Shown: positions 1-64,000 of the stretch, piece after piece | Layout: each line of letters starts with the position of its first letter | How positions within the stretch are numbered: the stretch's first letter is position 1 | Source of the DNA: an uncultured Acidobacteriaceae bacterium | GTDB taxonomy: Bacteria; Acidobacteriota; Terriglobia; Terriglobales; Acidobacteriaceae | Length of the DNA stretch: 64,000 bases | Assembly (NCBI GenBank): GCA_963758835.1 | Contig: CAVWWZ010000015.1 | Span: 128,249-192,248 of the forward strand | Reading direction: 5' to 3' | The notes under the pieces: generated by a model | Told to the model about the DNA's origin: nothing | Databases searched by the model: none | The model's input: only the letters and a program-made list of their open reading frames with translations | Position numbers and translations under genes: made by a program

Positions 1-1659
1 CATCAGGTAGCGGATCCGCAACGTGCGCCGGAATGACAGCTGCCATAGCCGCTGCCCAGGCCGTGAATGCGTTCGATCGACGCCGTGCGCAAACGCTGCG
101 ATAGCCGCGCGACAGCCAGCCGATGTGCGTCCAGTCAAGCACGTCGTACTTGTGCTCTTCGCCTTGCAGCAGGATCGCTGCCAGCGCCGGCGACAGCGTC
201 AGCGCGTTGAACAGCGAGATCGCAATCGAGAACGCGATGGTCAGCGAGAACTGCTTGTAGAGAATGCCAGTCGTGCCCGGGAAGAACGACACCGGCACGA
301 ACACCGAAATCAGCACCAGCGAAGTGGCGATGACGGCGCTGGACACTTCTGCCATGGCCACCGAAGTCGCGGTATGCGGATCGGTCTTGTCTTCGTTGAT
401 GTGCCGCTGCGCGTTCTCGATGACGACGATGGCGTCATCGACCACCAAGTCCGGTGGCCAGCGTGATTCCGAACAGCGTCAGCGAATTGATGGAGAAGTC
501 GAAGATCTTGATGAAGGCAAACGTTCCGATCAGCGAAACCGGAATGGTGATGGCCGGAATGATCGTGGCGCGCCAGTCGAGCAGGAAGAGGAAGATGACG
601 ACGATGACGATGAGGATCGCTTCTTCCAGCGTGGTCACCACTTCCCGCACCGAGTCGCCCACCACGGTCGTCGTATCGAACGCGATAACGTACTTGATGC
701 CCGGAGGAAAAGACTTCGACAGCTCCGCCAGCGCGGCCTTGGCGGCTTTGTCGACCTCCAGCGCATTCGCGTTCGAAAGCTGCTGCACGCCGATGCCGAT
801 GGCTTCGTGGCCGCTGTACAGCAGGTTGGTGTCGTAGCTTTCGGCGCCAATCTCCGCCCGCCCAACGTCCTTCAGCTGCACGATGCCGTTGGGCGTGTTC
901 TTGATGATGATGTTTTCAAATTCGCGCGGGATCGGAAAGCCGGCCGACAACGCGCAGCGTGATCTGAAAGTTCTGCTTCGGATCGGCGGGCGGCCGGCCC
1001 AGCTGGCCTGCCGGAATTTCGACGTTCTGCTCCTGCAGCGCCGCCACTACATCGGCCGCGGTCAGGTTGCGCGGCGCCAGCTTGTGGGATCGAGCCAGAT
1101 GCGCATGGCGTACTTGCGCTCGCCGAAGATGACGACGTCGCCCACGCCCGGAATGCGCTTCAGCGCGTCCTTGACATAAACGTCGAGATAGTTCGAGATG
1201 TACTGGTTTGAGAGGCTGCCGTCGGGCGAATAGAAGCCGGCGGCGAAGACGAAGTTCGGATTCGCCTTGGTGATGGTGATGCCGGTGTTCTTGATTTCCT
1301 GCGGCAGCCGGCCCTGCGCGGTGGCCACGCGGTTCTGCACGTCGACCGCGGCGATGTTCAGGTCGTAGCCGGTGCGGAAAATCACGTTGATGTTGCTGGT
1401 GCCGTCGTTGGAACTGGTCGAGGTGATGTAGTGCATGCCCTCGACGCCGTTGATCTGCTGCTCCAGCGGGATGGTCACCGCCGACTCCACCACCTGCGCA
1501 TTGGCGCCGACGTAGTTGCTGGTGACGGTGACCTGCGGCGGCGCAAGCGTCGGATACAGCGAGATGGGCAGCGACGGGATGCAAACCGCGCCCGCAAGAA
1601 TGATCAGCAGAGGCGCAGACCGTCGCAAAAATGGGTCGCTGAATGAAAAAATCAACCAC
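1..1659 (-). CDS. RND (AcrB/HAE1-type) efflux permease, N-terminal part. The rest lies left of the window. The frame is broken at least 3 times.
   Basis: The gene starts MVDFFIQRPIFATV at 1659. It continues in other frames as SLYPTLAPPQVTVTSNYVGANAQVVESAVTIPLEQQINGVEGM (ORF 1062-1655) and [47 protein letters not shown] (ORF 435-950). These are typical AcrB TM1/porter and TM2-4 segments. Confidence 0.85.
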
Positions 1660-1695
1660 TGGATTCCTATCCTGGGCCGCGCCCCGCGCGGCCGG

Positions 1696-2858
1696 TTAAC
1701 TCATCGGTTGAACCGGCACACCGTCGTTCAGGAACTGAGTTCCCGAGATGATCACTTGATCGCCCGGCTTCAGTCCGCCGATGACCGCATAGTCATTGCC
1801 GATGGTGTCGCCCAGGTCACCGCGCGCTGCTTGGCCACATGACCATTCCACTTGCCACCGCGACATAGACAAACGACTGGCCGCCGATGCGGGTGACCGC
1901 CAGCACCGGAACAGTCGGCGCCGGAGCGGTGCTCCAGACCACTCGCGCCTTCACCAACTGCGCGTTGCGAAAGCGGTCCAGCGACGCATGGATCGGCGCC
2001 TTCACCAGAATTCCCTGCATCGCGTTGTCGACTTGCTGCGAGACGAAGTAGATCTTGGTGGTCTCGATCAGCTCGCCGGTGCTGGTGACAATCTGCACCG
2101 GCAGGCCCATGCGAATGTCGCCGGCAAGTTCGGTCGGAATGTAGATGTAGGCTTCCAGGTCGGCGTTTTCGTCGACCGTGGTCAGCAGCGTCTGCGATGA
2201 AACATAGTCGCCGAGGTGCACCGGAATGTCGCCGACGACGCCGTCGAACGGCGCCGTCAGATTGTAGTACGCAAGCTGCTGCTGCTGCGTTACCCGTGGC
2301 GGCCTGTGGCCGATCCCAGCGGCCTTGGAATTCTCGAAGGCCTGCACCGCCTGCTCGTAGGTTTGCTTGCTGGTGACGCCCGCCTCGAAAAGCCCCTTCT
2401 GCCGCTCCAGCTCGCTCTTGTTGTACTCGTAGGTGGCCTTCTTCTGCGCTTCGGTGCTGCGCTGCTGGTCGACCGATGCCTGCTGCTTCAGCGGATCGAT
2501 GGTCATCAGCACCTGTCCGGCACGTACGTGATCGCCCGACTTCACCAGGATCGCGTGAGGGTGCCATCGACCTGCGGCTGGATGCTGGCCGAACGGCGCG
2601 ACTTGATGGTGGCCACATATTCGGTCGGTCTGCGGCACCGGCTGCAGATCACCGCCTGGGTCTTCACCGGCATGGCCTGCGGCGGCGGGAGCTGTTTAGC
2701 CTGGTCCTGTTGCAGCCCACACCCAAAGCCAGCGCGCCGGTGGATAATGTACCCAAAAGTACAAATTTAATTGTTGCGAATTCCCCACAGTCAAACCTCA
2801 GTTTGTTGAGAAGATGCTGAAAGGTGCTAACCGGCTTCAGACTTTCTCGTATCATCAT
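1696..2858 (-). CDS. RND efflux periplasmic adaptor (membrane fusion protein), frameshifted
   Basis: A lipoprotein-like signal IKFVLLGTLSTGALALGVGC lies in ORF 2664-2858. The core VKSGDHVRAGQVLMTIDP...YYNLTAPFDGVVGDIPVHLGDYV lies in ORF 1817-2638. The C-terminus GGLKPGDQVIISGTQFLNDGVPVQPMS is in a third frame ending at TAA 1696-1698. The gene sits directly upstream of the RND permease. The start is uncertain. Confidence 0.8.
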
Positions 2859-3039
2859 CGAGAGTCCGAAAACGGGGCACCGTGGAATGGATGGCGTCTC
2901 GCTAGTTTAGCAGAGCGAGAACTGTTGGTTGTGGTGCTACTTGTCGGGTCACGAATGCCATAACGAGTCCAGAGTCACAAAATGGCCACGCCAGAAAAAA
3001 CGAAAAAAACGGTTCAATTAGCGCCTCCGCGTAGTAACG

Positions 3040-4234
3040 GTGGACGCACGGTTCGCCTGGCGACGATTCGCGTCGCTGGCGCTTCTACTGCTAATCGCCA
3101 TTGCGTGGACAATAGGGCGTAAGCCACATGCCATTGTGACCGCGGACGCAAAATCACCCGATCCTACGACGGTAGCTGCAAAATCGCCGATGCTCCGGCC
3201 CCTGGCCCCCACGCTCCATCTTCTAAATCCTTATTCGGACCGACGATCGCGAATAAAACTGTTTCTCCGGCTCCAGCTCCCGGCGGAATGGTATGGATTC
3301 CCGGCGGCGAGTTTTCCATGGGCGCCAACGATCCGCCGGACATGGACGAAGTCGGCATGAAGGCCACGGAGGACGCGCGCCCAATTCATCGCGTCTACGT
3401 CGACGGCTTCTTCATGGACAAGACCGACGTCACCAACGCGGAGTTCGCAAAGTTCGTGAAGGCTACCGGCTACATCACCGTCGCCGAGCGCAAGCCGCAG
3501 GCCGAAGATTTTCCCGGCGCGCCGCCGGAAAATCTGGTCGCCGGATCGGTGTGTCTTCGCGCCGCCCGATCATCCCGTGCCGCTCAACGATCACTATGCA
3601 ATGGTGGAGCTACGTTCACGGCGCGAACTGGCGGCATCCGCTCGGCCCGGGCAGCGACATCAAGGGCAAGGACAACTTTCCCGTCGTCCAGGTCGCCTAT
3701 CGACGACGCGGAGGCCTACGCCAAGTGGGCGGGCAAGCGACTGCCGACCGAAGCCGAATGGGAGTTCGCCGCGCGCGGCGGCCTGGCCGGCAAGCCCTTT
3801 GTCTGGGGCGACTGACTTCCGGCCCAACGGCAAGTGGATGGCGAACACGCACCAGGGACATTTCCCGACCAGGACACGGGCGCCGACGGCTATCACCGGC
3901 ATCGCTCCGGTCGCGCAGTTTCCGCCCAACGGATACGGCCTGTACGACATGGCCGGCAACGTCTGGCAATGGACCAGCGACTGGTATCGTCCCGACTACT
4001 ACCAAGCAGATTGGCAGCGCACGGCGTCGTACGCGCAATCCCAAGGGTCCGGATTCTTCCTTCGATCCCGCCGAGCCGACCGAACACAAGAGAGTGCATC
4101 GCGGCGGGTCGTTCCTCTGCACCGATCAATATTGCTCCCGCTACATCGTCGGCACCCGCGGCAAAGGCGAAGTCAGCACCGGAACGAATCACCTGGGCTT
4201 CCGCTGCGTGAAAGATGTAAAGGGAACGAGTTAG
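3040..4234 (+). CDS. Formylglycine-generating enzyme (SUMF1/FGE) family protein, frameshifted
   Basis: An N-terminal membrane anchor is in ORF 3040-3360. Across three frames the gene reads [17 protein letters not shown]...[55 protein letters not shown] and [16 protein letters not shown]...HLGFRCV. Confidence 0.8.
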
Positions 4235-4290
4235 TCAGTTGCAAGGTCGGTACTGTTATTCCTGTGCGCATCACTCCGGTCACGGCATTA

Positions 4291-4575
4291 CTACGCAGCG
4301 CACTCCGCAGCTACGAGAGCAGCTTCACGTGCAGGGTTCAGTCGACTTGCAAGCCGTGCGGCGATCTTCACAGTGAGCAATCGCCATTCACGAGCTGAAG
4401 CAGGCAGAACATTGATGGCCAGCAACTCGTCCAGCCAGTCTTCCGCAGACTGCTCCGCCTGCTGTGGCCCGAACAACTCGGTCACGACACGAAAGAATGC
4501 CGCCAACTCCTGCTCGGCCATCGTTACCAGGTCGCTGCAATTCTGTTTCTTCTTATCAAGCGCGAGTTGATTCAT
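4291..4575 (-). CDS. Hypothetical protein (94 aa)
   Basis: The ORF is intact. The internal start MNQLALDKKK at 4575 is preceded by GGAGG (reverse complement of cctcc at 4580-4584). No family was recognised. Confidence 0.4.
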   Translation of the reverse strand: MNQLALDKKKQNCSDLVTMAEQELAAFFRVVTELFGPQQAEQSAEDWLDELLAINVLPASAREWRLLTVKIAARLASRLNPAREAALVAAECAA

Positions 4576-4643
4576 GTGCCTCCTTCCTGCGCTGAACAAA
4601 GTGGTCTGATGTCTCACTAGCGTCTGTTGCTATTTGCATGAAC

Positions 4644-5538
4644 TTACGCTGCTACCTTACTTACGAAATAGTGTTCCTCGAGATCGGCGATGAGCCCTGG
4701 TTGCTCGGATGCCAACCCAGCTGTTCTTGAGTCTTCGCGCTTGAAGCTGGGCCGTCAATGCTAAAGAAAGTGCCATCCAACCAAAGTGCTCAGCTGCCTC
4801 CTCGGGAGATTCGCGACCACCGGCAAGTTCTGCCGCCTGCCGATAACCTCACTGATGCCTCTAGTCGGTACGCCCTCGTCCGCGACCGCCGTGATAACGC
4901 GCTCCTGCGGAACCCTTCTCCAGCGCCAGCCTATAAAGACGAGCAGCATCGAGCCGGTGCACCGCGGGCCAGCGGTTACGCCCGTCACCCACATACGCCG
5001 AAACACCCTTTTCACGCGCAATGCCGATGAGATGCGGCACGAAGCCGTGATCGCCTGTCGCCATGGACCGAGGGCGGCAGGCGCACCACAGACGCGCTCA
5101 CCCCCGCGACGCCAACGCAAGCGCTGCCTCTTCCGACTTGCGAGGAAAGCTGGGAGTTGGTGCGTCGTCTTCCGTTGCGAGCGAGCCTTGGCGGTTAACA
5201 GCCAAAGTGCCCGAAGTGACGATTAACGGGCGGTCAGAACCCACGAGTGCTGCTCCGAGTGTCTCGATCGCGCGTCGATCCGCTTCCGCGGCCGGACCAA
5301 AGTTTGCGAAGTCGTGAATGAAGGCCAGGTGAATCACACCATCCGCGGCGGCCGCTCCGCTCCGCAGGCTCTCGAGATCGTCGAGCGAGCCGCGATGTAC
5401 TTTCGCTCCTGCGGTGGCTAGCGATTGAGCCGCCTTATCCGAGCGCGCCAGCCCAAGCACCTGATGGCCCGCGCTCTGTAACTCCTGCACGACTGCTTCG
5501 CCGATAAATCCGGTTGCTCCTGTAACAAATACGTTCAT
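4644..5538 (-). CDS. NAD(P)-binding atypical SDR / NmrA-like epimerase family protein, frameshifted
   Basis: The N-terminus [20 protein letters not shown] is a Rossmann GxxGxxG motif (ORF 5098-5538). The gene continues as [45 protein letters not shown] (ORF 4861-5064) and in further frames. The 3' end is approximate. Confidence 0.7.
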
Positions 5539-5575
5539 AGATCCTCCTTGTATGAATTGCGCGGAGCACCAATCC

Positions 5576-6472
5576 TCAGTCCGCGATCACTGTCTCGGAA
5601 CTTCGACCAATCGAGTCGAGATCGGCAAGCACTTCAGTAGGAATCTGCAGCTTCGCAGCCTCAAGATTCTCGCGAAGATGCGCGACGGACGACGTTCCGG
5701 GGATTAGCAAAATGTTGCGCGAGCGTTGCAGAAGCCATGCGAGCGCAAGCTGCATCGGCGTAACGTTCAGTGATGCTGCCGCCTTGTCGAGCACGGACGA
5801 TTGCAATGGGGTGAAGCCTCCCAGCGGAAAAAACGGAACGTAAGCAATGCCATTGCGTCGCGAGCTCATCGATGAAGCGATCATCGTTCCGGTGCGCCAC
5901 GTTGTAGAAGTTCTGCACGCAGACGATCTCGACAATGGTCTGAGCCTCGGCCACCTGCTTGGGAGTAACGTTGCTCAAGACCGATCTGGCGAATCAGTCC
6001 CTGACGCTTGAGCTCCGCGAGCACAGTCAGCGGTTCCTCGATCGATCCCTCCGACTGGCTCGGCAAATCCTCCGACACGGAGATTGACAACATCGAGCGT
6101 ATCGAGCACCAAGATTTCTCAGGTTGTCATGCACGCGTCGATGAGCTCCTGACGAGAAAGTGCGTGAATCCACGACTTATCGTCGCCGCGACGAGCGCCC
6201 ACCTTGGTGACGATCACAAGCCCCTTCGGATAAGGATGGAGCGCCCGCTTGATCAACTGATTGGTCACATGCGGACCGTAGTAATCGCTGGTATCGATGT
6301 GGTTCACGCCGGACTCTACCGCCTCTGCGCAGAACAGCAATGGCAGCATCCACATCACGCGGCGGTCCCCACACCTGCGGACCGGCAAGTTGCATCGCGC
6401 CATACCCATACGGTTCACTGTCATAGACGTGCCCGGCAGCGTGAAGCTGCCGCCTAGAGCGGTATCAATCAT
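5576..6472 (-). CDS. Aldo/keto reductase family oxidoreductase, frameshifted
   Basis: Fragments lie in four frames: [23 protein letters not shown] (6119-6472), [16 protein letters not shown]-like (5881-6093), [13 protein letters not shown] (5661-5978) and [21 protein letters not shown] (5576-5935). Confidence 0.8.
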
Positions 6473-6547
6473 TGCGTTTCCATCCTCGTCTGTAGTTCCA
6501 ATGCTGATGACGTTTTGGAGCGATTTTTATTGTCTAAGTGTTGAACC

Positions 6548-7538
6548 TTAGAACGACTCTCCGACCAGCTCTTCGCTTTTCTTCCAGAGCGCCTCGGCAT
6601 TGTTTGGATCGAGCGCATAGCCGCGCACTCCTTCGCTTATGGCGCTAATGGTTAGGTCGTCCGGCACGATCTGGCCGACGTGGCAGTTCTCGCAATACTG
6701 CCCGCCGATCTCGTCTGCCGGAGCAACGACCGCTGCCCATACCGAAGTTGCGGCTCCCTGAGGAATGGTCTTCCACTGGAAGGGGGCCTTGCCCTCCGCT
6801 GCAAGCTGCTGATTGATCTGCTCGACCATCGCTTGGAGCCGGCTTGGATCCATGTGGCGGCCCAGCTCGGTCTGTATACCTCCCGGATGCACAGCCGCAG
6901 CGCGCACTCCACGGTGACGGTGCCGCTGATCGAAAGCAACCGCGAAGAGGATGTTCGCCGTCTTCGATCGGCCATAGGCGACGAAGGGATCATAGGCTGT
7001 TCGCTCAAAGTTAGGATCGTCAAGATCGACGTTGGAGAAGCGATGTCCCGACGAAGACAGGTTAATGAGCCGGCCACCTGCCCGGAGCAGCGGTGCAATG
7101 CGATTGACGAAGACAAAGTGTCCGAGGTGATTGGTGCCGAACTGCGTTTCGAAGCCGTCCGTGGTATGGCCAAACGGCGTGGCCATCACTCCCGCATTGG
7201 CGATGACGACGTCGAAAGGCTCGCCCTTTGCCAGCAGTTTGTCGGCAGCAGGCTCGGACGCTCTTGAGGTTGGCAAGATCCAGCTCAACCAGGTCGAAGA
7301 CTTCCGCCATTGCCTGCCGCAGTCCTTCCGCACTTGTGCAGTTGCGACTCTCGCCTTCGTCAAGTCTCGCGCCGCGCCTACAACCTGCGCGCCATGCGCG
7401 ACAAGCGACCGCGCTGTCTCGACGCCGAATCCCTGCCGAAACTCCGGTGACCAGGATCCGTTTACCCTTCAGGTTCACGCCCGACAAAACCTCGTCTGTT
7501 GTTGAAGTCGCGCCAAATACTTCCACCATTGCCTTCAT
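6548..7538 (-). CDS. SDR family oxidoreductase (retinol dehydrogenase/WWOX-like), frameshifted
   Basis: MKAMVEVFGATSTTDEVLSGVNLKGKRILVTGVSAGI starts at 7538 behind an AAGGAGGAGGA Shine-Dalgarno sequence. The C-terminal 271 aa (ORF 6548-7363) read NAGVMATPFGHTTDGFETQFGTNHLGHF...SSSGHR...YGRSKTANILF. Confidence 0.8.
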
Positions 7539-7621
7539 TCCTTCCTCCTCCTTGTACGGACCCCGTTCGGAGCCCGTGTTCCCGCGTTGGTATTGACGCC
7601 CGCCGCGGATTGGAATAAAAC

Positions 7622-7668
7622 GGAGACTGTCTCCGAAACAATAGATAGGATAATCGGAGACTGTCTCC
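7622..7668. promoter_or_regulatory. Two identical 13-bp perfect palindromes GGAGACTGTCTCC (7622-7634, 7656-7668); candidate TetR operators in a divergent promoter region
   Basis: The sites were read directly from the sequence. Each is GGAGAC-T-GTCTCC and they are 34 bp apart centre to centre. They lie between the SDR start (7538, minus strand) and the TetR start (7689, plus strand). Confidence 0.6.
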
Positions 7669-7688
7669 GGTTGCAAAGATTTTTGTTA

Positions 7689-8274
7689 ATGGCCGACGAA
7701 AAAGTCACAACCTCTACGGCGAAGGCCGCGCACTGACGCGCAGCGCAATCGCGAGCGCATTCTGGCGGTGGCCAAGCAGGCGTTCGCCCGCTCCGGCGCA
7801 AATGCCAGCCTGGATGACATCGCTAAGACCGCAGAGGTAGGAGCGGGAACTCTGTATCGCCACTTCCCTACCCGCGATGCGCTGATTGAGGCGGTCTATC
7901 GCACTGAGGTAGAAAAGCTGGCGGCAGCAGAACGCAGGTTTACCGAGGCGATGCCTCCGATCGAGGCGTTACGCGCTTGGATGTTGTTGTTCGTTGATTA
8001 CATTGCGGCCAAGCAGATCATTGCCCCGGCGCTGAATACCTTTGTCGGAGGCCCCTCCAAGCTGTATGAAGGTTCCCGCGCTCTGGTTCAGGGAGCGATC
8101 GATGCCCTGGTGAAGCGTGCGATCAAGAGCGGCGACATTCGCAAAGACCTCGATCCCTTCGACCTACTGCGGGCACTTGTCGGTGTCTCGAACGTCGCGT
8201 CGAGCCCAGACTGGCAGCAAAGCGCCCGGAGACTGGTGGATATCCTTATTACGGGATCGCGGCCGGCCAAGTAG
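7689..8274 (+). CDS. TetR/AcrR family transcriptional regulator, one frameshift near 7735
   Basis: ATG at 7689 reads MADEKVTTSTAKAA. The frame then shifts into RNRERILAVAKQAFARSGANASLDDIAKTAEVGAGTLYRHFPTRDALIEAVY, the TetR helix-turn-helix (ORF 7768-8274). Confidence 0.85.
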
Positions 8275-8318
8275 ATTTGGATGGACCGATCAACTCAGAA
8301 GGGCAGACAGCGCTTCCC

Positions 8319-9266
8319 ATGACAGATAGTTCCGGACGGCTTACCAACCGAACCGCCCCCCGGTTTGCCTGGGCGGTTCTCATCTACATGTTGGGGGTAA
8401 TTCTCTGGGGCGCATATGTTCGAGCCAGCGGCTCCGGTGCTGGATGCGGCAATCACTGGCCGCTTTGCAACGGCGAGGTGATCCCCACATCGCCGTCCAC
8501 AGCGCGGCTGATTGAATTCACCCACCGACTCACCAGTGGACTTGCTCTCATATCAGTGTTGGTGCTCCTTTATCTGACGTGGCGCATTACCACCCGGCAT
8601 GCCTGGGCCCGTATCGCCGCCATGCTGTCGGTCGTCTTCATGCTGAACGAGGCTCTGCTCGGAGCATTGCTGGTGTTATTGCAGCACGTTGGGAATGACC
8701 AATCCGCATCACGTGCCGTCTTCCTGTCGCTGCACTTTGCCAATACCTTGTTGCTGATTGGCTCGATCACGCTCACCGCCGATTGGCTGAGCCACCCACC
8801 GGCTAGCAGTGACTTCAGCGGGAAAAAGGCCATAGCCACGGCTATCGGCCTGTTGGCCGTGATACTCATCGGGGTGAGTGGTGCCCTCGCCGCTCTCGGA
8901 GATACCCTGTTTCCTGCCACGTCGCTCAGCGGTTCAATCACCTCAGACTTCTCCGCAGCCAGCAATTTTCTGCTGCGCTTGCGCTTACTGCATCCAGTCT
9001 TGGCCGTGATCGGCGCAGCGTACTTGATCTGGCTCGTTGCGAGATGTGTTTTGAGCTCTTCGAGAGTTATTCGCCGGCTTGCTGTCGCGTTAACCGTGCT
9101 CGTCCTACTCCAACTCTGCTTGGGAGCCTTGAACGTTTTACTGCTTGCGCCGGTCTGGCTGCAGATGATGCACCTTCTGGTCGGAGATCTGGTCTGGGTT
9201 CTCGTGGTACTGGTCTCCGACCAGGCGTTGCGAATTCAACGGATGCCGCCGAGAGGCATCATCTAG
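8319..9266 (+). CDS. COX15/CtaA (heme A synthase) family membrane protein
   Basis: The ORF is intact. It has the GSGAGCGNHWPLCNG motif, IEFTHRL, and multiple TM helices with conserved His residues. An alternative TTG start lies at 8277. Confidence 0.6.
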   Translation: MTDSSGRLTNRTAPRFAWAVLIYMLGVILWGAYVRASGSGAGCGNHWPLCNGEVIPTSPSTARLIEFTHRLTSGLALISVLVLLYLTWRITTRHAWARIAAMLSVVFMLNEALLGALLVLLQHVGNDQSASRAVFLSLHFANTLLLIGSITLTADWLSHPPASSDFSGKKAIATAIGLLAVILIGVSGALAALGDTLFPATSLSGSITSDFSAASNFLLRLRLLHPVLAVIGAAYLIWLVARCVLSSSRVIRRLAVALTVLVLLQLCLGALNVLLLAPVWLQMMHLLVGDLVWVLVVLVSDQALRIQRMPPRGII

Positions 9267-9376
9267 CCACACTCGGCGCGAAAATACTGCAACGCTGAGA
9301 TGGAACGATGCGCACGACAAGTCTCGAAACCAATTTCTCCCGTGCCGCTCCAATTGGCTGAGAGGCAAGCCGTCTT

Positions 9377-9757
9377 TTAGGCTGCTTCCAGCACTGACAA
9401 GATGTTCCCAGCCGGATCCTTGAACCAGGCGATCGTCGGCCCGTTCCCGCGAGAAATTCCGCGCGCGTCTGTCTTCAAATTTGGTTCGTTATACACTTCA
9501 AACCGCACACCGCGCCGGCTCAGGTCCTCAACAGCTTTATCTACGCTTTCCACGGGAAAATTTAGAACGGTAAAGCTCGCCGCCTGGTGATTGGGTTTAG
9601 GGTACATCAGAGCTTTGGTGCCGCCGGAGAGGGGCACGACCAAAGTCCCTTCCGGCCCTGAGGAAACTTGCAGTCCTAACGTTTCGCCATAGAATTCCTT
9701 GGCTTTCTCAATATCGTTTACAGAAAAACTGCTGAATGCCTTGCTTGTGTCGAGCAT
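9377..9757 (-). CDS. VOC/glyoxalase family protein
   Basis: [29 protein letters not shown]...[13 protein letters not shown] is a glyoxalase-fold signature. An AGGAG Shine-Dalgarno sequence lies upstream of the 9757 start. Confidence 0.7.
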
Positions 9758-10080
9758 AGAAACGTCTCCTAACTTTAGTAATGTCAGAATGCGCAACGGC
9801 GAAGGGCGTTGCCTTTGAGATGAGATTGCTATCACTTAGGGACCAACAACTTGCGCGTCACGCGAATACGTCAGGGAAACTTGGTTTCGAGAGCTTGCAA
9901 ACGTTCACAGAAGCGCTTGAAAGTAACGGTGGACACTAGGCTGATTCGCATGCCGCTGCGATCGATGTGGCGCTGCGCACGCGGCCAGTTTACAGTTGAT
10001 GCGCTTCACATGTGAATCCTAAGGGCAGGGTAAGCAGCGACAAACTTTGTTGACGGGCATCCAGAAGGGCGAGAACCGAC

Positions 10081-11433
10081 GTGTGGACACTCATCAGAAG
10101 GTCGCGATCGCCATCTCGATGCGGTCACATCCGCGTTGTAGGCCTTTTCGCTATTGCTCTCCTCGCGACGGCGTGCTCGACTAAGCCGGCGCCTTCAACG
10201 CAGACCGCGTCGACTCCTGCACCGTTATCCGGAACCAATACGACTGCTGCGTCTGACTCTACCGGCAGTACGTCGGGGCTCAAGCAAATCGACCGGGCTG
10301 CGCTGCAGACAATGCTGGATACGACGACCAAGGAACTCCTAATCCCTGGCGCCGTGGTCCTGTTGCGCTCACCCCAAGGAGAGCTCGCCATCACCTCGGG
10401 CACGACCTTGCTGGGCGCAAAAATTCCTCCCCGCGCCGACACCCACTTCAGGGCCGCCTCGAATACCAAGACAATGACGGCTGCGGTGATCCTGCAGCTC
10501 GCCCAGGAGAACAAGCTCAGTCTCGACGATCCGGTGTCGAAGTATGTCACGCACGTCCCCAACGGTAACAACATAACAATTGCCGAACTGCTCGAGATGC
10601 GTAGCGGCCTCTACAACTACACCGATGGCCCAGAAATTTGGACGAGCATGGACCATGACCCGACCAAGGTTTGGTCCTCCGCCGAATTGCTGGCTATTGC
10701 TTTCGCGCATCCACCCAACGCGCCGCCCAATACCGCCTATGAGTACAACAACACCAACTACGTGCTGCTCACCGTCATTGCCGAAAAGGTCGATGGCAAG
10801 CCGCTGGGCAGGTCGATGCAGGATCGGTTGTTCGGGCCTTTGCATTTGCAGCAAACCGAATTTCCCTTCCCTGCTGTAAACGCCATGCCTAATCCTTATT
10901 CGCACGGCTACCTGTACGGAAGTGCCTCGGTAGCTATGGTGGGAGAACCGCCTTATTCGCCCGAAATCAAAGCCGCTGCCCGGGCTGGCACCCTCCTGCC
11001 CAAGGACTTCACGGACATAAACCATTCGTTTGCTATGGGGGCTGGGGCTGTCATCTCCACCGCCGACGATCTCGCTACCTGGATTCAGGCACTGGTTGCC
11101 GGCCGCGTACTCAACGCCGCATATCAGCGCCGCTGGCTCGACAGCTTGCAGCCCGAGGACCCAAGCAAACCTGAAGGCCAACAATACGGGTATGGCATCA
11201 CCGAACTAATCTGGGGACCGAACACCATTTATTTTCACGGTGGCGAGACCCCTGGCTTCAACTCCTTCATAGGCTACGATCCAAAGAACCAGGTGACGCT
11301 CGTGGTCTGGACTAACCTCACCGTATCGCTCGACGAAAAGCCCACAGCCAATGCCATTATGTTGAAGGTGCTCGATCAGATCTACGCGCTCTCACCCCTG
11401 GCGCCTGCCTCATCATCTACTGCCAGTCATTAG
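10081..11433 (+). CDS. Serine hydrolase (beta-lactamase / DD-peptidase family), secreted
   Basis: The ORF is intact at 450 aa with a GTG start. It has a signal/lipobox-like LLATAC and the S-x-x-K motif in FRAASNTKTMTAAVILQL. Confidence 0.8.
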   Translation: MWTLIRRSRSPSRCGHIRVVGLFAIALLATACSTKPAPSTQTASTPAPLSGTNTTAASDSTGSTSGLKQIDRAALQTMLDTTTKELLIPGAVVLLRSPQGELAITSGTTLLGAKIPPRADTHFRAASNTKTMTAAVILQLAQENKLSLDDPVSKYVTHVPNGNNITIAELLEMRSGLYNYTDGPEIWTSMDHDPTKVWSSAELLAIAFAHPPNAPPNTAYEYNNTNYVLLTVIAEKVDGKPLGRSMQDRLFGPLHLQQTEFPFPAVNAMPNPYSHGYLYGSASVAMVGEPPYSPEIKAAARAGTLLPKDFTDINHSFAMGAGAVISTADDLATWIQALVAGRVLNAAYQRRWLDSLQPEDPSKPEGQQYGYGITELIWGPNTIYFHGGETPGFNSFIGYDPKNQVTLVVWTNLTVSLDEKPTANAIMLKVLDQIYALSPLAPASSSTASH

Positions 11434-11457
11434 TGCCGCCCGCCGGCGGGGAAATAA

Positions 11458-11498
11458 TAGGCACGAGGAGACTCGAACTACTGATCTCTACCGTGTCA
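11458..11498 (-). other. 41-nt degenerate duplicate of the 3' portion of tRNA-Val (att-like direct repeat)
   Basis: taggcacgaggagactcgaactActgatCtctaccgtgtca matches 12264-12304 at 39/41 positions. Both mismatches lie in the T-arm region; the one at 11480 breaks a T-stem pair and the one at 11486 falls in the variable loop, so the copy is not a functional tRNA. Confidence 0.8.
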
Positions 11499-12260
11499 TG
11501 GGGGACCTTACAAGTGCCGAGGATCGCCTCAGGTAGAAGGAACGGCGAATAAGACGAGCGTTGGCCACGCATTGCATTCATGGAGCCTAAACGCTGCTGA
11601 GCGCTGAGGGCTGTGTGCAGACCCGGCTCAAGCGTCCGAGGGTGGACGCGTTCTGTGGAGAATTTTGTGGATAAGATTAGTGGAAAATCGGGAGCAACCT
11701 TGTGTGGTTGCGCATGAGTTGAGTCGATTACCCTCGTAACTTGCGACGACGGGTCTTAACTGCCACGATAAGCAGCAACATGGCTACTCTCTATTGTATT
11801 ACCGACAAACCACACCACCGGATTTCACTGCGGCCCCGACTGCGGGTTAAAAGCAGCGCGATGAATTGTGACGCTTGTGGCGATGCCCTCGCGGTGCACG
11901 ACGGCGGAATCGCCGTCGATTTGGGGGATGGCCCTAGGGGCTATTGCAACCTCTACTGCGTAGCCCAACTGATCTTTTTCGCGATGTTCGGGACCACCAA
12001 GAGCGAATTCGAGGCCATTACCAAGGCGGCCGACGCGTGTCAGCCTTAGCAGTTCCGTTCTGCTGGCAGCAGCGCTCGCGGGACAAAAGGGCCCCTAACA
12101 GATACAACGATGGTATTGACATTCACATTCCACGCCGTTAGGCACACATTTATCACCCAGATGGTGGAAATAAGCGTACTGCTCGGAGTGATACAGATTC
12201 GTCGGCCCACGATGTTAGCAGCCGCGCTCACTTCATAAGGCGAGCAGCAGAAACAAGGAA

Positions 12261-12337
12261 TGGTAGGCACGAGGAGACTCGAACTCCTGACCTCTACCGT
12301 GTCAAGGTAGCGCTCTAACCAACTGAGCTACGCGCCT
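12261..12337 (-). tRNA. tRNA-Val (anticodon GAC), CCA encoded
   Basis: The reverse complement folds as a cloverleaf: acceptor AGGCGCG/CGUGCCU, D stem GCUC/GAGC, anticodon stem CUACC/GGUAG with loop UUGACAC, and T stem AGGAG/CUCCU with loop UUCGAGU. Confidence 0.95.
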
Positions 12338-12410
12338 GTATCGCGGACGTTCTACGGAAGCATCCTTATTCTAGCCATCACACTCCCCGCAGGCAAGTTC
12401 ACCTGCTCCG

Positions 12411-12920
12411 TTATGTGCGCGGGCTCCACGGTTCGCGCTTCGATGGAGCAGCATACTCCCATTCTCGCGCTCTGCGATGACTCCACTGGAACGCACCCTT
12501 GATGAGCCTGACCGTCGGCTTCCCTCCATGGTCGGGGTACGTCACGCTCACCACGTCGAAGCGACAGGGAGGTTGCTGCTCTCCCGCGAGGCGTCGAAGG
12601 TATCCACGCGCAACGGAACGGATGTGGCTTTTCTTGGCGGCGTCAACCGCAGCTTCCGGTGGAGCGAGGCCCTCACCTGTGCGCGTCTTCACCTCGACGA
12701 AGCAGAGGACTTCCCCGTCCCAGCCGATGAGATCGATTTCGCCACGACTCTGCGGAACCCGAAAATTGGTAGCAACGATGCGGTATCCATTGCCGCGAAG
12801 AAAAAGATAGGCTGCAGTTTCTCCTTCTCTTGCTGTTGCTAGATGCGCCGTTCGCCGAACCGGCAGAGCGCGCTGCACGCCCTGAAGAGCCCTCGTGATC
12901 AGGGTAAGGACCCACGTCAT
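12411..12920 (-). CDS. yraN: YraN family (UPF0102) endonuclease-like protein
   Basis: GETAAYLFLRGNGYRIVATNFRVPQSRGEIDLIGWDGEVLCFVEVKTR is the typical YraN core. The ORF is intact and the start is uncertain. Confidence 0.75.
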   Translation of the reverse strand: MTWVLTLITRALQGVQRALPVRRTAHLATAREGETAAYLFLRGNGYRIVATNFRVPQSRGEIDLIGWDGEVLCFVEVKTRTGEGLAPPEAAVDAAKKSHIRSVARGYLRRLAGEQQPPCRFDVVSVTYPDHGGKPTVRLIKGAFQWSHRRAREWEYAAPSKREPWSPRT

Positions 12921-12955
12921 AGACTTGTTCCGTCTAGCCCACTCTAGCGTTAGGC

Positions 12956-13699
12956 ATGACGCTCTCCCGTGATAGCGGTCACAGGTTGCCGTGCTGTGAA
13001 CTCAACGGTTTGCGAATCCTGCAAGCAAGCCTCACAATCGAAATACGACAAGCGGTGCTCCCATTGAACAAGCCTCACTCACGCTCGGTTTCGACACGCA
13101 TTCAGGAGAGCCGCCTGAGGAACCAGTTCTGGACCGCCCCAAACCAGCTCACCCTCCTGCGGCTGGTCTTCATACCTTTCGTCATCATCAATGTGTTTGA
13201 CGGCAATTGGGGCTGGGCGTTGGGCCTGCTGATCGTAGCCGGGCTCAGTGACGGCCTCGATGGACTGCTGGCACGGGTGCTGAATCAACAAACGATGCTT
13301 GGCGAATATCTCGATCCCATCGCCGATAAGCTGCTGCTCAGCTCGTTGTTTCTTGTGCTGTCTTTCGTAAGAAAGATTCCCTGGAAGTACACGATCATCG
13401 TCTTCAGCCGCGATCTCATCATCGTGTCAACCTGCGTTGTGCTCTACGCAACCGTCGGCATGCGGGACTTTCGGCCCAGCATCTTCGGCAAGGCGAGCAC
13501 GTTCTGCCAGATTGCAACCGTGTTTTTCGTCGTCCTCGCGCAGGTCGCAACCCAGCCCTGGGTAGCGATGGTGGAGCGCATGTTCCTTTACGCTACCTTC
13601 GTCTTCACCACAATTTCCGGCGTGCACTATGTCTTGCGAACCGGGTACCGTCTGCGGCATGCTGAACCGCGCACGCCGGCTGTTCGCAACCCAAGCTGA
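12956..13699 (+). CDS. CDP-alcohol phosphatidyltransferase family protein
   Basis: The DGLDGLLARVLNQQTMLGEYLDPIADKLL motif (D-G-x2-A-R...G-x3-D-x3-D) and several TM helices are present. The start is uncertain because the long N-terminus may be over-called. Confidence 0.75.
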   Translation: MTLSRDSGHRLPCCELNGLRILQASLTIEIRQAVLPLNKPHSRSVSTRIQESRLRNQFWTAPNQLTLLRLVFIPFVIINVFDGNWGWALGLLIVAGLSDGLDGLLARVLNQQTMLGEYLDPIADKLLLSSLFLVLSFVRKIPWKYTIIVFSRDLIIVSTCVVLYATVGMRDFRPSIFGKASTFCQIATVFFVVLAQVATQPWVAMVERMFLYATFVFTTISGVHYVLRTGYRLRHAEPRTPAVRNPS

Positions 13700-13709
13700 C
13701 GTATCGCTC

Positions 13710-14669
13710 ATGGCAACCGACTCCAATCACAGGCTGAAGGTAGTTCTCGCATTCGCCCTGGTGTATGTCTTCTGGGGATCGACTTACCTGGCCATCGGCA
13801 TTGCTGACGACGAACACCTGCCACCGTTTGTCATGTGTGCCATCCGCTTCCTGATTGCGGGGCCCATCCTGATGGCGGTGTGCGCCCTTATAGGCCGCAA
13901 CATTCGCGTGACGCGTGAGCAGTTAGGCAAGCTGGCGGTCATCGGCTGCCTGCTGCTGGTGGGCGGCAACGGCGGGCTCGCCTGGGCAGAGCAATACGTG
14001 CCAACCGGATTCGCCGCACTTATCGTCGCCATCACTCCCATCTGGTTCGTGCTGCTCGAAGCATTTGTCTTCCGCGGCGATCGCCTGTCATCGCGCGGAG
14101 TCGCCGGCGTAATGCTGGGCATTTGCGGGATTGCCGTATTGTTCTGGCCGAAGTTCGAGTACCGCGAGACGCTCGGCATCATGCAGTTGGTCTGTTCCAT
14201 TACTCTGCTGTTCTCGTCGTTTAGTTGGGCGTTTGGATCGGTGCTGTCGCGCAAGTGGCAAATGGCGGTCGATCCTTTTGTCGCTACCGCGTGGGAGATG
14301 ATCTTTGCCGGGCTCGGCCACGTTGTGCTCTCGCTGGTGAGCGGCCAGTACAAGCACGCCGTGTTCACGCATCGGGGAATGATGGCAGTGTTGTACCTCG
14401 TCGTCTTCGGTTCCTGGGTGGGATATAGCGCTTATGTTTGGCTGCTGAAACACGTACCGACGCCAAAGGTGGCAACTTATGCGTATGTGAATCCTATTGT
14501 CGCGGTGTTTCTCGGCTGGCTGATTTTGCACGAAAGGTTCGACAAGTTCATCGCGCTGGGGTCGGCGGTGATCGTAGTTGCGGTCGCGCTGGTCACGACG
14601 GCGCAGGTGCATTCGCAACCAGCGCCGGAAGACACTGCAACGTTCGCGCCCGAGGTGGAATCGGGCTAG
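13710..14669 (+). CDS. EamA/DMT family transporter
   Basis: MATDSNHRLKVVLAFALVYVFWGSTYLAIG is followed by about 10 predicted TM helices. The ORF is intact. The internal ATG at 13710 was chosen because it lies just after the upstream stop at 13699. Confidence 0.75.
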   Translation: MATDSNHRLKVVLAFALVYVFWGSTYLAIGIADDEHLPPFVMCAIRFLIAGPILMAVCALIGRNIRVTREQLGKLAVIGCLLLVGGNGGLAWAEQYVPTGFAALIVAITPIWFVLLEAFVFRGDRLSSRGVAGVMLGICGIAVLFWPKFEYRETLGIMQLVCSITLLFSSFSWAFGSVLSRKWQMAVDPFVATAWEMIFAGLGHVVLSLVSGQYKHAVFTHRGMMAVLYLVVFGSWVGYSAYVWLLKHVPTPKVATYAYVNPIVAVFLGWLILHERFDKFIALGSAVIVVAVALVTTAQVHSQPAPEDTATFAPEVESG

Positions 14670-14672
14670 ACC

Positions 14673-16010
14673 TCACTTCCCTGCCGTGGCCGCCTGCGCC
14701 TCGGGCCTGAAGCCGGCCATTTCCATGGCGCGTTTGGCCTGCGGATTCTTCATGAAGTTGTTCCAGATGAAGTTGCTGCGCTGATTCTCGACCATCATCA
14801 TGGTGATGCCCTGGTCGATGCCGATGACGTCAAGGTCGGTCCATCCCGTACGCGGATTAAATGCATCGACAAACCCGTACTGTTTCCAAGCCTGCGCCCC
14901 ATGCCTGGTGTAAAGGTTTTTCAGGCAGGCGAGGGTTTCATCGGGAAGAAACGGCACCGAACCGCCCGCGGCGCACGGAACAATCGTCCCATCGATGAGC
15001 CCGATCTCCGGCGGCCCTCCCCACGCCTGGTAGCCGATACGCGAGTCTGACGCTGTGATACCCCAGGCGTTGTCGGTGTAATCGGGCCATCGCCATCGCA
15101 AACTCTGGCAGAACAGTTTATGGGTATAGGTCGCGATCGCAGAGTTGCGGAAGTAATCGGTGTACTGATCGCGCTGGTTGCGGAAGTCGAACCACGCGTG
15201 CGAGAACTGATGCACGAACAGCGGATCAGTGCTGCCGATCCAGCTGTAGCCGGCATATTGCATCGTTGGTCGCGAGAAGGCGTCCCATGAACTCGCGGGA
15301 ATGTTCCACAGCGGAGCAGCCATGGCCAACAGATACATCATCATCAATTCGCAATAGGTATCCCAACGAGCGCCGATAAACTTATACTCCGGCGTCCATC
15401 CCGTGGCGAATGTTGTACCGCCGTTCATCATCCAGCGCCAGTTGACGCGGCGATAGATGGTCGCCGCCAACCTGGAGATCTCTGGACTAGTGAAGTAAGC
15501 GCTGGCCGTCAGCATCCCACAAAGTAGGATAGCCGTATCGATAGGAGAAACCTCGCACAGGCGCACGCGCTTGCCAGTATTGATATCGAGGAAGTGATAG
15601 TAAAAACCGTTCACCTGCTCGGCATGATTCACCAGAGAGTTCAGCGTGGTGACCACCCGCGCCCCGATCTGGTGCTTGGGCATATAGCCACGGGCGTGGC
15701 CGATGCTCAACGCTGCGAGACCAAATCCAGTGGCGGCGATGCTGCCCGTAACGCGCTGATCAGGCTCGCCGCTGGCCAGCGCTCGGTCGCGCACCAAACC
15801 CGTGCGTGGACTGGCTTCGTTCCAGAAGTAGAGAAACCCGCGATGCACGATCTCTTCCACGAATTCGTCATCGGTGAGTGGAGGATTTGGCGCTGCAACT
15901 GGAGGAGGAGGTGGCGGCCCATGCTGCGATTGCGCGAACAGGCCCGAGCGCATTAGCGGATAAGTCGCCGCACTCCGGGCGAGGAGAAGTAGCGCTTCGC
16001 GCCGCGTCAT
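14673..16010 (-). CDS. Glucoamylase-family / DUF3131 (GH144 beta-1,2-glucanase-like) protein with a Tat-type signal
   Basis: The ORF is intact at 445 aa. It starts MTRREALLLLARSAA and contains GSIAATGFGLAAL, FYYHFLDINTGKRV and EVSPIDTAILLCG. The family assignment is from memory of these motifs. Confidence 0.55.
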   Translation of the reverse strand: MTRREALLLLARSAATYPLMRSGLFAQSQHGPPPPPPVAAPNPPLTDDEFVEEIVHRGFLYFWNEASPRTGLVRDRALASGEPDQRVTGSIAATGFGLAALSIGHARGYMPKHQIGARVVTTLNSLVNHAEQVNGFYYHFLDINTGKRVRLCEVSPIDTAILLCGMLTASAYFTSPEISRLAATIYRRVNWRWMMNGGTTFATGWTPEYKFIGARWDTYCELMMMYLLAMAAPLWNIPASSWDAFSRPTMQYAGYSWIGSTDPLFVHQFSHAWFDFRNQRDQYTDYFRNSAIATYTHKLFCQSLRWRWPDYTDNAWGITASDSRIGYQAWGGPPEIGLIDGTIVPCAAGGSVPFLPDETLACLKNLYTRHGAQAWKQYGFVDAFNPRTGWTDLDVIGIDQGITMMMVENQRSNFIWNNFMKNPQAKRAMEMAGFRPEAQAATAGK

Positions 16011-16456
16011 GCGAGGGAACCTGTTATCGAGGAAGTAACTGGAAGAGTCCTACTCGGGGCTAGGGGGCGAAGGTTTAAAATGGAGTTGCCCCCACCCCCC
16101 GGTACATCGCTAAAATCTTGATTCCATTGATGCGGCTGGGGGGAATCTCCGCAAAATCTTGAGCGCGTGCGACTTACAGGCAAAATCTTCCAAAGATGAG
16201 ACTTAGCTGGATCTATTGCACCATACACGGTGCAGACTTGACTTTTTGAGCTGACGAACGGATAAACCTGGCAAGGGTCTTGCGCCATTACCTACTTACC
16301 AATGCCCCGCTTCCTAAGTGAGGAGCGCATGTAGGCACACAAATCCTCGACCCACGCTTGGAAGGTAACAAGATAATAGTGCAACTGCAAGTTACGAAGG
16401 TAATCAAGCCGATTTCTCTCAAACCGTGGCACCGCTCGGGGCGGCCATCCTTCACA

Positions 16457-17929
16457 TTATTCCATAGCTTCGACGGTTGCCATGGTCTCGATACCGTTCC
16501 ATAGATTCTGCAGACGTATGTTCTCGTTGCTTGAGTGCTGATTGTTGTCGTAGTTGGCGATAGGAACGGTGATGGTGTGAACGCCGAGTGTGTTCTCGAT
16601 CATTTCCAGTGGAACGCTTCCGCCCATGGTAGGCAGCTTTACGACGGGACCGCGTGCACGCTCGACAGCAGCAATGACCTCCTGCGCGATGGGCAGGTCC
16701 ATCGGCGTTCGAACCGCGTTGTAGCCGTCGTCGAGTTGCACGAAGGCGACATAAGGATGCGAGAGCAGCGTCTGCTTGTCGGGCGCTGTATTGGCGATGA
16801 AGTATCCCTGCGACGTGATGTAATCGACCACGCGCTGCTGCTGCGTCTTCCAGTCGAGCCCCTTCACCAGGCGCATGTCGATATCGACTGTCGCAGTTGA
16901 GGGAATCACGTTTGTATGCTGTACTCCCACGTGCGCTGCGGCAAAGCCGTCGATGTTGAGCGAGGGCTCGTTCAACAACTCAACCAACGTCTTGCCGTCG
17001 CCATCGGTGTGGCCGAGCGCGAATTCCTTCTCCAGCATCGGGCCATTATTCGGCGCTTCGGCGACAGCCTGCTTCTCCAGCGGAGTGAGCGGCGTGATGC
17101 CGTCATAGAAATGCGGGATGAGCACGTGACCGGTCTTGTCTTTCATTCCCGCCAGCAGTTGCGCCAGCATCATCGCCGGATTGGGGGCCCAGTTGCCGTA
17201 GTGGCCGCTGTGCAATCCGCGGTTCGGGCCGTACAGGGTGATGGCCAGATGCGTAACGCCGCGCGCTCCGAAGACCACCGTCTGGCGTCCGCTCTGATCG
17301 ACTGGGCCATCGCAGATCAGCCAGATATCGCCGCCGAGCTCGTCTTTATATTTGGCGAGAACGGCGCCGAGATTGGTTGAGCCGGCTTCTTCTTCTCCTT
17401 CCCAGACGAAGCGCAAGTTTGCTTTGGGGTGGATATTCGCAGCTTGGAGCGCATCGAGCGCAGTGAGCTGCGCGATGATTGCAGCTTTGTCGTCCGACGC
17501 CGAGCGCGCGTAGATTCGCGGCTCGCCGTTGACCATCTTGGTTACAGGATTGAACGGAGCTTTCGTCTCCCAGTCCTCTGGCGTGACCGGCTGACCGTCG
17601 TAGTGGGCATAAAAAACGATGGTGTGCTTCGCCCCGGGCGTCTTGATTTCGCCATAAACCACCGGGTTTGCGCCGGGAGCTTCGAGTAATTTCGCAGCGA
17701 CGTGCCGTTTCTCCAGCGCCTGAACTAATGTTTGAGCGTTGCGTTGAATGTTTGCTTTGTCGCTGGCGACATTGGGGATCGTCAGCAGAGAGGTGAACTC
17801 TTGGAGGATCTGCTGCTCGTGCGCGGCGCGGTATTGCTCGGCAGCGGCTTTGGGCGTGGTCTGGGCGGAAATCAGCGACGAACAGAAAAGAATGGAAGCA
17901 AGAGCAACAGCCAAGCGCTGTCGAATCAT
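16457..17929 (-). CDS. M20-family metallopeptidase (dipeptidase), secreted
   Basis: The ORF is intact at 490 aa with a signal peptide. It contains TIPNVASDKANIQRNA, HTIVFYAHYDGQPV, SASDDKAAI and FVWEGEEEAGS. Confidence 0.8.
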   Translation of the reverse strand: MIRQRLAVALASILFCSSLISAQTTPKAAAEQYRAAHEQQILQEFTSLLTIPNVASDKANIQRNAQTLVQALEKRHVAAKLLEAPGANPVVYGEIKTPGAKHTIVFYAHYDGQPVTPEDWETKAPFNPVTKMVNGEPRIYARSASDDKAAIIAQLTALDALQAANIHPKANLRFVWEGEEEAGSTNLGAVLAKYKDELGGDIWLICDGPVDQSGRQTVVFGARGVTHLAITLYGPNRGLHSGHYGNWAPNPAMMLAQLLAGMKDKTGHVLIPHFYDGITPLTPLEKQAVAEAPNNGPMLEKEFALGHTDGDGKTLVELLNEPSLNIDGFAAAHVGVQHTNVIPSTATVDIDMRLVKGLDWKTQQQRVVDYITSQGYFIANTAPDKQTLLSHPYVAFVQLDDGYNAVRTPMDLPIAQEVIAAVERARGPVVKLPTMGGSVPLEMIENTLGVHTITVPIANYDNNQHSSNENIRLQNLWNGIETMATVEAME

Positions 17930-18378
17930 GCGAAGAATATACGCGAGGCCGCTTCTCGCCGGGCCGCCCCGTTCTCTTTAACTAGTCCATCCCCAGCACT
18001 TCAACGGCACCTAGGTCAACGGCAGCGCACGGGGGCGTGTCCGGGTCGCTTTCGCCGGAGTTCTGCAAATGTTTGCATCTAATGAGCCCAACTTTTTGAA
18101 GTCTGTTTTTGTTGCGAGATTGCCGAACCCGAGACCCATCTTTTTCGTTCTCAATCTACCTCGGGAAGATCCTCTAAATAGTTGATAACAAGTGTTCGAT
18201 ATACTCGTTCTCCTGATAGCCGACCTGCATGTTGTCTGGCACTCGGATTGCCCTTCCAAGTGTGTCGTCCGGCGTTGAGCTTCGTTCTACTTCCTACTCT
18301 TTGCCGGGCACCTTTGTAGTGCATTCATAACCGAGCTGCCGTCCAGTAAGAACTTTGTCCGAACATGCCAGGAGAATT

Positions 18379-19387
18379 ATGGCTCAGATGCGCACTTATG
18401 CTTTCGCCCTACTGTTAGCGACAGGTCTATTGGGTTGTGGTGGGTCCGAGTACAGGTTTGGGAACACGCAGCGCAGTCTGACATCCATCTCCGTCACGCC
18501 CAGTTCTCAAAGTCTGACGGCAGCAGGACAGACGGCTCAATTTCTCGCGACCGGTACTTTCAGTTCGGATCCTGTATCGCAGGACCTGACCAACCAGGTG
18601 CAGTGGTCGTCAAGTACTCCTAGCGTGACGACCGTAAGCTCAAGTGGGCTGGCAACTGCCGTAGCCACAGGGGCGTCGACTATATCGGCCAGTTTGAACG
18701 GCGTAGTAGGCAGTGCAAGTGTCACGGTGGATTCGTCAGAATCCACCCGCTCGCTCACTTCGATAACTGTCATCCCGAACAACAAGTCCTCGGGGTCATT
18801 GGGGAAACTGCGCAATACATCGCGATCGGTAATTTCAGCAGTTCGCCAATGACCCAGGATATGACCAATCAGGTGACGTGGATGTCGAGCGATGTGCGCG
18901 TCGCAACCATCAACTCTGCTGGATTGGCAACGGCGATCGGCAGTGTCGACAACGGGTAAACCACAATCACTGCGATTTCGCCGCCCAGCAGCGGAGTAGC
19001 GGTAACAGGAACGGGTGCAGCTGACAGTTGGACGAATGGCACGAACCAGATACCTACTTTGACTGTGTACAAGGTTGGGCAAGGTTCAGGGACGGTTCAG
19101 GCTTTCAACGCCAATTGGGGTCGTCGGATATCATCAACTGCGGCTCGGGAGCCGACTGCACAGGACACTATGCGCTTAATACCCCGGTTGTTCTAACCGC
19201 GAGCACGCCGTCAGGAATGAAGTTTAGCGGATTTTCAGCCAATTGTTCGCCTCTCATTCCCGACCCGAATCCTGCGACCAAGAACCCTAATTTCTGCGTG
19301 AAACAGCAGGGTATCACGAGCTGTACCTGCCAGGTGAGTATGAGCGACAACGTCACGGTAGGCGCAATCTTTGACCTCGCTCCCTAG
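18379..19387 (+). CDS. Lipoprotein with bacterial Ig-like (Big_2) repeats, interrupted at about 18850 and about 18958
   Basis: The lipobox is MAQMRTYAFALLLATGLLGCGG. The unit SVTPS..Q..ATG.FSD...QDLTNQV.W.SS...VATV.S.GLATA is repeated. The C-terminal part is ORF 19028-19387. Confidence 0.7.
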
Positions 19388-19444
19388 TCGGCCGCCGACG
19401 TAGGGAAGCCGGCAACTCGGCGGGTGCCTATAGAACCCGCCGGC

Positions 19445-19852
19445 TCAGGGCTTCGTCCAATCCTCAATTTTCAACCTCTTAATGCGGTGAAAGCTGCGGT
19501 CGCTAGTAACCAGCGTAGCTCGGGCAGAGAGCGCCTGAGCTGCAATCATCAAGTCCATATTGCCCATCGGAGTACCGGCACCTTCAATCTCGGCGCGGAT
19601 GTCTGCATAGTGCGTGGCCGCAAGTGAATCCCAGGGTAGGATGTCAACTCGGAGCAGGAATTCTTCGACCGCGATTCTCAGATTCTTTGCATCCGGTCGT
19701 CGCGCCAATACGAAACGTAATTCGGCTTCTGTAATCACCGAAACGGAGACGGCTTCCATCGGTATTCTGGCGAGGTGTTGCCGGACGCGAGGCGGGATCC
19801 CTTTCAGGATGTAACTTACGGTGTTCGTATCCAGCAGGTAACGTGCCGGCAT
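19445..19852 (-). CDS. vapC: Type II toxin VapC (PIN domain)
   Basis: [18 protein letters not shown]...ITEAELRF...MDLMIAAQALSARATLVTSD carries the PIN acidic residues. The gene overlaps the upstream antitoxin stop. Confidence 0.9.
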   Translation of the reverse strand: MPARYLLDTNTVSYILKGIPPRVRQHLARIPMEAVSVSVITEAELRFVLARRPDAKNLRIAVEEFLLRVDILPWDSLAATHYADIRAEIEGAGTPMGNMDLMIAAQALSARATLVTSDRSFHRIKRLKIEDWTKP

Positions 19853-20094
19853 TAGAAGAGGTCACGCTTCTGCGGTGGCGTCTGATGGCGGTCGCTGAGG
19901 AAATCACTGGGTATGTCGATGGTCTTGAGCAGCTCAAAGAAATCCTGCCACGACTCTGGACGCCGTGACAGAATGACATCGCCGGTGCGAGGATCACGCC
20001 GGACGTAGACTTGGGAACCTTCGAAGCGATACTCGGCGGGCAAGCGTACCGCTTGACTGCGCCCATTGCGAAAGAGCTTTGCCGTTTGCGCCAT
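19852..20094 (-). CDS. vapB: Type II antitoxin VapB (AbrB/SpoVT fold)
   Basis: [24 protein letters not shown] is the SpoVT/AbrB-type motif. A GGAG Shine-Dalgarno sequence lies upstream. The gene overlaps the vapC start by 1 nt. Confidence 0.85.
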
Positions 20095-20111
20095 CGTTTT
20101 TCTCCTCTACG

Positions 20112-20132
20112 TGGTATATATCGATGGTATAT
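20112..20132. promoter_or_regulatory. Direct repeat TGGTATAT x2 (20112-20119, 20125-20132) flanking ATCGAT; candidate vapBC promoter/operator
   Basis: The repeat was read from the sequence 18-38 nt upstream of the vapB start. It is AT-rich and -10-like. Confidence 0.35.
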
Positions 20133-20179
20133 GACAAAGCATGCACCGGCAAGCCGGTTTTCACGGCGGTTTTAGGGCG

Positions 20180-20208
20180 TTGACGACTGGCGCATGCGTT
20201 GCTACACT
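20180..20208 (+). promoter_or_regulatory. Sigma-70-like promoter candidate TTGACG-17 nt-TACACT
   Basis: The -35 element is at 20180-20185 and the -10 element at 20203-20208 with an exact 17-nt spacer. It faces the 470-nt non-coding stretch upstream of rpsL. Confidence 0.35.
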
Positions 20209-20589
20209 AAAAAGGTTCCGCGAGTTCTGCTGGGCCACGCTATACGTGTGGCGTGTTGTACTGTAACGATCCTGTATAATCATTCAGGATTTCCTCGCTG
20301 AAACGAGCCTGCGCTACCGTTGGACTTTCCACGGGTATGCAGGCCGAGGCAACGAAACGGAGTGCCTTCGTGAGCTTCAATCCGCCCGGCCGTCAAGGCT
20401 GCGGCGGAACGACCTCGGCGCCACCGTCGTTCGCTTGACCAGATCGGAACCAAGTCCCCGCTGAACGTGAGCGGGGAGTATGGGCAGACTAAGTTCTGTC
20501 CAGTCCCAATGCGGGATTGCTTGCGTGTGAGCGCCTGTGTGCGCTCGCGAACTAAAGTCCGCTCGCGATTTTGTAATTAAAGGCTTTTC

Positions 20590-20609
20590 GGCACGACTGA
20601 AGTCGTGCC
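20590..20609. repeat. Hairpin GGCACGAC-tgaa-GTCGTGCC; copy 1 of a 27-nt repeat
   Basis: The core cggcacgactgaagtcgtgc plus ctgac recurs in inverted orientation at 23785-23812. Confidence 0.7.
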
Positions 20610-20679
20610 CTGACGCGGACCGTCGCAGAGCAAAGTTGTTCAGGCTTGTGCAGCCGCTAGTAATAAGGAGCTGCAAAGA

Positions 20680-21055
20680 GTGCCTACATTTAATCAACTG
20701 GTGCGCAAGGGCCGGAAGGCGCCGAATTACAAGACGGCGAGTCCGGCGCTGCAGTCCTGCCCGCAACAGCGCGGCGTCTGCACCCGCGTCTACACCCAGA
20801 CGCCCAAGAAGCCGAACTCAGCGCTGCGCAAAGTCGCGCGCGTGCGGCTTACCAACGGCATTGAGGTGACGACCTACATTCCCGGCGTCGGCCACAACCT
20901 GCAGGAGCACTCGATTGTGCTGATCCGCGGCGGCCGTGTGAAGGACCTGCCGGGCGTTCGTTATCACGTGGTGCGCGGCACGCTGGATTCCGTTGGCGTG
21001 GCCAACCGCAAGCAGAGCCGCTTCAAAGTACGGAGCCAAGCGGCCGAAGGCGTAA
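20680..21055 (+). CDS. rpsL: 30S ribosomal protein S12, one indel near 21022
   Basis: GTG start behind AAGGAG. The protein reads [13 protein letters not shown]...[19 protein letters not shown]...[18 protein letters not shown]. The C-terminus [10 protein letters not shown] is recovered in the +1 frame. Confidence 0.95.
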
Positions 21056-21073
21056 GAGGCTTAACGAGGATTT

Positions 21074-21544
<471 letters not shown>

Positions 21545-21670
21545 TGCAGGTAGTGCAGCGCTTTAGCGCCGCGTAGCAGGCAGGTCCTCACTCGAACAAG
21601 GCGCTTCGGGATGACAAAGAAATAACGGCGCACCGAACAGGTGCGCCCTTAGCAGGAAACGGAAAAGATT

Positions 21671-23777
21671 GTGCCCAGACAAGTTCCATTAGATCGTTGC
21701 AGGAATATCGGCATCATGGCCCACATCGATGCCGGTAAGACCACCACGACGGAGCGCATCCTGTTCTATACAGGACGCACGCACCGCATTGGTGAGGTCC
21801 ATGAAGGCACCGCGACGATGGATTGGATGGCGCAGGAGCAGGAGCGCGGCATCACCATCACGTCGGCGGCGACGACCTGCTTTTGGAAAGACATTCGCAT
21901 CAACATCATCGACACCCCCGGCCACGTGGACTTCACCGCCGAGGTGGAGCGTTCGCTGCGCGTGCTCGACGGCGCCTGCGCCGTGTTCGATGCCGTGCAT
22001 GGCGTCGAGCCGCAGTCGGAGACCGTTTGGCGCCAGGCCGATAAATACGGCGTTCCGCGCATTTGCTTCATCAACAAGATCGACAAGATGGGTGCCGACT
22101 TCGAGCACGCCATCGATACCATCCGCAAGCGCCTGAACGCCAAGCCGGTCGCGATTCAGCTGCCCATCGGGCAGGAAGACAAGTTCAAGGGCGTCATCGA
22201 TCTGATGACGATGAAGGCGATCATCTGGAAGGACGAGACGATGGGCGCCGAGTACGTGGTCGAAGAGATTCCCGAAGAGCTGAAGAAGAAGGCCGCAGGC
22301 CTATCACCAGATCCTGGTCGAGACCGTCGTCGAAAACGACGATCAGGACGAGCTGATGCACAAGTACATCGAAGGCGAAACCATCGGCGAGGCCGAACTG
22401 AAAGCCGCCCTGCGCCGCGCCACCCTGAAGATGAAGGTGTTCCCGGTGATCTGCGGAACCGCCTTCAAGAACAAGGGTGTGCAGCCGCTGCTCGATGCGG
22501 TCATCGATTACCTGCCTTCGCCGCTCGACGTTCCTCCGGTGAAGGGAATCAATCCCGATACCGGCGCTGGAAGAAGAGCGTCCGGCCGATGACAAGGCGC
22601 CGTTCTCGGCCCTGGCATTCAAGATCATGACCGACCCGTTCGTCGGTCAGCTGACCTTTATCCGCGTGTACTCGGGCCAGCTGAAGCAGGGCGACAGCGT
22701 CTACATCAGCGGACGCTCGCGCACGAGCGCATTGGCCGCCTGCTGAAGATGCACGCCAACAAGCGCGAAGACATCACCGAGATCTATGCCGGCGACATCT
22801 GCGCTTGCGTCGGACTGAAGAACATCACCACCGGCGACACCATCTGCGACGAAGATCACCCGATCATGCTCGAGTCGATCGAGTTCCCGGCGCCGGTAAT
22901 CTGCGGTTGCCGTCGAGCCGAAGACCAAGAGCGATCAGGAAAAGATGGGCATCGCGCTGGGCAAGCTGGCGCAGGAAGATCCCACCTTCAAGGTCAGCAC
23001 CGATCCCGACAGCGGCCAGACCATCATCGAGGGCATGGGCGAGCTCCACCTGGAGATCATCGTCGACCGCATGATGCGCGAGTTCAACGTGCAGGCCAAC
23101 GTCGGCAAGCCGCAGGTGGCGTATCGCGAGACCATCCGCAAGGAGTCGCAGGCGGAAGGCAAGTACATTCGCCAGACCGGCGGCAGCGGCCAGTACGGTC
23201 ACGTGCGCATCCGGCTGGAGCCGAACGAGCCGGGCAAGGGCTACGAGTTCGTCAACGAAGTCGTCGGCGGCGTGATTCCCAAGGAATTCATCAAGCCGGT
23301 GGATCAGGGCATCAAGGAAGCCATGGAAGGCGGCGTTCTCGCCGGCTACGAAATGGTGGACGTGAAGGCCACGCTCTACGACGGCAGCTATCACGATGTC
23401 GATTCCAACGAAATGGCCTTCAAGATCGCCGGTTCGATGGCGTTCAAGGAAGCCGCCCGCAAGGCCAGCCCGGTTCTGCTGGAGCCGGTGATGTCGGTGG
23501 AAGTGGTTGTGCCCGAGGAGTACATGGGCACCATCATCGGCGACCTGAGCAGCCGTCGCGGCCGCATCGAGGGCTCGAGCATCGCGCCGGATCGCAGGTG
23601 ATCAAGGCGATGGTTCCGCTGGCCGAGATGTTTGGATACGCGACGAATATGCGTTCCAACACCCAGGGCCGCGCGACCTTCAGCATGCACTTCTCGCGCT
23701 ACGAAGAGGCGCCGCGCGCGGTGGCCGAAGAGATCGTGGCCAAGGTGCAGGGCAAGAGCCCGGCAGGAACGAAGTAG
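21671..23777 (+). CDS. fusA: Elongation factor G, at least 5 frame changes
   Basis: GTG start. The protein reads [25 protein letters not shown]...DTPGHVDFT. Later segments lie in ORFs 22356-22592, 22749-, 22945-23601 and ...[34 protein letters not shown]. Confidence 0.95.
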
Positions 23778-23784
23778 AGTTTGT

Positions 23785-23812
23785 GTCAGGCGCACGACTT
23801 CAGTCGTGCCGG
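23785..23812. repeat. Inverted copy of the 20588-20615 hairpin repeat (fusA-tuf spacer)
   Basis: The reverse complement reads ccggcacgactgaagtcgtgcgcctgac. Twenty contiguous identical nt are followed by a 1-nt indel and then ctgac. Confidence 0.7.
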
Positions 23813-23871
23813 TTATCGGTCAATCAACGCATGAGCGGCTTTAGCCCCGGCACGAGTATACGGAGCTCTCA

Positions 23872-25059
<1,188 letters not shown>

Positions 25060-25067
25060 AGTTTCGG

Positions 25068-25108
25068 TCCCACTCATTCCAAGAACGCTGGAATGAGTGG
25101 GGCACCCG
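25068..25108. repeat. Perfect 12-bp hairpin CCCACTCATTCC/GGAATGAGTGGG followed by GCACCCG (tuf-rpsJ spacer)
   Basis: Read from the sequence. The tail TGGGGCACCCG recurs at 31236-31246. Confidence 0.65.
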
Positions 25109-25188
25109 AATAACCGCGGCAAAAGCCGCAGGGCGCGATGCGGAGACGCAGACGAGCCCCAACAAAAGATCTTTGAGAGATAACTAAC

Positions 25189-25519
25189 GTGATTGGCAAA
25201 GAACGAATCCGGATCCGGCTGAAAGCTTACGACTATCGCGTTCTCGACCAGTCCACTGGCGAGATCGTGGACACGGCGCGGCGCACCGGGCGCGCAGATT
25301 GCGGGACCGATTCCGCTACCCACGGTGAAGAACAAGTACTGCGTGCTGCGCTCCCCCCACGTGGACAAGAAGTCGCGCGAGCAGTTTGAGATCCGCACGC
25401 ATAAGCGCCTGCTCGACATTCTCGAGCCCACGCAGCAGACGGTGGACGCGCTGATGAAGCTGGAGCTTCCCGCGGGCGTGGACGTGGAGATCAAGGCGTT
25501 CGGCAAAGAACATAAGTAG
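25189..25519 (+). CDS. rpsJ: 30S ribosomal protein S10, one indel near 25289
   Basis: GTG start. The protein reads [16 protein letters not shown]...[32 protein letters not shown]. Confidence 0.95.
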
Positions 25520-25520
25520 A

Positions 25521-25606
25521 GCTGTCAGCCGTTAGCTCTTAGCTGTTAGCTAGAAGCAGGCAACGACCGCTAGCTAAAAGCTAATGGCTGAATAGCTAAG
25601 AGCCAG
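25521..25606. repeat. Heptad stem-loop module, TTAGCT/AGCTAA flavour (rpsJ|rplC)
   Basis: The left arm is gtcagcc-gttagct-cttagct-gttagct-ag. The right arm is ctagcta-aaagcta-atggctg-aatagcta-agagcc. The arms are complementary with a one-unit slip. Confidence 0.85.
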
Positions 25607-25682
25607 ATAAAACAAAGCTTCCGCGGCGCAAGCCCCCGGTCGCAATCGAACCGGAACAGGAAGCAGAGTTGAGGACAAGAAC

Positions 25683-26413
25683 ATGGCAGTCAGCGGAATT
25701 TTAGGTAAGAAAGTCGGCATGACGCAGCTGTTCGATGACAAGGGTGATGTTCACCCGGTCACGGTGCTGCAGGCCGGCCCCTGCGTTGTGACCCAGCGCA
25801 AGACGGTTACGAAGGACGGCTACGATGCCGCCCAGATCGGCCTGGTGGAGTTCGTGAAGGAGTCGCGCCTGACCAAGGCGATGAAGGGCCACTTCGCGAA
25901 GAACAATCTGCCGCCGCTGCGCTTCCTGCGCGAAGTGCCGATCGTGGTCGATCCCGAAGTCGCAGGATGGCGTCAAGGTCGGCGACAAAGTCCTGGTCGA
26001 CATGTTCGACGGCGAGAAGTTTGTCGACGTCGTCGGCAACCAGCAAGGGTCGCGGTTTTGCGGGCGTGGTGAAGCGTCACAAGTTTGCCGGCGGCGCGGC
26101 CTCGCACGGATCGATGTTCCAGATCACCGGTTCGATCGGCTCCTCGGCGTTTCCCGTCGCGCGTGTTCAAAGGCATGCGCATGTCGGGACACATGGGCGT
26201 GGACCAGGTGACGATCCGCAACCTGCGGGTGCTGGGCGTCGACAAGGACGAGAACCTGCTGGTGGTGGAAGGCGCGGTGCCGGGACACGAAAGACGGTTA
26301 CGTGATGATCACCAAGGCGAAGAAGCCACCGAGAGAGCGTCGTGGATTCAGCGGCTGCGGCACGGTCGATCCGTTGAAGGCTTCGAAGCGCGCAGGTGGC
26401 GAAGAAGAAATAA
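25683..26413 (+). CDS. rplC: 50S ribosomal protein L3, frameshifted; 3' end inferred
   Basis: The protein reads [34 protein letters not shown]...[16 protein letters not shown]...[17 protein letters not shown]. The end was taken at the TAA preceding the repeat module. Confidence 0.9.
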
Positions 26414-26483
26414 GTGTCAGTTGCAGTTGTCAGCAGTGAGCTGATGGGCACGAGCTAGACGGCTGACAGCTGACAGCAACTGG
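26414..26483. repeat. Heptad stem-loop module (rplC|rplD)
   Basis: The left arm is gtgtcagttgcagttgtcagcag and the right arm is gctgacagctgacagcaactgg. Confidence 0.8.
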
Positions 26484-26491
26484 AAGAGATT

Positions 26492-27152
26492 ATGGCGACG
26501 ATTGATGTAGTGAATCTGGGCGGCGAGAAGGTAGGCTCCCTCGAGCTGGCCGATGAAGTATTCGGCGCGGTCAACGAGGACCTGCTCTGGGAAGCGGTGA
26601 AGCACTACCGCGCCGGGCAGCGTGCCGGTACGCACGCCACCAAGAACAAGAAGCTGGTCAGCGGCGCGGGCAAGAAGCTGTGGAAGCAGAAGGGTACCGG
26701 ACGCGCGCGCGTGGGTTCGATCCGCTCTCCTCTGTGGCGGCATGGCGGCACGGTCCACGGACCGCAGCCCCGCTCCTACGACTACGCTTTCCCGCGCAAG
26801 AAGCTGCTGGGCGCGCTGCGCTCGGCGCTGGCGGCCAAGCTGGCGGACGGCAAGCTGGTGGTGGTCGAGAGCTTCGAGCTCGAAGGAACCCAAGACCAAG
26901 GCGTTCCGCAAGACGCTGGACAAGCTGAATGCCAAGGGCACGACGCTGCTGGTGGAGAGCTCGGCGAGCGAGAACCAGAACCTGCACCTGAGCTCGCGCA
27001 ACCTGGAAGGCGTGGAGCTGGTGGCGGGCAACCAGGTTCATCCTTATCACCTGCTGCGGTATGAGAGCGCGATCTTCGCGCGTCCGGCGCTGGAGAAGTT
27101 GCAGGACTCGCTGAAGGCGACGGCGCCCAAGCGCAAAGCGGAGGTGGCGTAA
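26492..27152 (+). CDS. rplD: 50S ribosomal protein L4, one frameshift near 26888
   Basis: The protein reads [15 protein letters not shown]...[32 protein letters not shown]...[19 protein letters not shown]. Confidence 0.95.
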
Positions 27153-27446
27153 TGAAGTCGGCATATCAGATCATTCGCCGCCCGGTGATCACGGAAAAGG
27201 GTCTCGGGCGTAAAGGAAACGGAAGCGACGCTGGTCTTCGAAGTTGCGGTCAAGGCGACCAAGACGGAGATCAAGCAGGCGGTGCAGAGCATTTTCAAGG
27301 TGAAGGTGGACTCGGTGCGCACCGCGAACTTTGAAGGCAAAGAGCGCCGCCGCGGCAAGTTCACCGGCTATCGTCCCGACTGGAAGAAGGCGTACGTGCG
27401 GTTGAAGGCGGGCGAGAAGATGCCCGAGTACGCAGAGAACCTGTAG
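27152..27446 (+). CDS. rplW: 50S ribosomal protein L23, one frameshift near 27210
   Basis: The start is an ATG overlapping the rplD stop (TAATG). The protein reads [17 protein letters not shown]...KTEIKQAVQSIFKVKVDSVRT...KKAYVRLKAG. Confidence 0.93.
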
Positions 27447-27520
27447 CGCAGTAGATCAGTGGCTAGTAGTTAGTGGCTAGAAGCTGCCAGCTAAGAGCGA
27501 GCAGCGAGAAGCGAGTAGGA
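27447..27520. repeat. Heptad-phased run of about 10 units without a clear long stem (rplW|rplB)
   Basis: The units are cagtggc tagtagt tagtggc tagaagc tgccagc taagagc gagcagc gagaagc gagtagg. Confidence 0.75.
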
Positions 27521-27522
27521 AC

Positions 27523-28349
27523 ATGGCAATCAAGACTTACAGACCGGTAACTCCGACGCGGCGGTTCACGACCATCGACGGTCAACGATGACCTGACGAC
27601 CAACCGGCCGTACAAGCCGCTGACCGAACCGAAGCAGCGCACCAGCGGACGCCGCAATGCCGGCGACCTGACCATCTGGCATCGCGGCGGCGGACACAAG
27701 CGCAAGCTGCGCATCATCGACTTCAAGCGCGACAAGTCCGGCATTCCGGCGACCGTCGCCTCCATCGAATACGATCCCAACCGCTCGGCGCGCATCGCGC
27801 TGCTGAACTACGCCGATGGCGAGAAGCGCTACATCGTGTGTCCGGTCGGCCTGAAGGTGGGCGCCAAGATCGTCAGCGGTCCCGAAGCCGACATCCTGGT
27901 AGGCAATGCTCTGCCGCTGCGCAACATTCCTCCCGGCACCACGGTGCACAACATCGAGCTGAAGCCGGGCAAGGGCGCGCAGATGGCGCGCTCGGCAGGA
28001 GCCCAGGCGCAGCTGGTGGCGAAAGAAGGCGACTACGCGCTGCTGAAGCTGCCTTCCGGCGAAACCCGCAAGGTGCTGGTGGATTGCATGGCGACCGTGG
28101 GCCAGGTGGGCAACACCGATCACGAAAACGTTTCCATCGGCAAGGCCGGCCGCACGCGCTGGCTGGGACATTCGCCCGACCAACCGCGGCGTGGTCATGA
28201 ACCCGGTCGACCATCCGCACGGCGGTGGTGAAGGCAAGACCAGCGGCGGACGTCATCCGGTGACTCCGTGGGGCCAGCCGACGCGCGGCTACAAGACTCG
28301 CAACAACAAGCGGACCGATAAGTTCATCGTGAACCGCAGACAGAAGTAG
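27523..28349 (+). CDS. rplB: 50S ribosomal protein L2, frameshifted
   Basis: The protein reads [15 protein letters not shown]...[17 protein letters not shown]...[14 protein letters not shown]...[25 protein letters not shown]. Confidence 0.95.
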
Positions 28350-28361
28350 GACTGAGACGAT

Positions 28362-28662
28362 ATGGCACGTTCAACCAAAAAAGGTCCGTTCATCGATTCG
28401 CACCTGCAGGCCAAGATCGACGGCATGAACGCGCGCAACGAGAAGAAGGTCGTGCGCACCTGGTCGCGCCGCTCGACGGTGATTCCCGGAGATGGTGGGA
28501 CACACGCTGGCGGTGCATAACGGCAAGAAGTTCATTCCGGTGTACGTCACCGAAAACATGGTGGGCCACAAGCTGGGCGAGTTCAGCATGACCCGCACCT
28601 TCAAGGGCCACTCGGTAAAGGCGGCGACGGAAACGTCGGCCAAGCCGGCGCCGGCGAGATAA
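28362..28662 (+). CDS. rpsS: 30S ribosomal protein S19, one indel near 28486
   Basis: The protein reads [15 protein letters not shown]...[33 protein letters not shown]. Confidence 0.95.
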
Positions 28663-28671
28663 GGAAACGAC

Positions 28672-29221
28672 ATGGAATTCACAGCCAAACTGAATTACGT
28701 GCGCGTCTCGCCGCAGAAGGCGCGCCTGGTGCTGGACCTGATCAAGGGCCGCCGGGTGGAAGAGGCGCTGGACACGCTGCTGTTCACCAAGAAGGGCATT
28801 GCGCCGCAAGCTGTACAAGCTGCTGCGCTCGGCGGTTGAGAACGCGAACTATGTCAGCGCGGAAAAGGGCCTGGATGTCGATGTCGACCGGCTGTATCGT
28901 GAAGCGCGCCATCGCCAACGAAGGTCCGCGCATGAAGCGCATCCGTCCGGCGCCGATGGGCCGCGCCTATCGCTATCAGCGCCGCATCTCGCACATGGAG
29001 ATTGCGCTGGCGGAGAAGGCTTCGGGCAACGGCAAGCGGCTGGCACGACGTTGGTGCAGAACGGTGCAAGAAGGCGGCAGAAGGCTCCGGCCAAGAAGCG
29101 CGGCGAAGAAGAAGCGGCTGCAAAGAAGGCGCCGGCCAAGAAGTCGGCGGCAAGAAGAAAGACTGCCCGGCCAAAAAGTTGTGCAGCGGCGATGCCAGAG
29201 AGCGCCGCCGAGAAAAAGTAG
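28672..29221 (+). CDS. rplV: 50S ribosomal protein L22 with a Lys/Ala-rich C-terminal extension, frameshifted
   Basis: The protein reads [36 protein letters not shown]...[27 protein letters not shown], followed by an AKKAPAKK-type tail (ORF 28799-29221). Confidence 0.9.
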
Positions 29222-29228
29222 CGAGACT

Positions 29229-29895
29229 ATGGGACAGAAAGTCCATCCATACGGATTTCGCCTGGGCGTCACCAAGCCGTGGAGGTCGCGCTGGTTCGTG
29301 GTGCGCGACTACGACAAACTGCTGCTGGAAGACGTCAAGCTGAAGGCTGAGCTGAAGGACAAGCTCAAGTCGGCCGGCGTCAGCTCGATCGAGATCGAGC
29401 GTCCGGGCAACAAGCTGCGCATCATCATCCGCACCGCGCGTCCGGGCATCATCATCGGCCGCAAGGGCGCTGAGATCGACAAGCTGAAGCAGGAGATCCA
29501 GAAGCGCACCAACCGCGAGGTGTACGTCGATATCCAGGAAGTGCACAAGCCTGAGCTTGATGCGCAGCTGGTGTCGGAGAACATCGCGCTGCAGCTGGAA
29601 AAGCGTGTCGGCTTCCGCCGTGCCATGCGTAAGGCGGTGGATTCGGCGCTGCGCTTCGGCTGCAAGGGCATCAAGGTCCGCGTCAGCGGCCGCCTGAACG
29701 GCAACGAAATCGCGCGCTCCGAGTGGTATCTGCAGGGCCGTCTGCCGCTGCACACGCTGCGTGCCGACATCGACTACGGCTTCGCCGAAGCGCACACCAC
29801 GTACGGCATCATCGGCGTGAAGTGCTGGGTGTACAAGGGCGAGATTTATCGCGAGAAGCGCCGCGAACCGCAGGCTGCACAGCGGAGCGTTTTAA
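29229..29895 (+). CDS. rpsC: 30S ribosomal protein S3. The end is placed at the position-conserved TAA, but as given the frame stays open to 29996.
   Basis: The protein reads [23 protein letters not shown]...[19 protein letters not shown]...[14 protein letters not shown]. The TAA at 29893 lies 2 nt before the GCAGTTG module, as at other genes. The in-frame stop is at 29996, inside the repeat spacer. Confidence 0.85.
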
Positions 29896-29897
29896 AA

Positions 29898-30022
29898 GCA
29901 GTTGCCAGTGGTCGGTGGTCAGTTGTCAGTGATGAGCCGACGAGACTGCGAGTGGAACTGAGCGAAGAGCAGCTGGAGTTGGACAGCTGGAATTAACTGA
30001 CAACCGACAACTGACAACTGAG
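29898..30022. repeat. Heptad stem-loop module (rpsC|rplP)
   Basis: The left arm is gcagttgccagtggtcggtggtcagttgtcagtg and the right arm is ctgacaaccgacaactgacaactgag. Confidence 0.9.
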
Positions 30023-30031
30023 AACTTCATT

Positions 30032-30448
30032 ATGTTGATGCCAAAGAAAGTTAAGTACCGCAAGCAGCAGCGCGGTCGTATGTGCGGCAAGGCGTGGCGC
30101 GGCGGAGAGCTGTCCTTCGGCGATTTCGGCTTGAAGGTCATGGAGCCGGGCTGGATCACCGACCGGCAGATTGAAGCCAGCCGTGTGGCCATGACGCGTT
30201 TCGTCAAGCGCGGCGGCAAGATCTGGATCCGGCTGTTTCCGGACAAGCCGGTCACCAAGAAGCCGGCCGAAACCCGTATGGGCAAAGGCAAGGGCGCTCC
30301 GGATCATTGGGTAGCCGTGGTGCGCCCGGGCAAGATCCTGTTCGAGATGGAAGGGGTCTCGGTAGCCGATGCGGCCGAGGCAATGCGCCTGGCTTCGCAC
30401 AAGCTGCCGCTGCGCACCAAGTTCGTGCAGCGCGAAGGCGTGCACTAA
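30032..30448 (+). CDS. rplP: 50S ribosomal protein L16 (intact)
   Basis: The protein reads [17 protein letters not shown]...[12 protein letters not shown]...[16 protein letters not shown]. Confidence 0.97.
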
Positions 30449-30450
30449 AA

Positions 30451-30564
30451 GCAGTTGTCAGTGGTCGGTTGTCAGTTGTCAGAGAATCAGCATGGCGATT
30501 GGCAGACTAGTCGGTTCAGTGGCAGCTGACAACTGACAACTGACAACTGACAACCGACAACTGG
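30451..30564. repeat. Heptad stem-loop module; the right arm has 5 units (rplP|rpmC)
   Basis: The left arm is gcagttgtcagtggtcggttgtcagttgtcag and the right arm is cagctg-acaactg-acaactg-acaactg-acaaccg-acaactg-g. Confidence 0.92.
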
Positions 30565-30572
30565 ATTTCAAG

Positions 30573-30885
30573 ATGAATGTAGACAAGATTCGAAACCTGA
30601 CCGATGTCGAACTGACGCATCAGCAGCGCGAGCTGGCTGACCAGCTCTTCAAGATGAAGTTTCAGCTGAAGATGGGACAGACCGAGAGCCTGAAGAAGAT
30701 TCGCGAGCTGAGGAAAGACATTGCGCGCGTCAACACCGTGATGCGCCAGAAGCAGCTTGCCGGCGGCAATGGCGCAGCAGCGGCCAGCAACCGGTCGGCA
30801 AGCCAAGCGCGCCAGCAGCCGGCGAAGAAGACAGCCGACGGCGAAGAAGGCGGCCAAGAAGAAGGCTGCGACGGAGAAAAAGTAA
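30573..30885 (+). CDS. rpmC: 50S ribosomal protein L29 with a Lys/Ala-rich C-terminal tail, frameshifted
   Basis: The protein reads MNVDKIRNLTDVELTHQQRELADQLFKMKFQLKMGQTESLKKIRELRKDIARVNTV. The tail ends ...EKK* at 30883-30885. Confidence 0.85.
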
Positions 30886-30888
30886 GCC

Positions 30889-31261
30889 ATGGCCGAAACG
30901 ACAACAACCAGTAACGACAAAGGCCGCGGGCCGGCGCAAGACCCTGATCGGCAAAGTGGTGTCGACCAAGATGGCCAAGACCATCGTGGTCGAAGTGCGG
31001 CGGCAGAAGGCGCACCCGTTCTACAAGCGCGTGGTGGCGCGCAGCAAGAAGTTCTACGCCCACGACGAGGAGGGCACGGCGCACGTCGGCGACTTCGTGA
31101 AGATCGAAGAGACCCGTCCGCTGTCCAAGCTGAAGCGGTGGCAGTTGAAGGAGATTGTGCAGCGCGCTGCGCTGGTGGCGCCGGTCGAAGAGCCGGCAGA
31201 GCTAAGGCTATCCTGCCCACGCCAAGGGCGTAGGATGGGGCACCCGGACGATGCGGGATGA
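30889..31261 (+). CDS. rpsQ: 30S ribosomal protein S17, frameshifted; 3' end uncertain
   Basis: [12 protein letters not shown] is followed by [64 protein letters not shown]. As given, the frame runs through a hairpin motif to the TGA at 31259. Confidence 0.85.
31215..31247. repeat. Second TGGGGCACCCG-tailed imperfect hairpin (rpsQ 3' end / rplN leader)
   Basis: The sequence is gcccacgccaagggcgtaggatggggcacccgg. It shares CCCAC...TGGGGCACCCG with 25068-25108. Confidence 0.5.
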
Positions 31262-31275
31262 GAAGGAGACAAGTT

Positions 31276-31647
31276 ATGGCAGTGATGATGAGAACCATGC
31301 TCGATGTCGCCGACAACTCCGGCGCGCGCAAGCTGCAGATGATTCTGCCGCTGGGCGGCTCGACCGGACTGGTCGCCGGATTGGGCGACGTGATTACCGC
31401 CGCGGTGAAGGAAGCTTCGCCGGACGGCACCGCCAAGAAGGGCACCGTGGTGAAGGCGGTGATCGTGCGCACCCGCAAGGAGCATCGCCGGCGCGACGGT
31501 ACCTACATCCGCTTCGACCAGAATGCGGCGGTGCTGATCAACGACAGCCATGAGCCGGTCGGCACGCGCGTCTTCGGTCCCGTGGCCCGCGAGCTGCGCG
31601 AGAAGAAGTTTTTGAAGATTGTTTCCCTGGCGCCGGAAGTACTGTAA
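31276..31647 (+). CDS. rplN: 50S ribosomal protein L14 (intact)
   Basis: The protein reads [23 protein letters not shown]...[12 protein letters not shown]...[18 protein letters not shown] Shine-Dalgarno sequence lies upstream. Confidence 0.95.
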
Positions 31648-31650
31648 GGG

Positions 31651-31730
31651 CCGTTGCCAGTTGTCAGTTGCCAGTCAGCTAAGAGCAAAGGCTAAAAGCC
31701 AAGAGCCAGGCTGACGAGGCGACAGTTAAC
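31651..31730. repeat. Heptad module with a degenerate right arm (rplN|rplX)
   Basis: ccgttgccagttgtcagttgccagtcagc is followed by taagagc-aaaggct-aaaagcc-aagagcc and gctgacgaggcgacagttaac. Confidence 0.7.
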
Positions 31731-31745
31731 GAAGGATTGAGAACA

Positions 31746-32092
31746 ATGCAGAAGAGTGTAGATATTCGCCGCAACGATCAGGTGCGGGTGATTACCGGGC
31801 GCGACAAGGGTAAGCAAGGCCGCGTGCTGCGCGTGATGCCGCGACGAGGGCAAGGTGCTGGTCGAGCACGTGATGATGGTGAAGAAGAACGTGCGTCCCA
31901 ATCCGCAGAAAAACATCAAGGGCGGCATTGCCGAGCAGGAGAGCGCGATCTCCATCAGCAACGTGATGCTGATGCTGCAACTCGTGCAACCGGCCGGTGC
32001 GCGTGGGACACGAGAAGCGCGGCGACCGCAACGTGCGTGTGTGCAAGAGCTGCGGCAATCACGCTGGAGAAATAGCGGTTAGCTTGGCTTAG
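31746..32092 (+). CDS. rplX: 50S ribosomal protein L24 with a CxxC...CxxC C-terminal segment, frameshifted; ends at 32075 or 32092
   Basis: The protein reads MQKSVDIRRNDQVRVITGRDKGKQGRVL, then VLVEHVMMVKKNVRPNPQKNIKGGIAEQESAISISNVML, then CNSCNRPVRVGHEKRGDRNVRVCKSCGN in a third frame. Confidence 0.88.
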
Positions 32093-32128
32093 ACTTGGCA
32101 GGCGTAGCAAAGACTAGCCATGCCAGCT
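32076..32128. repeat. Weak TAG-rich heptad-like module (rplX|rplE)
   Basis: The sequence is cggttagcttggcttagacttggcaggcgtagcaaagactagccatgccagctg. TAG codons at 32073, 32080 and 32090 fall in three different frames. Confidence 0.5.
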
Positions 32129-32201
32129 GAATCGCCACTAAATTGAATCCCTCACGAACCGGTACGAACGCCGAAACCGTGAGAAAGGTAGAAGCAGAGA
32201 A

Positions 32202-32903
32202 ATGGCAGACGAGAAGAAACAGAAGGCGCAGCAGGGCGGACAGGCGAAGCCGCAGGCGACAAGAAGCCCAAGGCGGCAAGAAGGCTGAAGCCGGCAGGCG
32301 AAGCGCGGCGAGCAGCATGGAAAGCCGGCGCGGCCGAAGGCGACCAATCGCGAGACCGCGCGCATGCGCGACCGCTACTACAAAGAGGTTTTGCCGGCGC
32401 TGATGAAGGAGCTCGGCCTCGAGAATCCGATGGCCGCTCCCAAGCTGGAGAAGATCATCGTCAACATGGGTGTGGGCGAAGCGACGCAGAATGCCAAGCT
32501 GATCGATCCGGCGGCGACCGAAGTCGGCCAGATCACCGGCCAGAAGCCGGTCATCACCAAGGCGCGGAAGTCGATTGCGGCCTTCAAGGTTCGCGAAGGC
32601 ATGCCCATCGGTGTGATGGTGACGCTGCGCGGCGACCGCATGTACGAGTTCTTCGATCGCCTGGTGAACGTGGCCCTGCCGCGCGTTCGTGACTTCCGCG
32701 GCGTGCCGACCAAGTCGTTCGACGGACGCGGCAATTACACCCTGGGTGTGCGCGATCAGCTGATCTTCCCGGAGATCGATTACTCGAAGGTCGAGAAGAT
32801 GAAGGGCATGAACATCACGATCGTGACCTCGGCGGGCAGCGACGATCATGCGCGCGCGCTGCTGAAGCACATGGGAATGCCGTTCCGGCAGCCAGGACAG
32901 TAA
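32202..32903 (+). CDS. rplE: 50S ribosomal protein L5 with a Lys-rich N-terminal extension (the extension is frameshifted)
   Basis: The core is ORF 32364-32903: [39 protein letters not shown]...MNITIVTSA. The upstream ATG at 32202 reads [18 protein letters not shown]. Confidence 0.9.
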
Positions 32904-33038
32904 GCAGTTGCCGGTAGTCAGTTGACAGTCGAAGCGGCGAGCGACATAAGTTAGCCCAGCGCTTCGAGCTGGTGGATAACAGGATCAAGTCCGAAGGGAC
33001 GGCAGAAGCTAAGAGCTAAAGGCTAACAGCTAAGAGCG
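32904..33038. repeat. Chimeric heptad spacer: CAGTTG-type left module and AGCTAAG-type right module that are not complementary (rplE|rpsN)
   Basis: The left module is gcagttgccggtagtcagttgacagtcg (32904-32931). The right module is gaagctaagagctaaaggctaacagctaagagcg (33005-33038). Confidence 0.85.
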
Positions 33039-33048
33039 AAAAGGAAAC

Positions 33049-33234
33049 ATGGCAAGAACATCACATATCGCCAAGTCGAACAAGAAACCCAAGTTCTCGA
33101 CCCGGCAGCACAATCGCTGCAAGATCTGCGGACGTTCGCGCGCGTATCTGCGCAAGTTCGGCCTTTGCCGTCTGCACTTCCGCGATCTGGCGCTTCGGGG
33201 CGAGATTCCCGGGGTTGCGAAGTCGAGTTGGTAG
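33049..33234 (+). CDS. rpsN: 30S ribosomal protein S14, short type Z (61 aa, intact)
   Basis: The protein is [61 protein letters not shown]. Confidence 0.95.
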
Positions 33235-33238
33235 ACAG

Positions 33239-33283
33239 CGGTTAGTGGCTAGTCAGTTAGCGACAAGTTGAGTAGTGAGTACG
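33239..33283. repeat. Left-type heptad module only (rpsN|rpsH)
   Basis: The sequence is cggttagtggctagtcagttagcgacaagttgagtagtgagtacg. Confidence 0.7.
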
Positions 33284-33370
33284 TCGCGGCTGGTTCTTAC
33301 GATTCCGCTTCCGGCGGCACCGATACAGGTCGCAGTAAGCGAACGGGCGACGATATTAGGAGAACAGAGC

Positions 33371-33769
33371 ATGAGTTTGACCGATCCGGTCTCAGATTTC
33401 CTGACCCGAGTTCGCAACGCCATCAAGGCGCGCCAGCAGAAGGTGGACGTTCCTCATTCCAAGCTGAAGGTGGAGATGGCCCGCATTCTGAAGGAAGAGG
33501 GCTACATCGCGAACTACAAGGCGACGGACGAAGAAGGCCGCAAGGTCCTGCGCGTGTACTTGAAGTACAGCCCGGACAACACTTCGCCGATCTCGCGACC
33601 TGAAGCGGGTGTCGCGTCCCGGTTGCCGCGTCTACGTGGGGCACAGCGAGATTCCGCGCATGCTGGGCGGGCTGGGAATCAACATCCTGACCACGCCCAA
33701 GGGCGTGATGACCGGCCGCCAGGCGCGCAAAGAAGGCGTGGGCGGCGAAGTCTGTGCGAGATTTACTAG
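33371..33769 (+). CDS. rpsH: 30S ribosomal protein S8, frameshifted near 33590
   Basis: The protein reads [46 protein letters not shown]...[28 protein letters not shown]. Confidence 0.95.
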
Positions 33770-33903
33770 CAGCTGTCAGCTGATCGGCTGTCAGCCGTCG
33801 AGTCACAGCGCGCTGAAGGACGAGCGCGACGCTCCGACTCAGGATGACAAGGCTGTATTAGAGCTGATAGCTGACAGCTAAGAGCTGACAGCTAAAGGCT
33901 GAA
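33770..33903. repeat. Heptad stem-loop module, CAGCTGT/ACAGCTR flavour (rpsH|rplF)
   Basis: The left arm is cagctgtcagctgatcggctgtcagccgtcgag and the right arm is gagctgatagctgacagctaagagctgacagctaaaggctgaa. Confidence 0.88.
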
Positions 33904-33907
33904 TACT

Positions 33908-34446
33908 ATGTCGAGAATTGGAAAGAAGCCGATCCCGTTGCCCAAGGGCGTGACCTACGCCGTCGAAGGCAACACGGTTCGCGTGAAGGGCCCCAAGGGC
34001 GAAGTCGTCACTCACATGCCGGGCGGCGTGAAGCTGGAACAGAACGATGGCGTTCTGACGTCGTGCGCGAAGACGATTCCAAGGCTGCGGTTCATGGCCT
34101 GGTGCGCGCGCTGGTCAACAACTCGGTGGAAGGCGTCACCAAGGGCTGGACCAAGGAACTGGACATCGTCGGCATCGGCTATCGCGCCGAGATGAAGGGC
34201 AAGAGCATGGTGGTGTTCACCCTGGGCTATTCGCACCCGATCGAGTATCCGCTGCCTGCCGGCATCGAGGTGACCATCGATCCCAAGCTGACGCACCTGA
34301 CGGTCGGCGGCATCGACCGGCAGAAGGTTGGATTCGTTGCTGCGGAAATGCGCGGCCTGCGTCCGCCCGATCCGTACAAGAACAAGGGCGTGCGCTACAC
34401 CGACGAGCGGCTGAAGAAGAAGGTCGGCAAGACCGGCGCGAAATAA
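33908..34446 (+). CDS. rplF: 50S ribosomal protein L6, one frameshift near 34060
   Basis: The protein reads [32 protein letters not shown]...[28 protein letters not shown]...[15 protein letters not shown]. Confidence 0.95.
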
Positions 34447-34516
34447 CGTTGTCGGTTGCCGGTTGTCAGTGACAGCTGAGCGGCGATCAGGACTCGAGGC
34501 TAAGAGCCAAGAGCTG
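34447..34516. repeat. Heptad module with a local TGTCA-G-TGACA palindrome and an AGCTAAG-type tail (rplF|rplR)
   Basis: The sequence is cgttgtcggttgccggttgtcagtgacagctgagc ... ggctaagagccaagagctg. Confidence 0.8.
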
Positions 34517-34582
34517 TTACGACGGGATGGCGCGCGAGCGCACCGTTACCCGGTTCAGAAACCCGGGACAGAGGAAGAGAAG

Positions 34583-34961
34583 ATGATTTCGAAGAACTTC
34601 GAAAGATAAGACGCGGCAGAAGGTTCACACCCGCATCCGCAAGAAGCTGGCCGGCACGACGGAGCGTCCGCGGCTGAACGTCTATCGCTCGGTGAACCAC
34701 ATCTATGCGCAGGTCATCGACGACGCCAAGGGCGCGACGCTGGTTGCGGCCACTTCGGTTGAGAAGGGCAAAGGCATCAAGGGCGACAAGCGTCCGACCG
34801 GCGGCAACGTGGCTTCGGCGAAAGAAGTGGGCAAGCTGATTGCCGAGCGCGCCAAGGAGAAGGGCATCAAGAAGGTGGTGTTCGATCGCGGCGGCTATCT
34901 GTATCACGGCCGCGTCAAGGCCCTGGCCGATGCCGCGCGCGAAGCCGGACTGGAGTTCTAA
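34583..34961 (+). CDS. rplR: 50S ribosomal protein L18, one indel near 34605
   Basis: MISKNFE is followed by [40 protein letters not shown]...[28 protein letters not shown]. Confidence 0.93.
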
Positions 34962-34964
34962 GAA

Positions 34965-34995
34965 CAGTTGTTAGTTGCCGGTTGTCAGTTGTCGG
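34965..34995. repeat. Left-type heptad module (rplR|rpsE)
   Basis: The sequence is cagttgttagttgccggttgtcagttgtcgg. Downstream, only the degenerate cgacagaagccgaatagcgagaaacgagag is present. Confidence 0.8.
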
Positions 34996-35055
34996 CCGGT
35001 ACGCTCAACAGACTAGAATTTGGCGACAGAAGCCGAATAGCGAGAAACGAGAGAA

Positions 35056-35565
35056 ATGCCAACAGTAAAGAGAAAGCTTGACGCCGGTCAGTACCAGCTG
35101 AAAGACCAGGTGGTCTCGATCAACCGCGTCACCAAGGTCGTGAAGGGCGGCAAGAACCTGTCGTTCGCGGCGCTGGTGGTGGTGGGCGATCCGGGCTCGG
35201 CGGTCGTCGGTTACGGTTCCGGCAAGGCGAAGGAAGTTCCGCAGGCCATCCGCAAGGGCATCGAGTCGGCCAAGAAGAACCTGCTGCGCGTGAACCTGAC
35301 GCAGACCACGATTCCCCACCAGGTGCTGGGCCGCTACGGCTCCGGCATGGTGCTGCTGAAGCCGGCTCCGGAAGGCACCGGCGTCATTGCCGGCGGCGCG
35401 GTGCGCGCGGTCATGACCTCGGCCGGAATCCAGAACGTGCTGACCAAATCCATTGGAACCACCAACCCGCATAACGTGATCAAGGCCACGTTCAACGCGC
35501 TGGGCAAGCTGCGCGATCGCAAGGACGTGGCGGCGACGCGCGGCAAGTCGGTCGAGGAGCTGTAA
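35056..35565 (+). CDS. rpsE: 30S ribosomal protein S5 (intact)
   Basis: The protein reads [27 protein letters not shown]...[15 protein letters not shown]...[16 protein letters not shown]. Confidence 0.97.
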
Positions 35566-35567
35566 AC

Positions 35568-35790
35568 ATGGCGCGTATTCGCAAGAAAGAAGTAGTAAAG
35601 GCCGGCCGCGCCGGGAACCAAGATGCAGTTGAAGTGGGTCCGCTCGGCCATTGCGGCTCCGGTGAAGCAGAAGCTGGTGATCAAGGGACTGGGCTTCACC
35701 CGCTTGAACCAGGTCGTGGAGCGGGAAGACACGCCCTCGATCCGCGGCATGGTGGCCAAGGTGCCGCACCTGGTTGAGATCGTAAAATAG
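35568..35790 (+). CDS. rpmD: 50S ribosomal protein L30, frameshifted
   Basis: MARIRKK... is followed by [53 protein letters not shown] in a second frame. The stop TAG is at 35788. Confidence 0.85.
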
Positions 35791-35916
35791 TTGTCAGTTG
35801 CCAGTTGTCAGTTGTCGGTCAGAGGCAATCGGCGAGCTCGAACTACGAGCGGTGGAAAGAGTCGCAAGCCGCGGTTATCGACTGACAACGGACAACTGGC
35901 GACCGACAACTGAAGG
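35789..35916. repeat. Heptad stem-loop module that begins inside the rpmD stop codon (rpmD|rplO)
   Basis: The left arm is (t)agttgtcagttgccagttgtcagttgtcggtcag and the right arm is cgactgacaacggacaactggcgaccgacaactgaagg. Confidence 0.9.
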
Positions 35917-35923
35917 TTAGACA

Positions 35924-36363
35924 ATGAATTTAAGCAATCTACGAGCACCCCGCAAAGCGTCGAGAACAAGCAAGCGCGTGGGCCGTGGTATGGGCTCGGG
36001 CATGGGCAAGACTTCGACCCGCGGCCACAAAGGCCAGCGGTCGCGCAGCGGTTCGCGCATCATGCGCGGATTTGAAGGCGGCCAGATGCCGTTGCATCGC
36101 CGTTTGCCGAAGCGCGGCTTCACCAACATCTTCCGGGTCGAGTACGAAGTGGTGAACCTGGAGCGGCTGGCGAGCTTGGGCGCAGGCGAGATCACTCCCG
36201 AAGTCGCTGCGCAAGGCCGGGATGGTGAGCTCGAAGAAGGCCCTGGTGAAGGTGCTGGGACAGGGCGAAGCTGTCGAAGCGCTTTCACCGTGCACGCGCA
36301 CAAGTTCTCCAAGTCGGCCCAGGAAAAGATCGAAAAGGCCGGCGGCAAGATACAAGTCTGTAA
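35924..36363 (+). CDS. rplO: 50S ribosomal protein L15, frameshifted. The end is placed at the conserved TAA at 36361, but as given the frame stays open to 36424.
   Basis: The protein reads MNLSNLRAPRKASRTSKRVGRGMGSGMGKTSTRGHKGQRSRSG...EGGQMPLHRRLPKRGF...KFSKSAQEKIEKAGGKIQV. Confidence 0.88.
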
Positions 36364-36364
36364 G

Positions 36365-36502
36365 GCAGTTGTCGGTTGTCAGTTGCCAGTTGCCAGATCG
36401 GAACTGCAGCGAGCTGATTGCTGACGTGAGCTGAACTGCTAGTTGAGTAGTCAGTTGCGGATTGTCAGCTGACAACTGACAACTGGCAACTGACAACTGA
36501 GG
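36365..36502. repeat. Heptad stem-loop module followed by TTTT (rplO|secY)
   Basis: The left arm is gcagttgtcggttgtcagttgccagttgccag and the right arm is cagctgacaactgacaactggcaactgacaactgagg. There is an inner palindrome ttgtcagctgacaa. Confidence 0.92.
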
Positions 36503-36507
36503 TTTTG

Positions 36508-37906
36508 ATGCTTGAGAAGTTGGCCAACGTATTCCGCGTTCCCGATCTGCGAAAGCGCATTCTGTTCACGCTTGGGCTGCTGGCGGTTTACCGCTTCGGC
36601 GGTCACATTCCGACGCCGGGTATCAACGCCGACAAGCTGGCGCAGTTCTTCGACCAGAACCGTGGCAGCTTCCTGGGCTTCGTCGACCTGTTCAGCGGCG
36701 GCCAGTTGCGCCGGCTGACCATCTTCGCCCTGGGCATCATGCCGTACATCACGGCATCGATCATTCTGCAGTTGATGACCGTGGTCTACGAGCCGCTGGC
36801 CAAGCTGCAGAAGGAAGGCGAGCTGGGCCGCAAGAAGATCACCCAGTGGACGCGCTACCTGACTCTGGTGTCTGAGCGCGGTGCAGTCGCTGGGTATCGC
36901 CTATCACGCTGCAGCGGCAGCCGGCGACTTCGTGGTCAATCCGGGCATCGGCTTCGTGCTGATGACCATGCTGACGCTCACCACGGGCAGCGTCTTCATC
37001 ATGTGGCTGGGCGAGCAGATCACCGAGCGCGGCGTCGGCAACGGCATGTCGCTGCTGATCTTCGCCGGCATCGTGGTTGGCTTGCCGCGCGGCGTCGCCG
37101 ACCTGTGTGAGAAGGTTCAGAATCGCAGGCATGGGGCGCGTTCACCGTTCCCGCCATGCTGATGCTGGTTGTGCTGATGGTCGCGGTAGTCGCGTTCATC
37201 GTCTTCGTGGAGCGCAGCGAACGCCGCATTCCGGTGCAGTACGCCAAGCGCGTGGTGGGACGCAAGGTCATGGGCGGGCAGTCGACGCACCTGCCGTTGC
37301 GGGTGAACTCCGGCGGCGTTATGCCGGTCATCTTCGCCTCGTCGGTGTTGACCTTGCCGCAGACGCGCGGGCGCGTTGCTTCAAGGACAACCGCTACTTC
37401 GGACCGCATGCTGCGATGCGCTGCGCTGGGGCGAGCCGCTGTACACGCTGCTGTACGCCGTCGGCATCATTTTCTTCGCGTACTTCTACGTGTCGATTGT
37501 CTTCAACCCGACCGAGGTTGCCGACAACATGCGGAAGTACGGCGGGTTCATTCCGGGCATTCGGCCGGGCGCGAGAACGGCGAACTACATCAACGACATT
37601 CTGACCCGCATCACCCTGGTCGGTGCGTTGTACCTGATCCTGATTTCGTTCATCCCTGAATGGATGATCGCCGGTATCCACCTCAACCACCTGTGCGGTC
37701 CGGTGGGCGCGTTCTTCGAGCAGCTGCCGACCTGGGTGACCAACGGTCTGGGCGTGAACTTCTACTTCGGCGGCACTTCGCTGCTGATCGTGGTCGGCGT
37801 GGCGATGGATACGGTCAACCAGGTCGAGTCGCAGCTGGTCATGCGGCATTACGAAGGATTTACCCCGCGCAGCGGACGTGTGCGCGGGCGCAGGGCGACG
37901 TGGTAA
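36508..37906 (+). CDS. secY: Preprotein translocase subunit SecY, at least 4 frame changes
   Basis: The protein reads [39 protein letters not shown]...[16 protein letters not shown]...[23 protein letters not shown]...[15 protein letters not shown]. An alternative TTG start lies at 36505. Confidence 0.95.
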
Positions 37907-37909
37907 GAA

Positions 37910-38022
37910 GCAGTTGTCAGTTGTCAGCTGGCCAGTTGTCAGTTAAGGCAAGCCTGAACTAGACTGGCAGCTGCATACGGCTAAGCTTAGCTGACAACCG
38001 ACAACTCGCCACTGACAACTGG
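37910..38022. repeat. Heptad stem-loop module followed by TTTTT (secY|adk)
   Basis: The left arm is gcagttgtcagttgtcagctggccagttgtcagtt and the right arm is agctgacaaccgacaactcgccactgacaactgg. Confidence 0.9.
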
Positions 38023-38133
38023 TTTTTCGGAGCTACCGGGAGGCTCCGGCCCGCTAGGCGGGCAGAAAGAGCTGTGGTTCGGCTAACGGGGTCGAGCCAT
38101 GGAGTGCACCGACTTCCTCGGCTGTGGGCGTAC

Positions 38134-38848
38134 ATGGCGAACGAGCGCATAGTCGGTCCCATAATCCTGCTGGGACCGCCGGCCGCCGGCAAGGGCACGC
38201 AGGCCAAGCTGATTGCGAGGACTTCGGCATTCCGCAGATCTCCACCGGAGACATGCTGCGGGAGAACGTGGCCCGCGAACACCGAGCTGGGCATGAAGGC
38301 CAAGGCGATCATGGAACGCGGCGAACTGGTTCCCGATGAACTGGTTTGCGACATGGTGGCGGGCCGGCTGCGCGAGGCGGATTGCTGTCGCGGGTTCATC
38401 CTGGATGGATTTCCGCGGACGGTGCCCCAGGCGGAGTGGTTGGACTGCGTATTTGGAGAAAGATGCGGGAAGACAAGGACGATGTAGCTGCGCAAGCAGG
38501 CCTGTGCGGCGCCGGTTGTGATCCGGTTGCTGGTAGATTATAATAATCTACTGCAACGGATTACCGGACGTCGTTCTTGTCCCACCTGTGGGCGGATCTA
38601 CAACGTTTACCTCCAGCCTCCAAAAGTCCAGGGCATCTGTGATGTCGAAGGACGCACTTTGGTTTGCGCCCCGACGATGAGGAAAGATGTTGTCGAAGAG
38701 CGCATGAAGGCCTATGAGCGGCAGACGCTGCCCCTGGTGGACTATTACTGGTCCTGCGGGACGGCTGGTCGAGGTCGATGGCGATCAGCCGGTGGAAGAG
38801 GTGATGGCGCAGGCGTTTAGTGCGATAGAGAATGTCAATCGTTTGTAA
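38134..38848 (+). CDS. adk: Adenylate kinase (Zn-lid type), several frameshifts
   Basis: The protein reads ILLGPPAAGKGTQAKLIA...ISTGDMLR...GFILDGFPRTVPQAE...RITGRRSCPTCGRIYN...VVEERMKAYERQTLPLVDYY. Confidence 0.9.
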
Positions 38849-39584
38849 GTCGTCTTCGGAAATCGAAAAGATGCGCCGCAGCGGACACATCGTCCGCCAG
38901 GTTCTGGAAGCGGTCAGGGAAGCAGTGGCTCCGGGCAGCTCGACGATGGATCTGGAGCGCGTAGCCGAACGCAAGATCAAGGACCTGGGCGCCAAGCCGG
39001 CATTCAAGGGTTATTACGATTATCCCTGCGTGCTGTGCACCTCGGTGAACAACGAGATCGTTCACGGCATCCCGTCGGAAAAGCGGGTGCTGAAGGCCGG
39101 CGACATCGTCTCCATCGATTGCGGTGTGGTGCTGGACGGCTACTACGGTGATTCGGCGATCACCGTGCCGGTAGGGCGATGAGGTCAAGCCGGAGCTGCA
39201 GAAGTTGCTGGATGTGACGCGCGAGTCGCTGGCCCACGGCATCGAGGCGGCGCGATCGGCAACACGGTCGGCGATGTTGGCGCGGCGGTGCAGCAGGTGG
39301 TCGAGGCCAACGGCTTCAGCGTAGTGCGCGAGTTTGTAGGACACGGCATCGGCACCAGGCTGCACGAAGATCCGCAGGTTCCGAACTACGGCACGCCGGG
39401 ACACGGTGCCGAAGCTGCGCGACGGCATGGTGATCGCCATCGAGCCGATGGTGAATATGGGCGTCCGGAGACGCGGCTGCTGGACGATAAGTGGACGGCG
39501 GTCACCGAAGACGGCAGCTACAGCGCCCACTTCGAGCATTGCATCGCGGTGACGAAGAATGGGCCGGTGATTTTGACGGAGTAG
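38832..39584 (+). CDS. map: Type I methionine aminopeptidase, frameshifted (about 39180-39290)
   Basis: The protein reads MSIVCKSSSEIEKMRRSGHIV...CTSVNNEIVHGIPS...DIVSIDCGVVLDGYYGDSA...FVGHGIG...IAIEPM...SAHFEHCIAVT. The gene overlaps the adk end by 17 nt. Confidence 0.93.
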
Positions 39585-39595
39585 TAGCGGCGGAT

Positions 39596-39694
39596 GCAGT
39601 GGCCTAGCGTGTGAGCAGCTGGGGTAGGGCGGGAAAAGTTCGAGTCTTCGGGGACGATCAAACTGGCAACTGACCACTGGCAACTGACAACTGA
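39596..39694. repeat. Heptad module with a degenerate left arm and a strong right arm (map|infA)
   Basis: The left arm is gcagtggcctagcgtgtgagcagctgg and the right arm is caaactggcaactgaccactggcaactgacaactga. Confidence 0.8.
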
Positions 39695-39705
39695 TTTGGG
39701 GATGA

Positions 39706-39924
39706 ATGAGTAAGGAAGACGCGATTGAAGTAATGGCAGTGGTGGTTGAGCCCCTGCCCAATGCGATGTTTCGAGTGGAGCTGGAGAACAAGCATCAGGT
39801 CCTGGCGCATGTCTCCGGCAAGATGCGCAAGAACTTCATTCGCATTCTTCCCGGCGACCGGGTGGCGGTGGAGTTGTCGCCCTACGACCTGACCCGCGGC
39901 CGCATCGTGTATCGGTACAAGTAG
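39706..39924 (+). CDS. infA: Translation initiation factor IF-1 (intact)
   Basis: The protein is [72 protein letters not shown]. Confidence 0.97.
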
Positions 39925-40000
39925 CAGTTGTCAGTTGCCGGTTGTCAGTCGTCGGCAATCCGGAGCTGACGAACGGACAACTGATAACTGACAACTGAGG
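39925..40000. repeat. Compact heptad hairpin occupying the whole spacer (infA|rpmJ)
   Basis: The left arm is cagttgtcagttgccggttgtcagtcgtcgg, the loop is caatccgga, and the right arm is gctgacgaacggacaactgataactgacaactgagg. Confidence 0.93.
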
Positions 40001-40005
40001 AATTC

Positions 40006-40119
40006 ATGAAGGTACGGGCATCGGTAAAGAAGATTTGTGACAAGTGCAAGGTGATTCGCCGCCACGGCGTGGTTCGCGTGATCTGCGAAAACTCGAAGCA
40101 CAAACAGAGACAGGGATAA
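40006..40119 (+). CDS. rpmJ: 50S ribosomal protein L36 (37 aa; below the ORF-track cutoff)
   Basis: Manual translation gives [42 protein letters not shown] Shine-Dalgarno sequence lies 6 nt upstream. Confidence 0.93.
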
Positions 40120-40192
40120 CTAGCAGCAGCTAGCAGCTGTAGCCGATTGGCAGCTTGGCGAAATGCCAGAGTAGCTAAATAGCTAACAGCAG
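40120..40192. repeat. TAGC/AGCTAA-flavour heptad-like module followed by TTTTT (rpmJ|rpsM)
   Basis: The sequence is ctagcagcagctagcagctgtagcc ... gagtagctaaatagctaacagcag. Confidence 0.65.
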
Positions 40193-40207
40193 TTTTTCGG
40201 AGTAAAT

Positions 40208-40594
40208 ATGGCACGTATTGCAGGCGTGGATCTTCCGCGCAACAAGCACATCAAGATCGCGCTGACTTACATCTTCGGCATCGGCAACTCGCGCTCGGCC
40301 GAGATTCTTGGCTCGGCGAATGTCGAGTCCAACAAGAAGGTCAGCGATCTGAACGAAGATGAGGTCAACCGCATCCGCCAGGTCATCGAAGAGGGCGGCA
40401 ACGTCGAAGGCGATCTGCGTAAAGACGTTTCGATGCACATCAAGCGCCTGATCGAAATCGGCTCCTATCGCGGGTATCGTCATCGCCGCAGCCTGCCGGT
40501 TCGCGGCCAGCGCACCCACACCAATGCCCGCACCCGTAAGGGACCGCGCAAGGGCACGGTAGCCAATAAGAAGAAAGCGGCGGGGAAGACATAA
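40208..40594 (+). CDS. rpsM: 30S ribosomal protein S13 (intact)
   Basis: The protein reads [26 protein letters not shown]...[29 protein letters not shown]. Confidence 0.97.
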
Positions 40595-40597
40595 ACC

Positions 40598-41019
40598 ATG
40601 GCTAAAGCAGCGGTTCCGCCGCAGGCGACAAAAAGGGCAAGACGAAGAAGTTCAAGAAGAAGGAGCGCAAGCACATTCCTCACGGACTGGTGCATGTGCA
40701 GGCTTCCTTCAACAACACCATCGTCACCATCACCGACCCGACGGCAACACCGTGTCGTGGAAGAGTTCGGGGTCGCTGGGCTTCCGCGGATCGCGTAAGG
40801 GCACTCCGTTTGCCGCGCAGCAGGCCGCAGCCAACGCCGCCAACCAGGCGCGCGATCACGGCATGCGCAGCGTGGATGTGCGGGTCAGCGGTCCGGGTTC
40901 GGGACGTGAGTCGGCGGTGCGCGCTTTGGCCGTCGTCCGGCCTGGATGTCCGCTCGATCAAGGACGTGACGCCGGTTCCGCATAACGGCTGCCGTCCGCC
41001 GAAGCGCCGCAGAGTCTAG
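40598..41019 (+). CDS. rpsK: 30S ribosomal protein S11, frameshifted
   Basis: MAKAA... is followed by [41 protein letters not shown]...[17 protein letters not shown] and [20 protein letters not shown]. Confidence 0.93.
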
Positions 41020-41020
41020 A

Positions 41021-41150
41021 GATCAGTGGTCAGTGGCTAGAGCTGCCTCTGGTGCCCAATCCGGCTAGTGGGTCTCGAGAGCTTGGATCGAAGTGATTGG
41101 ATGCGACATCTGATCAACTGACCACTAATCCACTAGCCACTGACAACTGA
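41021..41150. repeat. Heptad stem-loop module, CAGTGGY flavour, followed by TTTT (rpsK|rpsD)
   Basis: The left arm is gatcagtggtcagtggctagagc and the right arm is gatcaactgaccactaatccactagccactgacaactga. Confidence 0.85.
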
Positions 41151-41252
41151 TTTTGATCGGGAAGAAAGGACGCCAAGTCCCGTAAACCGATCCGATAACA
41201 CGGACGGAGCGTAGACCAGGCTCTGACCCTACACTGATTCAGGAGAAGTAAC

Positions 41253-41885
41253 TTGGCACGTTACAAAGACGCAGTATGCCGCCTTTGCCGTCGCGAAGGC
41301 ATGAAGTTGTTCCTCAAGGGCGCAAAGTGCTTCACCGACAAGTGTCCGATCGAAAAGCGCAACTTCGCTCCCGGCCAGCACGGTAAAGATCGCAAGGCCA
41401 AGATCGTCGGCTACGGCCTGCAGCTTCGCGAGAAGCAGAAGGCGAAGCGCATGTACTTCGCCCAGGAAGGCCAGTTCCGCAACTACTTCGAGAGGGCTGC
41501 CCGCGCCAAGGGTGTCACCGGCGAAATTGCTGTTGCAGCAGCTGGAGCGCCGTCTGGACAACGTTGTCTACCGCCTCGGCTTTGCCGTAGCGCGCCGTCA
41601 GGCGCGTCAGCTGGTGCGTCACGGCCACGTCGTCGGTGAACGGCCGCAAGGTCAACATTCCTTCGTTCCAGGTGCACGTCGGCGACGAGATCGCGGTGCG
41701 CGAGAGCAGCAACAAGCTCGCGATTCTCGAGATCGCGAAGGAATTTGCCAGCCATCAGGCTCCGCCGACACTGGCTGGAAGTCGATCGCGACGGCTACAA
41801 GGGCCGGGTCCTGGCGCTGCCGAAGCGCGAAGACATCAACCTGCCTATCAACGAGCAGCTGATCGTCGAACTTTACAGCAAGTAG
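41253..41885 (+). CDS. rpsD: 30S ribosomal protein S4 (Zn-ribbon type), frameshifted
   Basis: TTG start behind AGGAG. The protein reads [36 protein letters not shown]...[15 protein letters not shown]...[13 protein letters not shown]...[12 protein letters not shown]. Confidence 0.93.
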
Positions 41886-42049
41886 TAGCAAGCCAGCAGC
41901 GGCCGATGGCTATCGTGCCAGGTGCGACTGCGTTCACAGCGAGCATGCGTGGCATGACGCGCAGTTCATCAGACCTGCGCGTCGGTCCCGACTTCGCGCC
42001 AGATCAGCCGGCCTGCCGTGCAGCACGGCCGAAGAGAAAGGAGTTACGA

Positions 42050-43094
42050 ATGCTTTGGAAAGGTTTTCAGAAACCGAAACGGCTGGCTACTGACACCGAA
42101 ACGCTGACCGACAAGTACGGTCACTTCTGGGCACAGCCGTTTGAACGCGGTTTCGGAACGACCATCGGCAACGCGCTGCGCCGCGTGTTGCTGTCCTCCA
42201 TCGAAGGCGCTGCCGTCACGGCGGTGAAGATCGAAGGCGTGTTGCACGAGTTCCAGTCGATCCCCGGAGTGGTCGAGGATGCCACCGACATCATCCTCAA
42301 CCTGAAGCAGATTCCCTTCCGCCTGAACGGCGATGCGCCGAAGGCGATTTATCTGCGCGCCGATCAGCCGGGCGTGGTGACCTCGGGCATGATCGAAGCC
42401 GACGCCGACGTCGAAGTGCTGGACAAGGACGTCTACATCGCGACCATCAGCGAAGGCGGCAAGCTCGACATGGAAATGCGCCTGAAGAAGGGCCGCGGCT
42501 ACGTCTCGGCGGACAAGAACTTCGACGAGGACCTCGGTCTGGGATTCATTCCGATCGACTCGGTTCACTCGCCGGTCCGCAAGTGCAATTACTCGGTAGA
42601 AGCCGCTCGTCTGGGTCAGATCACCGACTACGACAAGCTGGCGATCGAGATCTGGACCAACGGTTCGGTCACTCCGGCCGATGCTCTGGGCCTGGCGGCG
42701 AAGCTGCTGAAGGACCACATGAACATCTTCATCAACTTCGAGGAGGAGCTGGAGGCGCAGGCCGCCGGCGCCTCCGACAAGCCGGAGATCCGCAACGAGA
42801 ACCTGAACCGCTCGGTGGAAGAGCTGGAGCTTTCGGTGCGCAGCTACAACTGCCTGAAGAACGCGAATATCCAGACCATCGGCGAGCTGGTGCAGAAGAC
42901 CGAAGCGGAGATGCTGAAGACCAAGAATTTCGGCCGCAAGTCGCTGAACGAGATCAAGGAGATCCTGTCCTCGATGGGCCTGAGCCTGGGCATGAAGATC
43001 GACGAGCACGGCAACGCCGTGCCGGGCAGCGGATCGATGTCGAGCGCCAGGTCTGGCATCGGCGAACTACGGCAGCATGGACCCGAATTACTAA
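42050..43094 (+). CDS. rpoA: DNA-directed RNA polymerase subunit alpha. The end is placed at the conserved TAA at 43092, but as given the frame stays open to 43153.
   Basis: The protein reads [12 protein letters not shown]...[27 protein letters not shown]...[24 protein letters not shown]...[13 protein letters not shown]. An AAGGAG Shine-Dalgarno sequence lies upstream of 42050. Confidence 0.93.
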
Positions 43095-43234
43095 GCAGTT
43101 GTCAGTGGCCGGTTGTCAGTTGTCAGTTAGCAACTGAGCAACTGAGCTACTAGCAGCTAGTACGGGCGCGGCTTCAGCGCTGCGCAGACATTTATCAAGT
43201 GCGCGGTTTCAACCGCGACTGACAACTGACAACG
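43095..43234. repeat. Heptad module with a tight proximal hairpin and a distal right arm (rpoA|rplQ)
   Basis: gcagttgtcagtggccggttgtcagttgtcagttagc is directly followed by aactgagcaactgagc. The distal arm is cgactgacaactgacaacg at 43216-43234. Confidence 0.88.
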
Positions 43235-43252
43235 TATTTAAGGATTACGGAC

Positions 43253-43754
43253 ATGCGTCATCGTAGAGCAGGATGGAAATTAGGACGTAATACCTCGCAC
43301 CGGCGCGCGCTGCTGCGCAACCTGGTGACCTCGTTGATCGTGGAAGAGCGCATCGAGACGACGCTCACCAAGGCCAAGGCCATGCGTCCCCACGTGGAGA
43401 AGATGATCACCCTGGGCAAGCGTGGCGACGTGGCGGCACGCCGTCTGGCTGCGTCCTACCTGATGACGCGCGATGCCGTCGACAAGCTGTTCGACAACAT
43501 CTCGCCGCGCTATGGCGACCGCGCAGGGCGGCTACCTGCGCATCATTCATGGCGGCTTCCGCCAGGGTGATGGCGGCGACATCGCCTTCGTCGAACTGCT
43601 CGGCAGCGAGAAGACGCTGGACGAGAAGCGCCAGAAGCGTGCCGAACTGCGCGCCAAGCGCGCCGAAGAGAACCGCAAGGCCATGGAAGCGGCCCAGGCC
43701 GAAGCCGGCGCCGGCGATACCGGAGCGGCTGGAGAAGCCAACTCCGAAAAGTAG
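43253..43754 (+). CDS. rplQ: 50S ribosomal protein L17 with an acidic/basic C-terminal extension, one frameshift near 43525
   Basis: The protein reads [42 protein letters not shown]...GGYLRIIH, followed by the tail [30 protein letters not shown]. Confidence 0.93.
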
Positions 43755-43773
43755 CCTCAAGCCGTCTCGATTC

Positions 43774-43810
43774 AACGACGCACCCGGAAACGGGTGCGTC
43801 GTTTTATTTG
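43774..43810 (+). terminator. Rho-independent terminator closing the ribosomal supercluster
   Basis: The stem AACGACGCACCCG pairs with CGGGTGCGTCGTT across a GAAA loop, followed by TTTATTTG. Confidence 0.85.
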
Positions 43811-43856
43811 TACGTCAGCCGGAATACCCGAGCAGATCGCCTGGAGCTTCCGTGGC

Positions 43857-43882
43857 GAGAAAAGGGCGGCGTGCGGCCGCCC
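43857..43882 (-). terminator. Terminator-like hairpin for the PEP-CTERM gene
   Basis: On the minus strand GGGCGGC-cgcac-GCCGCCC is followed by TTTTCTC, 14 nt after the stop at 43896. Confidence 0.5.
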
Positions 43883-43895
43883 GGAAGGCAATTTC

Positions 43896-44450
43896 CTATC
43901 TACTATCTAGCGCCCGGCGCAAAATGCCGGAAGCCGCAAGTATCCCCGACGTAAGCAGCCCCAAGCTTCCCGGCTCAGGTACCGGTGCCGTTGAGCCTGA
44001 CATCAGTCCGATAGGGTTACCCTGCGGATCGCGATAGGAGGATTCCCAGAAGTTCTGGTCGCTATCGGGACCGCAGGCCTGGTTATCAGAGCACACATTG
44101 CCCCCGGCATATCCCACTAGCGAGTCCTTGGCTGATGTTCCTTCGAGCATGAAACGCAGTGCGGGGAAGTCCTGGTTGCCAGTGCCGACCCAAAGTCCAT
44201 ATCCCACCGGCAGACTGTTGGGGTCGTTGCAGCAATCGAATGGAAATTGGGCGAGGATTGTGTTGAAAGTCTGTCCGAGGTAGAGAAAGTCGGCGGACAG
44301 CACCACCCCTGCCGCGGTATCGACCGTGAATGCGCCTGACACGCTAGTGCTATCCAAGAATGTGCCCGTCAACTGAAAGTCAACGATATCGGCACGGGCG
44401 GCCGGGAGCAGACTCATAAAGCAAACCACCAAAACGACGATTTTTCGCAT
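43896..44450 (-). CDS. PEP-CTERM sorting-domain secreted protein
   Basis: The signal peptide is MRKIVVLVVCFMSLLPAARA. The C-terminus is VPEPGSLGLLTSGILAASGILRR (PEP motif, TM helix, basic tail). Confidence 0.85.
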   Translation of the reverse strand: MRKIVVLVVCFMSLLPAARADIVDFQLTGTFLDSTSVSGAFTVDTAAGVVLSADFLYLGQTFNTILAQFPFDCCNDPNSLPVGYGLWVGTGNQDFPALRFMLEGTSAKDSLVGYAGGNVCSDNQACGPDSDQNFWESSYRDPQGNPIGLMSGSTAPVPEPGSLGLLTSGILAASGILRRALDSR

Positions 44451-44642
44451 GTGCTCGTTTCCTCAAGTTTTCTGTGTGTCTGGGAGAACTGATAGTGAGT
44501 ACAGCGTTATGGCGGATTTCAGACGGAGATGCAATGTACTACTTCTGAATTCTTCCTTAACATCCAAGTAACGAGCTGGAAAGAAGATAGCTATTGCCCT
44601 TTCATCGCGAGTTGGCTAATCTTGTTTCCATCCTAAGAACGC

Positions 44643-46703
44643 ATGGGCCCGCGCCTCATTTTTGGACCATACACGCTCACCCTGAGCGGAGACCTGCGCA
44701 AATACGACATTGCGGTCAAGTTGCAGCGGAAGCCTCTTGCGGTCTTACGGGCACTGCTAGAACAACCAGGCGAAACTGTCACGCGACAGGACCTGCATGC
44801 GCGCCTGTGGCCGAGCGACACCTTCGTTGATTTTGATCAAGGACTGAATGTTGCTATCAAGAAGGTTCGCAACGCGCTCTGCGACTCAATTGACAACCCG
44901 CGTTACATCGAGACGGTTCCGGGTGTCGGCTATCGCTTCATTTGCCCGGTACGGGTAAAAGCTGGAGACGTTGAAGGCTACGACCGCCAAGCACTCCCAG
45001 AATCGATGCCGGCCGGGCAGAGATACGGAATTCGCAACGGAGCGGTCCTTCAGAACGGCGGCGAGTTCACGACGCGCCTGGGTTCGCAATGGACTGCACC
45101 GCAAGAATCGAGGCAGGGCGTCCCCGGTTCGGCTGAAGCCCCGCCCGTTCAATTGCCAGCCAGGGCGCCGTGGCGCTGGGCCGCGACCGTGATAGCTGCC
45201 GCCGCGATTGTCTCGGTAGCTTTGGTGCTCACCCGCGGCACCTCAGGTCACGCTAATAAGGCCGGCCCGCAGCCGGACACCAGACTCCAAACTCGACGCG
45301 TGGTTGTCCTTCCCTTCAGAAACCTGACTGGCGATCCGGCGCAGGAATATTTTTGTGAGGGGTTGACCGACGAACTCATTGCCCAACTCAGCGCTATCAA
45401 CGCTCAGAAATTGCAGGTTGTCGCACGCACGAGCGCAATGCACTACAAGGGATCTTCCCTTAACGCAGCGCAAATCGGCTCCGAACTCAAGGCCGACTAT
45501 GTTCTGGGTGGAAGTGTACGCCGCGACGGTTCGCTCTATCGCGTCACTGTCCAGTTGACCGATGCGCAATCGCAAACGAACATTTGGGCAGGCGCATTTG
45601 ATCGCGAATTCAAGGACGTACTCGATGTCTATCGGGACGTTGCCCTCGCTATCAGCGGCGAAATCGGGACTACGATCTCGCCTCAATTCCAGCATCCGGC
45701 GTTCGGGGCGCAACCAGTGAATTCTCTTGCGCACGATGCATACCTCCGGGGGCGCTTCGACTGGAATAAGCGTACCGTCCCCGATTTGCGCGACTCGGTT
45801 GACGAGTTCGAAAGGGCCATCGCCATTGATCCCGATTACCCGGAAGCGCACGCAGGCCTGGCAGACGCCTATTCTCTGCTGGCCTCGTATGGCGCTCTTC
45901 CATTCCGCGACGGCTACCCGAAGGCACGGCTCGAGGCAGAGAAGGCACTTCAACTGAATCCTCATTCCGCGGAAGCGCGGGCGTCACTAGGGTTGGTTGC
46001 GGCATATTACGATTGGAATTTCGAACGCGCAGAACAAGAGTTTCACGCCTCTATCGGCGAGAATCCCAACTACGCCACTGCCCATCATTGGTACGGGTTG
46101 TTTCTCTCCCAGCGCGGGCGGCACGAGGACGCTCTCGCCGAACTCAACCATGCTGCTCTGCTTGACCCGCTTTCCCTGACGATTGGCATTGATCTCGCCA
46201 ATGCCTACATCTACGCTCACCGCTATGACGAGGCAGAGCGCCAGTTACTGAAAGTACGGGCATTGGATCCGACGTACTACGGGACATATGGCGCGATGTC
46301 GTGGCTCTATTCCCTGCAGGGCAGGTTGCCGGAAGCGGAACGAGAAAACAAGACCCTCAAGGATCTTTCAGGTAACTACTCTGGCAACGACTTTATCCTC
46401 GCCTACGCTTACGCCAAGGCTGGACAGACCAGCCACGCCCGGCAACTGCTTCTGCAGATCTCGAAGATGACAACAAAGCGCGGCGACCACTCACAGTGTC
46501 CGATGGATGCTTACCTTGCACTCGGCGAGGACAACGCTGCCCTGAATTGCCTGGACGAAGCCATCCGGGAACACGCCGACTGGCTGGTTCCGTTGGCTCA
46601 GGACAATGAATTCCGCCGGGTGGCTTCCGATCCTCGTTTCCAGTCACGACTGCAAAATGCGGGCTTCCCCTTGCAGGCATATGCGCACGCAGGCGAACGC
46701 TAG
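44643..46703 (+). CDS. Winged-helix (OmpR/CadC-type) DNA-binding protein with a TM segment and a TPR C-terminal domain
   Basis: The ORF is intact at 686 aa. It has LQRKPLAVLRALLEQPGETVTRQDLHARLW...IETVPGVGYRFI, a TM helix WRWAATVIAAAAIVSVALVL, and then TPR-like repeats. Confidence 0.8.
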   Translation: MGPRLIFGPYTLTLSGDLRKYDIAVKLQRKPLAVLRALLEQPGETVTRQDLHARLWPSDTFVDFDQGLNVAIKKVRNALCDSIDNPRYIETVPGVGYRFICPVRVKAGDVEGYDRQALPESMPAGQRYGIRNGAVLQNGGEFTTRLGSQWTAPQESRQGVPGSAEAPPVQLPARAPWRWAATVIAAAAIVSVALVLTRGTSGHANKAGPQPDTRLQTRRVVVLPFRNLTGDPAQEYFCEGLTDELIAQLSAINAQKLQVVARTSAMHYKGSSLNAAQIGSELKADYVLGGSVRRDGSLYRVTVQLTDAQSQTNIWAGAFDREFKDVLDVYRDVALAISGEIGTTISPQFQHPAFGAQPVNSLAHDAYLRGRFDWNKRTVPDLRDSVDEFERAIAIDPDYPEAHAGLADAYSLLASYGALPFRDGYPKARLEAEKALQLNPHSAEARASLGLVAAYYDWNFERAEQEFHASIGENPNYATAHHWYGLFLSQRGRHEDALAELNHAALLDPLSLTIGIDLANAYIYAHRYDEAERQLLKVRALDPTYYGTYGAMSWLYSLQGRLPEAERENKTLKDLSGNYSGNDFILAYAYAKAGQTSHARQLLLQISKMTTKRGDHSQCPMDAYLALGEDNAALNCLDEAIREHADWLVPLAQDNEFRRVASDPRFQSRLQNAGFPLQAYAHAGER

Positions 46704-46764
46704 GCCTTTCCCGGGAATGCGTATTTACTTTAGGGTACGCGGCCTGCGAAGCATCTAGATGCCA

Positions 46765-47667
46765 TCATTTGCCATACTGCGTTACCCATTCCGGCGGCTC
46801 GGGCTCGAGTTTCCCATTCACCTTCACGCCAAGTTCGGCGGCCCAGCGATAGCCCCACATCGGTCCATCGCTGGTGATAAACGTGTCCGGCTGCTTGTAG
46901 ATCGGGTCCGACTCTGCTGCGTCGAGCGACACGAACATATATCCCTTGCTCTCGAAAATCGCCAGCACTTCGTCGATCATGTCGGCGTTCAGCTGATTAT
47001 CGTGGAGAAGCATGATCTCTGGCGGTTCGTATCCCAGCACCCGCTTGTTGAGTGCCGCGTAGTAATCGATCTCAGCGCTGGTGTACGCGAGATAGTCGGC
47101 ACGCAGCTTCGCAGTGCTGGCGTCGTCGTGTTTCGCGAGCATCTTGACGTACGCCCAGGCGAATTCCCAATCGGTGTTGTCGATAGTGCACGGCGCCAGG
47201 CGGTAGCCACGCTTCGCCATGAAGGCGGCAACGGCGTCATGCTTCTCCTTCGTATCGCCGGTATGGTTGTAGGGGAAGCGCAGAAACTGGGGCTTCTTGC
47301 CCACGGCCTTCATCAAGGGGACAATCGTCGCCTCGCCACGAACAATCTCATCTTCGATTTGCTCCACCGAGAGCTCGTTCGCATCCTTGTGGGCATACAA
47401 GTGATTGCCGAGTTCCAAGCTGCCGCTGGTCCATGGCTTGAGCATCGCAGTTCCCCGCTTTACCCCAAGCTGCTCGACTTTTAGCTGATTGACGAATCCC
47501 GTGACCGGCGCCTCGTGCCGCGCCAATCCCACCAGGATCTTATGGTTGACCACAGCCGCCTGCTTGGCATCGGCTGCGTCCAGCTTGTGAATGGTTGGAT
47601 CGTGCCACTCGTACGGAAGGTCGTCGACGGTGATTGCGACCGTTTTTCTCTTGACCTGTCGCGACAA
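46765..47667 (-). CDS. Polysaccharide deacetylase (NodB homology) family protein
   Basis: The protein reads KTVAITVDDLPYEW...TGFVN...FPYNHTGD...LLHDNQLNA. A possible signal peptide lies upstream in another frame (ORF 47481-47774), so the true start may be near 47720. Confidence 0.75.
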   Translation of the reverse strand: MSRQVKRKTVAITVDDLPYEWHDPTIHKLDAADAKQAAVVNHKILVGLARHEAPVTGFVNQLKVEQLGVKRGTAMLKPWTSGSLELGNHLYAHKDANELSVEQIEDEIVRGEATIVPLMKAVGKKPQFLRFPYNHTGDTKEKHDAVAAFMAKRGYRLAPCTIDNTDWEFAWAYVKMLAKHDDASTAKLRADYLAYTSAEIDYYAALNKRVLGYEPPEIMLLHDNQLNADMIDEVLAIFESKGYMFVSLDAAESDPIYKQPDTFITSDGPMWGYRWAAELGVKVNGKLEPEPPEWVTQYGK

Positions 47668-47796
47668 TCACAAGACGGCAATATCGCCCAGAGCAGGACT
47701 GAAGCACAGTGTCGCAACATCCTGGTATTGTAAGCGCGGCTATCCCGGCCTTTGCTACACTGCAAATTCGGCATGCTTCTACGCCGCGAGGTTATT

Positions 47797-48099
47797 ATGC
47801 CTAATCCTACTCAGCAACCCTCCATTAACTTGACCAGTACGCCCGACTATCGCGAGAGCTACGCCAACAGCGTGCAGGTGCGGGTCAACGTCTGGGACTT
47901 CTTCCTTGTCTTTGGCACACTGCAACAGCAGGACGAAGCGCACGTTGACGTTCGCAACTTCCAGGGAATCTATCTCAGCCCGCAGCAGGCGAAGGCGCTG
48001 TACACGATCCTGCAGCAGAACCTCGTGAACTACGAGAACACCTTCGGCGAAATCAAGCTCGATCCCCGCATGGGCCAGCCGGGCGCGCCGGTGCACTAA
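47797..48099 (+). CDS. DUF3467-like small protein
   Basis: The protein reads MPNPTQQPSINLTSTPDYRESYANSVQVRVNVWDFFLVFG...YLSPQQAKALYTILQQNL. The family assignment is from memory. Confidence 0.55.
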   Translation: MPNPTQQPSINLTSTPDYRESYANSVQVRVNVWDFFLVFGTLQQQDEAHVDVRNFQGIYLSPQQAKALYTILQQNLVNYENTFGEIKLDPRMGQPGAPVH

Positions 48100-48120
48100 T
48101 GTCGGGGGGGCTGCTAAAAT

Positions 48121-48432
48121 GTGTTTATGGCAAACACACCCAGCGCGACTTTTAGCATCAGACTGAAGCCAGGCACCAAGAAGAAACTCGCAAAGCTGGC
48201 AAAGGCCTCAGGGCGCAGTGCGAACTTCCTTGTCTCTGATGCGGTGGAGTCTTACGTTGCCGACCAGGAGCGCCTGTTGGCGGAGCTGCGCCGGGCCGAT
48301 CAGGACGTAAGCGATGGCCACTATGTGCGGGACGGGGATATGAAAGCTTGGCTGCTTTCCTGGGGAACCGACCATGAGTTGCCGCCCCCGCACTGCATCT
48401 GCGGAAAGCCTCATGACGATGAGGTTGCGTGA
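48121..48432 (+). CDS. Ribbon-helix-helix (CopG/ParD-like) antitoxin with a Cys/His-containing C-terminal tail
   Basis: The protein reads TFSIRLKPGTKKKLAKLAKASGRSANFLVSDAVESYV (RHH pattern). Its stop overlaps the next gene's start (GTGA). Confidence 0.7.
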   Translation: MFMANTPSATFSIRLKPGTKKKLAKLAKASGRSANFLVSDAVESYVADQERLLAELRRADQDVSDGHYVRDGDMKAWLLSWGTDHELPPPHCICGKPHDDEVA

Positions 48433-48749
48433 ATACCGACCTGGAAGAAGGATCCCGGCCGGCGCTGGAGATCGTATGGTCGCGCATTGCATTGGCTCGA
48501 TTAAGAGAGATACGGCAGTATGTTGCATCCGATAAGCCTGAGGCAGCAGCCAGACTCGCGCTTCGGATAGCGACCGTTGTTGCAGGCCTTCGCATTCATC
48601 CTCGCATGGGCCGCGCTGGGTCACAGCCGAATGTTCGTGAATTAGTCATCGGAGGTACTCCGTACATCGTTGTCTATAAAGTTGGGCGTAAGCGAGTGAC
48701 GATTCTCAACGTCTGGCATGGAGCTCAGGAGTCAAGGTCGGGTGATTGA
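48429..48749 (+). CDS. ParE/RelE-family toxin
   Basis: GTG start. The protein reads IVWSRIALARLREIRQYVASDKPEAAARLALRI...GRAGSQPNVRELVIGGTPYIVVYKV..KRVTILNVWHGAQ. Confidence 0.75.
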   Translation: MNTDLEEGSRPALEIVWSRIALARLREIRQYVASDKPEAAARLALRIATVVAGLRIHPRMGRAGSQPNVRELVIGGTPYIVVYKVGRKRVTILNVWHGAQESRSGD

Positions 48750-50329
48750 ATCCGTCACCGTACTGCGTCGCGATCTCGCTGCTTTCGCGCTGATCTTCAC
48801 CGCGCTGTTCATTACCCATTCACCGCTGCTGCGGCTTCCCTACTTCTGGGATGAGGCCGGATACTTCATCCCCGCTGCACGCGACCTGATGCTGACGGGA
48901 TCGCTCATTCCTCACTCAACACTTTCCAACGCTCATCCGCCATTGCTGATGCTATGGCTGGCGTTCTGGTGGAAGTTCAGCGCGTTCACCCCGGCGGTCA
49001 CGCGACTCGCCATGCTGCTGGTCGCCTCGTTTGCGCTTCTTGGACTGTGGCGGCTGGCGCGCAACGTGGCCAATTCGCAGGTCGCCATCGCCACCGTTCT
49101 CTGCACTGCGCTGTACCCAGTATTCTTCGCGCAGAGCTCGCTGGCACAGCTCGACTATGATGGCCGCGGCCTTAACTCTCTGGGGACTAGCGATGTACGT
49201 CGAGCGGCGGATATGTATCGCCGTGATCTTGCTTGCACTCGCGCCGCTAGCGAAAGAAACTGCGCTGATTGCACCTGTTGCCATTTGCACCTGGGAACTA
49301 CTCTGTCCGCTGATGCGAGCTCGTGCACTCGCGGGCGAACCTCTCTGCCTGCGATCAGGCAAGCCGATTCGAGCTTTGGTTTGGCTTCTATGTGCGATTC
49401 CGCTGGCTTGCTGGCTAGCGTATCACAAGCACGCGACGGGATACCTCTTCGGCAATCCCGAATATCTGCGCTACAACGCGACCGCCACGCTCAACCCTTT
49501 GCGAATCGTGCTGGCCATGCTGATTCGGCTCTGGCATCTGCTGGGGTACCTGAACCTGTTTGTGCTCACCCTCGGTGCGGCCTATGCAATGACGGGACCT
49601 GCACTGCGCGAGCCCGACGGTACAAGCCGCCCACGAATCCCCGTCAACGTGCAGATGGTCTTTGCGGTAGTAATCCTGGCGTATCTCGTCGCATTCTCGG
49701 TGGTCGGTGGGGCCATGCTGGCGCGATATCTTTTGCCCGTATACCCACTCGTCATTCTGATCTGCGTCTCGACACTGTGGCGGCGTGTGCGCGGTTGGAT
49801 CTGGTGGATTACTGCCGCGTGCGCGCTGTTCGTGTTCGCGCTGATCGTTCCGCCTCCGTATCGCGTCTCGGCTGAAGACACACTGCTGTATCGCGACTAC
49901 GTTCTGGTTCACAAAGCTGCTGCGAACCAGCTCTCCACCCGGTTTCCAGACAAGCGCGTACTCACGGCGTGGCCCGCATCCGACGAACTCACTCAACCGT
50001 ACCTGGGATACGTCGAGCGTCCGCTCACTGTCGTTCGAATCGAAAACTTCGCTGACCTGGAGATGCTGCGCGCCTCGCACGCTACCGGCCAGTTCGACAT
50101 TGTGCTGCTGTTCTCGACCAAGTGGGAGCCGCTGCACCCTTTGCTAACTTCCCTTCCCTTCGGGCGCGCGCTGCACCAGCGTTTCTTTGATTACCACGAA
50201 GACATGGATCCGCAACGCGCCGCGGCACTACTCGGCGGACGGGTTCTGGATTACCACAACCGAAACAATGAGTGGGTCGCGATCATCTCGATCGAGCGGA
50301 TTGAAAGTGCCTCAGCAGCTGGCAATTAA
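48742..50329 (+). CDS. GT39/ArnT-like integral membrane glycosyltransferase family protein, one frameshift near 49150
   Basis: The protein reads LRLPYFWDEAGYFIPAARDLMLTGSLIP...HPPLLMLWLAFWWKF, followed by many TM helices (ORF 49031-50329). The start is uncertain (ATG 48718 or GTG 48742). Confidence 0.6.
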
Positions 50330-50409
50330 CCAAAGCGGCAGCCCTCGCAAATAAAGGGACACCACCGTCGCTAGTTGCTAGTACCTCGTTTTACCTGCAC
50401 ACTGGCTCT

Positions 50410-50886
50410 GTGGACTTCGTCACCCGGCCCTATCGCGCGGCCGACTTCGACCGCCTGTGGCAGATCGATCAGGCATGTTTTGCGCCCGGCATTGCCTACT
50501 CGCAGATGGAGCTCTCCGGCTTTATCACGCGGCGCAATGCGATTACCTTAGTCGCAGAGCATGCGGCTACGGATCACCATGAAGCATCCCGACCCGAAGC
50601 CGTCATCGCTTTCGCGGTCGCGCAGCCCTACCGCAAATCCGGACGCATCCTGACGCTCGATGTGCTCCCCGAAGCTCGCCGTTTCGGGCTCGGTTCCAGG
50701 CTGATGCTGGAATGCGAAGCCCGCGTGCGCCAGCGTGGTTGTACCGAGATGTTCCTGGAAACCGCGGTCGATAACGAAGCCGCGCTCAAGCTCTACCATA
50801 AGCATGGATATCGCATACTGCGTACCCTACCGGGTTACTACCACGCTCACGGGCTTGATGCCTTCCTCATGGGGAAAGAGCTGTAG
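50410..50886 (+). CDS. GNAT family N-acetyltransferase (RimI-like)
   Basis: The protein reads ILTLDVLPEARRFGLGSRLMLECEARVRQRGCTEMFLETAVDNEAALKLYHKHGY. GTG start. Confidence 0.8.
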   Translation: MDFVTRPYRAADFDRLWQIDQACFAPGIAYSQMELSGFITRRNAITLVAEHAATDHHEASRPEAVIAFAVAQPYRKSGRILTLDVLPEARRFGLGSRLMLECEARVRQRGCTEMFLETAVDNEAALKLYHKHGYRILRTLPGYYHAHGLDAFLMGKEL

Positions 50887-50891
50887 CTACC

Positions 50892-52979
50892 GTGCTAGAA
50901 TCTCGCTTCTTTGGCGCGAGAACCGTGACGAAACCGAAACCCCAGACGAAGAAAGCCCAAACCGATGCTCTCTGGATCGCCGTCGATTCCGGCGGCACCT
51001 TCACCGACTGCGTGTGGCGCGACGGCAACCAGCTTCGCATCCTGAAGGTCTTCTCCACTGCGGGCGACCGCTCACAAGCTATCGCCGAAGCGGTCGCGAA
51101 GACCGGCCACCAGGGACCCATCGTTCTGCTGCATGGAACCACTGTGGGCACGAATGCGCTGCTGGAACGCAAAGGCGCTCGCGTGGCATTCGTCACCACC
51201 GCCGGCTTCGAAGACACCATCGAGATCGGCCGCCAAAACCGTCCCAAACTCTACGATCTTCTATTCGAACGTATCCCGCCGCTGGTGGACCGCAACATGC
51301 GTTTCGGCGTCAACGAGCGGGTCAGTCACACGGGTGCGATTCTGCAGCCGCCCGACCGCGGTGAACTGGCGCGACTGGCAGTGGACGTCCACCTCAGCGG
51401 AGCCGAAGCCATCGCCATATCGACGCTGTTCTCGTTTGCCAATGCGGCCAATGAGCAAGCCATCGCGGAGGTGCTTGAGGAATTGGCGCTACCCCTCTCG
51501 GTGTCACACGAGATCTTGCCCGAGTTCCGCGAGTACGAGCGCGCCAGCACCATCGTAATCAATGCCTATTTGCAGCCGCTAATGCAACGGTATCTGCACA
51601 GTCTCCAGACGCGCATATCCGAGGGCACCTCAAAGCGGTCGCGCATCTTCATCATGCAGTCGAGCGGAGGCACCACAGCGCTCGAATCCGCCGTTCACCA
51701 GCCGGTTCGTACTGTGCTCTCCGGTCCGGCAGGCGGAATTGTTGGTGCAACCGTGACGGCGCGGCGCAGCGGCTTCCCCGACATCATTACTTTCGACATG
51801 GGAGGCACATCGACTGACGTCGCCCTGGTGCGCGGCGAAGCCAGGCCAACCAATGAAGCCGAAGTGGCAGGATTCCCGGTGCGCGTTCCCGTCCTCGATA
51901 TTCACACCGTGGGAGCGGGCGGCGGTTCCCTCGCGCGCTTTGACGCCGGTGGCGCGCTGCGTGTCGGACCTGAATCCGCAGGCGCCGATCCCGGCCCCAT
52001 CTGCTATGGACGTGGTACGCGTCCCACAGTGACGGATGCCAACCTTCTGCTGGGACGTCTGCCGGCTGACCGGTTCCTTGGCGGCGAGTTCGCCCTGGAT
52101 ACCGAGCGCACCCGGCGGCTCACAGAAGAATGGCTGGCGGCGCAAGGCTCACCGTTGAACCTGCGGCGTTTTGCGGAAGGCGTGATCCGAGTTGTGAACG
52201 CAAATATGGAACACGCCCTGCGAGTGGTCTCGATCGAACGTGGGTACGATCCTCGCGACTTTGCGCTCATCGCCTTTGGTGGAGCGGGGGGTCTGCACGC
52301 CTGCGAATTGGCAGCGGGCTTGGGAATTCACACCGTAATCGTGCCGGCTTTGCCGGGCGCGCTTTCTGCCTATGGCATTCTCAACAGCGACATCATCAAG
52401 GACTATTCGCGGACCGTAGTGTGGAAGATCGAAACCAAGCTACCCGAGCGCAAGCTCCAAGCAGAACTGGCGGGAATGGAACGAAAGGCCGCGGCAGAGT
52501 TCCGCCACGAAGGCTGGAAGGGCAAGTTGCAATTCGAGGCGACTGCCGATCTTCGCTACGCGGGGCAAGGGTTTGAGTTGACCCTCCCCCTGAGCGCTGG
52601 TCTGGTGAAGAAGTTCCACGCCGAGCATAAACGCCGTTATGGGTACAGCCATGTCGACCGCAGGGTCGAGATCGTTACCGTTCGCCTGCGTGCGCGAATG
52701 AAGTCACCGCTGGGCAGCGTCAACCGTGACAAACTCGCGAAGTCCGGCACTGTCGCCCAGCCTGAAAGACGCTCTGTCGTCTTCGGCTTGCGCGAATTTC
52801 CCACCGCTATACTCGAACGACAATCGCTAAAACCCGGAGTGCGGTCGCGTGGGCCGGCCGTCGTGACTGAGTACAGCGCCACTACGATTGTTCCGCCGGG
52901 AGCCAGCTTCCACATCGACCGGGCCGCCAATCTGGTGATTGAGCTACCACACGGACGCAAAACAAAGGGCGCCAGTTAG
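50892..52979 (+). CDS. Hydantoinase/oxoprolinase family protein (HyuA-like A subunit)
   Basis: The ORF is intact at 695 aa. It contains IAVDSGGTFTDCV, HGTTVGTNALLERKGA, TFDMGGTSTDVAL, HTVGAGGGS and AFGGAGGLHA. The start is uncertain. Confidence 0.85.
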   Translation: MLESRFFGARTVTKPKPQTKKAQTDALWIAVDSGGTFTDCVWRDGNQLRILKVFSTAGDRSQAIAEAVAKTGHQGPIVLLHGTTVGTNALLERKGARVAFVTTAGFEDTIEIGRQNRPKLYDLLFERIPPLVDRNMRFGVNERVSHTGAILQPPDRGELARLAVDVHLSGAEAIAISTLFSFANAANEQAIAEVLEELALPLSVSHEILPEFREYERASTIVINAYLQPLMQRYLHSLQTRISEGTSKRSRIFIMQSSGGTTALESAVHQPVRTVLSGPAGGIVGATVTARRSGFPDIITFDMGGTSTDVALVRGEARPTNEAEVAGFPVRVPVLDIHTVGAGGGSLARFDAGGALRVGPESAGADPGPICYGRGTRPTVTDANLLLGRLPADRFLGGEFALDTERTRRLTEEWLAAQGSPLNLRRFAEGVIRVVNANMEHALRVVSIERGYDPRDFALIAFGGAGGLHACELAAGLGIHTVIVPALPGALSAYGILNSDIIKDYSRTVVWKIETKLPERKLQAELAGMERKAAAEFRHEGWKGKLQFEATADLRYAGQGFELTLPLSAGLVKKFHAEHKRRYGYSHVDRRVEIVTVRLRARMKSPLGSVNRDKLAKSGTVAQPERRSVVFGLREFPTAILERQSLKPGVRSRGPAVVTEYSATTIVPPGASFHIDRAANLVIELPHGRKTKGAS

Positions 52980-52985
52980 GCGCCC
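52959..52985 (-). terminator. Terminator-like hairpin downstream of csbD, overlapping the hydantoinase stop
   Basis: GGGCGCC-agtta-GGCGCCC lies at 52967-52985. On the minus strand it is followed by TTTGTTTT. Confidence 0.5.
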
Positions 52986-53009
52986 TTAGAACAAAAGGTA
53001 CGAGCGAGA

Positions 53010-53258
53010 TCAGGCCACGTCGCGGTCTTTGCGATCCTGTTCAAGCTTGTCATCGGTCTTATCGACGTGACGTTTGGCGTCGTCAGCAACATCGCGGACG
53101 GCGTCCTTGGTTTTCCCCCAGGCATTCTCGACTTTGCCCTTTACCTGCTGAGCTGCGCCTTCCGCCTGAGTCTCCGTGTCACCGGTCCATTCGCCAACCT
53201 GGCGTTTTACGCGGCCGGCAATGTCGTCAGCTTTACCTTTGATACGATCGCTATCCAT
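53010..53258 (-). CDS. CsbD family stress-response protein
   Basis: The protein reads MDSDRIKGKADDIAGRVKRQVGEWTGDTETQAEGAAQQVKGKVENAWGKTKDAV. Confidence 0.85.
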   Translation of the reverse strand: MDSDRIKGKADDIAGRVKRQVGEWTGDTETQAEGAAQQVKGKVENAWGKTKDAVRDVADDAKRHVDKTDDKLEQDRKDRDVA

Positions 53259-53339
53259 GGTTAACCTCCCATTGTCGTTCGGGTTGCGACAGCTTCGGCG
53301 TGCCGATTTCTAAGACTCCGAGGCCAACGCAACCCTTGG

Positions 53340-53492
53340 TTAAACGGCTGTCCTTCGGCCCGAAATGAGCTGGAATACCAGCGCAATCACAGCCAGCACC
53401 AGCAGGATGTGAATGAATCCTCCCAGCGTATAGCTACTTACAACGCCAAGAAGCCACAGCACCAGAAGAACTACGAAGAGTGTCCAAAGCAT
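53340..53492 (-). CDS. Small membrane protein (50 aa), lmo0937-family-like; below the ORF-track cutoff
   Basis: Manual translation gives MLWTLFVVLLVLWLLGVVSSYTLGGFIHILLVLAVIALVFQLISGRRTAV*, which predicts two TM helices. Confidence 0.6.
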   Translation of the reverse strand: MLWTLFVVLLVLWLLGVVSSYTLGGFIHILLVLAVIALVFQLISGRRTAV

Positions 53493-53663
53493 GTGTCTCA
53501 CCCCTAAAAACTTGTTTTGCGCTTACTGCGGCCAACACTAACTTGGAAGGTGAATCCCTAGTGGATGGTTGGATAGCAATAAAATTCTTTCGCTGAACGA
53601 TGTTTCTAATTAGGCAACCCCGCGGCAACTTTTCGAGACGCCCTTTGCTATGCTCGTCGATAG

Positions 53664-54506
53664 ATGAAAGTCGCAATCCAGGGAGAGTTGGGCTCATTCA
53701 GCCACGAAGCAGCAACGCAGTTCGCGCCCAGCGCCGTGATCGTGCCTTGTGTGCGTTGCGCAGACGTTTTTGACGCGATGGAGGCTGGCTCGGTGCAAGC
53801 GGCTGCCATCGCCATCGAGAATTCGCTGGCCGGATCGGTAGCGGAGAATTACGACTTGCTTCTGAAACGCCACGCGTTCATCCATCGCGAGCTGCTGCTT
53901 CGCATCCGGCACAACCTCATCGCCCTGCCAGGAACGAAGCTTGCCGAAGTGCGAAGGGTCTTCTCACACCCGGTCGCGTTGGAACAGTGTCGCAAACTCT
54001 TTCGCTCGCATTGCGCGATGCGAGCCATTCCCTTCTACGACACGGCGGGCAGCGTACGGCATGTGGTGTCGGAACGACTTGATGATGCTGCGGCCATCGC
54101 ACCCAAACGGGCGGCAGCCCAGTATGGTGGAAAGATACTGCTGGCCGATATCGAAGACGACCGCCAGAACTTCACCCGCTTCCTGCTCATCGGCAAACGC
54201 GCGAAGAAACTGCGTGGGGCCAACAAGACTTCGCTCGCTTTTGCACTCAAGAATGTGCCCGGCGCGCTGTTCAAGGCGCTCAGCGTGTTTGCGCTGCGCG
54301 ATATCAGCCTGTCGAAGATCGAGTCGCGGCCCATTGTCGGGCGGCCGTGGGAGTACGTCTTCTTCGCCGATATTAATCGCGGCCACGATGAAGCGGCACA
54401 GAACGCGGTCCACCATCTTGAGGAGATCGCCGAATTCGTTAAGGTGCTGGGAATTTACCCGGCTGCAGTCCAGCCGAATCCAGGTAAGTCAGGGAAGGGT
54501 AGATAA
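53664..54506 (+). CDS. pheA: Prephenate dehydratase
   Basis: The protein reads MKVAIQGELGSFSHEAA...AIENSLAGSV...VFSHPVALEQC...NFTRFLLIG...NVPGALFKALSVFALRDISLSKIESRP (PDT plus ACT domains). Confidence 0.9.
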   Translation: MKVAIQGELGSFSHEAATQFAPSAVIVPCVRCADVFDAMEAGSVQAAAIAIENSLAGSVAENYDLLLKRHAFIHRELLLRIRHNLIALPGTKLAEVRRVFSHPVALEQCRKLFRSHCAMRAIPFYDTAGSVRHVVSERLDDAAAIAPKRAAAQYGGKILLADIEDDRQNFTRFLLIGKRAKKLRGANKTSLAFALKNVPGALFKALSVFALRDISLSKIESRPIVGRPWEYVFFADINRGHDEAAQNAVHHLEEIAEFVKVLGIYPAAVQPNPGKSGKGR

Positions 54507-54510
54507 GCCT

Positions 54511-54545
54511 GGCGTGGCCTCCTCCGCAGAAGCCACGCCTTTCTT
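54511..54545 (+). terminator. Terminator-like hairpin after pheA
   Basis: GGCGTGGC and GCCACGCC form the stem around a 13-nt loop, followed by TTTCTT. Confidence 0.55.
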
Positions 54546-54550
54546 AGATC

Positions 54551-55171
54551 TCAGCGCATGGTTGATGCCGGTTTTCTGTATTCGTGGTGCTCGTACTGCC
54601 GCTGCCGCTTCTCAAAAGCGTAGGGATGCTGCTTCCAATCGTGACGCACCTCAGGATGGTTCTGCAGATAGCTCTGCAGGCTGGGGTGGTTCGCCACGTA
54701 GTTGGGATTGTCGATCAGCCGCGGATCGCGCTGTAGCTGGCGCGCGACCTCCGGATGGCGATCGAGATAGTTATCGGCATTGGCCGCCTCGCGACGCGAG
54801 ATATCACCACCATTGCGCTCGAAGCGCTCCTCACGATTTACGAACTGCCTTGGGTTCTCGCGGATCTCTTCGTTCACGCCCGGGTGGTTGTTGAGGAACT
54901 GCTGGGTTGAAGGGTGTTGCGCCAGCCAGTTCGGATTGTCGATCAGGCTGGGATTGTTGCGCAGTTCGCGCGCTACCTCCGGATGATCGTCCAGGTAGCG
55001 GTCGAAATTGTTCAGCTCCGTCCGGTTGATGTCGTTATCCCAGGTTGTCGAACTGGGCCAGGGCGCTGCAGTGGATGACTGCGCGGCGGCGGAAGTTATC
55101 ACTCCCGCCAGGAACAGTAGCGCTATTAGCATTGAGCGCCTCGGATATCTGCTTCGGGGTTGCGGTGTCAT
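54551..55171 (-). CDS. Secreted protein with a tandem internal duplication (HPEVAR...LIDNPN...NHP repeats); function unknown
   Basis: The signal peptide is MLIALLFLAGVITSAAAQS. Two ~65-aa units are present: YLDDHPEVARELRNNPSLIDNPNWLAQHPSTQQFLNNHPGV and YLDRHPEVARQLQRDPRLIDNPNYVANHPSLQSYLQNHPEV. Confidence 0.6.
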   Translation of the reverse strand: MTPQPRSRYPRRSMLIALLFLAGVITSAAAQSSTAAPWPSSTTWDNDINRTELNNFDRYLDDHPEVARELRNNPSLIDNPNWLAQHPSTQQFLNNHPGVNEEIRENPRQFVNREERFERNGGDISRREAANADNYLDRHPEVARQLQRDPRLIDNPNYVANHPSLQSYLQNHPEVRHDWKQHPYAFEKRQRQYEHHEYRKPASTMR

Positions 55172-55374
55172 GATTCGTTGTCTCCTTCAGTTTCCAGTTC
55201 GCCGCGCGCGTGGCTAACTTTGTCGTTCGCGAAAAAGAACACAGCGTCCGCATACGAGTTGCGACCGACTGGCCGGGAATATTTGTTGCGACAGAGCGCA
55301 ACTTTTAGCGCGAGTGTGTGGATTAGTGGCTGGGTCTGCCCTCGACAACCCCATCAGGTTGATAGACTTTCAGG

Positions 55375-55689
55375 ATGTCGACCGAGAATCGGATGGTGAG
55401 AGTTGAACTTCCCGCGCACTTGCGAACCTTGGCCAATACCGGCCAGGAAATAACCCTCGAGGTAGCTGCGCCGGTTACGATCCGCTCAGTGCTCGATGCA
55501 CTGGAGCAGCGCTATCCCATGCTGTGCGGCACGATTCGCGATCATGTCACCAAACAGCGTCGGGCGTTCCTGAGATTCTTCGCCTGCGAAGAAGACCTCT
55601 CGCACGAATCGGTTGACGCACCCCTGCCGGATGCGGTCGCCTCCGGCCGGGAGCCGCTGCTGATTATCGGCGCGATCGCGGGAGGGTAG
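55375..55689 (+). CDS. MoaD/ThiS-family ubiquitin-like small protein ending in Gly-Gly
   Basis: The protein is 104 aa. It reads [13 protein letters not shown]...[21 protein letters not shown]...[11 protein letters not shown] and ends ...IIGAIAGG*. Confidence 0.6.
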
Positions 55690-55707
55690 GGGCTACCCTA
55701 CTACCGC

Positions 55708-58224
55708 CTAGGATTGCCCGGCTTCGAGCCGCGCGTTGGCAATCACCGCCTGGCCCAGCGCAATTCCGCCGTCGTTGGGAGGAACTTTCGCGTGAAGGAA
55801 GACCTCGAATCCGTTCTCTCGCAGTCCTCGCACCGCACGCTGTAAAAGAAGGACGTTCTGGAAGGTTCCCCCACTGAGGCAGACGCGATTCAGGGCGCCG
55901 TTCTTTCGAATCCTGCCACACACGTCGACGATGGCTGCGGACAGCGTGTTATGCAATGCGGCGGCAATCTCGCCTACCGGCGTGGCTCTCGCCAGGTCGC
56001 GCACGATGGCCTCAATCATTGGTCTCATATCGAGTTGCGCAGGACTACCGTCGGCAATTGCATATGGATAGACGCGCTCCACGCTCGCGTCGGCAATCAT
56101 CTCCAACTCAATCGCCGCCTGCCCTTCGAAGGTGACTTCGTGGCGCAGTCCCACAATGGAAGATACTGCGTCGAAGAGCCGCCCGCACGATGATGTATCG
56201 ATGCAGTTGAGGCGGCGTTGAAGCATGGTGTCGACAATGACACGTTTTTCTTGCGGGACTTCTCGAAGTAACGACAACTCTTCAATGCCTGCAGCGGGAA
56301 ACCCTATGCCGTCCCTGGGGGACTTGGGGGCGTTCTCTTCGCTACCCAGCACTCCGCCCAAAGGCAGAGCTCCGTGCTGGGCTACGATATGCCGCCCCAT
56401 GCGGGGCTGCGTTTCCGGCGGTCCAGCCGGCTTCGCCGACACGATCTCAGATACCTGAGACGCATACTCTGGCCCAAACGTATCCCTCAGGTAGCTCAAT
56501 GCCATGCGCCAAGGCTGGCGAACCGCGGCGTCTCCGCCGGGCAAAGGGACATAGCGCAGATGCGCACGCCGTTCGAAGCTCACGAAGTCGGCTACCAGAA
56601 ATTCCCCTCCCCAAATCTTGCCGTCGGTGCCGTAGCCAGTGCCGTCGAAGGCCACCCCGATGACCTTCCCGGATAGATGGTTCTCGGCCATGCAGCTGGC
56701 GATGTGCGCGTGATGATGCTGCACCCCGATCTTCGGCTCCAGCTCCAGCCGCTGCGCGAAACGTGTGCTCATGTACTGCGGGTGCAGATCGTACGCCACG
56801 GCGCGCGGCTCAACCCGAAACAGCTTCTTCAGGTTGGCGAGTGTCTCCTCGAAGAAGACGAGCGTCTCAAAGTTCTCCAGATCGCCAATGTGCTGGCTGA
56901 GAATCGCGTAGCGCCCCTTGGTCAGGCAGAACGTGTTTTTCAACTCGGCACCACAGGCCAGGACCTCTTGCAACTCGATTCCGAGATCTACGGGGTGAGG
57001 CACATAGCCGCGCGACCGGCGTAGCACCCGTTCGCGTCCTTCGAAAACGCGTACCACCGAATCGTCGGCGCGCATGTAGATGTCGCGATTGTGAAAGACC
57101 AACCAGTCGGCGACCCCTCGCAGCCGCTCCCAGGCTTCTTGGTTCGAGGTGACGATCGGCTCTTCGCTGATATTGCCGCTGGTCATCACCAGGGCGCGGA
57201 ATTGGGACGGCTCATCCGGCGAGTCGCTGAACAGCAGGTAGTGCAGCGGTGTGTAAGGCAGCATCACGCCGATGGTGTTGTTGCCGGGCGCGACATCAGC
57301 TGCGATCAACGAATTCTCGCGACGCTTGAGCACCACAATCGGCCGCTTCGGGCTTAGCAGTGACTCCCGCTCCCCCGGCGTGAGGCCACAGAAGCTCTCG
57401 ACTGAGGGAATGTCGCGCGCCATCAACGCGAACGGCTTGTCGCTGCGGCGTTTGCGGATGCGGAGCGTTCGCACTGCCTCATCGTTCTCGGCATCGCAAG
57501 CCAGTAGAAATCCTCCCAGGCCTTTTACCGCGACGATATTTCCTTCGCGCAACAACTGACGAGCTCGACCTATGATCGCGGCTGTGTTCGCCGGCTCGTA
57601 GTCCGCCGACTCCGGAAAAACACCGGCGGCCGCGACCAGCGCCAGCGCCGGCCCACATTCGGCGCAGGCATTGGGCTGGGCGTGAAAGCGGCGATTACGG
57701 GGATCGTCATATTCCGCCTGGCAAAGGGCGCACATGCGGAACTGCGCCATCGTGGTCGTCGGCCGATCGTAGGGAATGTCTTGAATGATGGTGTAGCGCG
57801 GACCGCAGTTTGTGCAGTTGGTGAAGGGATATCCGTATCGCCGGTTCGCCGTGTCGCCAAAGTCGCGCCAACAATCGCCGCACGTGGCCACATCAGGAGA
57901 AACCAGCACGAACTCGCCCGGCTCGGCTTCACTGTGGCGAATTACGAAGTCGGTTTCGCGAGCAGGCTCCAGGTCCGTGACCGAAAAATCCTCGATCTGT
58001 GCCAGCGGGGGTGGACTGTCGCGCAAGGTCTCCACAAACCGCGCCACCCCCGACTCGCTCCCTTCGATCTCGATGGTGACTCCGGCCGAGGAGTTCAGGA
58101 CGTATCCAGCGAGCCTCAGATCATGTGCCAGGTTATAGACGAAAGGACGAAAGCCGACGCCCTGCACGATCCCGCGTACGCGTATGCGCTTGCGGACGAG
58201 CCCGGGAGTGGAGGGTGCGCGCAT
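55708..58224 (-). CDS. hypF: Carbamoyltransferase HypF (838 aa, intact)
   Basis: The acylphosphatase domain reads IRVRGIVQGVGFRPFVYNLA. There are four CxxC zinc fingers (CGDCWRDF, CTNCGPRY, CALCQAEY, CAECGP), followed by YrdC-like and Kae1-like regions. Confidence 0.9.
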   Translation of the reverse strand: MRAPSTPGLVRKRIRVRGIVQGVGFRPFVYNLAHDLRLAGYVLNSSAGVTIEIEGSESGVARFVETLRDSPPPLAQIEDFSVTDLEPARETDFVIRHSEAEPGEFVLVSPDVATCGDCWRDFGDTANRRYGYPFTNCTNCGPRYTIIQDIPYDRPTTTMAQFRMCALCQAEYDDPRNRRFHAQPNACAECGPALALVAAAGVFPESADYEPANTAAIIGRARQLLREGNIVAVKGLGGFLLACDAENDEAVRTLRIRKRRSDKPFALMARDIPSVESFCGLTPGERESLLSPKRPIVVLKRRENSLIAADVAPGNNTIGVMLPYTPLHYLLFSDSPDEPSQFRALVMTSGNISEEPIVTSNQEAWERLRGVADWLVFHNRDIYMRADDSVVRVFEGRERVLRRSRGYVPHPVDLGIELQEVLACGAELKNTFCLTKGRYAILSQHIGDLENFETLVFFEETLANLKKLFRVEPRAVAYDLHPQYMSTRFAQRLELEPKIGVQHHHAHIASCMAENHLSGKVIGVAFDGTGYGTDGKIWGGEFLVADFVSFERRAHLRYVPLPGGDAAVRQPWRMALSYLRDTFGPEYASQVSEIVSAKPAGPPETQPRMGRHIVAQHGALPLGGVLGSEENAPKSPRDGIGFPAAGIEELSLLREVPQEKRVIVDTMLQRRLNCIDTSSCGRLFDAVSSIVGLRHEVTFEGQAAIELEMIADASVERVYPYAIADGSPAQLDMRPMIEAIVRDLARATPVGEIAAALHNTLSAAIVDVCGRIRKNGALNRVCLSGGTFQNVLLLQRAVRGLRENGFEVFLHAKVPPNDGGIALGQAVIANARLEAGQS

Positions 58225-58485
58225 CGGCTGTTCCGGGGCTGCCCTCGGAGCAGCTTTTATAGCATAAGCAGCTTCCTCGAAGCCTGATGCGGAAGGCGAA
58301 CGACAATCGGGAGCCTATGGCGCTTTAGTGGTATGAGAGAAATCCGAGTTCCTCACTACAATGACAGCCAAGCTTACTAGCAAAAACCCAGTAGCTATTT
58401 GCCCTTCTGTGAGTTAAAAGGGTTGTTCCTTTATTTTCAGTTCTTGAGCGAGTGTCGGCCACGGCCGGCGGGCGGGAGTACAGGT

Positions 58486-59773
58486 ATGTCTGTTTGTTAC
58501 AACATCGGCCAGAGGCGGCCAACAAATGCCGTTCCAACTTCTGAAGCGATTCCAGTCGGCGGTTTGTTAACACAGAGGTTAACAGGCCTGACGCTGTTTC
58601 TGGCTGGTGCCGCACTATTGCTTTTCTCGACAGCATGCGGGGAGAAGAAGGAAGCTCCCAAGCCCATGCCGCCGGAAGTGCTGGTTGCGGACGTTGTTCA
58701 GCAGGACGTGCCCATCTACCAACAGTGGGTGGCCACGCTGAACGGCCCGGTCAACGCCGACATCACGCCGAAGGTCCAGGGCTACCTGCTCAGGCAGAAT
58801 TATCAGAACGGCTACTTCGTGAAGAAGGGCCAGCTGCTGTTTGAACTCGATCCGCGGCCAGTATCAGGCCGCGCTTCGATCAGGCCAAGGCGGAGGTGGC
58901 ACGTGGCGCAAGCGAATCTTGATAAGTGCACCGCCGACGTGCACCGCGATACGCCGCTGGCGGCGCAGAACGCGATTCCGCAGAAGCAACTCGATACCGA
59001 CACTGCCAACCAGGCTGCCGCCAAGGCGCAGGTGGTGGCCAACAAGGCAGCGCTGGAGAACGCTGAATTGAATCTGGGCTGGACCAAGGTCTATTCGCCG
59101 ATCGACGGCATCGCCGGCGTATCCAATTCGCAGGTCGGCGACCTGGTGGGCACCACGACCAAGATGACCACGGTGTCGCAGGTGAATCCGATCTGGGCGT
59201 ACTTCAATATCAGCGAAAGCGACTATCCTGCGAATCGCGCCGAAGATCACGAAGGTCATCATGCGGCAAGTGCGCCAGTCGTCAGCAGCAGCGTAAAGGT
59301 CGAGTTCATCCAGGCCAACGACGAACCTTATCCCCTCAAGGGCAACATCATCTACGTGAATCGCCAGGTGCGGCACGCAGACCGGCACCATCCAGCTGGC
59401 GGCGCAGTTTCCCAATCCCGATGCGCTGCTTCGTCCCGGCGGCTTCGGACGGGTCCGCATTCAGACCAGGCAACAATCAAGAACGCGCTGCTGGTTCCGC
59501 AGGCAGCCGTGATCGAAGTGCAGTCGGATGTACCAGGTGCTCGTGCTCAACGCCCGAGAACAAGGCGGTGTTTCGTCCGGTCAAGGTGGGCGAGCGCGTC
59601 GGCACGAACTGGATCATCACCGAGGGACTGAAGCCGGGCGAGAAAGTAGTGGTCGAGGGCATTCTGAAGGTCCAGCAGTTGCCGCTGCTGCGATCCGGAG
59701 TTCGCCAAGAAGGCATTCCGGTCGTGGCCAAGCCGTACGTGCCGCCCGCCGCGGCGCCGCAGGGAGCAACTGA
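58486..59773 (+). CDS. RND efflux periplasmic adaptor (MexA/AcrA family), frameshifted
   Basis: The lipobox is LFLAGAALLLFSTACG. The protein reads VADVVQQDVPIYQQWVATLNG..NADITPKVQGYLLRQNYQNGYFVKKGQLLFELDPR, ...YSPIDGIAGVSNSQVGDLVG and KVGERVGTNWIITEGLKPGEKVVVEG across frames. The start is uncertain. Confidence 0.8.
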
Positions 59774-59775
59774 CC

Positions 59776-62700
59776 ATGTCGAAATTTTTCATCAATCGGC
59801 CCATCGTTGCCATTGTCATCTCGATCCTGATGGTGCTGGTCGGCGTGGTTGCGATGCTCAGCCTGCCGACGGCGCAGTTTCCCAACATCGCCGATCCGCA
59901 TGATCCAGGTGAAGGCGACCTATCCCGGCGCGGACGCCCAGACCATCGCCGAGTCGGTGGCGACCCCGATCGAGCAGCAGATGTCGGGCGTCAGCGGCAT
60001 GAACTACATGTACTCGCTGAGCGCCAGTTCGGGCGGCGGCATGACGCTGTATGTCGACTTCCAGCTCGGGCACCGACATCAACACCGACCAGATTCTGGC
60101 GCAGATGCGGCAAGGGCAGGCGAACTCGCAGCTGCCCAGCGCAGGTGACTCAGCAGGGCGTACTCGTGCAGCCAGGCAACCACGGCGCCGTTCATGTTGC
60201 TCGACCTGTACTCGCCCAACGGAAGCTACGACAACATCTTCCTGGCCAACTACGCCACCATCAACCTGCAGTACGCACTGACGCGCATGCCGGGCGTGTC
60301 GCAGGTGCAGATCTTCGGCGCCGGCCCGTACGCCATGCGCATCTGGGTCAATCCTGACACGCTGGCCAATCTGGGCGTGACCGTGCCGGACATCATCAAC
60401 GCGGTGCAGAGCGCAGAACAAGGTAAATCCTGCCGGCCAGATCGGCGGCGAGCCCGTTCCTCAAGGCCAGCAGTTCACCTACAACGTGCGCGCCCCGGGA
60501 CGCCTGCCCACGGCGGACGGAGTTCGAACAGATCGTGGTCCGCGCCAATCCCGACGGCTCCATTCTGCGCCTGAAAGACGTGGCCCGGGTGGAGATGGGA
60601 TCGCAGTACTACTCATATCAGGCCCGCTTAGGATTGGCGCCCGAGGAGGGAAAGCCGGCCACGCCGGCCCAGCCGGCCGCCTTGATTGCGCTGTATCTAA
60701 CGCCGGGCAGCAACGCGCTGCAGACTCGCGACAACGTCCTCAAGATGATGGAGGAAGCCAAGAGCCGATTTCCGCAGGGTCTGGACTACGTCGTCGCGCT
60801 GGACACGACGCTGGCGGTCAGCGCCGGCATCAAGGAAATCTACAAGACGCTGGGCGAGGCGCTGGTCCTGGTCATCATCGTGGTGTTACATCTTCCTGCA
60901 AGGCTGGCGCGCCACGCTGATTCCGCTGCTGGCGGTTCCGGTCTCGCTGATCGGAACCTTCATCGTCTTTCCCATGCTCGGATTTTCCATCAACACCCTC
61001 TCGCTGTTTGGACTGGTGCTGGCCATCGGACTGGTCGTCGACGATGCCATCGTCGTGGTGGAGGCGGTCGAGCACCATATCGAAGGAGGCATGACGCCGC
61101 ACGATGCGACGGTCAGGGCGATGGAAGAGGTCTCCGGCCCGGTCATCGCCATCGCGCTGATCCTGGCGGCGGTGTTCATTCCTACGGCGTTCGTTCCCGG
61201 TATCACCGGCCAGCTCTACAAGCAGTTCGCCGTCACCATCGCGATTTCGGTGCTGTTCTCGGCGTTTAACGCGCTGACCCTCAGCCCGGCGCTGTCCGCC
61301 ATGCTGCTGCGACCGAAGAAGGAATCGCGCGGTCCGCTGGGCGCGTTCTTCCGCTGGTTCAACAGGTGTTCGGGCGAGCCACCGATGGATACGTCGACGG
61401 CCTGCAGGCACCTCATCCACAAGGCCGGCTTCGCCTTCCTGTTGCTGGGACTCATCGTGTTGGGCGCAGCGTTCTTCGGCAAGCGGTTCCCGGCAGGCTT
61501 CTTGCCCGACGAAGACCAGGGATACCTCTATGCCGGCCTGCAATTGCCGGATGCCTCGTCGCTGCAGCGCTCCTCCGAGGCCGCGCGAGAGGTCGAAAAG
61601 ATCATCATGGAGACGCCGGGCGTTGCAGAACGTCAGCTCGGTCATGGGCTACAGCATGCTGAGCGGCGTCAATGCGACCTACAGCTCTTTCTTCTTCGTC
61701 TCGTTCAAGCCCTGGGAAGAGCGCAAGACTCCGGAGACCAGTTACGACGGAATCAAAGCGCATCTGCGACGATGCCCTGTCCAGAGTCCCGTCGGAATCG
61801 CGTTTTCCTTCCCGCCGCCTGCCATTCCGGGCGTGGGAACATCGGGAGGCGCGACCTTCATCCTGGAGGACCGCTCGGGCAGCGGCATCGATTTCCTGGC
61901 GAAGAACACGCAAGCGTTCATGGCCGAGGCGCGCAAGCGCCCGAACTCGCCAGGCGTGATGACGACTGCGCTTGTTCGGCGTTCCCCAGGTCGGAGTCAA
62001 CGTCGACAACGCCAAGGCCATGACGCAGCAGATCCCGCTTGGCAGCTCTGTACCAAACCGTGCAGACGTTCATGGGCGGCGCGCTGGTGAACTACTTCAA
62101 CCGCTTCGGACTGCAGTGGCAGGTGTACGTGCAGGCCGACGGCGACTATCCGCACCAATGCCAGATAACCTGGGCAAGTTCTACGTCCGCAACAGCCACA
62201 GGCGAGATGGTTCCGCTGAGTACGCTGACCACCATCGTATCCGCGCAGCGGCGCTGAGTTCGTCATGCGCTACAACCTGTTCAACTGCGTGCAGATCAAC
62301 GCCTCCGCTGCGCCCGGCTACAGCTCCGGCGCAGGCGATCGCCGCGCTCGAAGACGTCTTCAAGAAGACCATGCCGGCGCAGATGGGCTACGACTGGAGC
62401 GGCATGTCGTACCAGGAGGTGAAGGCCGCGCAGGGCGTCAGCCCGGCGACCATCTTCGGCCTGTCGTTCTTCGTCGTCTTCCTCATCATGGCGGCGCAGT
62501 ACGAAAGCTGGACGCTGCCCTTCAGCGTGCTGCTGGGCGTGCCGATCGCGGTCTTCGGAGCATTCGTCGCGCTCTACTCCCGCAGCTCGAAAACAACGTC
62601 TACGCGCAGATCGGTCTGGTCATGCTGATCGGGCTTTCGGCGAAGAACGCCATTCTGATCGTCGAATTCGCCAAGATGGAATACGACAAGGGCGCACCCT

Positions 62701-63000
62701 TGATGGAAGCCTCGCTGACCGGCGCAAGGCTGCGACTGCGGCCCATCCTGATGACGGCCTTCGCCTTCATCCTGGGTTGCGTGCCGCTGTGGACGGCGAC
62801 CGGCGCCGGCGGCATTTCGCGTCAGGTGCTGGGAACGGTGCGTGATCGGCGGCATGTTGGCCGCAACCCTGCTCGCGATCTTCTTCATCCCTGTCTGCTT
62901 CGACGTGGTCGAGCGATTCGGCCACTGGATCGGCGGCGGCGAGAAACGGCCGGACCTGCCACCAGCCGCGGCGCCCGCAGAAGGAGCGGCCCATGACTAG
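59776..63000 (+). CDS. RND (AcrB/MexB-type) multidrug efflux permease, many frameshifts
   Basis: The protein reads [39 protein letters not shown], ...[56 protein letters not shown] and [21 protein letters not shown]. The stop TAG at 62998 overlaps the next gene's start (ATGACTAG). Confidence 0.88.
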
Positions 63001-64000
63001 ACTCAAAACACTCGCGGCTGTCCTCACTGCGCTTTCGCTCTGCGCCTGCAAGGTTGGTCCCAACTACGAGCGGCCAAAGCTGGATGTTCCGGGTGACTAC
63101 CGCGGCGTCGCACCAGAGGCACAGCAGCAGCCTCCGACAGAACCCATGCCTGCGACTTCAACTCCTTCTGGGCAAACACAGCCCGGAACTCCACCGACAC
63201 CCGCTCCGCCGCCCGCGATGCAGAATCAGGCTGCGCAGCAACCCGTGGCCACTCCCGCGCAACCGTCACCGCAAGCCGCCGCTCAGGCGCAACAGCCGGT
63301 AGCTACCCAGCCCGGTTCGGCGGGCATTCCCTTTGGCGACCTGCCCTGGACCTCGGCCTTTCAGGACGAAGTTTTACAGGGCTTGCTTAAAGAAGCGCTC
63401 ACTAACAACTACGACCTCCGCGTCGCCGCCACTCGCGTTCTGCAGGCGAACGCAAACTTGGGGATCGTGCGCGCCAACCAGTTCCCTACCCTGAATGGCA
63501 CCGGTTCCGCCAGCTACGGCAAAGATGAGGTCCAATTCACCAACACGGATCCGCAAGGATTCGGCACGCTTGGGCTCAGCCTCAATTACGTTACCGACTT
63601 CTGGGGACAGTACCGTCGAGCGACGGAGTCGGCCCGTGCCACCCTGCTGGCAACAAAGTATGCGCAGGAGGTGGTGCAGATCTCGCTGATCAATTCGGTA
63701 GTCACCAACTACTACCAGATGTTGCAGTACGACGACCAGCTCGAGTATTCGCGCAAAACGGTCGAAGCCGATCAGGAGATCTACAAGCTGAACGACATCA
63801 AGTTCAAAGGCGGTGACGCCGCAATTACGGATGTCTATCAGGCGCAGGTCATCCTGCAGCAGGCTGAGGCGGGCGTAATCACCTATCAGCAGCTCGCGGA
63901 ACAGGCGGAAAACAATCTCAGTATTCTGGTAGGCAGAAACCCCGGCCCGGTCAGACGCGGACTGAATCTGGTGAATCAACCAGTTGTGCCGGTTGTGCCT
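62993..64000 (+). CDS. Efflux outer-membrane factor lipoprotein (NodT/OprM family), 5' part; runs off the window
   Basis: Manual translation gives [38 protein letters not shown], then a Pro/Gln-rich insert, then [34 protein letters not shown]...FPTLNG. The frame stays open to position 64000. Confidence 0.85.

Follow-up and report, generated by a model that had tools for sequence, protein, structure and literature searches.

Introduction

Tandem repeats of the heptamer TAACTGA are known in Beggiatoaceae, Cyanobacteria and Bacteroidetes, and are over-represented near translation genes (MacGregor 2015, PMC4679880). Inside the ribosomal protein (r-protein) operons of Beggiatoaceae, as published in 2015, they are found just upstream of start codons, with the arrays ending ~1 nt before the start and usually without a Shine-Dalgarno sequence (PMC4679880); the opinion of the first-pass annotation of the present locus, that nothing comparable had been described, is therefore not supported. 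Also described are the csR1.1 repeat ttgtcagttgtcagttgtca, an array of CAGTTGT found in 44 copies in Nostoc PCC 7120 (PMC2408588), and the GGGAATC heptamer repeats of Xanthomonas (Rehm 2015, PMC4692102). No report of heptamers in Acidobacteria, nor of a paired form, was found in the literature.

The modules described here were found in a 64-kb window (the whole stretch of DNA that was analysed) and are members of the class of intergenic tandem heptamer repeats (STRR-type and TAACTGA-type), present as inverted pairs. Like TAACTGA, they are built of 7-nt tandem units, and CAACTGA of the window 3' arm is one base away from TAACTGA, which itself occurs at 29995 and within 39977-39997. Both repeats are found immediately before starts, in forward orientation and with stops in all three frames, and both occupy sites internal to r-protein operons (TAACTGA is upstream of L3, S4, and fusA; PMC4679880). 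The TAACTGA repeats are, however, almost always direct and one-armed (1 inverted case in 170), whereas those of the window are mostly inverted-paired and stop 8-14 nt upstream of the start, adjoining the Shine-Dalgarno sequence. Several unit families coexist in the window, and the host phylum, Acidobacteriota, is unreported in MacGregor 2015.

The Nostoc heptamers share with the window the identical CAGTTGT unit and an intergenic location, also within operons, and the resemblance to STRRs proposed earlier is borne out. The TTGGTCG arrays of relatives resemble STRR2 (TTGGTCA). Cyanobacterial STRR repeats were reportedly treated by Mazel in 1990; the classical units are CCCCAGT, TTGGTCA, and CAACAGT, confined to heterocystous cyanobacteria. 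Neither these units nor this confinement fits the window modules, and STRRs are described as direct arrays, in contrast to stop-to-start hairpins. The REP/BIME elements of Enterobacteria and Pseudomonas are likewise extragenic hairpin-forming repeats located after stop codons inside operons, and REP elements can stabilise the upstream mRNA. Each REP, however, is a copy of a single conserved palindrome of 20-40 bp that bears a GTAG/CGTC tag and is moved by RAYT, while the window arms are tandem heptads free in sequence and length. The Xanthomonas repeats are intergenic heptamer arrays as well, some of them inverted, which vary strongly in length and sequence among close relatives at conserved positions, but their units are G-rich and quadruplex-forming, with no reported tie to stop/start geometry or r-protein operons.

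Heptad arrays of the S10-spc-alpha cluster

Between rpsJ and rplQ, 22 spacers of 71-233 nt sum to 2,870 nt, which is 15% of ~18.6 kb, and 20 of them carry at least one period-7 array (rpsQ/rplN and rpsD/rpoA have none), in agreement with the initial estimate of about 20 inflated spacers and ~15% of the cluster. The junctions without a module are short, as had been noted, with 2-15 nt or an overlap. Tandem Repeats Finder (TRF), run on the window, gave ~30 arrays with a period of 7 (or 14/21), all within 25532-43233, and the absence of arrays from the remaining window holds: no heptad modules are present in the other ~45 kb, the str operon adjoining the cluster included. A separate period-7 scan gave 19 runs in the cluster region and two weak ones elsewhere (11596 and 38176). 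The motif CAGTTGYCAGTTGY, with up to 2 mismatches, has 61 matches (1.29 expected from shuffles), 59 of them within 26424-43235; the plus-strand matches are all 5' arms and the minus-strand matches all 3' arms.

Pfam confirms S10, L4, L23, L2, S19, L22, S3, L16, L29, S17, L14, L24, L5, S14, S8, L6, S4, RpoA, and L17. L3 has no Pfam match and was identified, like the remaining cluster genes, by tblastn with the proteins of a relative. The window contains at least 16 frame changes within essential genes, because of which the exact heptad unit counts are uncertain. These frame changes would also suit an artefact of error-prone long-read assembly, an explanation that we practically dismiss, since equivalent modules are present in a relative with all 21 genes called intact (L003) and in numerous MAGs and isolate genomes of independent origin. 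The arrays occur, too, on MAG contigs with k99/k141/NODE-style names, which look like short-read assemblies by name only.

Structure of the modules

All modules lie on the plus strand. The T/G-rich arrays (CAGTTGY, NTCAGCT, YTTAGCT) begin 0-4 nt past the stop codon, and the A/C-rich complement (RCAACTG, that is CAACTGA, AGCTGAN, AGCTAAR) stops 8-14 nt before the next start; the outer helix likewise begins 0-4 nt past the stop and, in simple modules, ends 8-14 nt before the start. The anatomy first proposed is supported: one arm behind the stop codon, a unique core, and a second arm ahead of the start. About 12 of the 20 array-bearing spacers form two-arm complementary hairpins, and for 11 the fold is far more stable than in dinucleotide-shuffled controls (z between -3.4 and -8.5), with stems of 20-50 bp.

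The rpsJ/rplC module (25520-25603; TRF 25532-25551 and 25571-25603; z = -4.2) pairs four 5' units of (N)TTAGCT with 4.5 complementary 3' units of AGCTAAN. In rplC/rplD (26416-26482; TRF and period-7 scan; z = -4.7) a CAGTTG arm is combined with a CTGACAGC..CAACTG arm. Two-arm modules are also found at rpsC/rplP (29899-30026; CAGTKGY x4.5 and RCAACTG x4.6; z = -3.5, 42 bp in the domain) and rplP/rpmC (30452-30563; 4.4 and 5.4 units; z = -6.4), and at rpsH/rplF (33770-33902; CAGCTGT with AGCTGAC/AGCTAAG; TRF; z = -4.9). In the two-arm rpmD/rplO module (35788-35912; TRF; z = -6.2) the first unit shares bases with the TAG stop codon. Both rplO/secY (36366-36500; 4.4 and 4.6 units; TRF; z = -7.1) and secY/adk (37911-38022; TRF; z = -4.2) are two-armed, the latter followed by TTTTT. 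The most compact and stable two-arm module is infA/rpmJ (39925-39998; TRF; z = -8.5, 30 bp). The two arms of rpsK/rpsD (41023-41152; motif matches; z = -3.4) are CAGTGGY and CCACTRR..ACAACTG, and rpoA/rplQ (43096-43235; TRF; z = -5.3) is nested, with a 5' arm of 4.7 units, an inner GCAACTGA x3.5, and an outer ACTGACA x2.3.

Six modules are one-armed or non-complementary. In rplW/rplB (27457-27519; TRF 27496-27515; z = -0.8) units of the CAGTGGCTAGT type precede a non-complementary AGCTAAG/AGCGAGN array, in rplN/rplX (31651-31716; TRF; z = -2.7) CAGTTGY x3.3 precedes a non-complementary AGCTAAG-like array, and in rplE/rpsZ (32905-33037; TRF) a 5' CAGTTGC-type array faces a non-complementary 3' AGCTAAG x4.4. 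The rplF/rplR spacer (34448-34516; period-7 scan) has a GTTGYCG x3 arm and then a GGCTAAGAGCCAAGAGC array. Only the 5' arm, CAGTTGY x4.3, is present in rplR/rpsE (34965-34995; TRF and motif matches), and only the 3' arm, RCAACTG x4.9, in map/infA (39659-39694; TRF and motif matches). The other modules are rplX/rplE, with a degenerate TTAGCTTGGC arm and a weak partner (32078-32140; TRF 32079-32099; z = -1.6), rpsZ/rpsH, with a degenerate 5' array only (GGTTAGTGGCTAGTCAGTTAGCG; 33240-33262; by eye; no significant fold), and rpmJ/rpsM, where a CTAGCAG-type and a weak AGCTAAA-type arm are followed by TTTTT (40121-40192; by eye; z = -1.4). The pairing of arms in most spacers, as initially claimed, stands for the ~12 two-arm hairpins and not for these six. 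Clearly non-complementary arm pairs account for 4 of 31, which indicates that the hairpin is not obligatory and that the arrays themselves may be the selected unit.

The mismatches in 27 stems comprise 22 of the G·U type, 29 of the A·C type, and 37 transversions; the comparison of G·U with A·C has limited power (51 transitions) and used two error-prone assemblies. Since G·U-type mismatches do not outnumber those of the A·C type, the many G-U pairs reported before are no special feature, and the missing G·U excess argues against strict RNA-level selection on pairing. This weighs against a role in RNA processing or stability, in which the hairpins, as RNase III substrates or 3' exonuclease barriers, would cut the polycistronic transcript into stabilised cistrons; the phage T7 early region and the E. 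coli REP elements are models for such hairpins. The 11 stems with significant folding speak for this role, the six one-armed or non-complementary modules against it, and a simple need for a helix explains neither the heptad period nor the polarity described below; on balance we regard it as rather unlikely.

Polarity in respect to stop and start codons

Irrespective of the strand, a T/G-rich arm rich in start codons is followed by an A/C-rich arm rich in stop codons. The CAGTTGY sense is found within 20 nt after a stop codon in 24 cases, against 5 for the opposite sense, and a start codon follows within 45 nt of the RCAACTG sense in 44 cases, against 10 (p = 3e-6). In a strand-invariant test of two-arm modules, the T/G-rich, start-rich arm comes first in 42 and second in 8 (p = 1e-6), and start-like trinucleotides number 118 in first arms but 18 in second arms. 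The window arms after stop codons contain 55 start and 27 stop trinucleotides, those before start codons 6 and 48, respectively. The stem base adjoins the Shine-Dalgarno sequence (for example CTGAGG and CTGGAAGAG).

These orientation and position rules, the contact of the stem base with the Shine-Dalgarno sequence, and the Beggiatoa arrays, placed next to starts that usually lack one (PMC4679880), would be consistent with an initiation platform. The A/C-rich pre-start arrays, unstructured and free of start codons, would be bound by S1, Csp, or the 30S subunit and masked by the post-stop arm, and translational coupling across the long spacer would arise when a terminating ribosome melts the stem base. 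With a ribosome modelled at the stop (first 14 nt unpaired), the opening energy was clearly lowered only in infA/rpmJ, rpsC/rplP, and rplN/rplX; in several other spacers it was raised, because the arms then pair again out of their original register. The presence of at least five unit families in a single genome also argues against a single sequence-specific binder, and we consider the platform unlikely.

The polarity is not expected for a purely DNA-level role, in which cruciform extrusion, or gyrase or nucleoid-protein binding as in REP/BIME, would absorb transcription supercoiling. The mismatch spectrum, symmetric across strands, the placement of the modules in the gene cluster with the heaviest transcription, and the REP-like palindromes that share spacers with heptad modules in relatives would favour it; the window str operon, however, has no heptads, no candidate binding protein was identified, and such a role appears quite improbable.

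Comparison with relatives

Arms of one spacer have 1.0 mismatch per unit and arms of different spacers 1.73 (p = 0.004), and periodic AU to CG compensatory swaps separate the arms of the window from those of the relative L001. In the rpsJ/rplC ortholog of L001 this swap gives TTCGCT/AGCGAA. L001 has ~2 units more per arm at rplC/rplD, GCAGTTA/TAANNGC arms at the equivalent spot of secY/adk, and both arms at map/infA, while at rplP/rpmC the arms are conserved and the loop is unalignable, as found for module arms and loops in a relative at ~90% identity. A module of the CAGCTGT/AGCTGAC type occupies rpsH/rplF in 5 of 6 genomes compared and was not detected in the sixth, L126, and the rplO/secY junction of L002-L004 is just 2 nt long. 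Orthologous spacers show presence/absence polymorphism and different unit families, 8-mers included, and in all relatives most of them are filled by a hairpin, be it of a heptad family or a REP-like palindrome. The persistent hairpins and the co-varying arms would suit RNA processing; the non-conserved loops and unit types would not.

Mobile MITE/REP-type elements, copied by a transposase such as RAYT, would account for the terminal inverted arms, the many copies, and the polymorphism between lineages. Against them, the cores differ in sequence and length and are not conserved between copies or close relatives (unalignable even at ~90% identity), the arm unit types switch in place, no target-site duplications are visible, the GTAG/CGTC tag is absent, and a Pfam scan of eight large flanking ORFs revealed no transposase among them. 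The MITE-like element suggested at first is accordingly very improbable.

The most likely explanation, in which our confidence is about even, is that of slippage-expanded inverted repeats whose arms are kept complementary on the DNA and among which translation acts as a filter. We infer all of its functional steps. The arrays would grow and homogenise through replication slippage of 7-nt units, and the arms would stay complementary mainly through events on the DNA, in which the quasi-palindrome undergoes template switching or gene conversion. This would explain the joint change of unit type in whole arms, the fast turnover of loops and unit numbers, and the lack of preference for G·U-type over A·C-type mismatches. 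Selection at the level of translation would then decide which arm arrangement survives, as the A-rich orientation alone, which has stops in all three frames and no start codons, would be tolerated beside a start codon. On the mRNA, the module would form a 20-50 bp imperfect intercistronic stem-loop bringing the upstream stop near the downstream ribosome-binding site, so that a translationally coupled operon could accommodate an insert of 80-230 nt. Secondarily, the modules may serve as a REP-like exonuclease barrier or a double-strand RNase substrate. An element that is no more than tolerated would hardly be expected to reach such extreme density in a cluster both essential and highly expressed, and 20 modules in ~18.6 kb, with none in the other 45 kb, could indicate positive selection; none of the tests made explains the 7-nt period. 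New in respect to the known repeats are the inverted pairing, the strand-independent polarity, the co-varying arms with AU to CG swaps, and the absence of a G·U excess.

Distribution beyond the cluster

The modules are not specific to the S10-spc-alpha cluster or to the lineage, for which the cluster is here an exceptionally dense host. The supposed exclusivity to the ribosomal operon is contradicted by the same arrays, and hairpins, in many non-ribosomal intergenic regions of Acidobacteriaceae and other phyla, and by the heptad arrays that relatives carry also in the str and rplKAJL operons, an outcome named beforehand as weakening. CAGTTGY/RCAACTG arrays occur at 120 or more loci; of the 120 listed, 44 are in Acidobacteriota, 18 in Cyanobacteria, 20 in Planctomycetota, 14 in Bacteroidota, and 24 in others, and only 3 of those listed adjoin r-protein genes. 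In other phyla the arrays are mostly one-armed, which speaks further against RNA processing. One r-protein operon of Flavobacteriales contains a near-identical module.

Gene content of the cluster and the heptad-repeat spacers

Pfam searches on three-frame translations recovered S10, L4, L23, L2, S19, L22, S3, L16, L29, S17, L14, L24, L5, S14, S8 and L6 in this order, and the identities of S4, RpoA and L17 were confirmed in the same way. L3 gave no Pfam match in the three-frame translations and was placed, together with the remaining genes, by tblastn, using as queries the proteins of a relative with Pfam-labelled gene calls. At least 16 frame changes are found in essential genes (window positions 21716-41000, e.g. 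near 26884, 28175, 28487, 33602 and 34066), with fusA, tuf, rpsJ, rplD, rplW, rplB, rpsS, rplV, rplX, rpsH, rplF and secY split over two or three reading frames. The split genes look like the product of an indel-prone long-read assembly and not like pseudogenes; the assembly is error-prone and the unit counts are therefore approximate.

The 22 spacers defined in the cluster are 71-233 nt long and sum to 2,870 nt (~15% of its length, as first estimated), and 20 of them carry at least one array. The module-free junctions overlap or measure at most 15 nt, in agreement with the first-pass annotation. Two long spacers, rpsQ|rplN (31205-31275) and rpsD|rpoA (41886-42049), are without heptads, and the former contains an ordinary hairpin, CTATCCTGCCC...GGGCGTAGGATGG. 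Tandem Repeats Finder detected ~30 arrays of period 7 (or 14/21) in the window, all within 25532-43233, and an independent period-7 scan gave 19 runs in the cluster and two weak runs elsewhere in the window. When up to two mismatches are allowed, CAGTTGYCAGTTGY has 61 matches (1.29 expected from dinucleotide shuffles), 59 of which lie inside 26424-43235; in the window it occurs on the plus strand solely in the post-stop arm and on the minus strand solely in the pre-start arm. The initial observation that about 20 spacers are inflated by heptad modules holds. The proposed anatomy of one post-stop and one pre-start arm is also correct for most of them, but six have either a single arm or two arms whose unit types are unrelated. 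As had been claimed, no heptad module is present in the other 45 kb of the window; the adjacent str operon has none.

Predicted folding of the modules

With z values of -3.4 to -8.5, eleven spacers fold far better than their shuffled versions. The outer helix starts 0-4 nt past the stop codon; in the simple modules, its end lies 8-14 nt ahead of the start codon and directly adjoins a Shine-Dalgarno-like motif. About 12 of the 20 modules have a complementary inverted arm, with the Shine-Dalgarno-like motif after the last unit. Given their sequence and predicted folds, the modules must separate the cistrons of the mRNA by long, imperfect helices. The outer domain of 11 modules is predicted to contain 25-52 bp; processing sites of RNase III have ~20 bp or more of double-stranded RNA.

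The modules of the window lack the G+C-rich hairpin with a U run that characterizes an intrinsic terminator or attenuator; a run of at least four T residues after the stem is observed only in secY|adk, rpmJ|rpsM and rpsK|rpsD. The Rfam search found, at the gathering threshold, no family matching the modules, the sole match in the whole window being a tRNA gene at 12264-12337 (minus strand). With permissive filters, Rfam returned just sub-threshold matches to miRNA precursors, i.e. generic long hairpins.

With the outer helix located between the stop codon and the Shine-Dalgarno-like motif, the modules could also be translational platforms with coupling, a main rival explanation. This was modeled by keeping the 14 nt that follow the stop codon unpaired, as by a terminating ribosome, and computing the opening energy of the initiation region. 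The energy is clearly lowered in just 3 of the 22 spacers and is raised in several, because the repeat arms re-pair in a shifted register. Unmasking of the initiation region by a terminating upstream ribosome that melts the base of the stem is thus not supported by the fold model, and we regard such platforms as quite improbable.

Turnover and co-variation of the arms in relatives

By its L16 protein, the window belongs to the Terriglobia (phylum Acidobacteriota), close to Candidatus Angelobacter and to MAGs of the Acidobacteriaceae. Orthologous clusters were compared from four relatives, namely L001 (L16 identity 99%), L004 (93%), and L002 and L003 (both 91%); in L003 every gene is called intact. 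Periodic arrays are found in the same spacers in all four of them, and the heptad modules are not an assembly artefact. The unit families in orthologous spacers differ by lineage (CAGTTGY/RCAACTG, NTCAGCT/AGCTGAN, TTAGCT/AGCTAAG, TTGGTCG/CGACCAA), and 8-mer families, GTTTCAAG/CTTGAAAC and TAATTGNG/CAATTACN, are also present. Units of 8 nt in the same architecture are located at 11497-11610 and 15458-15548 of L002, 5194-5322 and 9248-9352 of L003, 11791-11903 and 14442-14559 of L004, and 13113-13132 and 14580-14677 of L125, a further relative; the period is therefore not strictly 7. The presence of modules varies as well: the window has an L15|SecY spacer of 143 nt where L002-L004 have one of 2 nt, and an L2|S19 spacer of 15 nt where other genomes have 85-179 nt. 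Between the window and L001 (~86-92% identical), the arms are conserved, the loops are unalignable, and the numbers of units are different.

The changes in the two arms are associated. In S10|L3, all units change from TTAGCT/AGCTAA to TTCGCT/AGCGAA between the window and L001, and RNAalifold shows two double changes from AU to CG that are spaced by seven columns (22/67 and 29/60), plus one from UA to CG (32/57). The consensus units of the arms differ by a mean of 1.0 mismatch within a spacer and 1.73 between spacers of the same genome (p = 0.004), and 4 of 31 arm pairs are clearly non-complementary. For 27 stems from five genomes, the 5' arm was aligned to the reverse complement of the 3' arm with equal penalties for all mismatches, giving 22 G·U-type mismatches, 29 of the A·C type and 37 transversions versus 650 Watson-Crick pairs. 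The "many G-U pairs" initially described are thus not a signature of the modules. The complementarity of the arms is actively maintained, but wobble pairs are not tolerated in the way usual for RNA helices under selection, and this combination points to a DNA-level process, which may consist of slippage within the arrays and template switching between the arms of the quasi-palindrome. That the modules are dedicated RNA processing elements, a main rival explanation with which helices long enough for RNase III would agree, appears unlikely next to this pattern of mismatches.

Polarity of the arms

Every 3' arm of the window is followed by a start codon at a distance of 8-14 nt, or of up to ~100 nt. 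Start-like trinucleotides number 55 and stop trinucleotides 27 in the 32 nt that follow the stop codons of the window; the 32 nt before the ribosome-binding sites contain 6 and 48, respectively, with 36% A and 15% T. The same asymmetry is observed in other genomes, for which arrays from a wider scan (at least 120 loci, see below) were normalized to read RCAACTG and both orientations were compared. Among the matches listed, with a stop codon within 20 nt, the order "stop, then CAGTTGY sense" was found 24 times and the opposite order 5 times. Within 45 nt downstream of the RCAACTG sense, an ATG or GTG that begins a frame of 80 or more codons occurs in 44 cases versus 10 (p = 3e-6; 107 arrays). 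Since a hairpin module is identical on both strands, the order of its arms is intrinsic, and no gene annotation is needed to score it. Of 50 modules with two complementary arms, irrespective of their unit family, 42 have the T/G-rich arm first and the A/C-rich arm second and 8 have the reverse order (p = 1e-6); the first arms contain 118 start-like trinucleotides and the second arms 18.

The simplest reading of the polarity is a translational filter, by which the sequence next to a start codon would have to be A-rich, contain no competing starts, and be closed in every frame. Stops in all frames hold for most of the 3' unit families (CTGA, CTAA, CTAG), but only as a trend; as a defining property of the 3' units they fail for AGCGAAN, CGACCAA and CAATTACN.

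Taken as a whole, the modules would grow as inverted heptamer arrays by slippage, their arms would be kept complementary at the DNA level, and the arrays would be filtered by translation; they would be tolerated since the fold keeps the stop and start codons adjacent, possibly with REP-like secondary effects. We give this combined model an even chance of being correct. The density of the modules in the cluster, compared with none in the other 45 kb and the adjacent str operon, is the main observation that a neutral model explains poorly. The locus offers three directly testable rules, namely a fixed polarity independent of the strand, co-variation of the arms over whole arrays, and no bias to wobble pairs, which set apart the generation of the repeats (DNA level) from their filtering (translation). 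The flanking genes are universal, so that orthologous spacers can be compared across many genomes and reporters are easy to design.

Distribution beyond the operon

The modules are not exclusive to the S10-spc-alpha cluster: L002 has arrays in the str operon too, and L125 in L11|L1 and L10|L7/L12. A scan for the 17-mer CAGTTGYCAGTTGYCAG, with one genome per species, gave at least 120 loci, a raw count that is no sign of enrichment, as ~280 chance matches are expected in such a collection. Among the matches listed, 44 are from Acidobacteriota, 18 from Cyanobacteria, 20 from Planctomycetota, 14 from Bacteroidota, and 24 from others; many of the arrays run far past the 17-nt pattern, and Proteobacteria and Firmicutes are nearly absent, both of which point to real arrays. 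Ribosomal genes adjoin 3 of the at least 120 loci (among the matches listed). The acidobacterial loci contain more arrays and hairpins, of several unit families and in unrelated contexts. Operon specificity is thus rejected at the level of the lineage (str, L11|L1, L10|L7/L12 and non-ribosomal loci), although it holds inside the window.

Two ribosomal cases in other phyla stand out. Between S13 and S11 of a member of the Flavobacteriales, the sequence is TAA-gat-CAGTTGCCAGTTGTCAGTTGCCAGT-loop-ACTGACAACGGACAACGGACAACCGACAACTG-gataacac-ATG, and a Phycisphaerales cluster has four copies of CTGACAACTG directly ahead of the S19 and L29 start codons, with other heptad hairpins at L5|S14 and S14|S8. 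Heptamer-array hairpins could be a conserved cross-phylum device of operon architecture, in which the A-rich, start-free array with stops in all frames before the start codon would act as a landing pad for 30S/S1, and access to it, through the complementary post-stop array, would depend on upstream translation or RNase processing. Such a device is quite improbable. If it existed, it would be a modular, fast-evolving control of the coupling and stoichiometry of single cistrons, and would at last give a function to repeats of the STRR and TAACTGA type.

Relation to known repeats

Knowledge of heptamer repeats between genes goes back to 1990, with STRR, and a second description followed in 2015, with TAACTGA. 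The STRR units described by Mazel in 1990 are reportedly CCCCAGT, TTGGTCA and CAACAGT, and are said to be restricted to heterocystous cyanobacteria; STRR families are recognized by ~100 copies per genome. Like STRR, the window arrays are tandemly amplified heptanucleotides in non-coding DNA, but their units differ and the host is a member of the Terriglobia. Despite this difference, the CAGTTGT unit of the window arrays is abundant in Nostoc, where ttgtcagttgtcagttgtca occurs 44 times in PCC 7120 (PMC2408588). The suggested resemblance to STRR is supported by the tandem heptads and the shared CAGTTGT unit, and does not extend to the classical units or the host restriction.

The TAACTGA repeats are mostly forward, end ~1 nt before the start codon, and have stops in all frames, usually without a ribosome-binding site; some are internal to r-protein operons, upstream of L3, S4 and fusA, and they are also found in Cyanobacteria and Bacteroidetes, with a translational role proposed (MacGregor 2015, PMC4679880). 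The dominant 3' unit of the window, CAACTGA (ACAACTG in another register), is a 1-nt variant of TAACTGA, which itself occurs in the window arrays as single units alongside other families (AGCTAAG, AGCTGAC). Like these repeats, the window arrays are intergenic and forward-oriented towards a nearby start codon. Unlike the one-armed TAACTGA repeats, which end a few nt from the start and mostly lack a ribosome-binding site, the window modules are mostly paired, with a Shine-Dalgarno-like motif after the last unit. The GGGAATC heptamers of Xanthomonas are likewise variable between relatives and sometimes inverted (PMC4692102).

REP/BIME elements are rejected, as the arms consist of tandem heptads from several families and have neither a GTAG/CGTC tag nor a single conserved palindrome of 20-40 bp; no transposase was found by Pfam among eight large flanking ORFs (RAYT is the Y1 transposase associated with REP/BIME). 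A MITE, as the first-pass annotation had entertained, is rejected as well: neither different copies nor orthologous spacers have related cores, and no target-site duplication is seen.

Literature searches returned no paper on heptamer repeats in Acidobacteria and none on a paired stop-to-start architecture. A comparable system, the TAACTGA repeats in r-protein operons, was already published. The initial observation is confirmed and its interpretation is borne out in part. What is new here is the paired, polar, stop-to-start form of the heptamer repeats, as are the phylum and a density without precedent in r-protein operons; the repeats are at saturating density in those operons of a bacterium that are most conserved and most highly expressed.

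Gene calls and other elements of the spacers

The public L16 gene calls of related contigs are 162-223 aa long or fused to L29 (P0006, P0010, P0111; L001 10001-10489; L004 10001-10672). Open reading frames run through the 5' arm because CAGTTGY is stop-free in every frame, and the long or fused calls are an annotation artefact of the repeats and frameshift errors. In practice, spacer lengths in such operons should not be assumed minimal, since gene callers read through the stop-free 5' arms into extended or fused models.

REP-like palindromes that differ from the heptads are found in the window (20592-20607 and 23793-23808) and in the EFG|EFTu and Map|IF1 spacers of L001. One of them, CACGACTNNAGTCGTG within GGCGCACGACTTCAGTCGTGCCGG, lies in str-operon spacers; the r-protein spacers of relatives contain further REP-like families, namely GAGACGTAGCTWGCTACGTCTC as well as GATTCCTC...GGAATGACAA. 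Upstream of rplE, the hairpin CCTCACGAACCGG...CCGTGAGAAAGG (32148-32192) is kept in the window, L001, L002 and L003 amid the repeat turnover; it has no Rfam match and is a candidate site for the autoregulatory binding of an r-protein in the spc region.

Non-repeat segments with small predicted hairpins, possible gene-specific leaders, lie downstream of modules in the 3' part of the secY|adk spacer (38023-38134) and upstream of rplR (34525-34583), both conserved with L001, and upstream of rpsH (33280-33370), conserved with L001 and more distant relatives; another, upstream of rpsD (41153-41252), lies outside all the compared loci of relatives. In the tuf|rpsJ spacer, a perfect 12-bp hairpin, CCCACTCATTCC...GGAATGAGTGGG (25069-25101), is followed by a segment conserved with L001; the two may be a terminator or attenuator for tuf combined with an S10 leader. 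The end of the cluster is marked by a typical intrinsic terminator after rplQ, GCACCCGGAAACGGGTGCGTCGTTTTATTT (43777-43803).

Follow-up and report, generated by a model that had tools for sequence, protein, structure and literature searches.

Stop-codon arrays upstream of ribosomal-protein genes in an uncultured Acidobacteriaceae bacterium are a probable by-product of heptamer-repeat hairpin arms

The tandem heptamer arrays that lie just upstream of start codons in the ribosomal-protein operons of this genome form a dense stop zone. Our results suggest that these stop arrays are a real property of the spacers that most probably arises as a by-product of the arms of heptamer-repeat hairpins, and not as a barrier shaped by selection. 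The 7-nt spacing of the stops would be the arithmetic outcome of a tandemly repeating heptamer that happens to hold a stop triplet. The arrays are the 3' arms of hairpin inserts, in which a 5' arm rich in G+T and a 3' arm rich in A+C flank a unique loop; each insert occupies the spacer from one gene's stop codon to the ribosome-binding site of the following gene. The two arms may pair in the operon mRNA into a stem of 25-35 bp, which would loop the insert out and draw the stop codon close to the start region of the downstream gene. By analogy with the intervening sequences of 23S rRNA, this stem is a candidate substrate of RNase III. Since most 3'-arm units in this lineage share a C-T-R-A core, most of them hold a stop and, judging from the sequence, a ribosome straying into a spacer would be halted at the arm. 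The hairpin inserts are the same kind of structure as that enclosing PF05635 genes, and they occur in lineages across the Acidobacteriota.

The rplP-rpmC module and the spacers of the ribosomal-protein block

The window, that is, the whole stretch of 64,000 nt that was analyzed, corresponds to contig positions 128249-192248 in the 3.52-Mb assembly (31 contigs, 59% G+C) of a Terriglobia (Acidobacteriota) MAG. The nearest public relatives of its L16 protein are found in uncultured Acidobacteriaceae and Terriglobia MAGs. The S10, spc and alpha ribosomal-protein operons are located at 25.5-43.3 kb of the window, and many of the genes in this block are interrupted by single-base frame shifts that look like assembly indels. 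The ribosomal-protein genes have one off-frame with very few stops, the open 3' stretch having a median length of 89 nt, so that slipped ribosomes could in principle get to the spacers. These spacers follow a near-uniform plan, in which CAGTTGY-type heptamers starting 2-6 nt past the stop codon are followed by a unique loop and then by a 3' array of complementary RCAACTG-type heptamers, which finishes 5-17 nt upstream of the next start codon. An Rfam scan of positions 20000-45000 returned no family at the gathering threshold.

The focal module, which like the other features of the window given below with coordinates is read on the + strand, is located between rplP and rpmC and not in helix 25 or 45 of 23S rRNA. 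The rplP stop codon (TAA, 30446..30448; TAA or TAG in 13 congeners) lies 3 nt upstream of a stop-free 5' arm (30452..30482) with the units CAGTTGT, CAGTGGT, CGGTTGT and CAGTTGT followed by CAG. This arm is followed by a unique loop of 43 nt (30483..30525) and by the 3' arm (30526..30563), which consists of four CTGACAA units, one CCGACAA unit and CTG, and the rpmC start codon (30573..30575) is found 9 nt past its end. Tandem Repeats Finder assigned a period of 7, 5.4 copies and 93% matches to positions 30526-30563. In line with the earlier note on this DNA, which had pointed to 30523-30564, the TGAs at 30527, 30534, 30541 and 30548 are spaced by 7, 7 and 7 nt and fall in frames 2, 0, 1 and 2, so that all three frames are closed. 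The frame arithmetic of the note is sound, since 7 equals 1 modulo 3 and three stop-bearing units close three frames. The final two junctions of the arm (CCGA and CTGG) hold no stop. The predicted fold of the module has a free energy of -61.9 kcal/mol (z = -6.3) and leaves the rpmC start region unpaired. The loop contains no PF05635 open reading frame and shows no similarity to other loops or to PF05635 loci.

The focal module is polymorphic as an insertion: 13 of the 14 genomes in the genus have it, the number of units per arm ranging from 1 to 5 and the loop length from about 20 to about 250 nt. It is absent from one congener (G164) and from the relative L001, in which rplP and rpmC are separated by a gap of 10-11 nt with a normal Shine-Dalgarno sequence.

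Comparable modules occupy other spacers of the window. The TAA array at 33010, 33017, 33024 and 33031 and the TAG array at 25533, 25540 and 25547 are present and close three frames each, and the TAGs at 32073, 32080 and 32090 fall in three different frames, all in agreement with the earlier note. The TAG array that it had placed at 27447-27480 does not recur every 7 nt, the actual spacing being 12, 3, 4 and 7. Its statement that every unit junction of the RCAACTG arms creates TGA is incorrect. The focal arm and the arm at 39965-40000 close three frames, but four of the six arms listed (29997-30022, 35879-35916, 36466-36502 and 39659-39694) close only two frames each because they contain the variants CCGA, CGGA and CTGG, which hold no stop. 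The CAGTTGY post-stop arms, described in the note as stop-free, are almost devoid of stops, 6 of 11 containing none and the others one or two sporadic ones.

Among the four arms with two-frame closure, the 3' arm of the rpsC-rplP module (5' arm 29899..29931, 3' arm 29995..30026) has three TGAs. The 3' arm of the rpmD-rplO module (5' arm 35789..35816, 3' arm 35880..35911) has two TGAs 28 nt apart, and two frames are open throughout the whole of this module. Four TGAs are found in the 3' arm of the rplO-secY module (5' arm 36366..36396, 3' arm 36469..36500), which terminates in CTGAGG and thereby overlaps the Shine-Dalgarno-like GAGG of secY, and three in the pre-start array before infA (39661..39694). 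The infA-rpmJ module (39925..39998) forms a single predicted hairpin of 73 nt (-45.9 kcal/mol), whose 3' arm at 39966-39998 closes three frames. The AGCTAAR pre-start array before rpsN (33005..33038, four TAAs, three frames closed) shows no complementarity to the CAGTTG-type array (32904-32931) that follows the stop codon in the same spacer. In the rpsJ-rplC module (25525..25603) stops are present in both arms, the 5' arm being of the TTAGCTC type with three TAGs and the 3' arm of the AGCTAAR type. The rpsH-rplF module (33770..33902) combines a CAGCTGT-type 5' arm with an AGCTGAC/AGCTAAG 3' arm, in which seven stops close three frames. Two TGAs in one frame are found in the 3' arm (37991-38021) of the module after secY (37911..38021), and two TGAs in that (43218-43233) of the rpoA-rplQ module (43096..43233).

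Five spacers have predicted folds of between -46 and -69 kcal/mol (z from -4.1 to -7.6); their stems begin 2-6 nt past the stop codon, and the final 10-17 nt upstream of the start codon are unpaired. In the window, the pattern TGA-N4-TGA-N4-TGA occurs 3 times compared with 0.34 expected from shuffled sequences and is located in two arms, the only two with three consecutive TGA units; the wider pattern TRR-N4-TRR-N4-TRR occurs 45 times compared with 9.7 expected.

Heptamer hairpins in the genome and across the Acidobacteriota

Tandem arrays with a period of 7 are enriched throughout the genome, with 308 arrays compared with 98 of period 6 and 91 of period 8. For about one third of the period-7 arrays, a strong inverted partner lies no more than 300 nt away; in the corresponding control, a complement-only query gave a score of at least 22 for 5 of 355 arrays, compared with 109 when the true reverse-complement query was used. 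Altogether, 61 inverted modules were detected, one of which was a mis-pairing of neighboring modules, leaving 60 true modules. Their units belong to the families CAGTTGT/ACAACTG, CAGGTRT/AYACCTG, CAGCTGT/ACAGCTG, GGCTYTT/AARAGCC, CGCYATT/AATRGCG and TAGCAAT/ATTGCTA. The heptameric repeats of this genome are often paired as convergent inverted arms between co-directional genes, the gene-context counts being approximate in view of a crude coding-segment caller and an assembly with many frameshifts.

When the 60 loops were compared among themselves by blastn-short, only self or nested matches were obtained, with one nested pair and one 24-nt match. The loops have no shared internal sequence, and their interpretation as copies of a mobile element of the MITE or REPIN type was therefore rejected. 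Their interpretation as decayed cargo was rejected as well, blastn-short of the 60 loops against 33 PF05635 loci having given only self or nested matches. A likeness of the CUGA or UGAUGA units to C/D boxes or K-turns was also considered and dropped, the arms pairing as regular helices.

The same architecture is found in other lineages. A further 182 modules, with quite different units, were identified in ribosomal-protein loci of other Acidobacteriota, including ribosomal-protein spacers of other Terriglobia, of Vicinamibacterales and of Bryobacterales (GGGGCCN/NGGCCCC), and the Pyrinomonadaceae/Blastocatellia have modules of the AATGATG/CATCATT and GTAAATG/CATTTAC types. In the 21 loci sampled from outside the Acidobacteriota (Nitrospirota, Chloroflexota and others) the architecture is absent or nearly so in most; 18 of these loci have at most two period-7 arrays, and two odd loci have seven each. 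All lineages share one polarity: the 5' arm is rich in G+T, and the 3' arm is rich in A+C and poor in start codons. The 3' arm is the one richer in A+C in all four lineage groups, and in cargo-bearing elements by 20 to 0; it is also poorer in ATG, GTG and TTG than the 5' arm in all four groups. Since an inverted repeat is identical on both strands, the polarity of the arm types is intrinsic and independent of gene direction.

All three genes of this genome for PF05635, the 23S rRNA intervening-sequence protein, lie between inverted heptad arms, and each is inserted downstream of one gene's stop codon and upstream of the following start codon. Among the Acidobacteriota genomes sampled, 87 of 151 contain PF05635. 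For the copies sampled across the phylum, 23 of 33 are located within inverted period-7 arms, as are 9 of 10 further copies from the same family. With regard to the putative processing enzyme, the RNase III domain PF00636 was found in 12 of 12 relatives, while searches with the profiles PF14622 and PF00636 gave no match in the present assembly, which is incomplete (3.5 Mb compared with 4.3-5.7 Mb in congeners).

Stop-bearing units and tests of selection for frame closure

The earlier note had offered two readings of the stop arrays, a selected translational insulator and a by-product of the unit sequence. According to the former, stop-bearing heptads would be favored beside the start codon and, with three or more units, would halt ribosomes in any frame before the next cistron, which would keep read-through from producing fusions and the ribosome-binding site from being occluded. 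Part of the evidence argues for this reading. Compared with shuffled heptads of the same composition, a comparison that the note had proposed, stop-bearing units are in clear excess in the 3' arms, with 41 of 60 arms bearing a stop compared with 19.4 expected from composition-preserving permutation of the consensus units. When only distinct 3' units were considered, 15 of 24 in the genome were stop-bearing compared with 7.4 expected, or 9.3 expected if the purine/pyrimidine pattern was kept. The Terriglobia relatives show the same excess in their 3' arms, z being 3-9 for the 3' arms of Terriglobia, and 40 of the 61 distinct 3' units of the Terriglobia, this genome included, bear a stop compared with about 21 expected, although the unit families are related by descent and such counts are not independent events. 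No excess of stop units was detected in the 5' arms under permutation.

The z-scores of the excess were 4.0-6.8 under composition-preserving permutation, 3.2-5.3 with the purine/pyrimidine pattern kept, and 4.3-5.8 with start-free permutations. Start-codon avoidance was thus rejected as its cause, since conditioning on start-free permutations leaves the excess in place, and purine-richness was rejected as its sole cause, since the purine/pyrimidine-preserving null reduces z while the excess persists. The excess can be ascribed to the C-T-R-A core (CTGA, CTAA, CTAG) that is shared across evidently related families. This relatedness leaves few independent cases, and by our own grouping of the listed units there are four or five cores with a stop compared with about four without one (CCAA, CGAA, CGAC and GGCC-type). 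In addition, the 3' arms of the genome are A-rich A+C arms (A 0.36, T 0.14), in which the scarce T's nearly always precede two purines and so give a stop; 12 of the 13 distinct T-containing, start-free 3' units of the genome have one. The counts of stop-bearing units may be compatible with weak selection for stops. When the CTGA-type families were pooled, CTGA was kept at 92% of the 3'-arm core sites compared with 83% for TCAG at 5'-arm sites.

Further observations in favor of an insulator come from the position of the arrays. Among arrays for which no partner was detected, three-frame closure was seen in 19 of 30 located before a start codon and in 7 of 36 located after a stop codon. In congeners, closure of all three frames is reached within 50 nt upstream of the start codon in 8 of 13 and 11 of 14 spacers (19 of 27), the closure of random sequence of the same composition within this distance being about 7% by our own estimate. 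The stop-poor off-frame of the ribosomal-protein genes, by which slipped ribosomes could arrive at the spacers, is a further point in favor. As for sense-strand specificity, the arrays with no detected partner have the same polarity as the paired ones, but they may be remnants of paired modules, which makes this observation less than decisive.

We found no evidence, however, that three-frame closure or the stop triplet itself is maintained by selection. If closure were favored, stop-less units in mixed arrays would be placed so as to preserve it, but the observed number of closures is that expected at random (33 observed and 33.0 expected; 10 and 9.0 for this genome, 27 and 26.6 for the Terriglobia). 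Within the focal family, conservation at the stop positions is among the lowest in the unit, with values of 0.80 for the T and 0.87 for the A of TGA compared with 0.93-0.98 for A4, C5 and G7, and the AAC[TGA]CAAC junction is retained at 58% in the 3' arms compared with 56% in the reverse-complemented 5' arms. The common unit variants of this family are transitions, presumably of a type that a G-U wobble could tolerate. The consensus unit of the 3' arm is stop-less in 19 of 60 cases (GCCAARA, GCGAATG and others), and the 3' arm closes three frames in 25 modules, does not do so in 35 and contains no stop at all in 7. The 5' arm and the loop suffice to shut every frame in 29 of 60 modules, where the 3' arm is redundant; in 14 a frame is open through the entire module, and closure relies on the 3' arm in only 17.

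The comparison between lineages also speaks against an insulator. In Blastocatellia-like loci the polarity is reversed, the stops being in the 5' arm (more stops in the 3' arm in 13 modules, fewer in 26); the arms of Bryobacterales are nearly stop-free (1 stop in 8 arms); and cargo-bearing elements across the phylum, when oriented by their PF05635 gene, display no 3' bias of stops (8 compared with 9). At the focal site, the two units nearest to the rpmC start (AACCGACAACTGG) are stop-less in nearly all 13 congeners, and the stops would be buried in a helix of 30 bp in the predicted mRNA fold. Taken together, chance placement, the comparatively low conservation of the stop positions and the differing polarity indicate that three-frame closure itself is not kept by selection. 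We consider the selected insulator quite unlikely, and the by-product alternative of the earlier note is the better reading.

Related repeat systems, alternative explanations and implications

Heptameric direct repeats of TAACTGA are known from marine Beggiatoaceae, some Cyanobacteria and Bacteroidetes (MacGregor, 2015; PMC4679880), where they are found just upstream of start codons, including those of ribosomal-protein operons. Their forward orientation translates to LITDN-stop and cannot be read through, and the repeats have a single unit sequence, 169 sets being direct and one indirect (PMC4679880). The property of a stop in every frame is thus already on record for pre-start heptamer arrays, without having been framed as an insulator. 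The arrays described here resemble the TAACTGA repeats in their tandem 7-nt units, their closeness to start codons, their stop-giving orientation and their presence in ribosomal-protein operons. The focal unit differs by one base, being CAACTGA (ACAACTG, with ATAACTG variants), and TAACTGA occurs in the window only as a minority variant at 39982-39991 and also in congeners. In contrast to the almost entirely unpaired, single-unit TAACTGA repeats, the arrays here are mostly one arm of an inverted pair, belong to another phylum and comprise many unit families, a third of which are stop-less.

The S23p/PF05635 intervening sequences of Coxiella, Leptospira and others have terminal inverted repeats, paired into a long stem, and a loop in which a PF05635 gene may be present, and the 23S element of Coxiella has a terminal stem of 28 bp, an S23p open reading frame and three tandem GACAGAT heptamers of variable copy number, and is excised by RNase III (PMC4990558). 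The modules of this genome are similar in that they have a long, stable predicted stem and that three of them enclose PF05635, but they are located in mRNA spacers between protein genes and the focal one has no cargo. The GGGAATC repeats of Xanthomonas and the GGGGAYT repeats of Nostoc are enriched between co-directional genes, lie no more than 50 bp from stop or start codons, show strand bias, often form convergent inverted pairs capable of folding into stem-loops and are mostly transcribed (Rehm et al., 2015; PMC4692102). Convergent inverted heptamers between co-directional genes are also seen here. The Xanthomonas and Nostoc units are rich in G-tracts and form G-quadruplexes, while the CAGTTGT/ACAACTG units have no run of three or more G; the paper is silent on stop codons in the repeats (PMC4692102). 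Heptameric STRR (short tandemly repeated repetitive) sequences of heterocystous cyanobacteria and heptanucleotide long simple-sequence repeats have also been described, intergenic tandem heptamers being the dominant class of long simple repeats (Mrazek et al., 2007, as cited in PMC4679880 and PMC4692102). Compared with STRR, both the units and the taxa are different here. To our knowledge, neither an inverted-arm architecture nor the packing of essential operons forms part of the STRR and long simple-repeat descriptions.

In addition to the insulator, three further explanations of the stop arrays can be weighed against the by-product. It is conceivable that the stops are a legacy of the cargo, the first 3'-arm unit supplying the stop codon of PF05635, slippage copying it every 7 nt and cargo-less modules inheriting the result. 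Consistent with this, the PF05635 frame terminates in the first 3'-arm unit in 9 of 23 elements phylum-wide and in 4 of 9 from the same family (13 of 32, including two of the three here); in 16 of the 23 it terminates no more than 14 nt from the arm. Cargo-bearing and cargo-less modules of this genome also have arm families in common (GGCTCTT/AAGAGCC and CAGGTAT/ATACCTG). The coincidence is partly automatic, however, since no frame can continue through an arm in which all three are closed, and 10 of the 23 cargo elements have stop-less 3' arms. Moreover, the loops of cargo-less modules contain no gene remnant, and the assembly, which is incomplete, yielded no cargo-bearing copy flanked by CAGTTGT/ACAACTG arms. 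A cargo legacy appears rather improbable to us. A related idea is that the stop-bearing 3' arm belongs to the design of the insert as a portable, frame-independent terminator, which would end both the PF05635 frame and stray translation before the host ribosome-binding site, weak selection in the Terriglobia keeping the C-T-R-A core; we regard it as unlikely.

The pre-start array might also serve as an A/C-rich unstructured leader, for example after a terminating ribosome or RNase III opens the stem, or as a binding site of the S1, Csp or CsrA type, with the stops being incidental. A role as a protein-binding site has been proposed for the TAACTGA repeats of Beggiatoaceae (PMC4679880), whose location just 5' of start codons, those of ribosomal-protein genes included, is matched here, and congeners alternate CAACTGA with TAACTGA. 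The A+C richness and start-codon poverty of the 3' arms in all lineage groups point in the same direction, as do spacers in which non-complementary post-stop and pre-start arrays co-occur, such as 32904-32931 with 33005-33038 and several loci in relatives. Against a single sequence-specific binder, the units vary widely between the spacers of one genome, and composition by itself accounts for the depletion of start codons in the 3' arms (z from -0.3 to -2.0). We judge a landing-pad or protein-site function very unlikely, and the by-product of the hairpin arms remains our preferred explanation.

If the stop arrays were selected after all, they would represent a natural translational insulator made from a simple repeat and a compact principle for packing foreign inserts into essential operons; if the arms acted as portable terminators, hairpin inserts could settle in essential operons without giving rise to fusion proteins. 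The by-product reading shifts the focus to the question of why G+T/A+C heptamer hairpins fill the spacers of ribosomal operons in several lineages of the Acidobacteriota, and to how these hairpins are related to the gene for the intervening-sequence protein that they often enclose.

Gene ends and completeness of the assembly

Between 20600 and 43750 of the window, most of the genes encoding ribosomal proteins, EF-G, EF-Tu and secY are broken up, each being spread across at least two reading frames. These split frames look like single-base assembly errors of a nanopore-type MAG. Directly 5' of the 5' arms of the heptad modules, which are inverted 7-nt-repeat hairpins inserted between a stop codon and the next start codon, a TAA or TAG is kept among congeners, and the gene ends at these positions are therefore real. 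The RNase III domain (PF14622, PF00636) was not detected anywhere in the assembly of the window's genome (G000), and PF00636 is present in 12 of the 12 relatives searched. Since this assembly comprises 3.5 Mb as compared with 4.3-5.7 Mb in congeners, it is probably incomplete.

Genes and palindromes carried between the arms

All three G000 genes for PF05635, the 23S rRNA intervening-sequence protein, are flanked by inverted heptad arms (contigs C1:72250-72810, C28:49390-49860 and C12:76440-76950; loci L081-L083). The arm pair is GGCTCTT..AAGAGCC in two cases and CAGGTAT..ATACCTG in one, and the insertion point of each element lies after the stop codon of one neighbouring gene and before the start codon of the other. 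At locus L118 in another sampled genome (G135:C11), an unusually long array lies upstream of a PF05635 gene; it consists of about 16 or more nearly perfect (AGAGAAC) units. The partner arm, of TGATCTC units, has only 4 of them and starts at the stop codon of that gene.

A second family, consisting of the small palindromes TTAGCCCAGCRCTTCAGYGCTGGG, GTCCCGTAGGGAC and GCCCCTTCAGGGGC, is nested in module loops of several congeners, where the rplP|rpmC and rpsC|rplP spacers (L125-L137) are enlarged to approximately 210-380 nt. In the window, the spacer that separates rplE from rpsN contains a related palindrome, TTAGCCCAGCGCTTCGAGCTGG (32945-32975). Furthermore, G000 C11:31279-31571 is a compound module: between its CAGTTGT and ACAACTG arms, the loop contains a further heptad hairpin, built of TCAGYCA units.

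Arm polarity

Across the modules, including loci L001-L063 and L084-L123, every lineage examined shows one and the same arm polarity, with G+T richness in the 5' arm and A+C richness in the 3' arm. This polarity is valid on both strands and in four of four lineage groups, and it holds 20:0 in the cargo-bearing elements, which carry a PF05635 gene in the loop. Chimeric spacers combine a CAGTTG or GTCGTTG post-stop array with a non-complementary AGCTAAG pre-start array of another family; this layout was found repeatedly in several related genomes (window 32904-33038; L005, L007, L009 and L010 in relatives), and both arrays retain the polarity usual for their position. A candidate reason for the polarity is the avoidance of start-like and Shine-Dalgarno-like sequences; alternatively, the arrangement may serve to avoid U-rich tails after the stem.
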